From: Cenococcum geophilum
Taxonomy: Eukaryota
Direction of reading: 5' to 3'
Length of the DNA stretch: 64,000 bases
Assembly: GCA_050273025.1 (NCBI GenBank)
Contig: CP158635.1
Span: forward strand, 17,484,001-17,548,000
Shown here: positions 1 to 64,000 of the stretch, in pieces
How the letters are laid out: every line of letters begins with the position of its first letter
Position numbering within the stretch: the stretch's first letter is position 1
Made by a program: the position numbers and the translations under genes
Notes under the pieces: generated by a model
What the model was told of the DNA's origin: nothing
Database searches by the model: none
Seen by the model: the letters and a program-made list of their open reading frames with translations, nothing else

Positions 1-865
1 CCTTTTTACGGCTTAAATCTGCCGCCGCTAAGAAGCCAGATTTAAGACCTTTTAATGCCGCTTAATAAACTCGTACGCCTAATTTTTTCCAGGGCGTTTC
101 TTAACTATATCCTTAGCAAAGTTTCGGACTATTACACAAGTAGGAGGTAGCCCTTAATTAGTTAATCGATTAATCTCATTTACTAGGGTAAGCTACTGTT
201 GTGCTGATAGTAATGAGACATTATCCCGGTAGATATGCCGTGGGTCGATTTTGCCTTGTGCGCGCCTTGCGAGTGTCGTACAATGGGGCTGTCGTACTAG
301 CGTTGTAGGAGCTGAAAGAGGCACGTTTTGTAAAGATAATGAATTCATTTTTATGTGATTTGGTAAAGAATTGATAGAGATAATTAATTTTGAAGCTTTC
401 CATCTTGTGGGTAAATGCACGTGCACGCTGCAGGGAGACCTTCTAATTGTAGCGAACGGTTGTGGCTACACGCAAGGACATGGAGAATTATTCTGGTTGG
501 CCGGGAGAATCAAATTCAGAACTTGCTTGACGACGCTCCCCCGACATATATTTCCTTAACGTACGCTTCCTCTTTTGCTTATGCCTCCGCCAAAACGCAA
601 ATACAAAGCCGTCTCCGCAATTGCCGATGAAATTTGGCAATGTCGTACGGGTGGAAACCTACGATATTGACGAAGATCACGACACTGCAGAACCAAAAGT
701 TCTTGCGGCCAAGCATGCGGCTTCGCTACAATTACTATGTACAGTTGGTGGCAACCAGGCGAGATTGGATGCGCGTACCGAATTTAAAATTTTGGAGCCC
801 TCGCCAAAGGGGGGGGTGGAAGCTGGTCGTGCACATCACTGTAGTTGGCCAGGAGAATCAAATGA

Positions 866-1252
866 AGGGGTCGTTCGGTTGCAATCTGGAGGCCTCAGAT
901 TCAGTTCAGAATAGAGTGATCTGGAGCTCCAATCTGATTCTGAGGCGACTGTTCGGTTGAATTCCAGTGCAACTTGACCTCAGCCACAAATTTTTCATGT
1001 TCCTCTGACCGCCCAAAAAACACGATAAAACTAGGCGCACTTTACCACCATATATAGGATCTGCACTGAAGGTCTTGGCGTCAGTTTGAAAATGAGCCTC
1101 GAGCTCCTCATTTGAATCTGAAGGCTTCAGATTGCACACGTTCGTGCGACTCGTAGAGCCACAGACGCGTGTCGAATCGGCAAGGAACGCGTTCTTTCTG
1201 CCGGACTTTCGGTTCAGATTCAAAAGCGTCAGATTGTAACCGAACGACCCCT
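866..1252. mobile_element. MITE-like element with 23-bp terminal inverted repeats (possibly PIF/Harbinger-type)
   Basis: AGGGGTCGTTCGGTTGCAATCTG (866-888) is the reverse complement of CAGATTGTAACCGAACGACCCCT (1230-1252), with one G/A mismatch. CAGATTCA/TGAATCTG motifs recur inside. No clean TSD, so the superfamily is a guess. Confidence 0.65.
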
Positions 1253-1736
1253 AAAGTAGTGAAGAAGTTGCCTGACGTATACTTCCTCTTCTCCCCTTTT
1301 CTATATACGCCCCCGTTGTGTCTGCTAAAACACGAATCCAACGCTGTTTCTGCAGAGAGGTTGATGAAATTTAGTTATATTTTATTTAAAAGAGGTATTC
1401 CTTTTATCTTTCTTTCTTTTAATAATAGGGTAGTTACTAGGCCGAGCGGATCCTATAGTAATACTTTGTGCTAGGATTAGTAGAGTAGAGAATCGTGGGA
1501 GGGTACAACAGGCATTATAGAATATTTGGAGACTGCATATTAAACTTTAATTACCTAGGAATAGGGGGGAATATATTTACTTAGGTAGAGCAAGGGGGTC
1601 ACAATGGCGGCTCAATTCCTTAGAGTATCGGCATGCGAGCTATGAAATAATAGGTTAATCATTATAATCACAACGGATAACGGTCAATTTCCCACACACA
1701 CACGGACGCGCGCGCGCGCAAATAAAGGTCATGCAA

Positions 1737-4319
1737 TCACTGAGGCTTCAATCCAATCACAGAAAGCTTCCCGGCAACACCTGCCTTAACAATTAGCTCC
1801 TGCCCACGCAACATCCAAGCTTCAAACCCCCTAATCGACTCCGTATCCGGAAAATCATCAAAAATAGGTAAACTTGTATCCGCATAGCTAGACCAAACGC
1901 CAAACAGATCTTTCTTATTACTGAAACTCGGAATCTTGGTTCTCACCCTGCAATAATAGAAATAAAGTACCCTGCATAGATTATTGACACGGTACTCGAA
2001 GCGGTTTTTACCAGCGTCGGGGGCTTGGCCCCCATCACCCAATAGATGCCACCAGGAAACGCGCCAGCGGAGAGTTAGCAGAATGATGCCGAGTTCTTTA
2101 ACGAACCTGATCCCATCTTCTGGATGGAGGGACATCCAGTCGTTCCACTTGTTGAGTAGCGTTTGCAGGCTGGAGTAGGCGTCAACCTCGAGCTTGCGGC
2201 ACATGATGCGCGAGAGCTGGGCGGCGAGGACGATATCTTCCCTCTCTGCAAGATCTTCCACATCCATGGGTCGGTCAGGAACGTCATCTGGTAGATGGCG
2301 ACGGTGCACTGGGACATAGGAGTAGCTTGCCCGGCTAGGCATGTTGTTCCATACTCCGAGGAGAACCTTGAACTTGATGAGACTAGGCATCATGATTGAT
2401 CAATGAAAGGAAGAACATACCATGAGGTCTTTAGTAGGGTCGCATTCCGTTACACATTGTTTCCATTCATCAGCTTTGAGAATCTCCTGATCAACAAAGT
2501 CCCGCAGATCATGTTTTGTCTTGGTTTGTTGCTTGTGGATCGATGAAAGGTATTGGTGGCACTTTCCCAGGTCAAGTACATACACGGATCGGCCGGCCTG
2601 ACGAACTCTGATATTAAAGCGGTGTCGACGGCTATCGATGAGGTTTAACACTCGATCTAGATCGAATGCTTCCGGAAGGTCAATGCGTATTCGACGAGTG
2701 CCGTTAATAGTTTGGTGATTAACGGCTCTCTGAGCTATAACACGCCCGTAAGTCCATGATTAATGTTACCAGGGGAAGTATAATTATCGTTAGTCCGTAG
2801 TGTAGGGAAGTTGGGCTATTAGCTCTGTCATCTGTGAGACGTGCTTACAAATGTAATTGCAAGTTCCCGACTCTACAATATCAAGAAAGTGTGCTTTAGT
2901 ACATGGCTGTGGCCATGTGGTACTAATACCAAGAGTTACGCAGCGTATGCATGGGTCACCATCACACTTGTTTAAGTCAGCACCTGCATTTGAATATCTG
3001 TTGCACCAGTACTTACGGCTTGCCTGTCCTTCTTGCATCTAATGCATACCAGCTTCTGTTTCCGACTCTTCTTGGCTTGCTCACGAGTTTCTGCTGAAAG
3101 AGGCCCTTTTCTCCGGCCTTTCATGTCTTTACCCTTGTTACCAGTCCCACTGTTTGGAGGAATTTCTTGAATGAATGTGAGATCTGGGTTCGGACGTCCA
3201 AATAGAGATATTGAGTCCGTAGCGAAAGTATAACGACGAGGCGATTGAGGTACATTGGGGCAAGGAGCGGGTGTTAATACACAGTTCGGGTAATCGGTAC
3301 GTTCTGGCGTTGGCCTTAGGGCCAGGATTCGTTTCTTGATTGCAGGCTGTTCGGGCTCTGAACTGCGTCGTATCTTCCAAATTGGTATAGTTGCTAGTTC
3401 CAGAGGTCTAGGATCAATGATGAAGTCGTTGTCCGGTTCAACACTAGGCATCGCGGTGCCCACAATGTTTCCAAGTGAAACGTCATCGTTCACTTTTAGA
3501 TGATCCAGTGGATGAAAGCCACCTGATAACATTGACTGACCTGGCTCAAATGAAAAGTGGGGATGGTCCATATCTTGCCCAAAAGATTCAACATCAGTGG
3601 TAGAAACAACGGTGGTTTCATCAACGTCAACTAAAGAATGATCGAGACGATAATGGGTATTGTGACTGAAATCATCTAGACCAGCTAGGTTGCTTAAAGC
3701 CTGGAAGTAGCTATCGCTATCCAAGATACCACTTCGCTCAGGGACAGTCCGGGATGGCGTAAATCCTGGCAGTATTGACGGCAAGCCGCCTTGATTTGGG
3801 CCATCTGCGAGAAGCCAACCGTGCATGTAGTAAGGCCGATCCGGTGTGGCGGGGCAATGAGCCGACGAGTCGCCAGCGAGAGTGCCGTCGACAAGAGATA
3901 AGTCAAGAACCTCCTGTCCATTGTAGTGTTGATGAGGTTCATTGCCCAAGGGAGCCTGGATTTCTGAGATCCCGAATTTAGAACTGGTAAAAGGTACCGT
4001 TTCTGCAACACATTGACGAGCAGATGGTTCCCTACAGCACATTAGGTCAGGTGTATACTAATGGGAGGTCAGACTAGTTGTTGGACGAAGCCGTAACCTA
4101 CGGGAATATCGGGTTTGAGTCGCACCCCAAATATCCTTTCTCGCCATCGGCACAAGAACCTTGACTGCTTGATTGTGGAGGCAACAGCCTTTGTTCTACA
4201 AGGGAATAGTGGGAAATAGTCTCACACGCAGATATGCCCATATTAGAGAGGGGTTTTTGAACCTGTCTTACTCCCTGGACAGGCGCCAAGGTCAACCACC
4301 GTGGGTCGACGGTCTCCAT
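1737..4319 (-). CDS. Fungal Zn(II)2Cys6-like transcription factor, 5 exons, ~764 aa
   Basis: Exons 4319-4102, 4031-3017, 2966-2849, 2734-2421, 2366-1737. The GT..AG introns (70, 50, 114, 54 nt) keep frame; total 2295 nt. Splicing joins four ORF-track fragments and creates KGRRKGPLSAETREQAKKSRKQKLV-CIRCKKDRQACDGDPCIRCVTLGISTTWPQPC (basic NLS-like stretch plus six-Cys cluster). Confidence 0.88.
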
Positions 4320-4727
4320 ATTCGCGCATGCTGCAAGGAGAATGAAAGATTATCCCCACATCGTGACACGCCTTAGTGAAATATAACTGATCTTTCTCGA
4401 GGCAAGGCTGGATAGGTGTCACCCCACAACGCTGGGGTTTAGGATCCCTGCAACTTTCTCTCCAATCGCAGCACGGACCGCTGAGCGTTTACGGTTAGCG
4501 TGGTTTTTCCAGCCAACTTCACGTCCCGTGGTGCTGCATAATAGATCAGTCTATAGTCCACCCAATGTCTGAGAGAGGTGGTGAGACTAAGATGGAATAT
4601 ACAAGGCTTTGTGCATCCTAGAAGACTCGTGTTCATCGCTGGTGACGTTTCGAGTATCCCGCCCGCCTCATTTCCATCTGAAGAATTTCCCCTACTCCAA
4701 CTTTGGTTGAGAGTCCGCCGATTCACC

Positions 4728-5697
4728 ATGCGGCTTCTGGTATGCTGCCTTCGGTTCATCCAACCGGCATATAAAGCTGATCAGCATAGCTTGTGAACGA
4801 CGATGGGCCGCCAAGCAAGGTGTCGCCTTATTTTCGACCGTTCATAGACACATTGCACGCGGCAGGCCACTCAACCCACGTTGTCATTCCAGATTCCCCT
4901 CTTTCTTGGATTGGGAAGGCTCATGCTGTCGGAAAGAGCTTAACGGCCACACCTGTCTGTCCGGACGACTTCTCTGCGCAGGACGATCGCGTCCCTCATA
5001 GTGAGGAAAATTGTCTAAAGCATCAATGGCTCTTGTTGAATGGTGCACCTGCAAGTTGTACTCAAGTGGGGCTTTTCCACTCTGGTATGGCTCCAAGTGA
5101 CTTTGATTTGGTTGTATCTGGACCGAATCATGGACCAAATGCCTCCACCATCTATAACCTGTCCAGTGGAACTGTAGGTGGCGCGTTAGAAGGCGCACTC
5201 TGCGGCAAAAGGTCTGTTGCTTTATCCTTCGGCAGTAAGGATGTCCAGCCCCCAGGTCTAATCAAAGGTGCCTGCCGACGTGCCGTTCAACTCATTGAAA
5301 ATCTGGAACGCAACTGGTCAGAAGGTGTAGAGCTCTATAACATCAATGTTCCAATGGTACCGGATATTGCCGATCAGGCGATCTACTTCACAGTGCCTAC
5401 CAAAGCTTACTGGACCCAAGGCAGCCTTTTCAAAGCTATTGACCATGCCGAGGTTAAGTCGAGACGGGTCTTACAGTTTCGGTGGGCGCCAGATATGCCA
5501 GATATGAAACGCGCAGCTGAGCGGAGTGTAGAAGGCGAGGACCTCTGGGCATCCAAGAACGGCTTCGTAAGGTGAGGGTACTGAAGAAAGTTGCGAAATC
5601 CAACACTGCTAACAACGCATTCAGTATCACTGGATTCAAGGCAAATTTTGCAGTTGTGGATGGTTTCCGCGGGCAGTACAGCCTCACTGGTTCATAA
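4728..5697 (+). CDS. SurE-like 5'/3'-nucleotidase/phosphatase, 3 exons, ~288 aa
   Basis: Exons 4728-4739, 4790-5571, 5625-5697 (introns GTATGC..GCTGAT..TAG and GTGAGG..GCTAAC..CAG). SurE motifs MRLLLVNDDG, NGAPASC, DLVVSGPNHGPN, SSGTVGGA, YNINVP and a C-terminal GFVSITGFK. Confidence 0.92.
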
Positions 5698-8289
5698 TGG
5701 ACACTTTGAACGACGGGATGATATGGATGAGAATGTTCTAGTTCTTTCCTTGCAGCAGCCAATAGATGTTTAGAAATTTGCGCCACCTACATTGTACTAA
5801 TTTAAGAGGCGTTTTGCCAACACGTAGATCAGCCCCAACTATTGTTACAAAGCGATATCGTTTTGCTCACCGGCCACGTGATCGGTATCCCACGAAATCC
5901 AATAAGCTTCCTGCTGTTCTCAAACAAGCCTAGAAGCTCTGTAAAACCTAAGACATATTAACCAATCTGCTTTAGTATTAGAACTGACGGTAGAACTATA
6001 GTGGGACCAAGACAAAGTCGGCCTTCAAATTTTTCCAAACACTGCATCACCTAACAATCAACTCCGCATTCACAACCAGGAATCAAAGATGGGGAACTTC
6101 TCGAAGTATTACGGTCAGCCCTTCTTCTCCTTTGCCAATATACCATTGAAGAAGCAAGAAGCGGATTGCGAGGTAACCAACCTGAGGGTTAGACGCCCTT
6201 ATACATCATTGGTGTACCTCAATGGTACGTTAATTATTCACCACCCGGTCGTTTGACTGTAGGATTCAATAACATCTTCTCGAAAATTTCGCTCATCATT
6301 TAAAGGGACCATGGACTTGCCTCTTAATCCTCGGGAACCTCACGTGCTTCGCAGGTGGCCACCACTGAAACGACCATCCTCTATCCAGGGTAACAGCCAC
6401 CGTATGAAGCGCCACCTAAGGCCGAAGTCAAATCCTAGCCATAAGACCATCTCCCAATACGATTCTTTGTTCGGAATCGGCGCGCAATTCGATGATGTTG
6501 GCGTTCCAGCCGCTATCCCAGCGATTCCGTATGTTAATATTCCCGGTCATCCTTATATTTAGATGCTAGCACTTCACGACTGTAATTCGCTCTCTCTAAA
6601 CGCTTTATTGCATACAGGTTTGCGACACCTTAAGTCGCGCTTTTCCGCTAACTTCGGTGTGCTATTCTTTTCGCCAGTTTCGGAAGGTTTTAGTTCATTT
6701 TCTCCTCGAGAGACATAGGTCGTTTGTTTTCGCTTCTCTGAACCAAGATATATTTAAATTTTCATCTATTTACTTGGCTTTTATTACTGACCTTTGGGCT
6801 ACTTATATTCTACTTTATCGACTTGTTTAATCGGGAGTACCAAACAGGCGTCTCTAGCTCTAATTTTTTTTGCTGAGTAGAGAGGGTATTCTAGTAATGT
6901 CGATACCAGCTTTTTCTTCAAATGGAATGGACGAATCCTTCAGTATATTTAGACAGGTGTAAGGATTAGGATAACTATAAATACTTCCGAGTCCGAATCG
7001 CTGCAAGTACTAAAGGCTTAAATAAGAGACTTAAGCTACTAGGATCCAGTTATAACCTGTAAGTTAATTAATTAATATATAGTACTACCGCAACTATATA
7101 TTATAGGACACTAGCGTCTATCTCGGCTGGCTATCCGACCTGGAGCCTAGTGCAGCGTGGCTAATAAGCCGTCGATTGGCTTGATAAGACTTCGACCAAC
7201 TAATCAGAGCACTAACTGGACAAACTATTAAGGATATATTACAAACGATGGATAGACTATTTAACTCTTAGTAATGGCGTATACTACCTTAATTTAGGTA
7301 TAGAAGAGTAAATGCACGGACTATGCACGGACTAGAATTAGCGTAGATACGTCTTTTACACCCCCTTTTACGCGATAAATCAGGGTAGTAGAAAATCTAA
7401 TCGATAACGATCGATACGATACGCAAGATTATATTAAAATTTTTAATCCGCTACTAAATAAGCGAGTGATTATAGCTAAAATATTAACTATATTCTACCA
7501 ACGTCCTCTTTTGATTCTAGTGTTTTGGTGTTCTGCGCACGGTCCAATTATCGTAGGACGCCACGCCATTGACCAAAAAAACGAGACTGCAAATAAGCGA
7601 GAGTACCCCAAAACTCTCCCCCCATATATTTTATTATACATTTTGCAGATGCAGAGCGCTCTACACTATGCCCCGTCCCCATACTTCTTAAAATAATAAG
7701 CAATATCCCTACTACGGGCAGCATAGGTCTCAAAAACACTATACAACGCCGCAGAAGGCCCGTATTACTGGCGCGATCGAGTTTAACCACGCGATAGGCT
7801 TTCAGGGCTTTAACAATAAAGTCTTTAATTACTACGGCTGCTCGAAGGCCTCTGGCTATCGTATTCTTAGTAGTAAAAGTAGTCAAACGGAAAGACGACT
7901 ACAAATTCCGGTGGTGGGCGATGAGAACGTGGATCTCGCGATTTTGCAGTCCCACTTTTTCTGTCAATCGCGTGGCCACGACGCTAGGTAGCCATAAGGC
8001 TTCGAAGTTGCCCCGCACCTCGCCATCACATCCCGAGGGTTCGGACTACAGGCAAAACTCCTTAGTACGATATGGCTTCTGCAGCCGAGCGTATCGTAAT
8101 ACCAATGGTATCGTTGTATTCAGGTTTTGTATGTAAGATACACCAAAAATCAAAATTATAGTATATATTGTGTATCTACATGCGCGAAGCCGTAATTGGG
8201 CGACTGGCTCTACCAAAAAAAGGTGATTGCCACTTGCTTGGTGTTTTGAAGCCGTCGGTCTTGAATACGACGATCGTGCCTTAACAGAG

Positions 8290-8552
8290 TTACAATAACC
8301 ACTAGGCCTCTTCCGCTCTCGTAGGCCTTGCCCACAAGGCAATTTAGCTAGATCAAGCTGCTTAAATTTATCGCTTAGTATTTCTGATATTGAGGATTGG
8401 TTAAATTTTCGACGGAGGAAGTCGCTTGCCCAGCGAGTAACCTCCGATTGTAGCAGGCCAGGGTATTTTTGGTAGTGGGCGCGTATTTTCTGGCGTTCAA
8501 AGTTAGAGAATCCATGACGGCGTGGCCTCTTAGAATTGCGAGACCTACCTAT
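8290..8552 (-). pseudogene. Truncated transposase N-terminus (CENP-B/Abp1-type HTH)
   Basis: Reads (ATA, probably RIPed ATG) GRSRNSKRPRRHGFSNFERQKIRAHYQKYPGLLQSEVTRWASDFLRRKFNQSSISEILSDKFKQLD, resembling the N-terminal HTH of CENP-B/Abp1/pogo proteins. No DDE domain follows. Confidence 0.75.
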
Positions 8553-8783
8553 ATCAATAAGGTAGAATCAAGTATGGAGAGTAAGATCTGAGGTTCAATT
8601 TGATAGATTTTGATCGTTGTGTGATAAAAGTTGACGGCTAAACTCGCGGTGAGATGAGGCCAAATCCGATGAATTAAAACTGGTTATACCGATTTTGGTG
8701 GAGGCACCTAACGATATCGTCAAAAGTCAGATTATCGTTAATTACACCAAAAAAGGCTTGATCAGGGCGTGTAGATCGTAATA

Positions 8784-9130
8784 CAGTCAAAACTCTTTAT
8801 AACGATGCGGGTCGTACGGCCGACCATATCGTAATACCAATGGTATTGTTATACATGGAGTCACGTGTTGGGTTAATAAGCAAGAAAAAGGAGGCTGACG
8901 CGTGGCTAAGCATCCTAAAAGGGCGTAGGGCATCTACTTCACGGGCTAAGTAGGACCCCTCCCATACAAAATCTCTACTGGTTATAACGATTTTGGTAGA
9001 GAAAACTTAACGATATTGTGAATAGTCAGTATATCGTAATATTACACCAAAAAAAATTTGATTAAGGGGTGTAGATCGTAATATAGAGTATATCGTTGTA
9101 ATCAAATATCGTACTAAAGAGTTTCGACTG
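8784..9130. mobile_element. Nested 347-bp MITE related to the surrounding pogo-type element
   Basis: TA|CAGTCAAAACTCTTTA...TAAAGAGTTTCGACTG|TA. Removing it restores ATCGTAATACCAATGGTATCGTT, the subterminal motif also found near 8093-8116. Confidence 0.85.
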
Positions 9131-9358
9131 TACCAATGGTATCGTTATATACCCGGTATCGTACTAAGGAGTTTTGCCTGTACCAATAAATTCTCTCAGA
9201 ATATAAAAAGGCGTTCATTCGGGAAAGGTCTTCTGCTTCTGCTATCCTCTAAAGAGTGTTGCAAAATCTTCCCCCCAGCAGTGATCTATTTAGACTGAGG
9301 TCAAATCCACTCCAATGCTCCAGTCCAAATCCAACGCCCTAGATAGGAATAATAGTAA

Positions 9359-9807
9359 CCTATCCCATGCGCGGTCACGATAGGCGCAATAACTCTCGGA
9401 GGACGCTGTTGTCTTGCCCACTACTTACTATCGCGAGATTTTTGTGTTGTATTCACTAAAAGCTCTATAAGAGGCTTCCGGCATACTATCTTCTCTATTA
9501 CAGAGCCTCTGCGTGCAGCTTGCGTCGCTGCACGGCTTGGTTGTTTAGAGAAGATCTGAATGGGCTCTTGCCCGTGCTCCTCCGCTGGTGCCTTATGTAT
9601 ATCCTTTTCCTCCGTTGTAGCGACGCGACCGGGGGGTTTACGCAAGATCTGCATCGTTGGAAGTACGTTTGCGGCCCGTTGTAGTGATATAATTGAGGTA
9701 GGAAGCTATATAGTTTCTACGGTGGAGATATTTGCTAATGTTTTGGTGTTCGCGCACGGACCGCATTTTTATTGCGCCTTAACCGCACATGGGCACGATG
9801 GGATAGG
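9359..9807. mobile_element. Possible small TIR-element relic
   Basis: CCTATCCCATGCGCGGTCA at the left end is an imperfect inverse of TAACCGCACATGGG...ATGGGATAGG at the right end. Contains a short basic minus-strand ORF (9421-9654). No clear TSD. Confidence 0.4.
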
Positions 9808-9881
9808 CTAGCCCGCCATTTTGGATCCAATTTGGCGCGAGTGTTCGCGCCGGTCCAATAGATCACCGGCCCCCAGATTTC

Positions 9882-11051
9882 TCACTCTTCCTCCCTCTTT
9901 AATACGAACTCTAAAAATGCAACCACATACTCAACTACGACCTCCATACCCCTCTCGGGCTGCAGCAATGTCTTCACCTCAGCCTCCGCATCGGACTCAT
10001 CTAGGTCCTCACCACCACTCAACAACGCCACCTCCTCCGTCGCATTTAACCTCAATCCTAACTTCTCAATCTGCATCGGAAAATCTGAAAACATATAATG
10101 CAGCGATCCCGCCAACTCAAGTTCCAGTTTCCAGCCTCTAAGAACAGACCACAGCTGCGCCCACGTCGCCGCCGACAACTGCGTCTCAGGATCATCTCCG
10201 TCATAGAAACGCGTATTGTTGGTATGACCGAACAGCAGGAATGGTTGATCAAGGTCTTCTTCTAGCACGTCCCCGAAGAGTTGTCCGTCTATGTTAAGAC
10301 CTCCTTTAATACGCGTCTCATTTACCATTGCGCTGGCGGTCGCAGCGCCGCCGAGGGAATGCCCGAACATGGCTACGGAACTGGTATTCAGTGCACAGTC
10401 TTTCCCGGGTATGAGTTGATCCACAACGGTGGCGTTGGAAAGCTGGTTGAGAACGAATGCTGTATCTTCGACGCGGACATCAATTGCTACGATTGCTTCG
10501 GCTACAAGTTGTGCCAGAGGCGCGGATTCATTGACTAGTATGCCTTTAATGTATGAGCCATCGGGAAACTCGACAATATCGGCGTCGTAGGGGTGGTCCA
10601 TCATAATGACTGTGAAGCCATAGCTGGCAATATTGGAAATCAGGAGGCTGTAGTCAAGACGGGTGTTGCCTTGGGCTGGGGAAAAGAGCACGACGGGTGT
10701 GGCTAATGGATTGGATCTGCATCCAACTTGAAGGAACAGGGACTCGTAGCTTCCTCTTGGAAATCCATACGCCCTGTCTTCACATGCTGCGGTGAGAGGA
10801 GGCATGTATGGATACCGGCAGGAAGGTGCTCGGTATTGGAGCGGGTAGATGGCTGAGACCATGATTGCGCGAGGCATTGGGGAGGGTGCGTACGGATCGA
10901 GGCGAGAGGTGTCAATAAATTCCATGGTATTGATGACGACATCGAAGGGACCGCTTGGTTTTGGAAAGACATTGAGAGTTTGTCCTGCCGAGTCCAGACA
11001 GGGACACAGAATCAAAAGAGCGATGACTTGGAAGTTTCTTGGCAGATGCAT
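9882..11051 (-). CDS. Secreted alpha/beta-hydrolase, PAF-acetylhydrolase-like family (389 aa, intronless)
   Basis: Hydrophobic signal-peptide-like N-terminus. Motifs PVVLFSP, ASYGFTVIMMDHPYDA, nucleophile elbow GHSLGG, GLNIDG and catalytic-His region GSLHYMFSDFP. Confidence 0.9.
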   Translation of the reverse strand: MHLPRNFQVIALLILCPCLDSAGQTLNVFPKPSGPFDVVINTMEFIDTSRLDPYAPSPMPRAIMVSAIYPLQYRAPSCRYPYMPPLTAACEDRAYGFPRGSYESLFLQVGCRSNPLATPVVLFSPAQGNTRLDYSLLISNIASYGFTVIMMDHPYDADIVEFPDGSYIKGILVNESAPLAQLVAEAIVAIDVRVEDTAFVLNQLSNATVVDQLIPGKDCALNTSSVAMFGHSLGGAATASAMVNETRIKGGLNIDGQLFGDVLEEDLDQPFLLFGHTNNTRFYDGDDPETQLSAATWAQLWSVLRGWKLELELAGSLHYMFSDFPMQIEKLGLRLNATEEVALLSGGEDLDESDAEAEVKTLLQPERGMEVVVEYVVAFLEFVLKREEE

Positions 11052-12043
11052 GACTTGAGACGGAGATAAAATATACTGTAGCTATGCTTCAAGATGATTA
11101 TGGCACAAGAACTCCTACGCTTTATATAAGTAGGGTTGGTGTATGAGATGTGGACTTGGGTCACAAAGTTGTTAGCCTTGCCGCGGCTGGCTCGTAAACC
11201 GCCCATGTAGCCGCGTCCAGTGTGTCCAAGAGCTAGCGTCGCTGACAGCTGATCTCTATCTTAACAGCGTATAGGATATTAGGTAAATTAGGGCTAAATT
11301 TTAATTAGGAAACGTTAATATTATATATAGAGAGGTACTGCTAAAAAACCGTAATAGGACACCACGAAGTCTATATTACTTGCCTAATTGGGATAGCTAG
11401 TTGTAGCGTGACAGTCAGCATACGATATCTTTCAGTCAGCGGACAGCGAGCGATCCAATTGACGCGGTCAGCTATGAGGCTCAAGCTGGCAGCCAGGCTG
11501 ACTGTTGGACACACTAACTACCGTTGTGGAAGCAAGCAAGCATGGGAACTTCGCTAGAGGAAATACTCAAGGATAATCAGGGTCTCCTCTGATGACGCCT
11601 TTCTAGGCAACTGTGCATAACAAGTCCATGATGCACATATCAAAGGTCAAAACTGCAATTGCCCTTCCTTCCTACTTGCCCCTGGAATCGTCGGGATAAA
11701 CAATATAGGAAGACTATCATCCGGTTCACGCCGAATACAAGCCTCTCACGTTTCCGCGTGCTTCCCAGGTTGATTCGTGTTGTCGGATGTTTGAATTCAT
11801 GCCCTCTCCTAGTCGGACACGTTCTTAATTACCGAACTTGGATTATTCAACAGCCCCGAAGCTGTAGGGATATTGCTACTAGAGCCGTCGCCCAGTTTCT
11901 TCTTTATGTGCATGAAACAGTGTGCTTCTTCATGCTTCGCACACGGAGTCAGCGGGAGCGGCGACGAACCCCGTCTCATGCATTACCTCTAGTTTCAAAT
12001 AGCCAACGCAACCCGCGACCAGAAGTAGGAATCAATCAGCTCG

Positions 12044-12160
12044 GCACTAGATTCTTAACAGCACCGAATTCTTAACAGCACCGAATTCTTAACAGCACCG
12101 AATTCTTAACTTGCGCTGGATTCATATCAGCACTAGATTTTTTACAGCACTGAATTCTTG
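12044..12160. repeat. 17-bp tandem repeat GCACCGAATTCTTAACA
   Basis: Three near-perfect copies at 12061-12110 plus about four degenerate flanking copies. Confidence 0.85.
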
Positions 12161-12689
12161 AAAGTGCAGGATTTTCTAGCGTTTCCGAAATTCACAGAAA
12201 CGATGAATTGATAAGGCGAGTATCGTGGATTGAGAGGTGATCGACTTTGTGATGAAATAGATGAGAAATTTCGGGTCCCTATGGAAAAACCAGGCACTGA
12301 CGCTAGATGAGCTGATATGTGAGATGTTTTGTCTCAATGCGCTAGTCTAGGCGTTATGTGGCGTTAAATCAACTGTCCAAGTCCCAGCAATTGCGGGGAT
12401 GACGAGGAAATTACCTTTGACATGCTCAATGAAATTTAATGAGAGGAAATTTGAACATAGAGACCTGCCGGAGGATCTGGGCAGTAACTCTTGGCAGTAA
12501 CTTTACTGCCCGAATCTTTTGATTAGCGGCGGCCTAGCAGGCGGTAAGGGTAGCCAAGGCACTACTCGGGCACCTATTTTACTAGTAAAAGCCATACAAA
12601 TGTAATGTTTACCAATACTCCCCCACCCCTGCATGCCCCGCAAGCTGCTGCACGATAAAACGAAGGTGCACGTACTTTTATGTGCTTTA

Positions 12690-14989
12690 CTCGGCCCCTC
12701 TCCGGCTGTTCTACAGATTCGCTTCGCAAATGGCCGCGCGCTGCGCGGCCCGACAGACTCAACACAAATACCAGCTCAACGCCAAAAATAATACAATTAT
12801 CTATTTCTAAGGCCTGTAGCCGCACAACCAGGGGTCCTTTTTTAATTCTGACACGTGCCAATAATAGCCGAGTACCTCCTTATTACACAGTGAATTACTA
12901 AGGCAGTAGAAGTGCTGCGCACACGTAGAAAACCGCATGTTACGGCATACGCTCGCGATCACGGCTTGCCCTACGACAGGCTTCTACACGCCTATAACGG
13001 CGGCAATAATAGGTCTACGCGTCCTCCTATAAATCAAGTGCTTAATAACGCTTAACTTCTTGCCCTTAAATTATACTTGGACTATATAGATCGAATTAGG
13101 TTCGGTATTCGTTATTAGTAGGTTACTAATGCGGCTAACGCAATCCTTACAGAAGGATAGGCAATCGAATACAAAGAACCGCCGAAAGTAGGCATTAATT
13201 AGGGCAGGAGATAACTTAAGAGGCATCTAAAATATACAAGAATTACGCAGAAACCGATAGACGTACAGCGCAAGCGTGCCCAACAGCCTGCCTCTATTGC
13301 GCAGTGGTTTACAGATCTTTATAGCTACTGCCTTAAGTGGGGTATATTAGACGATGACGTATAGAATTTTAACGAGAGCGGCATACGAATAGGGATCGTA
13401 AAGAATTAATACGTTTTTACACAGAACGGACGACAGGTTTTTATGCCGCATAGAAATAACAGGGAGCTTATTACGCTTATAGAGGCTATAAGCGGTAGTA
13501 GCAATCATATCCCGCCAATGGTTATAATTGCAGTAAAAACTATACTCAAAAAATGGTGCGATTAATTGCCAGCCGGCTATCTCATTTATACGACAGAGAG
13601 TAGCTACTCTACGGATATTACGTGCCTAGATTATATTAAGCATTTCTATAAGATAACAAAGAATCAAGTTAAGGGCACGTGGAGACTACTTCTAATGGAC
13701 GGCTATGACTCCCACCACACGTACGAGTTCCTCTCGTATATAGAGAGGAAGAAAATTAAGATATATACGCTTCCTCCACATACGTCACATTTCCTACAAC
13801 CACTAGATATAGGCTGCTTCCAGCTAATAAAGTGGCACCATAGCCAGGCTCTTAACGAATTAGCTTGGTATAGCGGCCACAAATTTAACAAGACCAATTT
13901 CCTTGCTACGCTGCCCTATATTAGGCAGCGCACGTTTACACAAAGTATAATTACTGCAGGCTTCGGGCGCACGGGTATTGTACCGTTCAATCCTAAGAAA
14001 GTTCTTCCACATCTACGTTTCTTAGAGAATGTTAACCCCAATTAAATTACATAAGAAGTTATATACGAACGACCTCTTAATCCACAACTTATAGGCCCAA
14101 TTAGGGCCAGCAGGCCTTAGCCTACAGAGGAGGAGCTACGCTTTATTAACCATCCCTAGCCGGATATTGCTGCTTTTAATATACGTGCGTGGGAGGCCTC
14201 TCGTGGCGTAGGACGCCCAAAAACTCCACCATATTAGCACGTTGCAGATACAGATTGGACGACGCCACTAACCGTACGTACTCTTAAACGCCAAGCCGAC
14301 GATTTAGTCCAATTAGACATTAATCCAGTTATTATACGGTCCTTAGAATCAACTCTTAGAGGGGCTATTAGCCAGGCCTACGCCGGCGCAGAGTACCAGC
14401 GGGAGCTACACAGAATACAAGCCGCTCAAGCTGCGTACAATTCTCGTAAGAAGGCCAGCCGCCGAGTTGTAAAGACAGGAGGGCCTATATACGCAGAGAC
14501 TGCGCGCAAAATGAAGGTAGCAAGGCTCGCTACCGACGCCGCTCGTACGCTACAGGTGGCCATAGAACAGGAAGTAGCTACAACTAAAGCATAGAGGAAG
14601 AAGTACAAGGAACGCGTTATGCCTAATCTTAGGCGTATTAGCAAGGCCTAGGGCAAGGTTTACAACCCTACAGAGCCTATTAGGTGGCGTATATCACGCC
14701 TAATATACAGTGATTTGGACGCGAGGCGTGCGGCAGTAAAGCGATGGCTGCGACCGCGTACGGCAGCCGAGCCTGTTTTTAGTGACTCAGAATCTGATGA
14801 GGACGTATAGGACAAGGCCCAGGAATTTATTCCGGGTTAATTAGGCCCTGTGCTAGAGGGCTAGCTAGTTTCTAAGTCAATCCGTATATTATTTTGGCGT
14901 TGAGCTAGTATTTGTGTTGAGCCTGTCGGGCCGCGCAGCGCGCGGCCATTTGCGAAGCGAATCTGTAGAACAGCCGGAGAGGGGCCGAG
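12690..14989 (+). mobile_element. Fot1/pogo-family DNA transposon (2.3 kb), RIP-mutated
   Basis: ~100-bp TIRs starting CTCGGCCCCTCTCCGGCTG, TA TSDs (12688-12689, 14990-14991), internal DDE_1-type transposase. Confidence 0.93.
12860..14840 (+). pseudogene. Fot1/pogo transposase (HTH + DDE_1), inactivated by RIP-type stops; ends approximate
   Basis: Motifs V*NFNESGIRIG (WNFDE), RELITLIEAISG, LLLMDGYDSH, LPPHTSHFLQPLDIGCFQ, GFGRTGIVPFNP. Multiple TAA/TAG interruptions. Confidence 0.92.
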
Positions 14990-14994
14990 TACGC

Positions 14995-15630
14995 GTTTTC
15001 CCCTACACGTCTCTCTACACGTCTCTCTACGCGTCTCTCTACGCGTCTCTCTCTTCATGTCTCTCTCTATGCGTCTCCCTTTTTATATAAGAGAGGCACG
15101 GGCGAGACACGGGCAGCAGAGGCACGAGCAGAGGCACGAGCAGAGGCGCGAGTAGAGCTACGAGTAGAGGCGTGAGTAGAGCCACGAGCAGAGCCACGAG
15201 CAGAGCTACGAGTAGAGCCACGGGTAGAGCTATAGAGGTGCGAGGCGTAGAGGTGGAAGGGGGTGTCTAGAAAGGGAATGTTAAAGCTAAGCCTTAATTT
15301 ACCCCTGTAGATCAACTGCGCACTGTTCATCTAGACCCACCCCCCCACCGACCCACTTTCCTATCTAGACTGCCCCCTTTACTTCTTCTCTCTTTGCTCC
15401 TCCCTCTGCTCCTCCCTCTGCTCGTGGCTCTACTCGTGGCTCTACTCGTGGCTCTGCTCGTGGCTCTACCCGTGTCTCCTTGCGTTTCCTTGTGCGTTTC
15501 TTGCACGTCTTATGGGGGGTTAGGTAGAGAGGTGTAAAGACAGACGCAAATATGAAGACGCAAAGACGCGGAGATATGAAGGCGTAGAGGCGTAGAGGCG
15601 TAGAGGCGCGGGGGCGTAGAGGCGTAGGGA
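14995..15630. repeat. Short tandem arrays in inverted arrangement inside the MULE-like element
   Basis: 12-bp GTCTCTCTACRC array (~15005-15075), 12-bp CACGAGYAGAGS array (~15115-15230), its reverse complement GCTCTACTCGTG array (~15415-15470) and a GGCGTAGA array (~15580-15627). Confidence 0.85.
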
Positions 15631-16736
15631 GAGGTGTAAAGGCGCAGAGGTACCTCTAGGGGTAAACCCTGCTAAATTAAGCTACGACTCTAAAAAATAA
15701 GCTCTAAGCCACTAATTTTGCACCGGCAGAATGAAACTTGGCAGAAGATTCGGGCAGTAAAGTTACTGCCAAGAGTTACTGCCCGGATCCTGTCCGGAGA
15801 CCTGCAACAGCAGAAGCTGCTTGGCCCTGGCCTGGAGTCCCACAAGTGTTGCCACACCAGACTCTGGACAACGGGATATGTATGGATCGACAATTTAATG
15901 GCAACCGGAATGAATGTGATTCGTAGCCCAAATGCGAGATTCTTGTCAGGTGCTATCACAGCAATGATGCCGGTGTATGTGCAAGCGATACAGTATCTGG
16001 AAGCGCACAGATCCCGATCGATAGTCTTCCCTCAAGAGACAAATGGCTTTTGGCTAATCATCATAATTCGAATACAGATCAAGGATTCTGGGTTGTCCAA
16101 GTCACCCTTCAAAGGGTGGAGGGAAAGGGGCGTACTTGAGCTGACTTATGAGCTGTTTTGCCATGCACTTTTCGATTTGACAGTGAGAGTTCAGGGTTTA
16201 ATTGCAGGGGCTAGTCGCGTCGATCAAGGGCCCAGGGCGCTTGGAGATGCCTGCGAACATGCCGGACTTGGTAAAAGATGCGAATCATGGTGCAAATTAA
16301 TGAATTGGCATTTTCGGGTGTGGATGGGTTGTGCACCCTGAAATACAAATTCGAAAGAATCTCGCGTAGACTCGATTTTACTACCGTACGGATATTAAAG
16401 GAACTCATCCCTTTGTGTGTTTGAATTCATGGACTTTTAGTTCCCGCGCGCCGTCGAGCGACGGACTGACGCCAAAAGCCACGTATATAGCTTCTATACT
16501 GTAATAAGCTTGGTGTCGCAGGCCTCCCTAGCTCTGGCGTTCGGAATCTGCCGCATCGCTGCCCTCAGCAGATGTCAATTTTTTGATGCATATCAATCGA
16601 ATCTCATTGTAATATCGACTTCCTCACCCATCAATAGATCTTTCAAGCTCTTCCTCGCCAACGCCCGCCTGGACGGCTTTTATGCAGTCCTTCCAGTCGC
16701 CTCAGTATATACACAGCTCACTAATTAATCGGGTAA

Positions 16737-19285
16737 CCCGCGTGCGGACGCTGATTATAGGTAAGGACTCACCAACGCCGCAGCGCCAGTATATGTCGCC
16801 ATATAGTATATAGGTGGTAGAGGTAATGGACGAGGACAAGGATGCAGAGGAGGCAGAGGAGGCAGAGGAGGTAGGATTTCGAGCCACAATCAAGCCGCAT
16901 AGTAAGCGAGCTGATAAGGGCTATAAGGAGGACTAGGTGGACGATACTACTCTGCCTAAATTGTTAGTTAATAAGGTTCAAAAGCTAGGCCTTCCATCTA
17001 TTCCTACTAGCTGGCAGCCCATGGATTATATTCCTAAGGAGCCTATACGTATTATGAACCTTCCGCACGAGTTCTATATTGCTGCTTAGCAAGCTAGTAA
17101 GGAAATCAGTGAGGAGAGCGTTGTCGCTAGTAGCTGCGAAGGTCCTCCAAATAAGCCTCCCATTAATCTTACTGATCGCTCTGAACGCCAAGCCCATATT
17201 TCTATACTAGATCGTCAGGAAATAGGCTCATTAGAGGGGTGTAGAAGCGGGTGGGACCTACCGCTAAGGATCTTCCTGCTATTCTTTAGTCTTCCTATAT
17301 TTAAATTGCTCGCTACTAACACTAATCTCTATGCTACTAAGCACAACACTAACGGTATTCACTAAACAGGACGCTATATAGGCAGAAAGAAGAGGCTCTA
17401 AAGGGACACATTAGCGGGTAAACTAATGATTTGGATCGGCCTCATTATCTATATAGGAGTCTTCCGGCAGCGCCAGCCACGTAATATTTGGAGGAAAGAT
17501 AATAAATTCCCTATATATATAATCAGCAGCTTTATACCAAAGGCTTAGTGGGAGTAGCTTAAGCGTTATTTCCACATATTGTCGCCCGCGATAGATAACG
17601 TTAGGGAGCACCTATACGCTAAAATTAAACCTCTCACCAGCGCCCTCGGTGAGGCCTTTTAACGATTTATAGTGCCTAGATCTATAGTATCTATTAATAA
17701 GATAATAGTGAGGTTTACTAGTAGATTAAGCCATAAGATTAAGATACTAGGCAAGCTAGTTCCTAAAGGATATAAGATTCTAAGCCTTTATTAGTATAGA
17801 TATTGCTTTAGCTTTATATTTAGCAGCGGCCTTAATAAATATTATTACCTACCTACTAGAACCGAACTTACCGATATTACGCTTAATCCTATATTAGAAG
17901 CTGTCTTCTACCTCTACCGCCTTCTTCTAATAAATATCTAACGATTTTGCCTATTTTGTGATAACTTCTTTAGCAATATTTAACTGTTTAAGGCCCTCTG
18001 GCGGATTAAAATTGCTGCCTACGGTACAGCTTATGCAAATTCCATTAATTATCCAATGGTATATAAGACGGTGGATAAGAAGAAGGCAAGGCTGCCGTTT
18101 AACCTTATTTCTAGAGTAGAGGTCAGTAAAATCCTCTTAATTGTGTAGCAGTATAAGAATCTAGTGCGTTTCCTTACTACTACACATAACTGCGGTGTAG
18201 ATAACATTAGTAAGGTTAAGCGGCGTCGCCTAAGGCCTTATAATTCATTCCTAAAAGAGCTAGTTATACGCGTCTAGGGTAATAAGGCTAGGAAGAAGCT
18301 AATGCTGCCACGTCTATCAATTAATTACAATAACTGGATAGGAGGCGTTGACATCCATAATTAATTACGAAGCTACTATACTACACAAATTACGTCAGTT
18401 AGGAATTAGATGCCGCTATTCTTTTAGGCGCTTAATATAGCAGTTATTAACGCCTTCCTTATTAGTAAAACACTGTTTAGAACCTTAAGGAAGCCGTTCC
18501 TAAAGACGCACTAACTGTTCCAAATTTAACTAGCCTGGAATCTTGTCGTCCTTGGCAGTAAAAGGATGGGGGTAACTAATAAGGAAGTACAAGCCCTTAC
18601 CCACTCTATTAACGTTCTAAATCCTAGCTAATATTAACGTAGTAAAGGCCCTGGCTATAGAAATAGCGGCCCACAAAGGAGCGAGTATGTCACGTTAAAT
18701 ACTCCCCTTCTATTAATTCGACAGCAGCTTGGCTCTTATACTTAACGTTCTACATATTCGCGAACTTACGGCTTAAAAGCTCTTCCATATTACTGGCTTT
18801 ATAGGTAAAAGAAGGCTAGAAACGCTATTATAAAGGCACGCTAGATAACTACCGAGTGTTCTATTTATTTAAAGCCTCTATATAAGAGCTGCTTTATAGA
18901 GTTCCATTTAAGAGCTAACTAATTAGTAACTACTTTCTACCACTATTTTTGACCTTCTATTAATATAGACAATCCTTAGCTGCCTATATAATCTACCTGC
19001 TCTACCAGATCCTTCAGCCTAGCACTTAACGCGGCAAAGCTGCTCCTCCACTAAATAACTTAACGGCGTAGGTAATACTGGTTTAAAGGGAGGGGAGGAC
19101 TCTATATTCGTTAAGGTAGTAAATATAATTAAATTAGACATTATTTTTATCTATATTATATATATAAGCAACTAGCAGCTGCTTTAAAAGCTCCTTACCT
19201 ACAACTATAATAGTGTCTTAATTTTAGTGTATAGGCCTCCTAAAAATAACGCTTGAGGGTTTTAGGCCTAGCGCCCGCACGAAGG
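16737..19285 (+). mobile_element. piggyBac-family transposon, RIP-degraded
   Basis: Transposase relics: SIVSINKIIVRFTSRLSHKIKILGKLVPKGYKI (= SIDEMMVRFTGRS..KMPGKP.PEGYK, ~17680), CDNFFSNI (~17958), YNNWIGGVDIHN*LRSYY (~18326) and C-terminal Cys-rich ECSI..KPL.KSCF.EFH (~18855-18907). Candidate TIRs CCCGCGTGCGGACGCT / AGCGCCCGCACGAAGG; TTAA TSDs not intact. Confidence 0.85.
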
Positions 19286-19727
19286 AGCTGCTAAGAACGC
19301 CAGGTCATAAGAAACACACGAAGGGATAGACTACTACCTAGCTATTAAATTAAGGCATCGGCTAAGTAGTTAAAAATTAGGAACCCCTTAAATTAGACTA
19401 TAAGTAATATAAGAACGGCACGTAGTGCCCTAGTATAATCTATAACTCTGTAAGAGTATATATATTAGGTCCCGCCGCGCTTACGACAAGTTCGCAAGCA
19501 CTCTCAGTCTTTTTGGCTATATGGCGACGTGGAGGCGGGCCACGTTACAAACTCCTATAGTACCGGACGTATAGCTTGCCGTTAATTTAGTAGCTTACTA
19601 TATAGCTAGTCCTACTATAGGTTTAGTGTATACTTAGCCTATATATAGCGACCCCTATAGATAGGCCCTTAGTAATTAAGGAGCTTACTTCTTATATAGC
19701 TAGAAAGACTACTTTATAAAGGACTAC

Positions 19728-22372
19728 TATAAGGGTTATTTTGGCCCTTACTCGGCTACATCGCCTAGGGGCTCTTAGGGGTCGCCAAGGCTAGCCTCGG
19801 CTAGCCCTTGGCACCTCCTTATAAGTACCCCAGGCTTACAGCCCTTCCCTCCTCATCGGTTCGTCTCCGTACGAGGCTATTGCCTACTCTTTACCATATC
19901 GTCCTCTTCCATCGACTCCCTATATGACTCATGCTCGGCTTGCCTGCTCCCTACCGTACACCCTGGCAATACTGCCTTACATTCGAACCGATCCTACACC
20001 CTCGCGGGTAGTAGCCTGCAGCAAGCCGAGGGCTGCGCCCTCGAGCAAAATCACGATCCTCCATTTTTACCTAGGACGATCGCGTTCACTGCGACACAGC
20101 AGGTACACCAGCAGATGCCTGGCAGATCGCATCCGCATACAAAGGTTCATTGGAATACGGATTAGGTCCTCTACCTTACCTAGGACGATCGCGTATGCTG
20201 TAAAGCAGCTACACCAGCAAGACGTCTGGCAGATCGCATCCGCTTACGGTGGTAGATACGGATTAGGAGATAAGGGAGACGGTAGCTACCTGGCCAAGGG
20301 TTAGGGGTTATCCGGATCGTACGCGATCATCTCTCGACGCGATTGGTATACCCGCATACGATCGACAGTGCAGCGGTGCAGCTCTGCCCCGACGGCGACC
20401 CAAAGGTGATTTGATTGCTATCCGAAAGCTTTCTGGTAGAAGTTAAGGGGGATCCTACGCGATTAAGCTTGCAAACACTCTATAGGCCAACCGCGGTTTA
20501 CTCGCTACAGAGGTCCCACTAACAGAGATTGGAAGGTTAAACGTCCTTAAAGAGATGTAGCTACCCTGGAGGCTATCCGATTGCTATTTAATGGCCATCC
20601 GAAGAACTAACGGCTAGTTTTTAAAGCTATAGCTACTACCCTCTCTTCCAGATTAAATGCAATTAAGGGCTACTGCCCAATCAGCTAAAGGGCTGCCGAG
20701 ACTAAACCGTAGGCGGTTGTCTTATTAAGCTACGGCTTACCTTAAGAGCTTCGGCTTAGAGATTCTATGTGATCTTGTAAGCTACTGCTTGCTTTAAGAG
20801 CTATAGCTTGCCCAAGAGAATGGCAGCAGCTTAGAGATTGTACGCGATCATCTTTCTGCAAGGCTTTGGTCGCTCCAAGAGCTCTAGCTTGCATTAAGAG
20901 CTACAGCCTGCCCAAGAGAATGGCGGCGGCTTAAAGATCCTATGTGATCTCTTACGGAGCTACGGCTCCGACCTGGAGACTCTTTGGCTGTCAGCCAAAG
21001 GGCTGCCGAGACTTAATCGTACGCGATTGTCTCTTCTGAAGTTATAAGCTTAGCTTATGAGATCCTATTGCGGTTAAATGCCATCCTTAAGCTATAGCTA
21101 CAGCTTTAAGAGCTACGGCTTATTGAGATCGTACGCGATCTCTTTATAAGGCTTTAGTCGCTCTAAGAGCTCTAGCTTGCATTAAGAGCTATAGCTTGCC
21201 TAAGAGAATAGCAGCAGCTTAAAGATTGTACGCGATTATCTCTCTGTAAGGCTTTGGTCGCTCTAAGAGCTTTAGCTTGCATTAAGAGCTATAGCTTGCT
21301 AAAGAGAATGGCGGCGGCTTAAAGATCCTATGTAATCTCTTCTTATTGCTAATATTACTCTGTAATAACAGTGTAATTTAAAAGGAAGGAAACACGCGTA
21401 TAGCTATTTAGCTATTACTTCCTTACAAAAACTAATTACGCGGCCGGGGGAAGGCAATTAAGACGTTAATTTAAAGTCTTTAAAAGAGCTACGTCTTATA
21501 AAGATCGTACGCAATCTCTTAGTAAGGCTTTAGTCGCTCTAAGAGCTCTAGCTTATATTAAGAGCTATAGCTTACCTAAGAGAATGGCAGTAGCTTAAAG
21601 ATCCTACGCAATCTCTTAGTAAGGCTTTAGTTGCTTTAAGAGCTTTAGCTTACTTTAAAAGCTTATAAAACCCTATTAATATCTCTCTAAACCCCTTCCG
21701 GGACAAGCCCTTTATAATCTCCCGCTACCGTAAGGTAATAGAGGGGGTTAACTGTAAAAAGGGGGGGGGTAATATAAGGGATATTCTTGCGATTAAGCCG
21801 GCTCTAAGTAAAGACTATTTGGCTGTCAGCTATAGAGCTATTAAGACTTAATCGCAGGCAATTATCTCCAAGACTGATTATATACGATTAAGTCTTACCC
21901 TACTAGCAGACGCTCTTTTCCTACCTAAATTAGGCCTTTTTTCCTACTGGGTTTTGGCTATAGGTTAAGGTTTTTATTAAGGCTGCTTGGCTAGTCCTTT
22001 TCCCCTATTTCTTTATTCCCCTATATAAGTAAGGCTTTTATACTACTTACCTTTCTATATATAGAATTAATCTATTGGGATACGGGCTAGAGGCTAGCCC
22101 TAATTAAGGGGGGGGCAATATAAGGGTTATTTTAGCCCTTACTCGGCTATATTACCTAGGGGCTCTTAAGGGTCACCAAGGCTAGCCTCGGCTAGCCCTT
22201 GGCACCTCCTTATAAGCACCCTAGGCTTATAGCCCTTCCCTCCTTATTAGTTTGTCTCCGTACGAGGCTATTGCCTACTCTTTACTATATCGTCCTCTTC
22301 CATTAACTCCCTATGTGACTTATGCTCGGCTTGCCTACTCCCTACTATATACCCTGGTAATACTGCCTTATA
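19728..22372 (+). mobile_element. Non-autonomous LTR retroelement (TRIM/LARD-like, 2645 bp), related to Gypsy W
   Basis: 254-bp LTRs at 19728-19981 and 22119-22372, TSD ACTAC on both sides, PPT AAGGGGGGGG at ~22106-22115. No gag/pol; the interior is tandem repeats plus two segments homologous to the 3' region of Gypsy W. Confidence 0.92.
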
Positions 22373-22703
22373 ACTACCTAATAGGGATAAAAATAGATAA
22401 GGTTTTATTAATCTAAATAGATAGTATAGAGTTAGAAAAGGAGGAGCTTTAGAGAAAGACTTATCTTTAGGATTAAAAGAGATTAATATATTATATATTA
22501 ATCCTAATTGGCTAATTAGCAGAAAAAGCTATACTATCTCTTATACTTTATTCTATAATAGATATTAAGATCTAACCTCTACTTTAGATAACTCCAGAGT
22601 AAATATCTTTACTTTAATAGATATTTAGTGCACTATAAAGCTAGCTAACTTTCTAAATATACTCCTAAAAGATCTACCTAAACTAATTTCTATTTATAGA
22701 TAT

Positions 22704-22849
22704 TGTAACGGCGCTGTAGCGCGTTACCTAGTTAGGGGTTCGCTTAGGACTTGGCATATATATATAGACATGGCCTTACCACCTTCTCTTACTTTTTAGC
22801 TTAATATCTTCGTAATAAGCCAGCTAAGCTCTCTATAGAGAATGTTATA
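22704..22849. mobile_element. Possible solitary LTR fragment
   Basis: TGTAAC...GTTATA (RIP form of GTTACA) ends with an internal TATA-like run. No partner copy or TSD found. Confidence 0.35.
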
Positions 22850-23361
22850 CGGGAATGTAGGTGTATAAAAGTGTGGACTCTATAAGGTGGAGTTATCCCT
22901 TTAGGACAACTCTATATACTAGCTAAGCGATAATTACGTGACCTAAGGAAGCCCCTATAGATGCCCTAGCCCCCCCCCACTAATAGAGAACTTCGGCCTT
23001 ATATAGTTTTAAAGGACGATAAGAAATACTAGATACTCTTATAAGAATACCCCTAATTAATATAAGTATATTAAGGTAAAGTACTTTATTAAATATATAT
23101 AACCTTAAAGAATAGTTAAATAGCTAATTATATTATATTTAGGCAATTTTTAAAAAAATTCATACTTAAAACTAAGTTATTTAGTAATAAAGCTTAATTA
23201 TATTTCCTTAATAGCTATATAAGTTATTATATAAAATATAAAATATAAAGCTTATTTTTTGTTACTTTATTTAATATAATAACCCTTAAATCTATATTAT
23301 TTCTCCTCTATTAAGTTAATATATTTTAAGCAGATTATAAAGTATATATATCTTAATAATA

Positions 23362-24708
23362 TAACTCCAAGAAAAAAGGAGCTCTTGCTATACCTGGCCT
23401 AAAAAGACTAAAACCAACTAAAAGAACCCTGAAAAACACCTAGAGAATCCCCCTAAGATGCATATATTGTAGAGGAGGCATACATTAAATAACGGTAGTT
23501 TATACTCGCGTGTGTCCGCTAAACCTATGCCTAGCAATAGCCCTCTATAATAAGAATAGGCGAATACTATACTATAAAGCGGGAAGACCTTTATTAAGAA
23601 GGCATCTAATAAAATATAAAGCCTATTAGACGCGTTTAGTATCCGTAATTATAGGGGAGTAACTGTTAGCTATAATAAACCAATGCAGCTAGCAGAATGG
23701 CTCCACCAGTCTAGCGAATTTTAGGCGCCCCTTTAGTAAACCCTTAATTAAATCCTCTAACGGCTAAGTAAAATTAAAAATAAATAAAACCCTTTTTACT
23801 AGCAAGCCGTACCTAGGCTACTATAGCTGCGCTTTTATAGTATAGGGAACCTATCCCCCTTAAGATAATAACCGGGTATATAATTATAATAAAACTAAAT
23901 ATAGAAAAAATAGAGTAACTTAGGGGATAATTAGAAATAGAAGTCCTTATAAAGATTTATAAAGAGGTTTATAATACTATTATAGTCTAATACCTTAGGA
24001 GCGGAGATATTAGAGTTACCCTAAAGGACTAATAGGTAAAGAAATAAGCCGTATGGGTAGGGGATAGGCTAGGAGAATGTATTAGTATAAAAGTGCTCCG
24101 TAAAGATTACCTAGTTAAAATCCTAATAGTCCCCCTAAGCTTTAGGGTAAAAAAGGGACGCTAGATAGATAATATAGCAACTATATATAAAATAGTAAAA
24201 TAAACGGAACGCCTTATACTAGGATTTAAGATTACCTATATTTAATAGCTTTAATAAGAAAATATAAATTAAGTATATAATAAGAATAATAAGAGGATAT
24301 AAGGGTTGCCAGAGACTTATTAGGGAGTCGCTAGTTAAGCGTATGGCTTCCTTATTGTTAGTATATATATACTAGGAATATAAAAACTCCTTATCTAAAA
24401 AGGTATTATTATAAATGGCCTTATATATAACGTAAGGCTTTATAACTATAAACTCCGCCTAAAATAATGCTATTACTATGTATAATAGGGATATACCTAA
24501 TCTATATGCGCAGTATAGGTGTGCTACGGCTACTGTATAGGCCCCTATAATATAAGACACTACTTAAACTAAGACTAAATAAAATACGTAAACTGCCACT
24601 AAAGCATATATAAGGCGTAGGAGAGAGAAGACTGTATTAAATATAGGCGACGGAAGGTAAGGGCTTAATAGCTACGGGAATAACTATACGCTAGGTTATA
24701 TAAATAGA
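23362..24708 (+). mobile_element. Tad1-like LINE copy A (5' UTR + most of ORF1; 3' part missing)
   Basis: Colinear with the starts of copies B (26349-) and C (43487-). RIPed CCHC knuckles (C..C..WGH...C / C..C.GPH....C) near 24468-24563. Similarity stops at ~24708. Confidence 0.88.
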
Positions 24709-25811
24709 TATTATTAATATACGCGGTAATAAATATATTAAGGAATTTGCGAAGCGTATTATTAATATATTACTAAAACGTACTAGGACTATTCTTTATA
24801 CTAAATAGCATTACTAGGCATTTAAAAAGTCCCTATTATATACGGAAAGTTGTATACTTTTTATCTCCTTTATAAATACGGATTTAATTAAAGGTAGTAA
24901 CTATATTAAGCTTTATAAAGTATTATACTTTTATTAAGTAGTTAAGCGTTTCTTAAAACAGAGGAATTGGATATTAGTTTTAAATTATAATTATATTTAG
25001 GGCTTAATAATTAATATAGAACCTTAAGCCTCCTTTAGGTTTTTTAATAAATAGTTTTTTTTATTTTTATTTTTTTATATCCGATTGTATTATACTACGT
25101 ACAATACTGCGCATGCAGCCTCTAGGCTATGGCGCTATAGTTCTATATACATAAATCCTTTCTAGGCAGCTTAACATATACTAGTAGCTAAGTGGACACT
25201 CTAGCCCATTTTAAATACTAGGGGGAGCTCCTAGCGAATTGGTGTCTTGTCCTGGTATTTTGCTCACTACTGTCTAGTTTATACCAAAATCGCACTAAAG
25301 AAATCCTAGCTCTTTTATCTATTTCTGCCGTATTCTGCCGTTTCTAGAGTAGAAAAAGCGCTCTAAAAGATAGATTTTTTTTTCTATAGTTTTGCACATA
25401 AGAATAAGAGAAACAATATAGCTTACTAGCTTGAAAGTAGCTACCAATTACCCCTAAGCGACTTTTTATTCTGTACCTATTTTCCCCTTCTTGCTAAAGA
25501 AATAGGTAGGGAATTAGTAATTAATAGCTACTCTCCCTAAAAGTAGGCTATTAATGGTATTTTATAAGGGCGAACCTCGTTACATAAACCCACTCCCATA
25601 GGAAAATTTTCATGAGGTTGTCTGTATAGGGTATAAACACCAATTCGCCTATACACCTTATATTTAACGTGCTAATGGTAACACGGGCCGGTCCCCTTCC
25701 CCTATCCCCTACTATAGCTACCCTAGCAGTGCATCGTCTGCGGTACGCCTACGGTGCGCCTACGGTACGCCTGCGGTCCTCTATAGCCTGATTGCCTATA
25801 GCGCGACAGCC

Positions 25812-26070
25812 GTAGACCGGTTGCAGTAGAGGTCGTCTACAGTATAACGGCTGTAGACTGGTTGTAGAAGGTCGTCCGCTCTGCAGCAGACAGGTTGTAG
25901 AGGAGGTCGTCCGCTCTGCAGCAGACAGGTTGTAGAGGAGGTCGTCTGCTCTGCAGCAGACAGGTTGTAGAGGAGGTCGTCTGCTCTGCAGCAGACAGGT
26001 TGTAGAGGAGGTCGTCTGCCCTGCGGCAGACTGTTATAGAGGAGGTCGTCTGCCCTGCGGCAGACTGGTT
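25812..26070. repeat. 35-bp GC-rich tandem repeat with internal hairpin
   Basis: Unit GTCGTCTGCTCTGCAGCAGACAGGTTGTAGAGGAG, about 6 good copies plus degenerate ones. Preceded by an 11-bp CGGTACGCCTR array (~25741-25775). Confidence 0.9.
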
Positions 26071-26089
26071 TTAATAAATAGTATAAATA

Positions 26090-26348
26090 AGGTAAATAGT
26101 AATTAACTAGGCAAACAAATTCTTTCCTTAAGTACTCTTTAAGGTATTATCGTATTATAAGTAGCTCTTTTTGTAATATACTATATAACAGGCTAAACTT
26201 TAGTGTTATACTAGGTTTAAGTTCTATCTTAAAATTATACTCGTCTTAATATAGGGGTAGTTAGTTTATAAATCGTTTCTTAAATATATTAAATAAATTA
26301 TAATATTTTTAGGTATAAGAGGTCGGGGGTTAATATATTACTTTAGTT
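26090..26348 (-). mobile_element. Gypsy X, distal fragment (pol just upstream of RT; truncated)
   Basis: Minus strand de-RIPs to ..YHDLFDVFEK..DQLPPHR.EYDFKIELEPG..PKFGPLYSMS.EEL....YL.E.L.K.F.RP. It is contiguous with 40848+ once LINE B is removed. Confidence 0.75.
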
Positions 26349-29300
26349 AATATTATATATACCTAAAAAGGAGCTCTTGCTGCACCTGGCCTAAAAAGAC
26401 CAAAACTAACCAAAAAGAACCCTGAAAAACACCTAGAGAATCCCCCTAAGATATATGCATCGCAGGGGAGGCATACGTTAACCGACAGTGGCTCGCACTC
26501 GCGCGTAACCGCCAGATCTACGCCTAATAACGGCCCTCTATAATAAAGACGGGTGAATACTATACTATAAAGCGGAAACACCTCTATTAAGAAGGCATTT
26601 AATAAAATATAAAGCCTACTAGATATATCTAGTATTTAGAATTATAGGAAAGTAACTATTAGCTATAACGAACTAATATAGCTAGTAAAATAGCTCCGCT
26701 AATTTAGCGAACCTTAAGCACCCCTTTAGTAAACCCTTAATTAAATCCTCTAATGGCTAAGTAAAATTAAAAATAAATAAAAAACCCTTTTACCGGCGAA
26801 CCGCACCTAGGCCGTTATAGCTGCGCTTCTATAGTATAGAGAACTTACCCCCTTTAAGATAATAACTAAATATATAATTATAATATAACTAAATATAGAA
26901 AAAGTAGAGGGGTTTAGGGGATAATTAGAAACAGAAGTCCTTATAGAGATTCGCAAAGAGGTTTATAATATAGATATAGTCCAACACCTTAGGAGCGGAG
27001 ATATTAAAGTTACCCTAAAGGACTAATAGGTAAAGGAATAAGCTATAAGGGTAGGGGATAGGCTAGGAGAATGTATTGGCATAAAAGTACTTTATAAAGA
27101 CTACCTAGTTAAAGTCCTAGTGGTTTTTATAAGCCTTAGGGTAGAAAAGAGACGCTAGGTGGACAATATAGTAACTATATAGGAGATAGTAAAACATACA
27201 GAACGCCTTATATTAGGCCTTAAAATTACCTAAATTTAATAGCTTTAATAGGAAAATATAAACTAAGTAAATAATAAGAATAATAAGAGGATATAAGGGT
27301 CGCTAGAGACTTGCTAAGGAAACGCCGGTTAAATATATAGCTCCCTTATCGTCAGCATATATATACTAGGAATATAAAAACTTCTTATCTAAAAAGGAAT
27401 AATTATAAATAGCCTTATATATAATGTAAGGCTTTATAACTATAGACTACGCCTAAAATAATACTACTGCTATATATAATAGGGATATACCTAATCCATA
27501 TACGCAGTATAGGTGTGCTACGGCTACTATATAGGCCCCTATAATATAAGACACTGCTTAAATTAAGACTAAATAAAATATATAAACTGCTACTAAAGTA
27601 TATATAAGGCGTAGGAGAGAGAAGAATATATTAAATATAGGAGGCGGAAGGCAAGGGCTTAATAGCTGCGGGAATAACTATATGCTAGGTTATATAAATA
27701 AAAATAATAGGTAATAAGCTAGGGGGACGCAGGTGCCTTTTTAGCGTTTCCTACCTTTAGTACTAGGGGGCTAGGCTAGCTATCCCAAGCCTTAATAGGC
27801 CAGAAGCGGCGCCGCGCGATATTACTAGACTGTATAGGGATATAAGGGTTATAGGGGATATAAGGGAGAGGACGCCCTATAGGAAGACCCCTATAGATAG
27901 CTATAGTAAGCTTAAGACTAGGATAATTAAGAATTAGATTTAATATAGTAAATATATTATTTATAGCCGACCTATTAAGGGTATATAGCTAGCTAGTAAG
28001 AATAGGGAAGGAACTGGAGATAATAATAGATTTAAATATAAAAGCGCTAGTAGGAACATAAGATACGGGAATAAAAAGCTCTATATAAAATAAGTAGTAA
28101 CTAGGATATAGATATAAGAGATAGAAGTTCTAAATATCCTAGAAAAAGTAGAAATAGAAGAAGTAAGAAATAAAAGAGAGGCAAAGGACCCTTACTGGGG
28201 GTCCGCTACCTATCTATTATATAGTATAACTGCGGCAATACAAACTACTGTCTTATAAGGCCTTTACTAGACAGTTTAGACCTAAAGAAATACTATATCC
28301 TTGCTATATAAGAGCCGTACTATAATACCTATATATAATTAATATACTACCCCTAAGGATTCCAGCTCCTATATAAACCAAAAGTAGCTATACGTGTATG
28401 CTTTATAATTAGTAAGGCTATTAGCCTATCCTTATAGTTATAGTAGGCAGTTAACCTAGATATTGCAGTTATAATAATTTAGATATATAGGGGACTGGTA
28501 TAAATTATTAATATATATAACCCTAGTGTAAGGAGATCTTGTAGATAGGGGGCTATAAGGACACGATTGTGGAATAGGATAGATTGGTAAGAGAGACGAA
28601 TCCTTAAGGAGGTAAGGCCTCTGGGATTGTGGAGACTATATACTACGGGCACGTGCCTCTAGTACGTGACCGGCGACCATCTAAGGGGCGTCCGGGGGTT
28701 ATCCTAAGGGCAACCCGAGGTGTCCGCAATAATATCCCTTATATTACCCCCCCCCTTCTTGCGGTCGGCCCCTAATCGCCATTACCTTATGGTAAGGAGA
28801 TTATAAGGGCTTGTCCCGGAAGAGGTTCGGAGAGATATTAAAGAGGTATCGGTATGCCGCTATATATTATCTATCTATCTAACCCCTACTTTAAACTCCT
28901 AAAAAACCTTAATAAGGAAAAAACATGACTGGAGAAAAGATATAAGGATTGCTAGAAAACCTATTAGAAGCTTACTGGAAGTATATTAGTAGCTACCTAG
29001 GCTAATATAGGGATTTTTATACAACTCTGCTTTTAAGCCTTTATGCCGGTCTATAATTAATCACAAGTATTATAGGCAATTTGGTGTTCTAGTATAGTTC
29101 CGTAGAACCTTTTAGTATGGGATTTAACGTATAGAGCCTTGGCTTGCCGTCGTCTTTAACTGCTAAGATATAGTCTATAATTCTTTCTTATAATCCTTTT
29201 CTTATAATCCTCTACGTTACTAACGCATTACTCCTGTATTTACCCTTAGGCTATTAAATACGGTTAAGGTATTAATTAGTTAGTTAAAGAGACTTATCTC

Positions 29301-29588
29301 TTAAAATTTGGTGTATATGGTTTTAAATCTAATAGTCCTGTGCCGTATATTTAGTATAGCTCTACTACCTAGCAAATAGGGACATTTCGCGATAGTAATT
29401 ATAGCTATTATGCAATTGTTAAGAACGTCTATAACGTTATTCTTTAATACTATAGTATTGTTTTAGGTCTAATTTAACCTATATACGTCTTTAATTTAAC
29501 GTCTTAATTACCTTCCCCCGGCCGCGTAGTTAGTTTTTATAAGGAAGTAATAGTTAAATAACTTATACGCGTATTTCCTTCCTTTTAA

Positions 29589-30752
29589 ATAGCGCTATTG
29601 TAACGGAGTTATATCGGCAAGGTTGCGGCTATTTACCAGAAGGGTATTAGACGGTAAAGTATAAGGACACCTTTACTTATTAAGCTGCTCCTTTTCCTTA
29701 ACACCTTACTTTCCTATTATTAACCTTCGTCTAATTTTAGACGTATCTTTAATATATTATTAAGATTTTCTTCTTTTTTATTATTAATTTAATATACCTC
29801 TTTATTTTCCTACTAACTACTCTTCTAAGTAAATTCTATAGCGTATCCTAGCCCTACCTTTATATATAAAACCCTAACCCCCGCTAACCCATAACTAGTG
29901 CTAGTCCTACCTAAATAATTTTGCCTGTACGTCTTTAAAAGACTAGAAATCTAATAATAGGATTCTGGAGGCTTATAATAAGACGCACTATATTAGATCT
30001 AATACCTTTAGTCCTTATAATTAATGCATGCGTATTAAGAGCAGCAGTTACATTAAGGTAAGTTTTTCTATCCTTAATAGATTTCCATTGCTAACTTTAA
30101 GCTTTAATAGCCTAGGCCTAAGTGGCAACGTTCCTTTAATATCCTTAACTACTATATCACCCGGGCTCTCTCTCATTCTAGCGCAAATACTAAACAACTT
30201 GGCCAAATTTAAGACTATGCTATAGCTATCTACACTACCTATAATTCCTAGCAAGCTAGCTAGTAACGCCTAATATAAGAGTAAGGTTAGTATACTAAGG
30301 ATAGGGTGCGTAATAGGGGTAATAAGAAGAAGGTCGCTGTCTACTATAGAAAGGAGTTCGCGTATACGCGTTAAGTTTTAAAAGAGTATAATATAATGCG
30401 GTATTAGGTAGGTTACCCTTTAGGTACCTAGCGGATAGGTAACTAATAATTGCCGTAGTAAGGTCTCGGTAGTTCTAGATTATGCCAGCTAGCTAACATC
30501 TCTATTTATTCTAGGCTTAAGCGTATCTTTATTAACTATAAGCTTACGCCACAAGAGCTTCGTTAGTATTGGTTTGGACCTAATATTAGTGTTAAGCGTT
30601 TAAAAGTCTCTACTCTAGCTACACCTTATTATCCTGCCCCTATTTTTATACCTACTCGTACGCCTATTAAGGCATCTAGATCCTATTCTTATTAGCTATT
30701 ACTTAGTAGCTTAATAGACACTAATCCTACTCCTAATAATAATAAGGCGTAG
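29589..30752 (+). pseudogene. Antisense, spliced Zn2Cys6-like gene carried by Gypsy W (~346 aa before RIP)
   Basis: Exons 29589-29828, 29899-30057, 30111-30752 (240/159/642 nt, all phase 0). Introns GTAAAT..GCTAAC..TAG and GTAAGT..GCTAAC..TAG; TATAAG ~50 nt upstream. Exon 2 reads C*SYLNNFACTSLKD*KSNNRILEAYNKTHYIRSNTFSPYN*CMRIKSSSYIK. Reverting only RIP-type changes gives CQSC-x27-C-x8-CDQC-x7-C-IE. Confidence 0.7.
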
Positions 30753-31384
30753 TGGCTTTTTAGATTAGGCATTTATGGTTTAGACTTTTAGGATTCGTTC
30801 TTGTATATAGTAGCAATTAAGGACCTTAATTAAGTGCTCAGGAAGGCCTTATAAGGCTTTTAGAAAGGGCTTAAAAGCCCTAAGAACAATGTTCCTGGTA
30901 TAAATTAATAAATGGGAATATAATTCTAGTAAAATGCCCTATTAACTCTATGCTATATATATGGAAAGGCTAAAAACCTATCCTGCCTTAGGCCGTAGCC
31001 CTATCCCTATGGTTTCCGGAGCCTATCCGTTCTATATCCAATTTAACCTATTTACTCTTTTCGCGAGCTTTCTTCCTAGGTCGCGATAACACCGTAGTAT
31101 TAGAGCACTTTCTACGACTTGTAGATTGTGGACCTTAGTCCCAATATTCTTTTAAAATATCTTCGCAATAATTAAGGTAATCCTCTGGTTCCTATATAGA
31201 GTCCTTAGCGGGCTAGCCTAGCTATTTAACTTTAAATTAAAGCTTGTTCTTAACAGACTTATAGCATAGTATAGCTTTAACCTTATACCGCTCGCCCACC
31301 ACCTTAGGATGTTTAATTAGGCCTAGATAAAAGTTCTTTTCTAATAGTAGTCTATGCCATAGCTCTAGTAGGTTTATGTAAAAC

Positions 31385-34300
31385 ACTAAATATATATAGG
31401 CTATAGATGGGGGTAGCTGGAGACAATAGGCTAGCTTACTAATTTATTCCTTAACTTAAAAGGGACCTAGGTATCTTATATTGAGCTTCTTTAATAGTTA
31501 ACGGGTCTTAATATTTGTTAAATATAATAGAACCTTATCGCCTACTCCGAAATACTTATCCTAGTACTTACGGTTATACTAAAGTCTCTACTGCACTTAA
31601 GCATCTTATAGGCTCTACTTCGCATGCTTCTATTACTCCTCCTATTCCTAGAGGTATCCTTATACTCTCTAGTGGATATCCTTAGACTTCCTAGTAGGAT
31701 CCTATAACTAATTATACGGCCTTAACTAGTGATTGTTAGGTATACCATTAAACCTAAATAGTCGAACGCTATAGGCAATCTGGATTAGTGCATACTTATA
31801 CAATATATATTGCTTTAAATTATAAGCGTACTCCGCGTACGGAAGTAGCTCGCACTAGTTATCTTACTAGTAGTTCAAATATATCCATAGGTAAGACTCC
31901 AGTTCCTAGTTCTAGCGTTCCGTTTACCCATCCATCTATAGGTAAAAAGCCGTACTATACTAGTGGTCTATCTTTAAATAGAAGTATAGGTCTAACCAGT
32001 ATTAGCTTATAAAGACGCTGCCCCTATTAGTAATAATAGAGTGTAGCTAATCTACTTTAAGAAAGCATTTCTCCTTAATTAGGTTAGCGAGCTTTTATAT
32101 ATTAATCGTCTTATTAACAGGAAGGTATTAGATATACTTTAAAAACCTATTAATAAGTACGAGGACCGAATCGTATGTTTATCCTTAGCTATCTTTAAAT
32201 AGCGGGAGATCCGTAATAAAGTCTATAGCATAATATTACTATGGCTTACTAGCGGGGGAAACTAATTTAAGTAGACCCCATAGCTTATACCTGCGGATCT
32301 TATATACTTAACACTTCTTATAATAGCTAATATACTCCTTTGCTTCCTAATTAAGCCTTAGCTAATAGTATTTACGCTAAAGTAATTCCACTGTCTTTGC
32401 TTAACTATAGTGGCCGCCCAGAGGATCATTGTAATTCTTTATAAGAATCTTCTATCGTAGATTTACTTCTTATAGCACCCAAACCTTACTACCTCTACGT
32501 AGTAGGCCCATCGGGTCTAGTTCCCAATAGTGGCGCCTAGCAGCTTCCTTTCCGTCACGTTTCCGGTCTACTTCCGTATTAAGGTTAGTATAGGAAGCGT
32601 CCCTCTATTACACCTTATAAATGAGATCCGTTAACCTTTCGGATAGTTCCCGGGTAAAAGCTATTTCGTCCTATACTACTCTAAGTATAAGACTAGATAG
32701 TACCATAGATCTTACAACTCTTTAATGCGTATATATTAGGAAGGCCGCTATAAGGTTAAAGTCCTTTAGTTATTATAGGGCTCCGAGTTCCAATTACTCT
32801 ATAGCTTCACTATTTGTTTAAGGGAATAGCTTAGTAATTAGAGATAGTATATTACTAGGTTCCGAGAATATATCGGGGATATTCTATCTAGGTATATTTG
32901 GACCCTTATTGGCAATAGACTGGGTACTAGCTAAAACGTTAGTAGAAACCAATAGGGCTTATACCGCCTAAGACTTAGTGCATAGAGCTATAGGTACTTA
33001 AGCATCCTATACCCGGAGCTTATTCTGCAATATAGGGAGTAAGATATCTATTATCTGTTTTCCTTCTCCCGTTTTAAAGCCTTTGGCATAGTCTAGCCGT
33101 CGTAACGGTCCATTAGCAGGGTTATTTTCCCCTAGCTTATATTTAATCTTAAAATTAAATTGCGTAAGCTCTTCTACCTATCTAGCTTATTAAGGTATAA
33201 GCTCCTTTATAGTTATAAAGTAGCGTAGATTATAGTAATCTAAGAGTACACAAGTAGTATAGCTCGCGTGCTTAAGGTAGTATCGCCACTATTTAAAGCA
33301 GTCGACTATAGCCAGTAGTTCCTTATCATGGGTATAATACCTAACTTTAGGTCCCTAGAATTTTCTGCTATAAAATACTACTAGTCTTTAATAGAGTTAG
33401 GTAGCATCCGGATACCTATTAGGTTGCAGCAGGATACCAATAAGGGCAAAGTTTGATACATTAGTAATTATCATTAATAGCTAATCTAGGTTAAAATGCC
33501 GTAGTAATAAAGCTTCTATAAACTTCGCGCGAAGTTCCCAAAAGGCCTCCTAAACCTTTCTGGGCTATAACTATGGCTTATACTATTTGGTTAGTCCCTT
33601 CTTAGTTTTCTTCCTTACCGCCTTTAAGCTTTTTGCTCCTTAGGTTGGGTTTTAGGAAGCTTCTATAATATAGTTAAATAGGTATTGGGCAACGTCTAAG
33701 TAGTTATAGATAAAGCGCCTGTAGAAATTGGCAAAGCCTAGGAACACTTAAACATCCCAATAGCTCTCTAGCTCTGGCCACTCCTAGATTATCTACACCC
33801 GTACTAGGTCTATAACTATATCTATAGACGTTATAATATAACCTAGGAACTCGACCTGCTTAGTATTAAAGATATACTTTAACGCCTTAGCGTAGAGGCC
33901 CTAATTATCCAAACGTTCCAGCACTTCGCGGATATATTACTCGTATTAATCCTTATCTTCTAAGTAGATTAAGATATTATCTAAATAAACAACATATATA
34001 CGGTCGACTAGTCCCCCTAAGGCTCTGTAAATATACAATTAGAATATCGCAGGCGTATTAGCTAGCCTAAAAGGCATTACCAGATACTTAAAGTGGCCAT
34101 ATTAGGTCTTAAAAGCGGTCTTCCACTTATCCCCTTCTTTAATATAGAGCCTATAATAGGCGTCTTATAGATCTAGCTTCGTGAAGATCTTTGCCCTAAA
34201 TAGTTGATTTAGCATTTTACTAACCAGTAGTAGTAGGTAACGGTTCTTAATTATAATCTTATTAAGACTGTAATAGTCTATATATAGCCTTATAATTCTA

Positions 34301-37105
34301 TCTAGTTTTAGGATAAAGAGGATCAGTATGCCTAACGGCGACTTACTGGGCCGGATTTATCCCTTTTCCAGTAAGCTATTAAGGTACTCCTATAGGATCT
34401 TAAGCTCTTTACGCAAGAGGTTATAAATAGAAAGATTTGGCGGTTACTTACCTTCTTCTAAATTAATTGCATAGTCATACTCCGAGTTCTATAGTAGGAC
34501 TTTAGCTCTCCTACCTAAAAATACCCTTAGTAAGTCCCTTAGGCCTATTAGAATATTTAACAAATTAGGGTCGCGTTTATCCTTTATATTATTGTCAAGT
34601 AGGTTCCGGAGCTCCCTTAAAATACTTACAGGCAGCGTTGTGCGCTATAGTGGTTGCTTATATATAGTTGCCACTATACATTAAACCGTTTTATGCGGTA
34701 GCCAGTAAAGGGTAGGGAACTCCTTAACGCAGCGTTTAAGGTGCCATAGCATACTCTCCGCATATTACTTAAGCTAGAGTAACCTATAGCGGTTAAAGTA
34801 TCTCATAAGATCCTTAAGATCGCCGCCTCCCTACAATGTCTCTATAACCTATCCAGTAGTTCCCTATAAGGTCTCTATTATAGAGGGGTTATTACCTATA
34901 CTAGGCTCTATACCTATCTTGCTATTAAATAGGGGTTAGATTTAATACTCCTTTAGGTATAGAGCGTATACTATTTCGCCTAGGGCTATATTCTCTAGGA
35001 TGTCCTTTAGGCTTATTAGTAATATACGCCCTTCTAAATCTTTATTATTCCACTATTTAAAGGCTCCAGTCTTAAAGCGTATCTTAGGATCTGCTTCTAT
35101 AAGCTAAGGGTATCTAAAGATAAGGTTATAACCTACAAAATCAGCCGCCTAAAAGGGTTGCGGGCCGACTACCTTAGTATAGTTATATATATCGGCCACT
35201 AACACTATAAGCTTATAGGCACTGTGTAGCTTAATCCAATACTTATCCAGGAAGCCTATAATAGGTTTCCGCCACCTTTATAATGGGATAAGTTTATGCT
35301 CTTTTACTAAATTATATCGTATAAGATTAATTTCGGCGCCGCTATTATATAGTGCTTAGAACTATCGTACCTCACCTATAGGGAGTATTATTTCTAGCTT
35401 AACAGCAATACGGAGAGTCTCTCCTTTTATATCTTGCCCTAGTTGCAGCTAGGAGAGGTCTATAACTAGGGCTTTTCTTTTTTTAGATTGTTAGTGCAGT
35501 TATCGCCCTACTTATTTTTCCAATAGGATCTACCTCTAGAGTTTTCTCTTAACTTCTTAAAGTGTTCCCGTAAAGGTACTAGATAGGTATTAGATTAACC
35601 CCAAGAGTCTTTCCCATTATTTAAGGTTCCTAACTTTAACCCTTCTGAAGTTCTCTTTAAGAACGGCTTCTTTAAAGGTTAGGTCTACCCTATATTACTA
35701 CTAGAGTGCCTACGCTTCTAGTAACCCCCTAGCTTCCTACCGGAAGAGGTCTAGTTCCTTACCGCATCCTTAGCGTTTAGAACCGCTCGTTTAAAATCCA
35801 TATATACGGTAATTCGCGGTAGGGCTCCTACGCGCTTTATTTTATCACAAATTACTAGCTTAATTCTAGCCTAGATAAATCCAATCTTCTCCTTCTCGCG
35901 GACGCTGCCGTCCTTATTTTTAAAGGGCTTTAGATCCATCTATTAAGCATAAGTTTCCATAAAGTTTATAAACTGGCAGAAGTCTTAACGGTCTAGCTAC
36001 GTACTATTCCAGAATTATTCTATATTGTTATATTATATAATATACGGATCTTAGGTCTAACCCTTTAGGAAGGTCTATAGCTATAGCCATATTATAATTT
36101 ACTCTTTACTAAATTAATTAAGCGCGATCTAGTTTAGCAATCGGTCTTTAATCTTGCTAATAATCTAGCGTATACGCTCTTTAGTATTATCTTATATTAT
36201 TAGCATCTTAAAGAAGTTGTCTACCTCACGAACCCAATTATCCAGCTATTAGGCGTTAGGTTTATAACAAAGTTCTAAACTACTAAAGGCCTTAGCCAGT
36301 CAGTCTATGTCCTTTTTCTATTTATTGCGTAGGTGCCTCTCTAAGTCTTCCACACCTCCTTAGGTAGGTACTAGGTAGCCCTTAAAAAGCCTTTAGCCTT
36401 AACTAGGTTATAAAAGAATTTATCTAGCTTAGATTAAACCCTACCAGATCTAGATTTGCCCTTAAAGGGTTCTAATATATTTATTAGTGGCTTCCTCCCG
36501 TATGGCTTCTAAGAGCCTTATAACAGCTTCCTAATATCCGTCTTAAAGGAGATTGGTATAGGGCTCTTAACCTTCCAAACTTAGGCCTAGGGAAGCTCCT
36601 GCTATAGAGGTAGTATTAGCACTAGTAGCTAGTGCGGGTTTCCTAATAAGCCTTAGGTCTTAAGTTAGTGTTTAGGTTTAGTTTCCTAAAGGGGTAAGCC
36701 CGCTTAGCTCGTAAGCAGTCTATATACTACTACTATGCCAATTATAGGCTAGTGGTCTTCCAAGAGGGTTCCGGTTAGGTCCCTAGTCGGACGCGTTAAT
36801 ATATTCCTCTGGTATTTCTAGCTTAAGGGAAGATCTTAAGGTCGCCTCTAGCGCTTAATCTTCTAATTGGCCTAGGTGGGACTAAAGGGGTTCCGGTTGC
36901 TTTCCGGCAGCATTATAACCGTTATAAAGGGTGTCTGCGTTTTCCTTAGCAGTAACTATAGGTGTGTAAGAGTCTTCAAGCTCCTAGAGCATCTGGGTAT
37001 TAGGGCTCGTTCGGCCGTCTTACCTAGAGGGTTATATTATCGCAATCTCTCGCTATTAGAGGGACCTTCCTGCCTTTACGCGACGGCTTTCCATAAGGTA
37101 TCCAT
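31385..37105 (-). pseudogene. gag-pol of Gypsy W (gag, protease, RT, RNase H, integrase); 3' end approximate
   Basis: ATG at 37105. RT relics KWKTAFKT*YGHFKYLVMPF (~34070-34130) and VYLDNI (~33975-33990); RNase H YYTHDKELLAIV (~33305-33340); integrase IAMDFITDLP-like (~32205-32235). Confidence 0.9.
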
Positions 37106-40100
37106 GGAGCTTCCATTTAGGTTATCGCGAGATTTTAAGGGAGGATAGTGGTTATAAATAAAAGATATAAATAAACAATCTGGTTCTTAAAGCTAACTAC
37201 CCTTCCAAAAAGAGTAGAAAGGATTTAAATATAAGAGGATCTTGTAGATAGGGGGCTATAAGGACACGATTGTGGAACAGGATAGATTAGTAAGAGAGAC
37301 GAATCCTTAAGGAGGTAAGGCCTCTGGGATTGTGGAGACTATATACTACGGGCACGTACCTCTAGTACGTAATCGGCGACCATCCAAGGGGCGTCCGGGG
37401 GTTGTCCTAAGGGCAACCTAAGGTGTCTGCAATAATATCCCTTACACCTAGGGTTAAAGGGGTTCTATAAATAGAGAACATTATATTAGTAATAAGCTTA
37501 CTAAAAACTAAAGGTATAGAGTCTATCTTACTAGGAGATATAAACCTCCACTACCCGCGGTAGGGGGGTATTTATATTACTGCTAATTAATAGGTAGAGT
37601 GCCTACTAAAAGCTATAAACACCTAGGGCCTTAAGTTAGCCACCCCCCTAGGAGCAACTATATGGTAATAAGGAACCTCTAAAAGTATAATTAACCTTAT
37701 ATTTATAGACGAAGGCCTATATTAAAGACTTAAAAGGTATAACCCCCAAAAAAATAGGCACTTGCCTTAGACTATATCCCTATCCAAATATAGCTAGATT
37801 TAGATATTAAGGCGTAACTAAGTAGCAAAAGATATATAATAAGGAAGCTTAAGATAAATAGTTTTCTTAATATAGTTAAATAACAACTCTAAAACCTAGA
37901 AGAAATCCACCTAATTCCAAACAAGCGAGGCTTATTAGCTACCCCTAAGGAAATTAACTAAAGACTAAAAAGGATCTAGGTAGTAATTAAAAATAGGCTA
38001 AAAGAGTACTGCCTAGTCTTAAAACCGGGCCCCTACACGCGATATATATGGTCCGCATAATACGCGGTTCTTATTACTAGCTAATAATAAGCAAGAAGGA
38101 AATATATAAGTAGCTATAACTTTAAAGATAAGAGATAATATAAAGACATAAGAAACCAGTTAAAGAATACCCTAAAGAAAGAAGTAAGGAATAACTAGAG
38201 ACGGTTTATAAATAAGTACACTTTTAACCCGAGCCTTCCCTATAATAAGGGCCTTTGGGTTATAGCAAAATAGGTAAAGAAAAAGGTAGAGCGTTTAGTA
38301 AAAGACCTATACTTACTACCCCTATAAAGAGTAGGGGAATTATAGGCTACTAATAATAATAATAAGAAGGTAAAGATCCTTATAAAAAGGTTCTTTTTTT
38401 AACTGGCTTTAGTAGACCTTAGTAATATTACGGGTAAAACACTAGTAACTTGCCTAAGAGTTAACAGCGATATAATAACAGAGGAAATAGCCAGAACTAT
38501 TAGCCGCCTTTTAAATAATATAGTATTAGGACCAGATAGGATTCTAAATAAGGCCTTAAAAACCTATAGACTACTTATAGCACCTTAGCTTATAGATATA
38601 GCCAGGGTATACTTTACCGTAGGCTACTACCTACGACTTAGAAGATCTATAACGACGGTTATTCTATAGAAAGAAGGTAAAGTAGATTACTTAATTCTAG
38701 GAAGCTACCGCCCTATTGCCTTAAAAAACACCCTTAGTAAGATCTTAGAAAAGGTAATAGCGGACCATATAGTAGATATGGCTAAGAAATATAATTTACT
38801 ACTATAAAGCTAAATAGGGGCAAGAAAGAACCGCTTAATACTATTAGTACTTACGCTACTTATTGCTACTATTAAATACGCATGGGCGATGCGAAGGGAC
38901 TTTATAGTATTAATACTTAGCCTAGATATTAGCGGCGCCTATAATAATATACCCCATAAGCGTCTCCTATATATCCTTAAGGTAAAAGGCTTCCTAGAAT
39001 AGATTATATAATTTGTTTAAGGGTTTATAGGTTAGAAAGAAATATTACTAGTCTTTAGCGGATACTAGAGCCCCCCTATTATAGTTATAATAGGAATACT
39101 ATAAGGATTACCCCTCTCGCCTATACTCTTCCTTTTCTTTATAAGCAACCTACTTAACTTCTTTAAGAAAGGGGCGACCTAGGGGATAGGCTTTATTAAT
39201 AATATAAACCTAATTATATACGGGCTAATAGCTATAGAGAATTGTAGAACACTAGAGAAAGCTTATAATACCTATATAGAATAGGCAAGACGATATAAAG
39301 TCCAATTCTTATTAGAGAAATACTAGCTAATCCACTTTATAAGAAAACGTAACTAATCTGTAGATCTTTAGCATATAATTTATATCTAAGGCTTTAGGGG
39401 TTAACTAGTTTAGGGCTTAAGGGTATTAGGAGTATAGGTAGATAGTAAGCTCTAGTAAAGCGTATATGCGGCGTAAGCGGCCTATAAGGGCTAAGTATAG
39501 TATATCGTATTATCCAGGATTATTAATTCTATATAGGGTCTATACTTTTAGAGGTTACGCCTACTATATATAGTAGTTGTCCGGCCAACCATAACGTATA
39601 GGTCCAGTATTTAGGCCATTAGAGAATCTAAGAAAGGCCCCCCTAAATCGCTCCTTAAACCACTCTAAAAGGTCTAGATAGCTTGCCTTTAGAGTATAAT
39701 AGGCGGATATAAGCGAACGGCTACAGTACTGCTTAAAAAGGAAGCTAATATTCCCCCCCTATAACTATATATTAAAGCCGCTGTAATATAAAGGGCGTAA
39801 AATAAACGCAACTTTAATGTTATAAAGTATATTAAGATACGCCTAAATATACTATAGAGGGACCCTAGGGCGCCCTATAGGAGAATAAACTAACAACCCT
39901 AAAGTAGGGAAGATATATTAGAGAAACAGGTAAAAAAAAGTAGAAGAAGAATAGTGCTGCTTTAGGGCCTAGACCTATATAGAGGAAGAAGGGAAACGTA
40001 TAAGAGGCCAGTAAAGATAATAGTAAGAGAGAAAAAGAAGCTAAAATAGAGCATAAAAGAACGCTAGGAAACTATTTACTATAATATAATACTGGCTAGA

Positions 40101-40847
40101 CTAATGCTAAAGAGGTATATAGGAGTTAAAGGTATAGAGGCTAACTAAGGTAAGAGAAACCTAAGCCGTAGTATAGTTAACGTTATAGGGGGTAAACACT
40201 CTAGAGCTCTAAGAAGGCCTAATAAAGGCAAAAAAATATAATAGTAATACTCTTAAGAATAGGAATAATAGGACTAAAAGATTGGCTCTACTAGGTGGGT
40301 GTCCTAGTAGGTAGCCTAAGATGTAAATATAGCTAGCTAAGATAAACACTAAAATACGTAATACTGTTATACCCCTTACGCACCAACTAAGAAGTAATAC
40401 TCTTAGTAGCTAGCATAGAGAACTATAATATACTACTCTTAATATAAAAAGGCCTTAAGGCGGTTACCTAGTGGCTTATTAGCTAAAATATACTAAACCA
40501 GTTCTGGGTTATAAAGGAAATAGTAATAAAGGGCAAGGGAGGCGAGCAATAAGCGCCCCTTAATGACTCTATAGTAGTAAAGTAAAGTTTATAATACTAG
40601 CGCGTCCGTAGGCTTATTACGGCAGTAGTGGTTCCTAAAAAGGTTAAAAAGTAAGGTAGTAGAGCACTATAGGTAACTTGTAGGCGCCTTGTAGGCGAGT
40701 CCCTAAAGGTAGGGAGATAGATTACGGGTTTTTCTTAAATAGAGTTTTCTCCCTATATGTATATAAGGAGTAGCCCGCGTAGGCCCAATAGGGATCCGAA
40801 TTAGACGTTAAGTAATAAATAATATATATATATATATTACTTTAGTT

Positions 40848-42991
40848 CTAACGCCTTCTTAATATCTTTTAGTATTATAGTAAAGATCTTATAGTTTTAT
40901 TTTCTTGCTAATAAATAAAAGGGTATAGCTTATATTATATAAATTTTAAGGGGTTTTAATATATTATCTTCGCATTCTTTACTATAATTAGTAGTTATAA
41001 CTTTATTATATTAGTTTAAGGTTTATAGTAAGGGCAATTTATATTATATTAAATTTAAATAGTTGTGTGTATATTTATAGGGTAAGTGGTATTTTAAGTA
41101 ATAATTTCGGCAGTAGGTTATACGGAATTTTAATATTTCTTTAGCCTAGCTAATTAAAGAGTTATATTATTTTAGCTATCTATATCTAAGTATTACCTTA
41201 TAATACTTTAAGGGTATTATAAATAGGGAAATATATTTAAGGTATTTGCTTATTTATATCTTTATAAAAGCGTAGTATGTTAATTTACTGTATATTAAAG
41301 GCTTACCATTAAAGCCTTATAGGCCTTAGGGCTTATTAAGTTTCTTTAAATTTAAGCTTTAAGTTTTCGCATAGTTTATATTAATAAAGCCTATACTAGT
41401 AGCTCCACTATCTATAAGAATTTATACTTCCTTTTATTTTTTAAGTGTTTAAATTTTGCTAATTATATTAAGGGAGTTGTATTATATATTAGTATTAAAA
41501 AAGCCTAGATACTTATACTCTTCCATTTCTTATCCTAAGGCGTAACTTAGCCTTAGGATAATTTATTTTCTAAGCTAACTAAAGACGAGATACTTTATAG
41601 TAACCGAGTATAATTTAAGAATTAGAAGGAACTACGGCGGACCTTTTTAAAAGGGTAAGTTTAATAATTCCTTTAAATATATCCCTTTTTACCGCATCTA
41701 AAGCATTCTCCATTTATAGCTTAAGTTCTTTATTTATTAGTTCCTAAGGGTATATAGAATTAGGTGGTATTAAGGTCTATAGGGTTATATATAGGGCTCT
41801 TAGGTCTTAGAAACAGATCGCGCTTTAGGGTATATACTAGTTTTATAAAGTTTTAAATATAAGATATAGTTAGCTTTAGAAAACGAGTCTATTTATTATA
41901 TTAAAGGTTCTTATTAATTCGTTAATATATTATAGCAAATTTGGGTAAGTCCTTTAGCAGTTCTCTACCTACTAACTATACTCTAATTTTATTTAAAATA
42001 GCTTAACAGAGAGCAGTAACTCTAGCGGCTTTATTCTAATCTAGTTTACTAATAAGGCCTAAAAATTCTAAAAAGAAGCTGGTAAAGTCTCGGTTCTATT
42101 ATTATAGGGTTTTAAGTTTAGTAATAGCTATATATTTACAGCTAGTATTATTATATATTTATTTTAATAGAGAGATAAAGATTTTAAAATTAACGAAGGT
42201 GCTATTATAAAAGAATAGGTCTATAGTTTATATAGCGTCTTTACTTAAATAAGACATTCTATAGCTAATCTTACTAGCTTTAGTAGAGTATTAGTTATAA
42301 ATTATTAAAAGTTTAAGACGGAGCTTAGTTATAAAGGGATATAGGTTATTTTTATTTTTATTAAATATTAGAAGGTTAGGGAGTTTTTTAGATTTTATAG
42401 TAGGTATTAGGTTTATTATAGGTACGGGTTAAGCTACTATTATTAGTTTAAGGTTTATATTTAACAGGTTAGGTTTATATATAGTTATTTTAATTTCGTT
42501 TATAGGTATTACTATTAGGGTCTTTAATATAAGTGCTTTAAGGTTACGAAGCTCTTTATAGATTACTCCCATTAATTACTAGTACTAAGCTTTTAATATC
42601 ACTTGCTATTAGGCTAAAGCATCTATAAAAGACTATTGCATTATAGTTAACGCAAGGGGTTTAAGTTCGTTTGCTATTTTAATAGTAGTTATTTTAACGT
42701 AACGTAATATAAGGGCGTAAAGAGACTTTAGGGAAGATTTAAAGAAATAATATAAATTTTATCTAAATCTAAGGGTATATAGCTCTTACTAAGAACAAGA
42801 TATTATATAAAAAGGAGAAAGGAATAACAAGAGAGTTATATATTAAATAGTTAGGGGTCTTAGTAGTTAATATATACGCACATATATACGCGGTCTTTAA
42901 CTAACTTTAGTAGAATTTAATTAATCTAGTAGAACTTAGTAGAATTTAGTTAAAGCGTTAGAATTTATCTATTAAGTACTTTACTAAGACA
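40848..42991 (-). mobile_element. Gypsy X, proximal part: 5' LTR (42787-42991), gag and protease region; very heavily RIPed
   Basis: LTR with TG..(C/T)A termini on the minus strand, followed by a self-priming-type site. Gag-like relics (LPN...FN.NKNN.YPF.TKLRLKL, ~42315-42385). Continues across the LINE B TSD into 26348-26090. Confidence 0.72.
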
Positions 42992-43022
42992 TTCCCACTA
43001 TAACTAGGCTAATCCCGTTACA

Positions 43023-43141
43023 TCTTTTAAGTTATAGGTAATAGCCTATAGTAAAGTATACTCTAGCTATATCTATAAGCTAAAATACTATAAGTAGTCT
43101 ATAGGTCTTTAAGGCCTTATTTAAAATCCTATCTAGTCCTA
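43023..43141 (-). mobile_element. Tad1-like LINE copy D fragment, left part (target of Gypsy Y)
   Basis: Reverse complement of the ORF2 segment seen at ~38525-38648. Joins 61171+ across TSD TCCTA. Confidence 0.82.
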
Positions 43142-46100
43142 TATTATAGAACCCCACTATAAGGGCCTCTATAGGAGAGCCCCGTGCTCTCGCGTATACC
43201 TCGCGTATAGCTTATATCAGCTACGCGTAGGTATATCACCTCCTTACGCCCTCGACCCTTACGATCGATCGCGCAACGTCTTATAGACTCCTCGAATATA
43301 TACGCTCTATAGCCACTGCCCACATTCCATAACATTACGTTGCGCCTTTTTACTACTAACGCTTAGCCTATAACTAATTCTACATCTCTATAATACTATA
43401 GGCGCTGCTAAAAGCAGCGTATTTATAAATTACCTTACTTTATACTTCTAAGGAACCTATAATAGTAAGATAATATTCCTTACTAGTAATATACTTATAT
43501 ATTATACTTATAAAAGGAGCTCTTACTATACCCGGCCTAAAAAGACTAAAACCAACTAAAAAAAACCCTAAAAAATACCTAGAGAATCCCCCTAAGATAT
43601 ATATATCGCAGGGGAGGCACACGTTAACTAATGGTGGCTCGCACTTATATGTAACCGCCAGATCCACGCCTAACAACGGCCCTCTATAATAAAGATGGGC
43701 GAATACCACACTATAAAGCGGAAATACCTCTATTAAGAAGGCATCTAATAAAATATAAAGCCTATTAGACGCGTCTAGTATCCAGAATTATAGGGGAGTA
43801 ACTATTAGCTATAACGAACTAATATAGCTAGTAGAATAGCTCCGCCAGTCTAGTAAACCTTAGGCGCCCCTTTAGTAAACCCTTAATTAAATCCTCTAAC
43901 GGCTAAGCAAAATTAAAAATAAATAATAACCCCCTTTACCGGCGAACCGCACCTAGGCCGCTATAGCCGCGCTTCTATAGTATAGGAAACCTACCCCCCT
44001 TAAGATAATAACTGGGTATATAATTATAATATAACCAAATATAGAAAAAGTAGAGGGGCTTAGGGGATAATTAGAAATAGAAGTCCTTATAAAGATTTAT
44101 AAAGAGGTTTATGACGTAGTTATAGTCTAACACCTTAAAAGTAGAGACATTAGAATTACCCTAAAGGACTAATAAGTAAAGAAATAAGCTATAAGGGTAG
44201 GGGATAGGCTAGGAGAACGTATTAGCATAAAAGTGCTCCGTAAAGACTACCTAGTTAAAGTCCTAGCAGTTTCTATAAGCTTTAGGGTAGAAAAGGGACG
44301 CTAGGCGGATAATATAGTAACTATATAGGAGATAGTAAAACATACAGAACGCCTTATACTAGGCCTTAAGATTACCCAAATCTAATAGCTTTAATAGGAA
44401 AATGTAAACTAAGCAAATAATAAGAATAATAAAAGGATATAAGGGTCGCTAGAGACTTATTAGGGAGACGCTAGTTAAACGCATAGCTCCCTTATTGTTA
44501 GTATATATATACTAGGAATGCAAAAACTCCTTATTTAAAAAGAAATAATTATAAATGGCCTTATATACAACGCAAGGCTCTATAACTACAGACTACGCCT
44601 AGAATAATGCTACCGCTATATATAATGGGGACATACCTAATCCATATATATAGTATAGGTGTGCTACGGCCACTATATAGGCCCCTATAATATAAAACAC
44701 TGCTTAAATTAAGATTAAATAAAATGCGTAAACTGCCACCAAAGCATATATAAGGCGTAGGAGAGAGAAGACTGCATTAAATATAGGAGGCGGAAGGTAA
44801 GGGCTTAATAGCTATGGGAATAACTATACGCTAGGTTATATAAATGGAAACAATAAGTAATAAGCTAGGGGGATATAGGTGCCTTCCTAGCGTTTCCTAC
44901 CTTTAGTACTAGGGGGCTAGGCTAGCTATTCTAAGCCTTAACGGGCCAGAAGTGGCGCCGCGTAATATTACTAAACCGTATAGGGATATAAGGGTTATAG
45001 GGGATATAAGGGAGAGGACGCCTAGTAGGAAGACCCCTATAGACAGCTATAGTAAGCTTAAGACCAGGATAATTAAGAATTAGATTTAACGCGGCAAATA
45101 TAATATTTACAGCCGACCTATAAAGGGCGTATAGCTAGCTAGTAAGAATAGGGGAGAAACTAGAGATAATAACAGATTTAGATATAAAAGTGCTAGTAGG
45201 AATATAAAATATAGGAATAGAAAGCTCTATATAAAATAAGTAGTAACTAGGGTATAAATATAAGAGATAAAAGTTCTAAATATCCTAGAGAAAGTAAAAA
45301 TAGAAGAAGTAAGAAATAAAGGAGAGGCAAAGGACCCTTGCCGGGGGTCCGCCACCTATTCATTATATAGTATAACTGCGGCAATATAAACCACCGTCTT
45401 ATAAGGCCTTTATTAGACAGTCTAGACCTAAAGAAATACTATATCCTTGCTATATAAGAGCCGTACTATAATACCTATATATAATTAATATACTGCCCCT
45501 AAGGATTCTAGCTCCTATATAAACCAAAAGTAGCTATACGCGTATGCTTTATAATTAGTAAGGCTATTAGCCTATCCTTATAGTTATAGCAGGCAGTTAA
45601 CCTAGATATTATAGTTATAATAATCTAGATATATAGGGGACCGGTATAAATTATTAATATATATAACCCTAGGGTTAAAGGGGTCCTATAAATAGAGAAT
45701 ATTATATTAGTAATAAGCTTGCTAAAAACCAAAGGTATAGAGTCTATCCTATTAGGAGATATAAACCTCCACCACCCGTGGTAGAAGGGTATCTATATTA
45801 CTGCTAATTAATAGGTAAAGTGCCTACTAAGAGCTATAGACACCTAGGGCCTTAAGTTAGCTACCCCCCTAGGAGCAACTATATAGTAATAAGGAACCTC
45901 TAAAAGTATAATTAACCTTATATTTATAGACAAAGGCCTATATTAGAGACTTAAAAAGTATAACCCTAAAGAAGAATAGGCACTCGCCTTAGACTATATC
46001 CCTATCTAGATATAGCTAGATTTGGATATTAAGGCGTAACTAAGTAGTAAAAGATATGTAATAAGGAAGCTTAAGACAAACAGTTTCCTTAATATAGTTA

Positions 46101-47371
46101 AATAATAACTTTAAGACCTAGAAGAAATCCACCCAATTCTAAATAAGTAAGGCTTATTAGCTACCCCTAAGGAAATTAACTAAAGACTAGAAAGAATCTA
46201 GGCAGCGATTAAAAATAGGTTAGAAAAGCACTACCTAGTCTTAAAACCGGGCCCCTATATATAATATATATAGTCCACATAATACACAGTTCTTATTACT
46301 AGCTAATAATAAGTAAGAAGGAAATATATAAGTAGCTATAACCCTAAAAACAAGAGATGATATAAAGACACGAGAAACTAGTTAAAGAATACCCTAAAGA
46401 AAGAAGTAAGGAATAACTAGAGACGGTTTATAAATAAGCACACTTTTAACCTAAGCCTCCCCTATAATAAGGGCCTTTAGGCTATAGTAAAATAGATAAT
46501 AAAAAAGATAGGGCGCCTAGTAAAAGACTTATACCTATTACCCCTATAAAGAGTAGGGGAATTATAGACTACTAATAATAATAATAAAAAGGCAAAGATC
46601 CTTATAAAGAGGTTCTTCCCCTAACCGGCTCTAGTAGACCTTAGTAATATTATAGGTAAAACACTAGTAACTTACCTAAGGGTTGACAGCGATATAATAA
46701 TAGAGGAAATGGCTAGAACTATTAGCCGCCTTTTAAATAATATAGTACTAGGACTAGATAGGATTCTAAATAAGGCCTTAAAAACCTATAGACCATTTAT
46801 AGCACCCTAGCTTATAGATATAGCTAGGGTATACTTTACTATAGGCTACTACCCACAACTTAGAAGATCTATAACAACGGTTATTCTATAGAAAGAAAGT
46901 AAAGCAGATTACTTAATCTTAGGAAGCTACTACCCTATTACCTTAGAAAATACCCTTAGTAAAATCTTAGAAAAGGTAATAGCGGACTATATAGCAGATA
47001 TAGCTAAGAAATATAACCTACTACTATAAAGCTGTTAGGCCATAGAGACGCACTAGCCGTAACCGGCTTAGCGCAGGCGAGGCGCAGGCGAGGCGCCTAC
47101 AAAACGTAGTCGCCCCGCATCAGAGAATAGCAGAATTCAGTTCTACAGTTCTACTTCATTAAGAACCAGATACTCTTCGCATCCCGTTACTATTATCACG
47201 TTACTACATACCCTAAGGACCTTAGCGTCCTAACAGTACTAAATTCTCATCCCTTTTTAGGGGTAGTGGCCTAACAACATAGCGGTCTACTAAGGCCACA
47301 ACTACGTAGCAGCAACCCTCTGTCGAGAAGACGACCTATATTTATTAACTATATCGCAGCCTATTGACCTA

Positions 47372-50300
47372 ATGGCGAGACGCGGGCGTACTAGCATAGT
47401 GCGTACTACTAAGACTAGGGATCGGCCCCAGAATAATATAGGCGAACCTATATCGTCCTAGATAGAACTGGAAGCTATAGGCAAAGGGGATATATAGGAA
47501 GAAATACAACGGCTAGAGAACAAGAAGCTACAACTCCTAGAGTAAAGAAAACTACACTTGCTTAAAGAAGAGGTAGAAGTGCTAAGACGGCGTTAACGCG
47601 GCAAGGTGACGTCAACTCCTGTTCCTAACCCAGATCTACAACCTTAAACTATCCCATTAGAGTACTTAGATGGTAGCTAAATACGTCCAAACCTTAAGCG
47701 AAAGGCTACTGATATAATAGGCGCTCCGTTAAAACGGGCCGTTAAAATAGAAAAGATTGCTCTATATTATAGTAAGACCATATAAGAGCACCAAGACTTC
47801 CGCGATAGCTTAAAGCTGGCGTTCCGCCTAGAGTATAACGGCTTTGCGGATAAGGATACTAAAGTTGCGTTTACTATGTAATATATAAAGGGGACCAACT
47901 AAACCCTTTGGCTGCAGTATGAAGATAACTACCTAGACACGTAGTTTACCTAGGAGGAGCTTATGGAATTCCTACTTAACTAGATCAAAAGTCCTATTAA
48001 TTAAGAACTCTATATAGCCCTAACCTATTTAAGGGCAATACAGCGAACCGATTAACTAGTAAACAAATTTACTGCTTACTTAACCTCTTTAGAAGCGCAA
48101 ATAAACCCTCCTTATAATATAAAGTATTTAATAATATATCTATTCGCGAAGCTGCGGCCAGAGCTACGGGTTGCTATTACCAACTATTAAGAATTCCCTT
48201 AAACTTAAGACCAGCTAGTTTCCCTAGCTGCCCTATTAGAGGAAAACTAGAAGAGCGCAAGCGCCCTATAGGGTAGAAGCAATAGGCGCGCCGTAAACTC
48301 GAATATAAAGACCACCTAGTTAGGTAACTTAGAGAGAATAGACTCCAAAACCACTACTGGCGACTTGATAGTGGGGTAAAGTAATACCGCCGGGGGTTCG
48401 ACTTAGCCTAAAGGAAACTATAAAAATTATAGTAAGCCAGGATATTGGTGGCGAAAATGCCTGGAGTAGTAACAGTAATAGCAGCCGCCACCAAGCACCG
48501 TAAACACCATCTCTATGCTAGGAAAAGGCAGGCGCCCTTGGAGCCCCTCACACCTATAGGGCGTAAGCTACCACTAGATTGTAAGGAAGCTATTACTGTC
48601 TTAGGAGAAGTCCTATCCCAGTAGACTTAGAAAGAGACCTTAGTAATGCTTAATCTCGGCGCCGAAGTAAATGTAATTAATTAGTGATTTGCAATGGAGT
48701 GTAACTTTAAGACACTAGACGTAGAATTACCTACCTACTCCTAGTTAAATAAAACTTAGGCATATTGCTATAAAGCCTATAAGGTACTATTACAAATAAA
48801 GGATAGCTAGGGCAGGATTAGGGAAGTAACCCTTATCTGCTATAGAATGGCTAACGTATCCCCTACTATTACCCTAGGTATACCGGGGTTAAAGAAGGCC
48901 TAACTTCTTATTAACTGCGAGGCGAAGGCGTGGCGATAGAAGCTAGACGGCTTGTCCCTGTTGCTATAAACCCCTAAGGGTTTCGCGGAGTCTTTCTAGA
49001 GGGAATCTAGGGTCTTCGCCCTAGTAATTGCTAGATTAATGCCTAGTAAATAAGACAACGGCAGCTTACCGGTCCTTCCCTTATAGTTAAAAGAAGCTAG
49101 CGATATCTTCTTATATAAGAAAGTAGGAAAGCTACCCTAACACCACTAGGGCGACTATACTATTAACCTAGAAGAGGGACAGGAGGTCCTATATAGACCG
49201 CTCTATAACCTCTTAGTTAAGGAGCTAAAGGTACTAAGGGAGTACTTAAATAACGCCTTAGCTAAAGGTTAAATTTAACCAAGTACTAGTCCCGTAGGGG
49301 CACCTGTCCTATTTATACCTAAAAAAGATAGGAAGCTATAGCTCTATATAGACTATAGAGGCCTTAATAAGGTGACAATTAAGAATTATCTTGCACTACT
49401 ATTAGTTAGTAAGACCTTGGACTACTTAGTAGGTTTTAAGATCTTTACTAAGTTAGACCTAATAAATACGTATTACCGCCTTCGTATCCATTGGGGCGAT
49501 AAGTAGAAAACAGCGTTCCGTACGCGTTACGGCCACTTTAAGTATTTGGTTTTGCCTTTTAGGCTAACTAATAGACTAGTGACCTTTTAGGGCTATATTA
49601 ATCGGGCCTTATTAGGACTAGTAGACGTCTTCTATATAGTCTACCTTAATAATATTCTAATTTTCTCTAAAAATCCAGAGGAATACTGGCGCCACGTACT
49701 AGAAGTGCTATATAGGTTGCGGCAATATTAACTATATACAAACCTTAAGAAGTGCAGGTTTAGTATATAAGAGGTTAAGTTTCTAGGATATATTATTAGT
49801 CCTAAAGGCGTAGCAATAGATCCTAGCTGGGTAGAAGCTATTACTAAGTAGGAGAGCCCTTAATCCTATAGGGATGTCTAGGTCTTTTAAGGTTTTGCTA
49901 ACTTCTATCGCCAGTTTATCTATAAGTACTCTACTATTACGAAGCCTATTACTAATCTCCTTAAGGGAGCAAAGAACGGCCGTAAAGCTAGGCCTTTTAG
50001 TTAGCCAAAAGAGGTAGAGTAGGCAATACGCCAGCTCTATAACGCCTTTACAACGGCGCCGCTCCTATAACACTATACGCCAGGCTTACTAACCTAGTTA
50101 GAGACTAATGCCTCTATATAAGGCCTAGCAGTAATTATATTATAGCTGTTTAAAGATAGCCTTTAGTATCTAATAGCCTTCTAGTTTAGGAAGCTTTCGC
50201 TAGTAGAGCGCAATTATAAGACTTATAATTAGGAGCTACTAGCTATTATAGAGGCTTTTAAGTATTGGAGACACTATATTAAGGGGCTATTAAGCCGCCT

Positions 50301-52125
50301 AGAAGTACTCACAGATTATAATAATCTAAAGGGTTTTATGAAAGTAAAAGCCCTTAATGGACGGCAGGCCAGATAGGCTATAGTATTAGCTATCTATAAC
50401 TTTGTAATTAAGTATAGGGCGGGAAAAACAAACCCCGCAGACGTGCCGTTAAGGTAACCCCTAGGCGCAGGGGGTCCGCTAGAAGAAGACACTATGCTAC
50501 TATTACTCTAAAGGACTTTGGGAATATAGGGCCACTAACCTAAGGTAAAAGTCCTATTAGGTGTACAAGAAAACGAGCCTTCTATAGAGGTGTCGTTTTT
50601 ACGGCTATAAGCCAGCGACCCGACGGCGGTACGCTTAGGCTATATAGCATTACGGTTCGACTGGGCAACCTATACGTATGCCGTTAAGCAGCGTATAATA
50701 AGGACCCAAGTTAGAGAAGCTAGTACTTAAGAGAGTGCTTACAAGTCCAGTACGGAAACAGTCGTCGAGCTTATTAAAGGACTTTAGACTAAAGATGACT
50801 TTATACTACAAAAGCGCAGCGACAGCGTAGATACTACGAGATGCCGTCAACGCGCCTGCTTAAAGCTAGTGTAGCAGTTTAATTCCGCTAGACTACTTTA
50901 TCACCGCGGGAGGCTATATATGCCCCTAGACCTAGCGGTTTATATAGAACCCCTATAGATCTACTACGATAATACCCTAGCTGGGCACTTTAGTAAGAAA
51001 AAGACTCTAGATTTACTCTCGCGTAAGTACTACTGGCTTAGTATAACTGCGGACGTTATAAACTATATCTCTACCTATAATCTATACTAGCGTATACGTA
51101 CGCCTTAATATCGCCCTTATAGCGAGCTCTAAGCGCTGCCTTGCCCAGATTAGCTGTGGCAGAAGATTATAATGGACTTTATTATAGGCCTACCGCCTAG
51201 CAAATAAGGCGAGAAGGTGTATAATACAATATATATAATAGTCAACCGCTATACTAAGATGGCCTTATATCTACCTATAGTAAAAACTATTACTATAACC
51301 AAACTTGCGGATCTCTTCCTTAACGAAGTAGTACGCCGTTTTAGAGCCCCTAGGGGGATTATATCTAATTAAGGCAGTATCTTTACTAGTAAGTTCTGGT
51401 TGGAGCTATGCTTTACTACAAAGATTAAACGTAGGCTAAGTATGGCCTTTTACCCGTAAATAGACGGGTAAATAGAACGCCAGAACCAAACCTTAGAGTA
51501 TTACCTCCGTGTATTCTATAATAAAAAGCAAAGCAACTAGGCAGGCCTTTTATTGCTAGCCGAATTCGCCTATAATAATGCTAAATATAGCACGACGGGT
51601 ATAAGCCCGTTCTATACCTACTATAGGTTTCACCCCCATCTAGAATACAAGGTCTAGGCGGACAATAGTAGCTCTATTCTAGCCGCCTCTGAGAGGATTA
51701 AAAGAATATCCCTTAAACGCGAGGCGCTAGCAAAACGCTAGGAACACGCTGCCAAGGCGTAGGCGAAATACTATAATCATTATCACTAACTATAGGCATA
51801 CAAAGTAGGGGATCTAGTCTTGCTATTAACTAAGAACCTTAAACTAAAAAGGCCAAGTAAAAAGCTTACAGCACGCTTTATTAGACCTTTTAGTATAGCT
51901 AAACCAGTCGGAAAGCAAGCATACCGGCTATATCTACCTACGTCTTACCGTATTCACCCAGTGTTCTATATTAGCTTGCTAGAGCTATACAAACAACGTA
52001 AGGGCACTACTAGAGACCCTCTACCAGGGCCTATTAAGCTAGACGATAAAGGGGACCAAGAGGACCGGTACGAGGTAGAAGAAATACGTGGAAGGAAGGG
52101 ACGCGACCAGACCCTGCAATTCCTG
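47372..52125 (+). pseudogene. gag-pol of Gypsy Z ending in a truncated chromodomain
   Basis: ATG at 47372. Gag knuckle ..KPGYWWRKC, protease MLNLGAEVN (LDSGA), RT VYLNNI (~49640), RNase H TNAS/NYKTYN*ELLAI, integrase, RPSKKLTARFIRPF (GPY/F), then RYEVEEIRGRKGRDQTLQFL, which breaks off. Confidence 0.92.
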
Positions 52126-52652
52126 CACTTAGAGCAAGGGAAAGTCTTCGCCCTTTGGGCGCTGGCGGAGACCGTGCTTGGCGCCGGTGCGCACTAAGGC
52201 CTCAACATCCTTCGTGAAGGACTTCTGGGCGGCAGCGACGCGAGCATCAAGGTCAGCCGTGTCCCCGCCAGCAACCCGCCGGCGCTCAGCCCTGTCAATG
52301 AGGGCGAGCAGCTCGTTTAGGCGGCCATGGAAGGCCTTAGGGACCTAGTCTATTAGCCATCAAAACCTAAACCAACGCACTTAGACGTACTAGTTGGCAT
52401 GACTTATTTAGTCATCGGCAGTACCCGCAATTGCGGTTAGCCTACTTACCGCAGGTAGCCCGCCTAGCAGTAGCTACATACTTGGCGTAACGGAGGCAGA
52501 TTAGTTCCAGCAAAGCTAGGGAAGCGGCTTACGAGCGGCGTGGGAGCTTCGACGGCGCCTAATAGGGTTAGTAACAGCTACAAGCTAGTATAAAAAATAC
52601 TTACGGAAGACTCGCAAGCAGGCAAACCAACGGCTTAGCGCTTGCGATTTAT
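52121..52652 (-). pseudogene. Antisense, spliced Zn2Cys6-like gene carried by Gypsy Z (3'-truncated)
   Basis: Exons 52652-52605, 52558-52391, 52344-~52121, all phase 0. Two 46-nt introns GTAAGT..TACTAAC..TAG and GTACGT..GCTAAT..TAG; TATAAA ~100 nt upstream. Exon 2 reads APSKLPRRS*AASLALLELICLRYAKYVATARRATCGK*ANRNCGYCR*LNKSCQL; five Cys are intact and the sixth is TAC, a G->A change from TGC. Confidence 0.8.
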
Positions 52653-55600
52653 AATTAATTAGAAGTCATAAAGAAGGCGAGTTATAGGCTAAACAAATCA
52701 AGATGGAATTAGAAGGGAAATCTAATGTCCTATCTAGGTGGGAACTCCTACCTTTATAGATCTCTACAAGGTCCTATTATTACATTATCCTATTATTATA
52801 TTACCCTATTATTACATTATCTAATTCACTTAAATTTATCAAAAACTTTTTATTTAGAGAAGGGCAATAATAGCACTCCTATTATATAATAGCGTCGGCT
52901 AAGGACAGCCGCTTAAGAAGGGGGGGGCAATTGTTAGGCCATAGAGACGCACTAGCCGTAACCAGCTTAGCGCAGGTAAGGCGCAGGCAAGGCGCCTACA
53001 AAACATAGTCGCCCCGCATCAGAAAACAGCAGAATTCAGTTCTACAGTTCTACTTCATTAAGAACCAGATACTCTTCGCATCCCGTTACTATTATTATGT
53101 TACTACATGCCCTAAGGACCTTGGCGTCCTAACAAAAGCTAAATAGGGGTAAGAAAGAACCGCTTAACACTATTAGTACTTACGCTACTCGCTACCACCA
53201 TTAAATCCGCATAGGCGATGTGAAGAGACTTTATAGTATTAATGCTTAGCCTAGATATTAGCGGCGCCTATAATAACATACCCTATAAGCGTTTCCTATA
53301 TATCCTTAGAGCAAAAGGCTTCCTAAAATGGATTATATAATTTGTTTAAGGATTTATAGGTTAGAAAGAAACATCACTAATCTTTAGCGGATACTAGAGC
53401 CCCCCTATTACAGTTATAATAGAAATACTATAAGGATTACCCCTCTTACCTATACTCTTCCTTTTCTTTATAAGCAACCTACTTAACTCCTTTAAGAAAG
53501 GGGTAACCTAGGGGATAGGCTTTATTAATAATACAAACCTAATTATATACGGGCCAATAGCTGCAAAGAATTACAGAATACTAGAGAAAGCTTATAACAC
53601 CTATATAAAATAGGCAAGACAATATAGAGTCCAATTCTTACTAAAGAAATACTAGCTAATCTACTTTATAAGAAAACGCAACTAATCTGTAGATCTCTAG
53701 TATATAATTTATATCTAAGGCTTTAGGGGTTAACCAGTTTAGGGCTTAAGGGTATTAGGAGTATGGGTAGACAGTAAGCTCCAGTAGAGCGTATATATAG
53801 CGTAAGCGGCCTATAAGGGCTAAGTATAGTACATCGCATTATCCAGGATTGTTAATTTCACATAGGGTCTATACTTTTAGAGGTTACGCCTACTATATAT
53901 AGCAGTTATCCGGCTAACTATAACATATAGGTCTAGTATTTAGGCCATTAGAGAATCTAAGAAAGGCCCCCTTAAATCGCTCTATAAACCACTCTAAAAG
54001 GTCTAAATAGCCTACCTTTAAAGTATAATAGGCGGATATAAGTAAACGGCCATAGTACTGCTTAAAAAGGAAGCTAATATTCCCCCCCTATAACTATATA
54101 TTAAAGCCGCTATAATATAAAGGGCGTAAAATAAATATAACTCTAATATTATAAAGTATATTAAGACACGCCTAAATAAACTATAGAGGGATTTTAGGGC
54201 GCCCTATAGGAGAACAAACTAATAACCCTAAAGTAGGGAAGATATATTAGAGAAATAGGTAAAGAAAGCAGAAGAAGAATAGTGCTGCTTTAGGGCCTAG
54301 GCCTATATAGAGGAGAAAGGGAGACGTATAAGAGGCCAGTAAAAATAATAATAAGAGAGAGAAAAGAGCTAAAGTAGAGTATAAAAGAACGCTAGGAAAC
54401 TATCTACCGTAATATAATACTGGCTGGACTAACGCTAAAGAGGTATATAGGAGTTGAAGGTATAGAGGCTAACTAAGGCAAGAGGAACCTAAGCTGTAGC
54501 ATGGTTAACGCTATATAGGGTAAATACTTTAGGGCTCTAAGAAGGCCTAATAAAGGTAGAAAATATAATAGCAACACTCTTAAGAACAGAAATAATAGGA
54601 CTAAAAGACTAGCTCTACTGGGTGGGTATTCTAGTAAATAGCCTAAAATACAAATATAGCTGGCTAAAACAGACACCAAAATATATAATACTGTTATGCC
54701 CCTTATACACCAACTAAAAAGTAATGCTCTTAGTAGCTAGCACAGAGAACTATAATATACTACTCTTAATATAAAAAGGCCTTAAGGCGGTTACCTAGTG
54801 GCTTATTAGCTAAAATATACTAAACCAGTTCCGGGTTATAAGGGAAATAGTAATAGAGGGTAGGGGGGGCAAGCAACGGGCGCCCCCTAATAACTCTACA
54901 GTAGTAGAGTAAAGTTTGCGATACTAGTGCATCCGTAGGCTTATTACGGCAGCAGTGGTTCCTAAAAAGGTTAAAAAGTAAGGTAGTAGAGTACTATAGG
55001 TAACTCGTAGGCGCCTTATAGGCGCCTTATAGGCGAGTCCTAAAAGGCAGAGAGATAGATTACAGGGTTTTCTTAAATAGAGTTTTCTCCCTATATATAT
55101 ATAAGGAGTAGTCCGCGTAGGCCTAATGGATCTAAATCGGACGTTAAGCAATAAATAATAATAATATTCCTTACTAGCTACTATATTAAACCCAAAGAAT
55201 AATCTAATACCTATACTTAACCTATAACGCCAATCAATCCTAAAAGAATTTAATTTATTAGCCCTAACCCTTAAGGAGATAGACACTAATAATATCTTAT
55301 CTTTTATTAACTATATAACTACGGATAAGCAAATAAAAAGGCTATTACCTATTAAAATTAAAATATAAGACGCTAAAACATTTATAAAAATAGTAGTACA
55401 AAACCCTAATAAATACTACCGCCTTTTATAGAACTACTACCTAAAGCTTACACGAGCTAAGATGCGTACTACCTAAGATCGCGATATTATCTAAGACCTA
55501 TAAGCTTATAAGGCGCTCGCTAATAATATACGTTAAGAAACTAAAAATAACCTCTATGTATCTAAACGTAACGTTTAACAGTTAAAGAAGAATAAGATTA

Positions 55601-58600
55601 TACTAATTACTACAGTTACTAAAAAAGAAGGCATAATTAAATACCTATAATCTTAGCTTAATGAGTATATTTGTAATAACGCTAGATATCTCTTTACTAT
55701 ATATAACGCCACCTAAGTCTTTACGCCCCTAGTAACTTTACCTACTTAACGCTTAATAGAGGGTTAGCGCTAAGTAGCTTTACCTAATAGGAACCCCTAC
55801 TAAAGCAGCGATAATAAAAGCTATAATAATTAGACCTAAACTACTACTATAGGATCTAATATACGCTACCCTAATCCCCTAGTCTTTTAAGGAGACCGTA
55901 AGGAATATAGCTACTAGAAAATATAAATCCGTAAGAAACTAACTTAGAGCGCCTACCTTTTTCCTATAGAAGATACTAAGATTGGCTATATTATTAGGCG
56001 AATAAAGGGTATACTATTTAATAGACTCTTCGCCTAATAGGAGACTAGTAGCCCCTAAAAGTAGTAGTCTTACTAAGAAGTCCTTAATAATCTTAACCTA
56101 ATATACCGTAACTATAACCTACTGGCCACTAACCGAGCTAAACTACGTGCCCTAAAGATAAGCCCTACTAAATTATTTAATAAGTTCTATATTAAATTCT
56201 AAAAATATACTAAAGCCCTTACCTAAGATAATACTAAAGACTAAGAGGATCTTATTAAAAAAGTTACTTATCGCCTTAGTTACGCAGCCGCTAGCTATAA
56301 CTATAATAATATTTATAAGATAGTAGCAGCCCTATAGACGATTAAATAACAACTAAATTAGATTACTACTACTAACCCTTACTTAAAGACCTCTTTATAA
56401 AAGCCCTTTAGGCCTACTAAACCTATATATACTAAGCTACCGACACCTATTACCTTAAGTACCACTAAAGCTAATATTAACCTCTCTATACTAACCTTTC
56501 CGTAAAAACTCCTAGATAAAGAGCGCGAGCTACTCCAGAAATTAGGACGCTGCTATAGATGCTATTAAGAAGGCTATTATTACGATAACCCAAACTACCT
56601 AATAGCTAGATTTAGTACCCGCCGCCTAATACCTAACTTAATACCCCAAACACTAAATACGTCGCTATATACCACTACTATATAAGATAAAGACATAGTA
56701 ATAGTAGTAGAATTGGATACGGAAGCGGAAAACGCTAAGTCCTAGCCCTAAGTCGCGGGTTAGGACGCCCTAATAATAGGGGGATCTATATATTAGCCTA
56801 CTTAATAAATAACTTAATAAAGATAAACGGACAGAAATAGATAGTTTTACCTATAATAGGAACTACTGCCACAAAATAATATAAAAGCCGTTCTATAATT
56901 AACTGCAAAGCTATTAACTAATTTATAGATACCTAACTTGTATATACTTATAACCTACCTACCTTACCCCTTACTAAAGCCCGCGCCTTATAACTCGCTA
57001 ATAGTAGTTATACCGTATAGAAGATTACCTATATAGTATAACTCTACTTAGATATAAACGGGCACTAGGAAGAGCTTTAGGCCTATATTATATTACTTAC
57101 TAACTACCCTATTATCCTTAGAATAAGCTAGCTTAAATAATATAACCCTGCTATTAACTAGGAAAAGAGAAAAGCAACCTTTAACTCTAAATACTATAGA
57201 GAGACTTGCCTAGGATATGGCCTAGCCGCCTCTATTTACTTACTAGGATATTAACCTAAGAAACCCCTTATTATCCTACCTACGACTAACTACTACTACG
57301 TAAGTGCCGCAGCCTTCTACCGTATAGCACGTAAGAAAGGCTAGACCGTTACTATAGCTTCCTAATTATAACTATATAAGCTTAATAAAGAATAGGACTA
57401 CGTCCTCTATAGTAATAGAATAGATATAGTTAACCTTCTAAAAGATAACGCCCCTATAGAACTCTATAAACTTTTACCTTTAGACTTTAAGAAGTTTATA
57501 AAACTTAAAAAAGGACTTACCAACGAAGAACTCCGCAAGCTCCTCCCTAAGAGGTATTATAACTTTATTAACATATGCTTATAAAAGGGCGTAGATATAC
57601 TCCCCCTATATTAACCTAATAACTATACTATTAACATTAAATAAGGAAAAACGCTATTTTATAAGAGACCCTACCTAATATTAAAAGACGAACTTTTAGT
57701 TATAAGAAAGTATATTAACGAGCACCTTAATAAAGGGTTTATTCGTCCTAGCATATTACTAGTAGCTGCCCCTATCCTTCTTGCTAAGAAGCTAGGAGGA
57801 GGTATTTAATTCTACGTTAACTATAAAGGACTTAATACTATTATAATTAAAAACTAATACCTAGTACCACTTATACGGGAGACCCTTAAGCGGCTTAGCC
57901 AAGCTAAAATTTATACTAAACTTAATATTATCGCCGCCTTTAACTATCTTTAAATACGGGAAGGTGATAAATAGAAAACCGCATTCGTATTACACTTTAG
58001 CTAATTTAAATATACCATTATACCCTTTAGTATATATAACGGCCTAGGTACCTTCTAAAGCTATATTAATAACGCATTATAGAACTACCTTAATAACTTC
58101 TGCTCCGCGTACCTGGACGATATACTTATTTATAGTAATAACCCTTCTAAGTATACCGAACACGTTTAAAAGGTCTTATAGCGCCTTAGGGACGCAGGAC
58201 TTTATATTAATTTAAAGAAATATAAATTCTTAGTTACAGAAGTAAAATAACTTAGACTAATTATTACTACTAAGGGTATTTTTATAGACCCTAAGAAGGT
58301 ATATATAATTACTAAATAGCAAGCCCCTAACTGTATTAAGGACGTATAAGCCTTCCTTAGTTTCGCTAACTTCTATTAGAAATTTATATATAACTTCTTA
58401 GGCGTAGTAGCACCACTTATAGCAATAATATAAACAAAGGGCCTTTTTATAAAAGGAAGAAAAACGTACCTACGCTTTACCTAGACGCCTAAATACAAGA
58501 AGGCGTTTTAAGACCTTAAAAATGCCTTTACTAAAGCACCTATCCCAGCCTACTTTACACTAGGATAATAACTCTATTTTAAAACCAACTCCTTAGACTA

Positions 58601-61170
58601 CGTTAATGTAGGCGTCCTTTCCTAAATAGGCGATAACGGTTTTCTTTACCTAGTCGCATTCTACTCGTCTAAGCTTATACTATAAGAATATAACTATAAG
58701 ATCTATAATAAAGAACTCCTTATAATTATATAAGCATTTAAAGAATTTTAACTAAAACTCTTCTTAGTAGAGCCTAACTAGCTAACTAAAGTCCTTACAG
58801 ACTATCGCAACCTTAAGTACTTTATAACTATAAAGTAGCTAAACTAACGCTAAGTATATTAGAACAAGTTCCTCTCTAGTTTTAACTTTAAAATTATATA
58901 TAGACTAGGAGTATAAGGTACTAAATCTAATAGCCTAATACGCCGCTCGTAAGACCTTCCTTAGTCTAAAGATAACCCCTATAATTAGTTCCAATAATAG
59001 ATAATCCTAAAAGTATAAAATTTAGCCCTAGGTATACTACCTACAATAGAGCTAACTATACCTTAGCTTTATACTATAGAACTAAAGTTACCTCCTAAAA
59101 TTAATAAGCTTATTACTACGGTATGTAACACCTCTGTTAACCTATTACTATATTAACTTATTACCGTAAAGACCGCTAGCGCCTATATACTACCTACTAA
59201 CCTTTAAAGCTTAGGCTAGATTAATATAGTAGCCTTAAAAGTAAAAAAGAACAGGCTCTATTATAGAGGTCGCCTATTTATCCCTAACTTAAAAAATCTA
59301 TAATAGTAACTAATCTAAATAGCCCACGACCTTTAATTAAGCGGCTACCTAGGTAAAGGAGGAACCTATAAGCTTCTTAGCCGATATTACTTCTGGCTAA
59401 AAATAATAGACTTAGTTAAACGCTTTATAAGCGCCTACTATAGTTATAAGTGCGCTAAGGCCTTTAATATAAAGTACTAAGGACTACTATACCCTTTATT
59501 AGTACCTATATAACAATAGGCAGATATTATTATAAATTTCGTTGTTAACCTACTACCCTATAAACGACACGGCCGTACCTATAAGAATATCCTTATAATA
59601 ATATACCGACTTATAAAAGAGCGCCACTACGTCCCAACTAAAGGCGTAGCTGTTAGCGACGTTACTAACGCCTTCCTTTGCGAAGTTTACTAACTATATA
59701 GGTTACCTAACTTAATTACGTCCGACTAAGGTATATAATTTAACTCTAATATATAGAGACGAATCTACTAACGCCTTAGCATCTCCGTTAAGATATCTAT
59801 ATCCTTTTACTATAAAACTGCTAGATAACTAAAAAACGCTAATGCTAGTATAAAAGCGTACCTACAATAGGTAGTTGCCTATAGTTAAGATAACTGGGTA
59901 GATTACCTCCTACTAGGTAAATTTATAGTAAATAACTACGTCTTAACTACTATAGGACTTACCCCGTTCTTTATAAATAAGGGTTATTACCCCTAATCTA
60001 GTATAGAGCTACTAGAACCTATTAATAAGAAACTACTATATAGAAAACGCCTTAAGATGCTACTTACCGACTAGTATACAAACCGTATAAAAAATCTACT
60101 TAACTACTATAAGGGAGAAATAGCTTAGGCTTAAGTAAAGTAGGCCTACTTCGCTAACTGCTATAAAACGCCACTACTAGAGATGCGTGTTAGCAACTAG
60201 GTATAGCTAGATATATATAATATCTCTATATAGAGGCCTATAAAGTTACTTAATTATAAGAACCTTAGCCCCTATTTAATTAAATAAGTTATTAATAGGG
60301 GAGCCGTATATAAGCTAGAACTTCTACCTACCCTAGCTACCCGTGGGATATAGTCTGTATTTTACCTATAGCTACTACACCTCTATTAGCCTAACCCCTT
60401 ACTAGGGCAGATATAGCCTAAACCCCTACTAGTACTAATCCAAGATAAGAATAAAGATAAGAACTATAAGGAGTGGACTATTAAACGAATTATCAACTCT
60501 AAATACTTTAGTAAAGGTAGAGGACGACGGCTCTACTACAGAGGGATTTGATATAGATTAGCCAGAATGGTAACTATAAGAAGACTTTAAAAATGCAAAG
60601 GATCTAATTAGTGACTTTTACTATATAAACCTATAGAAACTAGGCTTAAGTAGAGATTTTATACCCAATCCTCTATGGGAGCCCTTATAGAGTTAAACCG
60701 TTATACATTACTATATAAGGGTAAATTGCTATTAAATTGCGGTAAAGTGCGATTACGTGACCGGAATATTATTAAGATATTTAGGAACTTTAACCGGCGG
60801 TTAAAGTTATCTAATTGGTTAGATTCTTAGATGCCAAGCCTTATTATATAATGTTGTTTTAAACCTTTAATAATACCCCCCTTTCTTCTTTTTTATACCT
60901 TAAGTGTCCCTTTTATATATATATAGTAACCACAGCGTCGCCGGAGCTCCGCCTCTATAGGAGGGGGGGTAGTATTACGGAACCCTACCGCAGGGGCCTC
61001 TATAGGAGAGCCCCGTGCTCTCGCGTACACCTCGCATATAGCTTATGTCAGCTATACGTAGGTATATCACCTCCTTACGCCCTCGACCCTTACGATTAAT
61101 CGCGCAACGTTTTATAGACTCCTTAAATATATATACTCTATAGCTACTACCTACGTTCTATAACATCCTA

Positions 61171-61438
61171 GTACTATATTATTTAAGAGGCAGCTAATAG
61201 TTCTAGCTATTTCCTCTATTATTATATCGCTATTAACCTATAGGCGAGTTACTAGTGTTTTACCTATAATATTACTAAGGTCTACTAGAGCTAGTTAGGG
61301 GAAGAACTTTTTTATAAAAATCTTTACCTTCTTATTATTATTATTAGTAGCCTATAATTCCCCTACTCTTTATAGGGGCGGTAAATATAGGTCTTCTACT
61401 AGGCGCCCTACCTTTTTTTTAATACCCATTTTACTATA
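61171..61438 (-). mobile_element. Tad1-like LINE copy D fragment, right part
   Basis: Reverse complement of the ORF2 segment at ~38260-38525. Ends abruptly where the Helitron-like sequence begins. Confidence 0.82.
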
Positions 61439-64000
61439 CCGCCATTCTCAAAATATCGGTAAAAATCGCCAAGCCGTACGACACGCATCGCCCCCTCCAT
61501 TAAAACAATACACCCCCTTATAGTCCCACCAATATAGCTCTATATTTTATTCAGAGAGGCCTATTTTATAGCTTAATTTTAGGGCTATAAAATAAGCCCT
61601 TATTTATATAATTTAGGGCTGTTTTGGCGAAGTTATAGGGGGTACTTATTGACCCGAGGTACGAGTGGTCTATACTTTTAGGTAGGTGTCCTAGATTTCA
61701 AACTTCCGCCAAGCCAGCTTTTAATTAGTTTGAAAGTTGGCTTCTAATTGGTTGGAAAAAAACTTACGGGCGGTAGGTTATAGCAGAATCTATGTAACAA
61801 ATATTAAAATATTATAAACATTAAAATATCTTAGTATTGCACCTTCCTTTTTGTTAACACCTCTATTAATACTACTATATACATTATATATATAGCAGAT
61901 CCTACTATAATTAAGTGCAGCAAGTGCTATATCCATAAGCCCTGCCTTAACTTTATTAAAGACGGCCCTTTAAAGAAGCTTTTAAAGCTATGCTAATTAT
62001 ATTAGTTAAAGGTACATCTTCCCTATTTATTACTTCTACTTCTACTTACCTTTCTAGGCCTCTAAATATAATTTAAATAAGTGGAGAGCTCTTATAGAGT
62101 TAGGTTTTACTACTAAGAATCGTTCTATAAGGCGCTAGCAAACTACTTTACCTACAAATGATACTAAGAATGCCTTCCTACCTTGCGGCCAGAACAGCTA
62201 AGATACCCCTAAAATAGCTTAACGGTAGAAGACAATTAGGGCAATATAACGGGAGTACCACATTCTTAATTAGCGGGGTAAAGCTTACTCGCCTACTCCT
62301 CCGCTATATACCATAGATAAAGCTCCGGATAGTAGAAGAGGCACTCTAAATAGCCTAAATACGTCTTTACCGGAACTAGCTTCTATACCTACTCTACCGC
62401 TAATACCACCTTTCTTACGGTAAGCTCCCTCGCGGTAAGCTCCCTTACGGTAAGCCCCTTTACGGCAAGTTCCCTTACGGCAAGCTCCTTTACGGTAAGC
62501 TCCCTTACGGCAAGCTCCCTCGCGGTAAGCCCTAACTAGGCTACACTATTACCCGTTTCGGCTGTTAATTAGGAGCGAATTAAGAAGTTTAGGAGTATAC
62601 TATAGGCTAAATATATAGAGACGTGCAGTCGTTGTAAGGAGTAGTGGTTTTAAATGGCCTAGCTATGGAGGAAAACAATATAGGTGTATATAAAGCCTGC
62701 GTTAAGGACGCTAATAGCCTTAAGAATCTAACCTTTTTTCCCCTATTTAGTAAAAGTAATAGGCTTAATCTAGGGCCTATTCCTAGCTTTCTACCTATAC
62801 TTACCGCGGTAGAGGAGCTTCTAATCGCGTGCGTATACATTTATCTACAAGTCGTGCGTATACGCGGCTAGCAACACTACTATACTGGCTACGTTTACTG
62901 CTTTAGCTAGAATATACTAAAGACTTAGAGGTAGCTACTACGGCTACCTATTAAACTTAATATACTGGTCGTAAAGCCTATAGTAGTAGAGGGTAGCAAA
63001 TACCTAAGTTGGCGGTTTACCAAGTGGTATACTATAAGGCGCTCTACTATAGTATAGTAGCTTTACTTTCTAAAGGTCAATTATCCTAATTATTGCGACG
63101 TTAAAATATATAGCACCTAGCTTACTAGCTTACCTAAAAATAGCTCTATATTAGATTAGCTACCTTATATTAATAAGTTAGAGTCTAATTCTAGTAGCCT
63201 AATAGCTTACCCTACTACTTTTATATAATATCCTTCTACTATTAATCCTCTACCTACTAAGCTTAGTAGTAATATACTAGACAGCAAATTTAATAATAAT
63301 GTACTAGATATTTTAGTTCCTAATCTAGTGCCTAACCTTAATAAATTAGAGCTTTTAGGTCGCGAGGTTTAATACTAATAAGACCTATAAGCGGGCCTAG
63401 AGGTTTCTACTGTGCAATAAATACCTCTCTCTAAGCGATTAGCTAGTTTTATTATACGCGGCGCCTTTTCTACCCTATTTCCTTATAGTAAAGCAGATTT
63501 TAATATACTATAAAGCCGTACGGTTACCCTAGCTGCGTACGCTAAGTATATGCTTAAGTATTAGGACAGTCGGTTTAGCCACTACCCCTTATTTCGCTAC
63601 TATATGTTTAATCGGATTATAAAAGAGCAAGCCCTTAACGCTACCCACTTCCTTTATAGCTAATTAGATAAAAATAGCCTATTTTTAAATAAGCCTAGTA
63701 ATCTTATAAATGGTAGTAGGGGTAACTAGGTTCTAAATAAGATTATACGGTATATATAGAAGCTTAAGGGTACTAGGCCTTACTAGAAGTAGAAAAGAAA
63801 TAAGCTTATAGCTTATACTAAGAATATTAAGAGCGGGTCTCTATTCTTTACACTTAGCGCTACTAATCTATATTGGTATAATCTACACTCTTATATGCCT
63901 TGATTTAACGAATATAAGGCTACTAATAAGGCTTAGCGCTACCGGATTGCTTCTTAGAATCTTAATAATAACCCATATATTACTGCTTACTAGCTATATC
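61439..64000 (+). mobile_element. Helitron/Helentron (Rep-helicase N-terminal part), RIP-degraded, runs off the window
   Basis: ORF from ~61907 (CSKC..). Relics LPILTAVEELLIACVYIYLQVVRIRG*QHYYTGYVYCF (DUF6570-like), AFSTLFPYSKADF, QDSRFSHYPLFRYYMFN, GTRPY*K, LFFTLSATNLYWYNL and NPYITAY (Helitron_like_N-type motifs). Confidence 0.87.
62415..62531 (+). repeat. 15-bp in-frame tandem repeat inside the Helitron ORF
   Basis: About 8 copies of TYRCGGYAAGCTCCC, which de-RIPs to (SRQAP)n. Confidence 0.85.

Follow-up and report, generated by a model that had tools for sequence, protein, structure and literature searches.

The window, a stretch of 64,000 nucleotides from Cenococcum geophilum (GenBank assembly GCA_050273025.1, contig CP158635.1, positions 17,484,001 to 17,548,000), contains two different Ty3/Gypsy chromoviruses, W and Z, which are complete, RIP-mutated and inserted in opposite orientation. 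W occupies positions 28527–37446 on the minus strand, as delimited by Pfam matches, by reading of its ends and target duplication, and by RIP indices. It is flanked by the 5-bp target duplication CCTAG, and its insertion site lies inside a further repeat, termed A. The 217-bp LTRs of W (3′ LTR at 28527–28743, 5′ LTR at 37230–37446) are direct repeats with 94 % identity, and a polypurine tract at 28744–28760 (minus strand) adjoins the 3′ LTR. Pfam matches to RVT_1, RT_RNaseH, Integrase_H2C2, SH3_Tf2-1 and Chromo define the pol gene. The chromodomain at its end (31138–31287, minus strand, residues 5–54 of the frame from 31299) was found with E=0.0025, a value weaker than the curated Pfam cut-off. 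A spacer of 2.4 kb extends from this chromodomain to the 3′ LTR. DNA sequencing runs indicate a high copy number for W.

Z was located at 47033–53134 on the plus strand by Pfam matches and reading of its ends, with the target duplication AAAGC and an internal deletion of about 480 bp. Direct-repeat comparison gave LTRs of 203 bp at 47033–47235 (5′) and 52932–53134 (3′), the latter directly preceded by a polypurine tract (52915–52931). The pol gene shows Pfam matches to RVT_1, RNase H, integrase and SH3_Tf2-1, with the SH3 domain at 51808–51990; a chromodomain is visible in full copies and is cut by the deletion in the copy of the window. Full-length relatives of Z, 83–90 % identical, occur in about 20 metagenome loci. 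The LTRs of W and Z do not align with each other. The assignment of both elements to the Ty3/Gypsy chromoviruses follows from their LTRs, target duplications, polypurine tracts, the order reverse transcriptase–RNase H–integrase and the C-terminal chromodomain.

Z carries a gene antisense to gag-pol in the interval that separates pol from the 3′ LTR; it runs from 52652 down to the deletion. The initial annotation had proposed here a gene of three exons with the borders 52652–52605, 52558–52391 and 52344 onwards. These borders were reproduced exactly and recur in 22 relatives from metagenome contigs, which represent three subfamilies and served as comparison set (25 tblastn matches were obtained, among them L025 as a chance match; some counts below refer to 23 rows). 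The gene is present at the identical position in 22/22 aligned relatives of all three subfamilies. Exon 1 (52605–52652, minus strand as are all features of this gene; 16 codons) measures 48 nt in 22/22 rows and starts with ATG in five of the 22 and with ATA in the others, including the copy of the window. Intron 1 (52559–52604, 46 nt, GTAAGT…CTAAC…AG) was delimited in the alignment of 22 rows; its donor reads GTAAGT/GTAAGC or the RIP form ATAAGT/C in 21/22 rows, and all rows but one, with 47 nt, share the length of 46 nt. Exon 2 (52391–52558, 56 codons) holds a cluster of six cysteines and measures 168 nt in 21/22 covering rows, the exception being a single in-frame deletion of 9 nt; a further copy, L022, is cut by a contig end. 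Intron 2 (52345–52390, 46 nt, GTACGT…CTAAT…AG) has the donor GTAAGT in 18/23 and GTACGT in 5/23 rows, with lengths of 46, 47 or 51 nt. Its position in phase 0, two codons after the last cysteine, had been read from a single copy and holds across the aligned copies. Exon 3 (52116–52344) comprises 324 nt in 22/22 relatives and is truncated in the window to 76 of 107 codons, where it forms a nearly unmutated GC-rich island (RIP index 1.24, GC 0.60).

Indels of 1–5 nt are confined to the introns, with exon lengths of 48, 168 and 324 nt, and the TAA stop is kept in 22/22 relatives, in full copies about 270 nt away from the pol stop. The TATA-like box noted earlier was found as TATAAA at 52753–52758 (minus strand), about 100 nt ahead of the start codon of the antisense gene, and this sequence signal is kept in 21/21 rows covering the site, the least mutated copy included. 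With copy L001, a natural version with zero internal stops in all exons is available. The consensus ORFs of the three subfamilies are each fully open over 179 codons (16+56+107).

The restored cluster reads C-x2-C-x11-C-x7-C-x2-C-x6-C. The 23 rows show TGY at Cys1 to Cys6 in 20, 5, 15, 13, 19 and 19 cases, respectively, and otherwise TAY; all departures are thus TGY→TAY changes, which corresponds to the RIP direction. The Tyr→Cys and stop→Gln/Arg reversals that the initial annotation had guessed for Z are borne out by the less mutated copies. Its 3′ end of the gene was misplaced, since the stop at 52130–52128 is a RIP-made TAA that appears as CAA in 6/23 rows. The actual 3′ end of the gene is absent from the window: 450–501 nt found in 22/22 relatives (about 480 bp) have been lost at a junction with the microhomology TGCAGG (52113–52118). 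With this deletion the antisense gene lost its final 31 codons together with the stop, pol lost its end including the C-terminus of the chromodomain, and a GA-rich spacer disappeared as well. Exon 2 of the same copy contains three RIP stops and the change of Cys2 to Tyr. With these stops, the altered cluster and the missing 3′ end, the Z gene copy of the window is dead. The Tyr at Cys2 is shared by 10/10 copies of subfamily 3, to which the copy of the window belongs. This subfamily has therefore spread with a damaged cluster, from which it follows that the Z protein is not needed in cis.

Pairwise comparison of the consensus ORFs of the three subfamilies, which may carry residual RIP changes, gave pN/pS values of 0.22–0.29 and pS values of 0.11–0.12, close to the non-coding divergence of 0.12–0.13. 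Differences cluster at the third codon position (17/31, 17/26 and 18/30 for the three subfamily pairs), and non-synonymous changes are rarer than under neutral placement (P=0.011, 0.0014 and 0.015; the three pairs share data and are not independent). The ratio is not near 1, the value that the initial annotation had named as speaking against its view. Judged by this substitution pattern, the Z antisense gene has evolved as a protein under purifying selection. As the gene is family-wide, in 22/22 copies and three subfamilies, and under such selection, the view of a selected accessory gene rather than a one-off capture is upheld for Z.

The predicted Z protein of 179 residues consists of a basic, Pro-rich head, the six-Cys cluster and a tail of three predicted helices. 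AlphaFold gave three helices for exon 3 at low to moderate confidence (pLDDT 65.6); the AlphaFold2 model of the exon 2 cluster, one long helix with pLDDT 62.4, is poor and not usable. For neither exon was a relative found in Pfam, among PDB sequences or in the Atlas, and we therefore infer zinc and DNA binding solely from the Cys pattern and the layout. A phmmer search of the Z protein against 1.84 billion representatives returned no host gene and no named relative; its matches were short pieces of this very element or repetitive chance hits.

The cysteines of both elements had been assigned to the fungal Zn(II)2Cys6 fold. The canonical spacing of this fold is C-x2-C-x6-C-x5-12-C-x2-C-x6-8-C, with six residues between Cys2 and Cys3. 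Six conserved cysteines are present in the Z family, but the Cys2–Cys3 spacing is 11 in Z and 26 in W instead of 6. No match to Pfam Zn_clus (PF00172) or DUF3716 was obtained at E≤10 with the antisense frames of both spacers, with five natural Z exon 2 copies (one with six Cys) or with P0014, a W copy described below. Membership in the Zn(II)2Cys6 family thus found no backing. Similar to the Gal4-type cluster, the six cysteines of Z fall into two halves that each contain CxxC, and the second of them, C-x7-C-x2-C-x6-C, agrees with the canonical spacing. The order of basic N-terminal flank, cluster, short linker and helices also recalls the Gal4 module, likewise fungal, in which the helices form a coiled coil. 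In contrast to that family, the Z protein has only 179 residues and lacks the large middle-homology regulatory region. The layout of Z resembles a Gal4 DNA-binding and dimerisation module, yet by the tests available it is not a member of the Gal4 family.

For W, an antisense gene of three exons had been proposed on the plus strand at 29589–30752. Comparison with P0014, one independent and less mutated W copy (121 aa, 75 % identical, open through the candidate frame), confirms the reading frame, four reversals of stops to Gln or Trp and the first CxxC (CWSC). The proposed exon 1 and intron 1 do not stand, as the supposed acceptor TAG arose by mutation of a Trp codon and the P0014 frame continues upstream to an ATG equivalent to position 29794. 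The candidate first coding exon derived from this comparison covers 29794–30057 (plus strand, 88 codons), with an ATA start (ATG in P0014), a Pro-rich leader and a Cys/Tyr-rich stretch at 29899–30051. The full set of six cysteines is not restored either: Cys3, Cys4 and Cys6 are Tyr in both the window and P0014, and only three of the six positions have Cys in at least one copy. With a Cys2–Cys3 spacing of 26, corrected from 27, the pattern is C-x2-C-x26-(C)-x8-(C)-x2-C-x7-(C).

The parallel drawn earlier between the two exon 2 ends, written as C-IE and C-QP before intron 2, holds in part. These strings are absent from the sequence as such and need mental removal of RIP changes, but in W the series GTAAGT…CTAAC…TAG does begin two codons beyond the last Tyr/Cys position. 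It forms a candidate intron at 30058–30110 (plus strand, CTAAC at 30091–30095), as read from the sequence; the acceptor chosen previously, at 30101, includes a RIP-made A (AGC in the window, GGC for Gly in P0014). A putative exon 3 in the earlier frame, 30111–30752 on the plus strand, has an ambiguous stop profile. Of the 216 codons in the full frame from 30102, 20 are stops, two lying upstream of 30111, and relatives of 118–378 aa were looked for in this frame and not found. One RNA run with raw reads yielded 13 reads on the W stretch, with no splice joints among them. The candidate as a whole (29794–30752) sits between the LTR end at 28743 and the chromodomain at 31138. In a scan of the window and the relative loci (about 355 kb), 166 places matched the relaxed Cys/Tyr motif, and the only ones with an in-frame donor behind it were those of the 23 Z copies and the single W site. 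The ranges of the motif were chosen after W had been seen, which makes the scan partly circular, and by estimate about 0.4 chance hits are expected overall from 142 background motifs. Taken together, W, as an unrelated chromovirus family, rather probably holds an analogous antisense Cys-rich candidate gene that starts near 29794.

A gene shared by W and Z by descent, as the initial annotation had it, is not supported: HMMs of the Z exons, hhalign, a RIP-aware Smith–Waterman comparison and a fixed-position test all remained within noise. This lack of similarity in every test is one of the points in favor of the notion that Z alone has a real antisense gene, while W represents a pattern read into RIP-mutated spacer and P0014 a chance frame of a gene finder. 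TAY codons for Tyr and GTAAGT-like strings are common in heavily RIP-mutated spacer, and the mutated part of the window has 33 occurrences of the relaxed motif. The above estimate of 0.4 chance hits with donor belongs to this side as well. The three Tyr residues in place of cysteines in both copies, the contradicted intron 1 and the stop-rich exon 3 without relatives point in the same direction. However, P0014 reverses four stops, restores CWSC and stays open over 121 codons, which is unlikely by chance at an estimated 7 % or so of stops per codon, and the sole motif-plus-donor match outside Z in about 355 kb falls exactly on the antisense strand of the pol-to-LTR spacer. We consider the notion doubtful, although it keeps real weight. 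An ORF on the gag-pol strand of the W spacer, from about 30640 down to 30051, could also be present instead of or besides the proposed gene. A minus-strand run of 73 codons without stop (30269–30051), few stops up to about 30400 and a residue make-up that reads as more protein-like than the plus-strand read-through frame speak for it. Since open frames opposite coding frames are common and the minus frames gave no Pfam match except the chromodomain, we regard such an ORF as quite unlikely.

For Z, two alternatives were weighed. A piece of a host gene that was captured once by transduction and travels as a passenger without a role would agree with a protein that has no recognisable retroelement domain and with the spread of subfamily 3 despite its altered Cys2. 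It would hardly agree with the identical place in all copies and subfamilies, the conserved TATAAA, start, introns and stop of its own, the purifying selection during diversification of the family, and the absence of any host gene from the phmmer results; this explanation appears very improbable. The functional product might further be an antisense RNA which pairs with genomic RNA to feed or tune silencing, with the ORF being secondary. Such a transcript would have its complement in the 3′ part of the genomic RNA, and PMC7264820 considers this possibility for antisense ORFs. Against a pure RNA role, selection is frame-specific (excess at third positions, pN/pS 0.22–0.29) and exon lengths stay in frame while introns vary. 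Both features indicate a translated protein, although RNA and protein roles are compatible, and a primary RNA function is in our opinion unlikely. We prefer the explanation that the Z family consists of Ty3/Gypsy elements with a third, backwards-read gene placed after pol and before the polypurine tract and 3′ LTR, W probably being analogous, and regard it as likely.

Whether such genes had been described before was left open in the initial annotation; the kind is not new. An antisense gene, brtn, was published in 2011 for Boty-like fungal Gypsy elements of Botrytis (Virology 417:248, according to excerpts of PMC8365987, PMC7264820, PMC4227169 and PMC5987419, in which it is cited). Antisense ORFs between pol and 3′ LTR, including those in Boty of Botrytis and Sclerotinia, are mentioned in excerpts of PMC7264820 and PMC8365987. 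Judged by its description, brtn is of the same kind as the Z gene. Excerpts of the review PMC7264820 also list plant Ty3/Gypsy elements with antisense ORFs, namely maize Grande (gene23), rice RIRE2, Silene Retand and Phaseolus PvRetro13 (ORF2). These resemble Z in position, orientation, presence in most copies and the lack of obvious similarity to database entries. They have a promoter of their own, to which the conserved TATAAA of Z may correspond, and for them, as here for Z, a role as nuclear regulators has been proposed. They differ in that they belong to non-chromovirus lineages and have larger ORFs, and a six-Cys cluster is not reported in these excerpts (PMC7264820). Unlike the plant elements, Z has two spliceosomal introns and a measured pN/pS. 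Z is thus a solid new member of a gene kind known since 2011.

Complex retroviruses provide an analogy only: a spliced antisense transcript from the 3′ part encodes a small regulator that acts in the nucleus and ends in helices of dimerisation type. The antisense protein of HTLV is named HBZ. In difference to Z, the host is a vertebrate, the protein is a bZIP without Cys cluster and the promoter lies inside the LTR. The antisense promoter in the 3′ LTR of HTLV is mentioned in the excerpts of PMC7264820. A more far-reaching idea is that the six-Cys, helix-tailed antisense genes of Z, W and Boty (brtn) form one ancient family, diverged beyond recognition, which would be a standard third gene of fungal chromoviruses and would encode a zinc-cluster DNA-binding dimer for the own LTR, acting as self-activator or against silencing. 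We hold this to be speculative and rather unlikely; if true, such elements would be complex retrotransposons, comparable to complex retroviruses.

Introns in antisense orientation cannot be spliced from the sense-strand genomic RNA and are therefore copied faithfully in each round of retrotransposition. From the Cys pattern and layout, the Z protein may be a small nuclear zinc-binding factor that binds nucleic acid or chromatin. By analogy to proposals for other antisense ORFs, it would act in trans on the expression or integration of its own element.

With exact borders, a promoter box, restored cysteines and purifying selection, Z ranks among the clearer examples of an accessory gene in a retrotransposon, and this evidence was recovered from wrecked copies by comparison. 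Since the kind of gene was already published, the value lies in a well-documented and testable member and in the caution that motif spacing on its own does not show a gene to be common to different families. Annotation of transposons based on ORFs misses such genes in RIP-active fungi. If the Z protein binds the DNA of its own element, it would open a way to study the control of expression or targeting in fungal chromoviruses.

Two complete Ty3/Gypsy elements were found in the window by self-comparison and Pfam scans of the reading frames, with stops read as X. W spans 28527–37446 and Z spans 47033–53134, with gag-pol encoded on the minus strand in W and on the plus strand in Z. AT-richness and a RIP signature (TpA/ApT 1.3–2.8, (CpA+TpG)/(ApC+GpT) mostly 0.3–0.7) mark the right two thirds of the window. 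Matches to RVT_1, RNase H, the integrase zinc finger and SH3_Tf2-1 were obtained for both elements in Pfam; a chromodomain match in W (31287–31138, minus strand, E=0.0025) lies under the curated cut-off. Target duplications of 5 bp (CCTAG at W, AAAGC at Z), LTR pairs of 217 bp in W and 203 bp in Z with a within-pair identity of 93–94%, and a polypurine tract adjoining the 3' LTR complete the structure of each. The W LTRs could not be aligned with those of Z. According to tblastn the likeness of the two elements is confined to pol, and no frames match in the spacer that separates pol from the 3' LTR. The polypurine tracts (28744–28760 in W, 52915–52931 in Z) are nearly identical, AAGAAGGGGGGGG, even though the elements belong to different families and have unrelated LTRs.

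Both elements are nested in another long repeat, each in its own copy (26335–40841 for W and 43473–55175 for Z; copies 85–90% identical), of which a 1.3-kb part is present a third time at 23373–24714, about 3 kb upstream. The window further contains a third Gypsy-type pol at 57540–59993 (plus strand) with reverse transcriptase and integrase, which shares 30–39% identity with the pol of the Z family. A small reverse transcriptase fragment lies at 24695–24952 (minus strand). Several short direct and tandem repeats with units of 129–252 nt occupy 19728–22370, where the gene-rich left part meets the repeat-rich right part.

The Z gene, on the minus strand between pol and the 3' LTR, consists of exon 1 (52652–52605), intron 1 (52604–52559; GTAAGT..CTAAC..AG), exon 2 (52558–52391), intron 2 (52390–52345; GTACGT..CTAAT..AG) and exon 3, which starts at 52344. 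These borders, read from the sequence, were already proposed in the initial annotation and can be traced in the DNA. Exon 3 forms a GC-rich island that is nearly unmutated (GC 0.60, RIP index 1.24); a 215-nt stretch of it (52130–52345), adjoining a deletion junction, is almost free of mutation inside the otherwise RIP-mutated element, and the matching stretch is heavily mutated in most Z relatives. A phmmer search with exon 3 against 1.84 billion representative proteins returned nothing beyond short ORF pieces of that sequence itself and repetitive chance matches, and a search for longer homologous proteins with exon 2 of the window copy gave none.

Relatives were obtained by scanning JGI metagenome contigs with the single exon 3 protein. 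Z-family elements, 83–90% identical to the window copy, were present in 22 of the 25 loci returned. A partial locus (L021), a more mutated Z copy (L024) and L025, rejected as a chance match on one 8-mer, were left out of the alignment of the window with 22 loci. Exon lengths of 48, 168 and 324 nt are kept in 22/22, 21/22 and 22/22 rows; the only exception is an in-frame deletion of 9 nt, and one further copy is cut at the contig end. Intron lengths vary (46 or 47 nt for intron 1; 46, 47 or 51 nt for intron 2), and the splice signals are conserved. Donors read GTAAGT or GTACGT or G-to-A forms thereof; intron 1 ends in CTAG or TTAG in 21/22 rows, and intron 2 ends in CTAG in 20/23. Five rows start with ATG and 17 with ATA, and TATAAA occurs about 100 nt upstream of the gene in 21/21 rows. 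Upstream of TATAAA an 8-nt AATAGGAC-like unit is arranged in tandem (52770–52840, minus strand; alignment columns 255–330). The number of units varies among the Z subfamilies, two copies having about four extra ones.

The reconstruction of six cysteines in Z was likewise right. In order, the six codons are TGY in 20, 5, 15, 13, 19 and 19 of the 23 rows and TAY in all remaining ones, restoring a cluster C-x2-C-x11-C-x7-C-x2-C-x6-C. Intron 2 lies exactly two codons past the last cysteine, where the least mutated copies read Cys-Gln-Pro, and L001 is free of internal stops across all three exons. Judged from the conserved sequence, the antisense gene of Z is a real gene.

Its 3' end is missing from the window. 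At 52118–52113 all 22 relatives contain 450–501 nt more than the window copy, and the microhomology TGCAGG marks the junction of the deletion, by which the Z gene lost its final 31 codons and its stop; the GA-rich spacer and the end of pol with the rest of the chromodomain (intact in L003) went with them. The stop assigned before, at 52130–52128, is a mutated CAA; the true stop is TAA in 22/22 relatives. The GA-rich stretch (GAGGAG/GATGAG) between the stops of the Z gene and of pol is of variable length in L001–L023 (for instance 10330–10480 in L003).

Selection was investigated with three Z subfamilies separated by transversion distances. The de-RIP consensus coding sequences of all three are open over 179 codons, with the cysteines restored. 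Pairwise pN/pS values between them amount to 0.22–0.29, in accordance with a dN/dS well below 1, and pS (0.11–0.12) equals the divergence of flanking non-coding and intron columns (0.12–0.13). Third codon positions account for 17/31, 17/26 and 18/30 of the differences in the three subfamily pairs. Non-synonymous changes are fewer than under random placement of the same substitutions (P=0.011, 0.0014 and 0.015; the pairs are not independent). Leftover RIP noise would raise pN/pS, not lower it. The second cysteine is Tyr in 10/10 copies of subfamily 3, to which the window copy belongs; this lineage thus spread with a damaged cluster, indicating that the protein is dispensable in cis.

In the Z protein a basic proline-rich head is followed by the six-Cys cluster, which a short linker joins to a helical tail; this layout resembles the cluster-linker-coiled-coil module of Gal4. 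In canonical Zn2Cys6 proteins the second and third cysteines are separated by 6 residues, in contrast to 11 in Z. Since this spacing breaks the canonical rule, the protein was not classed as Zn2Cys6, the assignment put forward in the initial annotation. In Pfam at E≤10 no family was matched by either Z exon, including Zn_clus and DUF3716, with a natural six-Cys copy among the queries. The PDB sequence search gave no match for exon 2 and only noise at E>1 for exon 3. In the ESM Atlas exon 2 fell into no named cluster, the nearest entries being unnamed ascomycete hypothetical proteins (≤0.88). The AlphaFold model of the cluster exon is poor (pLDDT 62), that of exon 3 has three helices (pLDDT 65.6), and both are too weak to support a comparison of folds. 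We infer that the protein binds zinc and nucleic acid.

The corresponding region of W is far more mutated than Z, and the gene model proposed for it requires five Tyr-to-Cys guesses. One independent copy, the only one from the searches, is available for comparison: the 121-aa protein P0014, 75% identical to W. Its frame is open for 121 codons, with Gln or Trp in place of four stops of the window. Exon 1 and intron 1 of the W model are probably wrong, as the acceptor TAG arose by mutation from a Trp codon, and the frame in P0014 runs upstream to a Met equivalent to 29794. For intron 2, the A of the acceptor at 30100 is RIP-made and a TAG at 30108–30110 is kept. The proposed cysteine pattern stands in its first pair, restored in P0014 as Cys-Trp-Ser-Cys; at the third, fourth and sixth "cysteines" both copies have Tyr. 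The fifth Cys of the window is Tyr in P0014, so such changes do occur at these positions. W has a very high copy number in DNA runs, and none of the 40 variant places listed out of 220 falls at the Tyr codons 29990, 30017 and 30050. One RNA run with raw reads contributed 13 reads on 29500–30800 without splice joints, at almost no coverage, and guessed-RNA contigs gave 5 pieces.

Searches for further W relatives were negative: Pfam gave no match for the W antisense frames or P0014, the exon-3 frame found no protein homologue among lengths of 118–378 aa, viral contigs matched neither an R/Y-degenerate W DNA pattern (0 matches) nor P0014, and the ESM Atlas held no usable match for P0014. The sole match of P0014 in genome contigs, L026, was rejected as spurious (38%, bacterial contig).

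Could the W pattern be a product of chance? A minus-strand frame (30269–30051) is also open over 73 codons. Among 166 matches to a relaxed Cys/Tyr motif in the window and the loci, only the 23 Z copies and the W site have an in-frame GT[AG][AC]GT within three codons; the motif ranges were set knowing W, and an estimated 0.4 or so chance matches are expected overall. The antisense strand downstream of the third Gypsy element gave no such candidate within the window. As the W match lies on the antisense strand of the pol-to-LTR spacer, chance is an unlikely explanation. We consider a genuine antisense Cys-rich gene in W reasonably probable.

Whether this candidate is the same gene as that of Z, as originally claimed, is a separate matter. 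HMMs of the three Z exons did not match W, even unfiltered at E≤100, and hhalign of P0014 against the exon-2 profile gave E=0.97. Smith-Waterman alignment with C/T and G/A reversion allowed at every W codon placed all six frames inside the shuffled null (best 41–53 vs 41±6, maximum 57). We rejected an eyeballed likeness between the W residues after the putative intron and the first residues of Z exon 3, as 40–59% of random positions score as high in a fixed-position test. An alignment of the W spacer with the Z gene in purine/pyrimidine space (108 vs 92±6, maximum 108 in 60 shuffles) was discarded because its scoring is too permissive. Homology of the two genes is thus not shown by these sequence comparisons. 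In one metagenome contig a W-family gag-RT fragment (L017 1–2328, 86% identical to W) directly adjoins a Z-family element, which puts the two families in one fungus or in close relatives.

According to sections of PMC7264820, additional antisense ORFs between pol and the 3' LTR are relatively frequent in plant elements (Grande, RIRE2, Retand, PvRetro13) and also occur in Boty of Botrytis cinerea and Sclerotinia sclerotiorum. The antisense gene brtn of Boty-like elements is cited or used in parts of PMC8365987, PMC4227169 and PMC5987419. Beyond brtn, no zinc-cluster-like or DUF3716-like antisense gene in fungal retrotransposons was found in the literature; bioRxiv or closed supplements may hold more. 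One old gene common to many fungal chromovirus families is not supported by the window. The Z gene is a well-documented addition to an already described kind of gene.

Follow-up and report, generated by a model that had tools for sequence, protein, structure and literature searches.

An antisense gene under purifying selection, encoding a cysteine-cluster protein, in a RIP-mutated Ty3/Gypsy chromovirus of Cenococcum geophilum

The analysed DNA (hereafter the window) is a 64,000-nt stretch of the Cenococcum geophilum genome (assembly GCA_050273025.1, contig CP158635.1, positions 17,484,001–17,548,000), which beyond ~18 kb is AT-rich in composition and carries a strong RIP dinucleotide signature. 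The element of concern here, W, is a RIP-mutated Ty3/Gypsy chromovirus of 8.9 kb at 28527–37446, with gag-pol on the minus strand; 'antisense' below therefore means the plus strand of the window. Its two LTRs are 94% alike over a 213-nt core, with 12 differences that are all transitions, and are bordered by a 5-bp target duplication (CCTAG at 28522–28526 and 37447–37451). Assignment to the chromoviruses follows from this LTR pair and duplication, the order RT–RNase H–integrase and a C-terminal chromodomain, with the pol domains identified via an 83%-identical unmutated relative (L131, see below), in which RVT_1, RT_RNaseH, rve, Integrase_H2C2, SH3_Tf2-1 and Chromo are all found by Pfam above cut-off. 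The pol stop codon lies at 31048–31050 and the LTR edge near 28744, so that pol and the 3' LTR are ~2.3 kb apart; an earlier note on this DNA was right that the region is long, although it put the size at 2.6 kb. An extra open reading frame antisense to gag-pol occupies this region (i.e. the aORF-3R arrangement). Coordinates are collected in Table 1.

Table 1. Features of element W, its antisense gene and the antisense gene Z, in window coordinates
Feature	Position	Strand	Remarks
3' LTR	28527–28744	−	Outer edge and duplication from sequence; inner edge approximate
Polypurine tract	28745–28770	−	From sequence; adjoins 3' LTR
5' leader with upstream ATG position	29558–29793 (L131 852–1085)	+	uORF or optional 78-codon N-terminal extension
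Exon 1	29794–30057	+	88 codons; start and Cys cluster; 7 stops in window copy
Intron 1	30058–30110	+	53 nt here; phase 0, two codons after last Cys; branch site 30090
Exon 2	30111–30407	+	99 codons; 9 stops in window copy
Intron 2	30408–30458	+	51 nt; GTAGGT donor in 173/178 copies, TAG acceptor in 173/178
Exon 3	30459–30752	+	97 codons and stop; aromatic-rich start, Pro/Ser-rich tail, acidic end; 3 internal stops in window copy
pol (protease region, RT, RNase H, integrase, SH3, chromodomain near 31140–31290)	31048–35490	−	RIP-broken in window; far end approximate
5' LTR	37229–37446	−	Matches 3' LTR
Z antisense gene	52121–52652	−	Six Cys/Tyr columns, C-x2-C-x11-C-x7-C-x2-C-x6-C (30 copies)

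W itself sits inserted in a repeat of another element, and nested LTR pairs surround it (23373–27063, 37447–46271, 43512–44209 and 47033–53134). A small element at 19728–22370, whose terminal repeats measure 252 nt and whose internal repeats measure ~100 nt, has two segments in common with W, in inverted orientation: one from the leader (~29489–29620; 81% over 132 nt to L131) and one from the stretch adjoining the polypurine tract (79% over 115 nt). This small element may be a non-autonomous partner of W, in which case the leader segment would be marked as a cis-element.

The W family is large in this genome: 40 of 761 candidates were scored at 89–100% identity with the whole region, and 150 of 490 candidates were scored when the last exon was the query. 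We pooled 99 distinct copies and left out 30 loci as duplicates; the set is non-random and consists of top-scoring matches and copies with fewer stops. Linked indels divide the copies of this genome into two main subfamilies (32 with the full pattern, 47 without it), and mixed indel patterns suggest recombination between them. A metagenome scan confirmed at least 396 of 601 pattern matches, the best 80 loci of which were used. One of these 80, L131, is naturally unmutated: its GC content is 0.54 over the gene, its pol is open for 1479 residues, its exons are open and both sets of splice signals are present. Aligned with the window over 7,012 columns, it shows 83.5% identity, and 1102 of the 1145 substitutions are C>T or G>A. 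The gene model below draws on tallies across natural copies together with this single intact relative, rather than on a family-wide ancestral sequence, and residues at which L131 is unusual are left undecided by such a single reference. The gene is present in all 178 sampled copies, which were located through the gene region, so this count says nothing of copies that lack it.

A real gene almost certainly lies in the region 29794–30752, and it very probably consists of three exons on the plus strand with 88 + 99 + 97 = 284 codons. The earlier note had read a ~346-aa product here, preceded by a TATA box and starting at 29589. Its antisense reading frame is real, as judged from selection, the indel pattern and the intact natural relative, but the start, first exon and first intron were misplaced and the second intron was overlooked. 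The former exon 1 and intron 1 are wrong because (i) none of the 99 copies has ATG at 29589, and L131 likewise reads ATAGCG; (ii) four of 80 codon columns are stops fixed in 99/99 copies; (iii) 1-nt indels near 29674 and 29718, each in ~49 of 99 copies, interrupt the frame; (iv) the same frame in L131 meets two stops within its first 23 codons; and (v) the proposed donor at 29829 reads GC in 34/99 copies and the proposed acceptor at 29896–29898 reads TGG in 29/99, both positions falling inside coding sequence. That exon also gave no significant sign of selection (ratio 1.14, p 0.69; range 0.94–1.56). At 29538, the place of the supposed TATA box (TATAAG), 19 of the 99 copies have TTGTAAGG and L131 has TGTAAG, and the Gln codon of the 'CQSC' motif once placed at the beginning of exon 2 is really Trp (TGG in 39/99).

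The codon at 29794 is ATG in 52 copies and ATA in 47 of the 99, is in frame with the cysteine cluster and is followed by no fixed stop up to the donor of intron 1. Among 1017 candidates, 16 database proteins match exon 1 with open frames and 63–84% identity; all 16 carry Met at the place of 29794, where 14 of them begin, while two begin 78–79 residues earlier. Acceptors at 29830–29832 or 29902–29904 were considered and ruled out, the frame being open from the ATG at 29794 and position 29902 reading TGG. The upstream ATG position in the leader is conserved, apart from RIP, in nearly all copies (ATG in 15/173, ATA in 154/173). Its frame is that of exon 1 in L131 and in the database proteins P0029 and P0034; the net offset is 0 in 95 of 173 copies and +2 in 63, the window's group among the latter.

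Intron 1 of the corrected model (30058–30110) had already been recognized by the earlier note, and the copies bear it out (donor GTRAGY in 92/99, acceptor TAG in 98/99). Its length takes nine values between 46 and 57 nt, in all three phases, over 177 copies, which rules out a conserved read-through ORF of 157–159 residues. The single 214-codon exon that was thought to follow exon 2 hides a second intron, which has the same length in 178/178 copies, contains only one shared transversion column and, in the unmutated L131, has a branch-like ACTGAC and three in-frame stops. A two-exon model of 301 codons was dropped once L131 had revealed this intron. The 'CC' read early in the 214-codon exon is Tyr-Tyr in 30/30 aligned copies and in L131. 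Two features at the other end stood: the stop codon at 30750–30752 is a stop in 99/99 copies, and the tail is indeed rich in Pro and Ser with an acidic end (18% Pro and 22% Ser/Thr in the last 55 residues; 30% Asp/Glu in the last 20). The window copy of the gene is dead, with internal stops in every exon.

We then looked for selection on the gene. Fixed-stop counts work as a control in pol, where the true frame has a stop in every copy at 1 of 583 codon columns and the other five frames at 16–25; in the region of exons 2 and 3, one minus frame also has only 1/213, and such counts alone therefore failed to single out the frame. RIP makes transitions only, so transversions were used instead: columns with a transversion relative to L131 in at least three of 178 copies were compared as nonsynonymous versus synonymous. 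In exon 1, 4/220 nonsynonymous versus 7/38 synonymous columns changed (ratio 0.10, p 2e-4); in exon 2, 2/240 versus 11/45 (ratio 0.03, p 3e-8); and in exon 3, 4/225 versus 17/64 (ratio 0.07, p 3e-9), with a ratio of 0.11 for the Pro/Ser tail alone. The corresponding figures for pol are 31/1455 versus 21/259 (ratio 0.26). Shifted frames have no nonsynonymous depletion in the same test, and cut-offs of two and five copies leave the outcome unchanged. The leader frame from the upstream ATG gives a weak signal, with ratios of 0.33–0.44 (p 0.03–0.10). For exon 1 the signal comes from the metagenome copies, since the copies of this genome alone have no shared-transversion columns there.

Indels follow the same exon boundaries. 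Net frameshifts occur in 3/178 copies in exon 1 and in 0/178 in both exon 2 and exon 3, whereas in the leader and intron 1 each 60-nt bin has indels of frameshift size in 137–169 copies. These results show that the gene codes for protein, with three frames that connect across two intron-like gaps, and that purifying selection on it was at least as strong as on pol while the W family was active; it is conserved in the manner of the element's own genes (ratios 0.03–0.10 versus 0.26 for pol).

The first exon encodes a cysteine cluster with the arrangement C36-x2-C39-x5-C45-x15-C61-x4-C66-x8-C75-x2-C78-x7-C86, in addition to C9 and H65. The suggestion that the Tyr codons derive from Cys codons is confirmed: apart from one Ser at one position, the 178 copies show only Cys or Tyr at these columns, and L131 has Cys throughout. 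Depending on the position, Cys is present in 16 to 146 of the 178 copies; in the window copy three of the eight cluster positions read Cys and, as had been stated, four of the six core positions are Tyr and need reversion. The spacing typical of Zn2Cys6 clusters is C-x2-C-x6-C-x5-12-C-x2-C-x6-9-C, to which the observed 2-5-15-4-8-2-7 does not conform. Pfam searches with three intact exon-1 proteins (P0029, P0032 and P0034) returned neither Zn_clus nor DUF3716 nor any other family at E up to 1. Pfam scans of the exons gave nothing above cut-off, and weak matches to MOSC (3/30 members), DUF19 (1/30) and DUF4054 (E 0.049) were taken as chance. Sequence searches of the PDB led to no accepted chain (single matches at E 9.6 and 0.63), and in the Atlas the best score for exon 1 was 0.77 and exon 2 had no usable match.

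AlphaFold models are of low confidence, with pLDDT values of 51 for the exon 1 cluster and 47 for a second model, which contains 17 intron-2 positions. They suggest that exon 2 starts with a long helical hairpin, followed by a beta-hairpin (pLDDT ~57–62 over residues 11–70). Foldseek searches with the models found no match at E up to 0.001. No named protein matched exons 1–3, and none of 46 candidates among viral contigs was confirmed. The protein appears to be new, in that it belongs to no described family found in the literature and databases searched.

RNA data were examined for expression and splicing. Of 24 listed RNA runs, 17 hold a small share (0.04–0.12) of L131 words, and four (X1, X9, X10 and X18) were examined, none of which has a spliced joint at either intron. 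Contigs of X1, ~90% alike to L131, cover L131 812–2127 (window 29518–30841). Their depth is ~4,500–7,000 over the gene compared with 56–62 in the flanks, and 654 for a short contig at the 5' edge. The main X1 contig spans both introns unspliced at a depth of ~5,500, and the abundant form skips L131 1959–2048, a segment that includes the acidic tail and the stop. X10 yields an unspliced contig of 8,536 nt and X9 short unspliced contigs, while 14 raw reads of X18 matched, all less than 90% alike and with partial fits, and are evidence for neither side. The depth step fits a separate transcription unit, although it comes from strandless contigs in one of four runs. The absence of spliced joints is the main result against the exon model; contigs carry no strand information and lose rare forms, so that they neither demonstrate splicing nor speak decisively against it.

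How might such a gene serve its element? The window holds a dead, RIP-mutated copy of an accessory gene carried antisense by a Ty3/Gypsy chromovirus lineage. In intact copies, transcription would start from the gene's own promoter in the leader, with transcript ends at roughly 29450–29520 and 30840, and the transcript would be spliced to encode the 284-residue protein. The cysteine cluster would bind zinc, the helical middle part would mediate dimer or partner contacts and the acidic Pro/Ser tail would recruit host factors. The protein would then be nuclear and work in trans on the DNA or chromatin of its own element, either raising transcription of the element or shielding it from host silencing. 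Tentatively, and with somewhat less than even confidence, we favour this reading of an element-encoded, nuclear, zinc-binding and trans-acting regulator of element transcription or chromatin. In our analysis, the points that may speak for it are the selection, the near-absence of net frameshifts in the exons, the intact L131, the Cys/Tyr columns, the X1 depth step, the place of the intron in gene Z and the nuclear GENE23 (both discussed below). Counted against it are the lack of a spliced joint, the lack of a family or fold match, a spacing other than that of Zn2Cys6, the poor models and the non-significant profile comparison with Z.

The same gene could instead encode a protein that acts on RNA or in the cytoplasm. 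Such a protein might bind zinc and suppress RNA silencing (quelling), or it might assist in exporting or packaging the genomic RNA, which would liken it to retroviral accessory proteins. We consider this rather unlikely. A cysteine cluster, a helix and an acidic Pro/Ser tail are the usual order in fungal nuclear regulators, which argues against an RNA-level role, and no RNA-binding family was matched. Yet the evidence for coding and selection is equally compatible with it, the cluster fails both the Zn2Cys6 spacing and Pfam, exon 2 is basic (17% Lys/Arg) and Rev-like functions are proposed for antisense extra genes in the available part of PMC7264820.

A less probable alternative is that intron retention is itself the control, with the common RNA yielding a short cysteine-cluster product or acting as antisense RNA and the full protein being made only conditionally. 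The deep X1 contig that runs unspliced through both introns, with a step bounded by the gene, is in keeping with such a mechanism, and 14 of the 16 database proteins read through intron 1 to 157–159 residues. However, that protein search admitted only proteins of at least 155 residues, and DNA or genomic-sense RNA could give the same strandless contigs. Moreover, read-through is not conserved, since intron 1 varies in length in all three phases, and the strongest selection is on exons 2 and 3, so the spliced form must have mattered.

It is more doubtful still that the gene was captured from a host and is kept for the benefit of the fungus rather than the element. Its introns are of the typical fungal kind, but no cellular homologue emerged: two word-based searches with exons 2–3 each retained a single candidate, out of 1954 and 185 respectively, and it was the same mutated fragment both times. 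Among 1.84 billion representatives, exons 2–3 gave 24 matches, of which 21 are fragments 31–100 residues long; of 16 matches inspected, 15, all from among these fragments, look like members of the W family, and the remaining one is a repeat protein with no relation to it. Selection, furthermore, worked among element lineages. The last alternative, that an optimistic reading of RIP-mutated non-coding DNA produced the gene, is true of the earlier exon 1, TATA box and ATG and is in keeping with the absence of spliced RNA in four runs, but it is extremely improbable for the gene as a whole and is refuted for 29794–30752, where selection is significant in a single frame (p 2e-4 to 3e-9), indels keep to the introns and the flanking sequence, and a natural copy is intact.

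Returning to the nuclear regulator, a broader and decidedly speculative extension, which we think improbable as a whole, is that fungal chromoviruses encode their own zinc-binding factor of an undescribed family for counter-silencing or self-activation. The version in W would then be enlarged to eight Cys and have an additional domain, and whether intron 1 is retained would decide if a short product with the cluster alone or the complete regulator is made. If true, fungal retrotransposons would have an equivalent of the accessory genes of retroviruses. In the part of PMC7264820 available, what the antisense extra genes of LTR retrotransposons do is described as an open question. To this we add a corrected gene model, selection stronger than that on pol and a naturally intact relative, through which the location of the protein, its metal binding and its effect on an LTR reporter become testable. 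Constraint on the gene in a family that counts at least 150 copies, in a genome where RIP is active, suggests that it is important for the spread of the element.

The window offers a comparison of its own, the antisense gene Z. W and Z agree in position and orientation. Both show the core C-x2-C ... C-x7/8-C-x2-C-x6/7-C, and in both a phase-0 intron lies two codons past the last Cys (46 nt in Z, 30 copies). They differ in the distance from the second to the third core Cys, which is 26 residues, with two extra Cys, in W and 11 in Z; W also has ~196 residues after the cluster. The first 20 residues past the intron share five identities (p 0.025, one post-hoc test), while the profile comparison is not significant (16/40 and 37/40 shuffles reach the score). 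Common descent of W and Z is therefore only suggested, as the profile scores do not beat shuffles. The window copy of Z lacks ~480 nt present in its sister copies immediately after 52118.

Gal4-type Zn(II)2Cys6 proteins resemble the W protein in layout: two C-x2-C-x(5–7)-C halves lie close to the N-terminus and are followed by a predicted helix and then an acidic tail. W departs from them in having eight Cys, a 29-residue linker with two more Cys and a His, and matches neither to Zn_clus nor in the PDB. Alike in its place within the element is brtn of the Botrytis element Boty, which is reportedly credited to Zhao et al. 2011. According to the available part of PMC7264820, Boty of Botrytis and Sclerotinia has an antisense ORF of unknown function between pol and the 3' LTR; the parts of PMC8365987 and PMC4227169 at hand place brtn in a chromodomain-bearing fungal element, and Figure S1 of PMC8365987 draws extra ORFs. 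Like W, Boty is thus a fungal Ty3/Gypsy element with a chromodomain and an antisense gene between pol and the 3' LTR (PMC7264820 and PMC4227169, as far as available), a likeness of described position and orientation. In the literature searched, outside which most subscription journals lie, brtn is the only fungal antisense extra gene, and there is no description of the W protein family; the word 'antisense' is absent from the available text of PMC3248453.

In plants, antisense aORF-3R genes are known from maize Grande (gene23), rice RIRE2, Silene Retand and PvRetro13. They are retained in most copies, are conserved like other element genes and have their own promoter; some of the antisense ORF proteins are nuclear, as shown for GENE23 of Grande, and Rev-like roles are proposed for such genes (all from the available part of PMC7264820). 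On the same partial source, W shares with them its position, its orientation and a conservation comparable to that of element genes, and differs in that their hosts are plants and their proteins have SMC or Transposase_28 domains or none, with no such match in W. In brief, the layout of an antisense gene between pol and the 3' LTR is already known, and what W adds to it is a protein that the literature searched does not describe.

Follow-up and report, generated by a model that had tools for sequence, protein, structure and literature searches.

The retrovirus HTLV-1 encodes on its antisense strand HBZ, a bZIP factor whose mRNA is spliced and is driven from the 3' LTR. Among fungi, the only antisense accessory gene of an LTR retrotransposon that has been described, to our knowledge, is brtn, for which Zhao et al. 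(2011; Virology 417:248) is reportedly the source. In the parts of the literature available to us, brtn is an antisense gene of the Boty-like Ty3/Gypsy elements of Botrytis cinerea (PMC8365987, PMC7264820, PMC4227169, and PMC5987419) and is absent from the standard genome annotation (PMC8365987). In plants, the available text of one of these papers places an antisense ORF, aORF-3R, between pol and the 3' LTR of Grande, RIRE2, Retand, and PvRetro13 and describes it as conserved at a level like that of the element's own proteins; as far as that text goes, antisense accessory genes of LTR retrotransposons are already known and their function, that of aORF-3R included, is not (PMC7264820).

We describe here an antisense gene for which the closest known parallel is brtn of the Botrytis Boty elements. 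As far as the available source texts describe it, brtn is, like the present gene, an extra gene of a fungal chromodomain-bearing Gypsy element that lies between pol and the 3' LTR, antisense to gag-pol, and both are missing from standard annotation. The likeness is one of position and orientation, and the LTRs of the present element measure 203 bp. With the plant aORF-3R, as described in the available text, the gene shares its position, its orientation, and a comparable conservation; it differs in the kingdom of its host, in its cluster of six Cys, and in its short introns of the fungal type, two or three in number. HBZ resembles it by analogy only, in that a minus-strand spliced mRNA near the 3' LTR encodes a small protein with the build of a nuclear regulator; unlike HBZ, the present gene has an internal putative promoter, a Cys-rich module, and a fungal host.

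The antisense gene and its host element

The window (i.e. the whole stretch of 64,000 nt that was analyzed) carries a RIP-mutated Ty3/Gypsy element at 47033-53134 on the plus strand. By self-BLAST, the LTR pair (47033-47244 vs 52932-53144) is 93% identical, and Pfam detected the Pol domains RVT_1, RT_RNaseH, Integrase_H2C2, and SH3_Tf2-1 when stops were read as X. The features of the element and of the antisense gene are as follows.

47028-47032 (5' side) and 53135-53139 (3' copy), unstranded: target-site duplication AAAGC, read directly
47033..47235, plus strand: 5' LTR, 203 bp, TGTTAG...TAACA, ends read directly
47236..52112, plus strand: gag-pol of a Ty3/Gypsy chromovirus, RIP-mutated, in the frame of 47035
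52113..52118, unstranded: junction of a ~480-bp deletion, with microhomology TGCAGG
52652-52605, minus strand: exon 1, 16 codons, with ATA where intact copies have ATG and one stop
52604-52559, minus strand: intron 1, 46 nt, GTAAGT...TACTAAC...TAG
52558-52391, minus strand: exon 2, 56 codons, three stops, holding the Cys cluster (five Cys and a TAC Tyr codon)
52390-52345, minus strand: intron 2, 46 nt, GTACGT...GCTAAT...TAG
52344-52132, minus strand: exon 3, 71 open codons of 107, light RIP
52131-52129, minus strand: TAA after exon 3, a RIP-mutated CAA (Gln) codon
52753..52758, minus strand: TATAAA box, putative promoter, ~100 nt upstream of the start codon
52771..52820, minus strand: three ~16-nt tandem repeats upstream of the TATA box
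52915..52927, plus strand: polypurine tract AAGAAGGGGGGGG, directly before the 3' LTR
52932..53134, plus strand: 3' LTR, from self-BLAST and direct reading

The gene is situated between pol, whose domains end by ~52112, and the 3' LTR, which begins at 52932, and it runs on the minus strand, antisense to gag-pol and convergent with pol. The TATA stretch TATAAAGGT, which would serve as the promoter of the gene, is conserved in 70 of 80 related loci, and the tandem repeats read GACAATGTAACAATAG in L001, an intact copy. When the exons of L001 were compared with the window by tblastn, only the single copy was found and none was found in the window's second LTR element.

The 80 related loci came from a metagenome scan that was run with a smaller alignment (A2), the first (A1) being too diverse, and all have the same three-exon layout; the loci were picked for holding exon 3, and the counts given here cover exon-3-bearing copies. 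The sequence-only reading had proposed that a Gypsy element here carries an antisense gene of three exons with genuine introns, and this common layout bears out the proposal, as do the two 46-nt introns with canonical donors (GTAAGT and GTACGT) and TAG acceptors that are read in the window. Two of the 80 loci, L001 and L008, are fully intact, having the ATG, the six Cys codons, and no stop across the three exons; in L001, the gene covers 2110-2894, with introns 1 and 2 at 2158-2203 and 2372-2417, and pol ends in a stop at 3004. The peptide previously reconstructed by undoing RIP in the window copy is almost identical to those of these natural intact copies, and the de-RIP reading is therefore validated. 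We note that L008, in which RIP has mutated pol and spared the gene, may for that reason be a metagenome assembly of chimeric origin.

The loci agree with the earlier proposal that ATG at 52652 and a Cys codon in place of the window's TAC are ancestral: both intact copies have ATG and the second Cys, the start codon is ATG in 18/80 loci and ATA in 57/80, and the second Cys codon is TGC or TGT in 29/80 and TAC or TAT in 49/80. At each of the six Cys positions, 78-79 of the 80 loci have either TGY or TAY, the codon that RIP makes of it. The branch stretch of intron 1 is TGTCGCTAA in 34/80 loci and TGTTACTAA in 2/80, and the "perfect" TACTAAC branch point noted earlier turns out to be itself a RIP product of CGCTAAC. 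The donor of intron 2 is GTAAGT in 63 loci and GTACGT in 13, with a TAG acceptor in 74, and, across the 80 loci, variation in splice signals is restricted to RIP-type changes or swaps between canonical forms. The length of intron 2 (46 vs 47 nt) reflects a 1-nt indel shared by 36 copies, and L070 and L076 have lost intron 1 via a 55-nt in-frame deletion.

The window copy of the gene is dead. Its defects (ATG to ATA, four in-frame stops, and Cys2 to Tyr) are all RIP-type (C>T or G>A) departures from the states seen in L001 and L008, and exon 3 differs from L001 by nine RIP-type changes in 226 nt. Further, a segment of ~480 bp directly downstream of the 71 exon 3 codons is present in all other copies and missing from the window copy, and the reference aligns as two blocks ~470-490 bp apart in every locus spanning the junction. 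With this segment the antisense ORF lost its final 36 codons, and the acidic-tail exon, the spacer, and the stop of pol went too, as did the greater part of the chromodomain, which in the window is broken off after ...YEVEEIRGRKGRDQTLQ; the intact pol C terminus of L001 reads ...DQTLQYLVKWKGWPEEYNEW...KRKRK, and its pol frame is open for 520 codons, to the contig end. The TAA at 52131-52129, which had been read as the stop codon, is a mutated Gln codon (CAA in 18/80 loci and TAA in 61/80), past which P0002 and P0005 continue in frame. The lower bound formerly given to the gene (52121) falls 8 nt past this TAA, and the gene model was incomplete, as full copies have an ORF 36 codons longer than that of the window and probably a third intron and an acidic tail as well.

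The third intron, of 57 nt, probably joins the acidic tail to the ORF; the product of the intact copies is 179 aa long and would reach 211 aa, with a C-terminal Asp/Glu tail, if this intron is removed. The joint was seen in one low-depth RNA contig of one run (X4 record 7; 150 nt, depth 4.3), in which L001 position 2689 plus seven letters, fitting a variant of L001 2690-2696, is joined to 2754; an exact splice assumes the variant C for A at the last exon base. The skipped stretch, L001 2697-2753, reads GTACGT...GCTAAC...TAG, the joint is of the GT..AG type on the antisense-gene strand only, and the joined form was absent from the DNA loci, 1.1 Mb in all. An alternative "intron" past the stop of exon 3 (GTATGC...TAG) was discarded, its 21 nt being too few; the 57-nt intron, with its donor GTACGT farther upstream, shares its branch site and acceptor. 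RNA libraries contain the whole element in abundance, although run X1 yielded no matching contig. All three introns are kept in the high-depth RNA contigs (6415 nt at a depth of ~930-1280 in X2 and X3, and 454 nt at a depth of 823 in X4), which carry no strand information, and no RNA contig had intron 1 or 2 removed, although contigs cannot show absence.

Selection on the antisense reading frame

Comparison of L001 with L008 across exons 2 and 3 revealed 16 synonymous changes and 1 non-synonymous change (pN/pS 0.022; Fisher P=3.5e-9), and the antisense frame is under strong purifying selection. Among the loci, which were picked for exon 3, exon 3 has 2.5 transversion-polymorphic sites per 100 nt, exon 2 has 7.1, and the end of pol has 2.0; the spacer has 13.8 and the stretch upstream of the ATG 26.7. 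Judged by transversion densities and pN/pS, the copies preserve the gene to much the same degree as the proteins of the element itself. Third codon positions hold 13 of the 19 transversion sites in exons 2 and 3 (binomial P 0.0019), and all 13 are synonymous. For exon 2, the plus frame in L001 orientation, i.e. that of the gene itself, gives 9 synonymous to 3 non-synonymous sites, and the three minus-strand frames (2/10, 1/11, and 4/8) are all worse; the minus-strand shadow ORFs of L001 were rejected for their substitution pattern. The putative exon 4 has a frame of 46 codons with acidic residues and 18 transversion sites, 15 of them in third codon positions, although its makeup of triplet repeats would alone yield 3-nt indels and third-position variation.

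The predicted protein

The Zn2Cys6 spacing is C-x2-C-x6-C-x5-12-C-x2-C-x6-8-C. The Cys cluster in exon 2 is C-x2-C-x11-C-x7-C-x2-C-x6-C and reads CLRC-x11-C-x7-CGYC-x6-C in L001 and L008, where the 11-residue C2-C3 loop, longer than the canonical 6 and already remarked on in the window copy, was found again. The predicted protein resembles the Gal4-type Zn2Cys6 family (PF00172) in its six Cys residues, basic character, fungal setting, helices after the cluster, and possible acidic tail; it differs in the C2-C3 spacer (11 vs 6), the other spacers fitting, and in having no profile match, and its fold searches gave no informative match. Of the Gal4-like architecture proposed from the window, the layout (basic N terminus, then six Cys, then helices) is supported, whereas membership in the Zn2Cys6 family is not.

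By hmmscan, the intact exon 2 of L001 and L008 matched no Pfam family at E<=10, Zn_clus and DUF3716 (PF12511) included, and the window exons, with X at stops, gave nothing in Pfam. Exon 2 had no match among PDB sequences at E<=10, and the exon 3 matches to AmfC and TetR, at only E 0.4-1.1, were dismissed. No named homologue was found in protein libraries of 1.84 billion and 5.8 billion entries, where exhaustive and word-based searches matched the gene to unnamed metagenome ORF fragments only; word-based searches that sought longer proteins, one from exon 3 and one from exon 2, returned nothing. The ankyrin-repeat proteins P0004 and P0006-P0010 from the exhaustive search were set aside as composition or repeat likeness to ...VEALVRTGA..... 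Atlas searches gave leads only: for exon 2, unnamed Ascomycota clusters (best score 0.85) and, at rank 14 (score 0.78), a cluster in which 28% of members carry PF12511 (DUF3716); for exon 3, a best score of 0.75. The AF2 model of exon 3 comprises three helices (mean pLDDT 71.5), and its prediction as a homodimer scored 0.02, which speaks neither for nor against a dimer. The single-sequence AF2 model of exon 2 is a helical hairpin of two helices (pLDDT 68), for which Foldseek gave no match at E<=0.001 and VIA-align a best Z of 4.8, with all matches to generic helical hairpins. We conclude that the gene is predicted to encode a small, Cys-rich protein that, by these searches, has no match in a named protein family.

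Origin and possible role of the gene

We consider it likely, with a probability of about 0.75, that 52132-52652 on the minus strand is a dead copy, killed by RIP and shortened by deletion, of a gene that is a genuine accessory of a family of Ty3/Gypsy chromoviruses. The gene follows pol and precedes the 3' LTR, converges on pol, and has a TATA box of its own, and its introns would outlast retrotransposition, being antisense to the genomic RNA. One could instead see no gene here and take the ORF for one that is open by chance in GC-rich DNA, a "shadow" ORF: L001 has several long open frames here on both strands, including a 107-codon minus-strand frame that lies exactly opposite exon 3 and shares its third positions, with 3 synonymous to 4 non-synonymous sites in the shadow frame vs 4 to 3 in the plus frame. 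This reading is already strongly disfavored and highly improbable, since the plus frame is clearly best in exon 2, runs on across two canonical introns, and has a pN/pS of 0.022, and the RNA joint is GT..AG on the gene strand only. It is only a little less improbable that the antisense transcript acts as RNA, on the sense RNA or via small-RNA pathways, with an incidental ORF; convergence with pol and the abundance of the whole element in RNA libraries agree with this, but the synonymous excess and third-position bias are specific to the antisense frame, and conservation extends to the start codon, the Cys codons, and the frame.

If the DNA is truly coding, it might still be a captured host gene carried as a passenger that does no service to the element, to which its introns, promoter-like signals of its own, and lack of likeness to retroelement proteins would point. 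We regard this as improbable, given purifying selection among copies that are able to diverge only during transposition of the element and the lack of a host homologue in any protein library searched; capture as the origin of the gene is compatible with the accessory-gene explanation. That the product is truly one of the Gal4-type Zn2Cys6 binuclear-cluster transcription factors, dimerizing via a coiled-coil region, is a better candidate reading but is also unlikely: the six ancestral Cys, the basic cluster, the helices that follow, and the possible acidic tail are in its favor, as is the second half of the cluster (C-x7-C-x2-C-x6-C), which is within the Zn2Cys6 range, whereas the C2-C3 loop, the Pfam result for intact exon 2, and the lack of a PDB sequence match tell against it, fold searches being uninformative.

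For the product of the accessory gene, we tentatively propose a small nuclear protein with a basic six-Cys module that would bind metal and nucleic acid and regulate transcription or silencing for the element's benefit; the helical region and acidic tail would help it to do so. Somewhat less probable is that a fungal retrotransposon, still active, supplies itself with a regulator from a spliced antisense gene, metal- and nucleic-acid-binding and with an acidic effector tail, the targets of which would be the element's LTR, its own promoter repeats, or host silencing. If true, this regulator would be the equivalent in fungi of HBZ and other antisense proteins of retroviruses, and it would found a protein family that is named in no database. 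The element family offers a clean test system, comprising an apparently active element, an intact master copy (L001), abundant RNA, and a short gene under very strong purifying selection with modules in a recognizable order (a basic region, six Cys, helices, and an acidic tail). Further, the gene, matched by unnamed metagenome ORF fragments only, shows that reference proteomes can lack a protein-coding gene that is conserved, possibly through the masking of TE regions, or their mutation by RIP, ahead of annotation, and we note that the correct gene was recoverable by de-RIP reading of a dead copy.

The antisense gene copy in the window and its host element

The antisense gene lies in an LTR retrotransposon that spans 47033-53134, as determined by self-comparison and by reading of its ends. 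Because RVT_1, RT_RNaseH, Integrase_H2C2 and SH3_Tf2-1 domains were found in the plus frame of 47035 (stops read as X), we assign the element to Ty3/Gypsy on the plus strand. It sits within a different repeat family, two copies of which are in the window, and shows heavy RIP-type mutation throughout, as judged by composition and dinucleotide indices, with a GC-rich island at ~52200-52400 where RIP damage is light; the presence of RIP would suggest a filamentous ascomycete. The LTRs (47060-47100, 52960-52995) contain CCG-N3-CCG motifs as well as GCGCAGGCGAG in a short tandem repeat, all possible protein-binding sites; chance alone would produce motifs of this type in GC-rich DNA.

Features of the element and of the antisense gene in the window
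47033-47235: 5' LTR, 203 bp, ~93% alike to the 3' LTR
52118-52113: deletion junction, TGCAGG microhomology
52344-52132, minus strand: exon 3, then TAA (read from sequence)
Between exons 2 and 3, minus strand: intron 2, 46 nt, GTACGT...GCTAAT...TAG
52558-52391, minus strand: exon 2 (read from sequence)
Between exons 1 and 2, minus strand: intron 1, 46 nt, GTAAGT...TACTAAC...TAG
52652-52605, minus strand: exon 1 (read from sequence)
52758-52753: TATAAA, upstream of the gene start
52915-52927: polypurine tract
52932-53134: 3' LTR, 203 bp
Flanking 47033-53134: target-site duplication AAAGC, 5 bp

The window copy of the gene is a dead relic, with ATA as its start codon, four stops across exons 1 and 2, and TAC at the second Cys position. 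Further, the window lacks ~480 bp just 3' of exon 3, a stretch present in every locus spanning the site; lost with it were the final 36 codons of the antisense ORF and a purine-rich stretch, as well as the pol stop and most of the pol chromodomain (...DQTLQYLVKWKGWPEEYNEWVPAED... in the related metagenome locus L001). Upstream, 70 of 80 related loci retain TATAAAGGT ~100 nt before the ATG, three tandem ~16-nt repeats precede the TATAAA in both the window and L001, and the start-codon context is CAACCATG; we infer that TATAAAGGT/TATAAA and the repeats form a putative promoter side of the gene.

Intact relatives and selection on the antisense frame

When exon 3 was searched exhaustively against proteins, the matches were only short unnamed metagenome ORFs of 43-89 aa, two of which read through the window's exon 3 'stop', and ankyrin-like matches that we put down to chance. 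A scan of metagenome contigs gave 110 relatives, the best 80 of which were kept and all aligned with the window. Two of these loci, L001 and L008, are intact, having an ATG, 16+56+107 codons, no stop, 46-nt GTAAGT..TAG introns and all six Cys (C-x2-C-x11-C-x7-C-x2-C-x6-C), and in the remaining 78 most differences are C>T or G>A; L003, L005, L018 and L025 are separated from L001 by RIP-type changes alone.

Codon and splice-site states among the 80 loci
Start codon: ATG 18, ATA 57
Second Cys codon: TGY 29, TAY 49
Donor 1: GTAAG[TC] 41, ATAAG[TC] 31
Acceptor 1: TAG 68, TAA 5
Donor 2: GTAAGT 63, GTACGT 13
Acceptor 2: TAG 74, TAA 4

These counts fit RIP decay of an ancestor with ATG and Cys. The sequence-only observation was right, and its reading, with codons restored to their pre-RIP state, was largely right: its three minus-strand exons and two 46-nt introns recur in L001 and L008, its ancestral ATG at 52652 and ancestral Cys at the TAC codon are borne out by the alignment, and the splice signals are kept in other copies. 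The 'perfect TACTAAC' that it pointed to in intron 1 (52570-52576, minus strand; L001 2188-2194) is present but is not ancestral, being a RIP product of CGCTAAC; RIP can leave splice signals looking stronger than they did in the ancestor.

Because RIP cannot produce transversions, these were used as the selection signal. A site was scored when its minor class occurred in at least 2 of 81 rows.

Transversion-polymorphic sites per 100 nt
Far upstream: 52
TATA to ATG: 26.7
Exon 1: 22.9
Intron 1: 13.0
Exon 2: 7.1
Intron 2: 10.9
Exon 3 (first 279 nt): 2.5
Spacer: 13.8
Pol end: 2.0

Third codon positions account for 13 of the 19 transversion sites in exons 2 and 3, all 13 synonymous (binomial P 0.0019). 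In exon 2, the synonymous/non-synonymous count is 9/3 in the antisense frame compared with 2/10, 1/11 and 4/8 in the three opposite-strand frames; in exon 3, where an opposite-strand shadow frame shares third positions, the count alone (4/3 versus 3/4) cannot separate the two. Between L001 and L008, exons 2 and 3 carry 16 synonymous changes and one non-synonymous change (pN/pS 0.022, Fisher P=3.5e-9). Exon 1 shows no bias of this kind apart from its conserved M-N/D-R-K-R start, and intron 2 holds a 1-nt indel common to 36 copies. We conclude that the antisense frame is a gene coding for a protein and that purifying selection acted on it as the family spread. We are highly confident that the gene is real at the level of the family, and give our explanation of it as a whole a probability of about 0.75.

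The pol frame of L001 has no stop in 520 codons, to the contig end, so that L001 appears to be a live master copy. In L008 (9693-11400), intron 2, exon 3 and intron 3 hold no RIP-type changes in 382 nt, compared with 37 in 388 nt of the adjoining pol, and no ORF in the locus reaches 150 aa; possible reasons are recombination, RIP acting in patches or chimeric assembly of the metagenome. The three introns (L001 2158-2203, 2372-2417 and 2697-2753) do not differ between L001 and L008 in 149 nt, and exon 1 differs at 9 of 48 nt and the start of exon 2 at 13 of 168, mostly synonymously; either constraint seems stronger on the introns than on synonymous sites, or L001 and L008 are mosaic copies. In L070 and L076, from other metagenomes, intron 1 is gone by an in-frame 55-nt deletion that took its 46 nt together with 9 exon bases.

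A predicted third intron and RNA from the family

In L001, GTACGT follows ...DVMRAS, GCTAAC...TAG lies 57 nt on, and beyond that TAG 46 codons continue in frame (ANMPPIVRDEEEDEGEED...DSLEL) to a stop. These splice signals and the in-frame stretch make two predicted products possible: one of 179 aa, with intron 3 retained and ending ...VRVVAQVFRRRSVC, or one of 211 aa with an acidic tail. The intron 3 donor, branch site and acceptor show RIP-type variation only (acceptor TAG in 78 of 80 loci). In exon 4, third positions make up 15 of 18 transversion sites and indels are nearly all multiples of 3, a pattern that a GAG/GAT triplet repeat would show even if non-coding.

Of the sampled words of L001 1990-2900, 20-23% were present in four RNA-seq runs of one study. 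Runs X2 and X3 each yielded a 6415-nt contig (k-mer depth ~930-1280) that spans L001 1850-2800 at 90-95% likeness, retains all introns and has the 47-nt intron 2 form common to 36 loci with several of their shared substitutions; the contig data are without strand information. This shows a relative of the element, of a sister subfamily, at high depth in RNA libraries, and the family seems highly transcribed in X2 and X3. In X3, the contig ends overlap, as in LTR-to-LTR assemblies.

Record 7 of run X4 (150 nt, depth 4.3) aligns to L001 2632-2689 and 2754-2798 with seven letters between, six of which match the L024-type variant of 2690-2696, the seventh being at a fourfold-degenerate Ser position. 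What is missing from this contig, the single one with this joint and from a single run, is thus exactly 2697-2753; this predicted intron 3 reads GT..AG on the antisense strand only; the joined form is absent from the DNA loci (1.1 Mb). The contigs of the four runs on L001 1850-2800 gave no support for introns 1 and 2.

The antisense protein, its counterparts and the surrounding repeats

The layout of the protein is clear: its N-terminus is basic and rich in Pro, the six-Cys module that follows is also basic, and helices come next, with perhaps an acidic tail at the end. Its proposed Gal4-type membership failed on spacing and on profile, with no Pfam family at E<=10 for intact exons 2 and 3, and the label is unproven. 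Among PDB sequences, exon 2 had no match and exon 3 only matches at E 0.4-1.1; a word search of proteins of at least 99 aa gave nothing for either exon, and among proteins close in length to the 107-aa exon 3 there were 19 matches, every one an unnamed metagenome ORF from ENA or JGI. Helices were predicted: AF2 gave two for exon 2 (pLDDT 68, single sequence) and three for exon 3 (pLDDT 71.5, 88-90 at residues 11-40, 7-row alignment), fold searches with the exon 2 model found nothing better than generic helical hairpins, and the Atlas gave leads only, namely Ascomycota clusters without a name (0.85) and a cluster in which 28% of members carry DUF3716 (0.78). Our best guess, a tentative one, is a likeness to a putative small metal-dependent nucleic-acid-binding regulator.

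For plant Gypsy elements (aORFs) and for the Boty elements of Botrytis and Sclerotinia (brtn), PMC7264820 reports additional ORFs of unknown function that run antisense between pol and the 3' LTR. PMC8365987 gives the current B05.10 annotation as lacking a brtn gene, and PMC5987419 places BRTN proteins in public databases. A literature search on retrotransposon antisense ORFs with zinc cluster, Zn2Cys6 or chromovirus found no such gene described. The arrangement is the same as that of brtn and the plant aORFs. No named relative of the protein is detectable, its gene has two to three fungal-type introns, and the purifying selection on it was measured.

A second LTR element of ~8.9 kb (28529-37444; 213-bp LTRs at 28529-28741 and 37232-37444, 94% alike) has pol on the opposite strand, 34003-34425 matching 49626-49204 at 68%; no homologue of the antisense gene was found in it. 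It is inserted in the second copy of the repeat family that also surrounds the element at 47033-53134. Copies of this family (23373-28548, 37447-40841, 43473-47033 and 53135-55175, 85-91% alike) received both LTR elements, giving a pile of nested TEs with low GC (0.26-0.39). Window positions 1-20000 form a gene-bearing flank (GC 0.41-0.53).

Features of the gene-bearing flank
4790-5572: SurE-family ORF
8049-8567: pogo-like transposase piece, HTH_ABP1_N
9885-11081: PAF-AH_p_II-like ORF
13566-14042: pogo-like transposase piece, DDE_1
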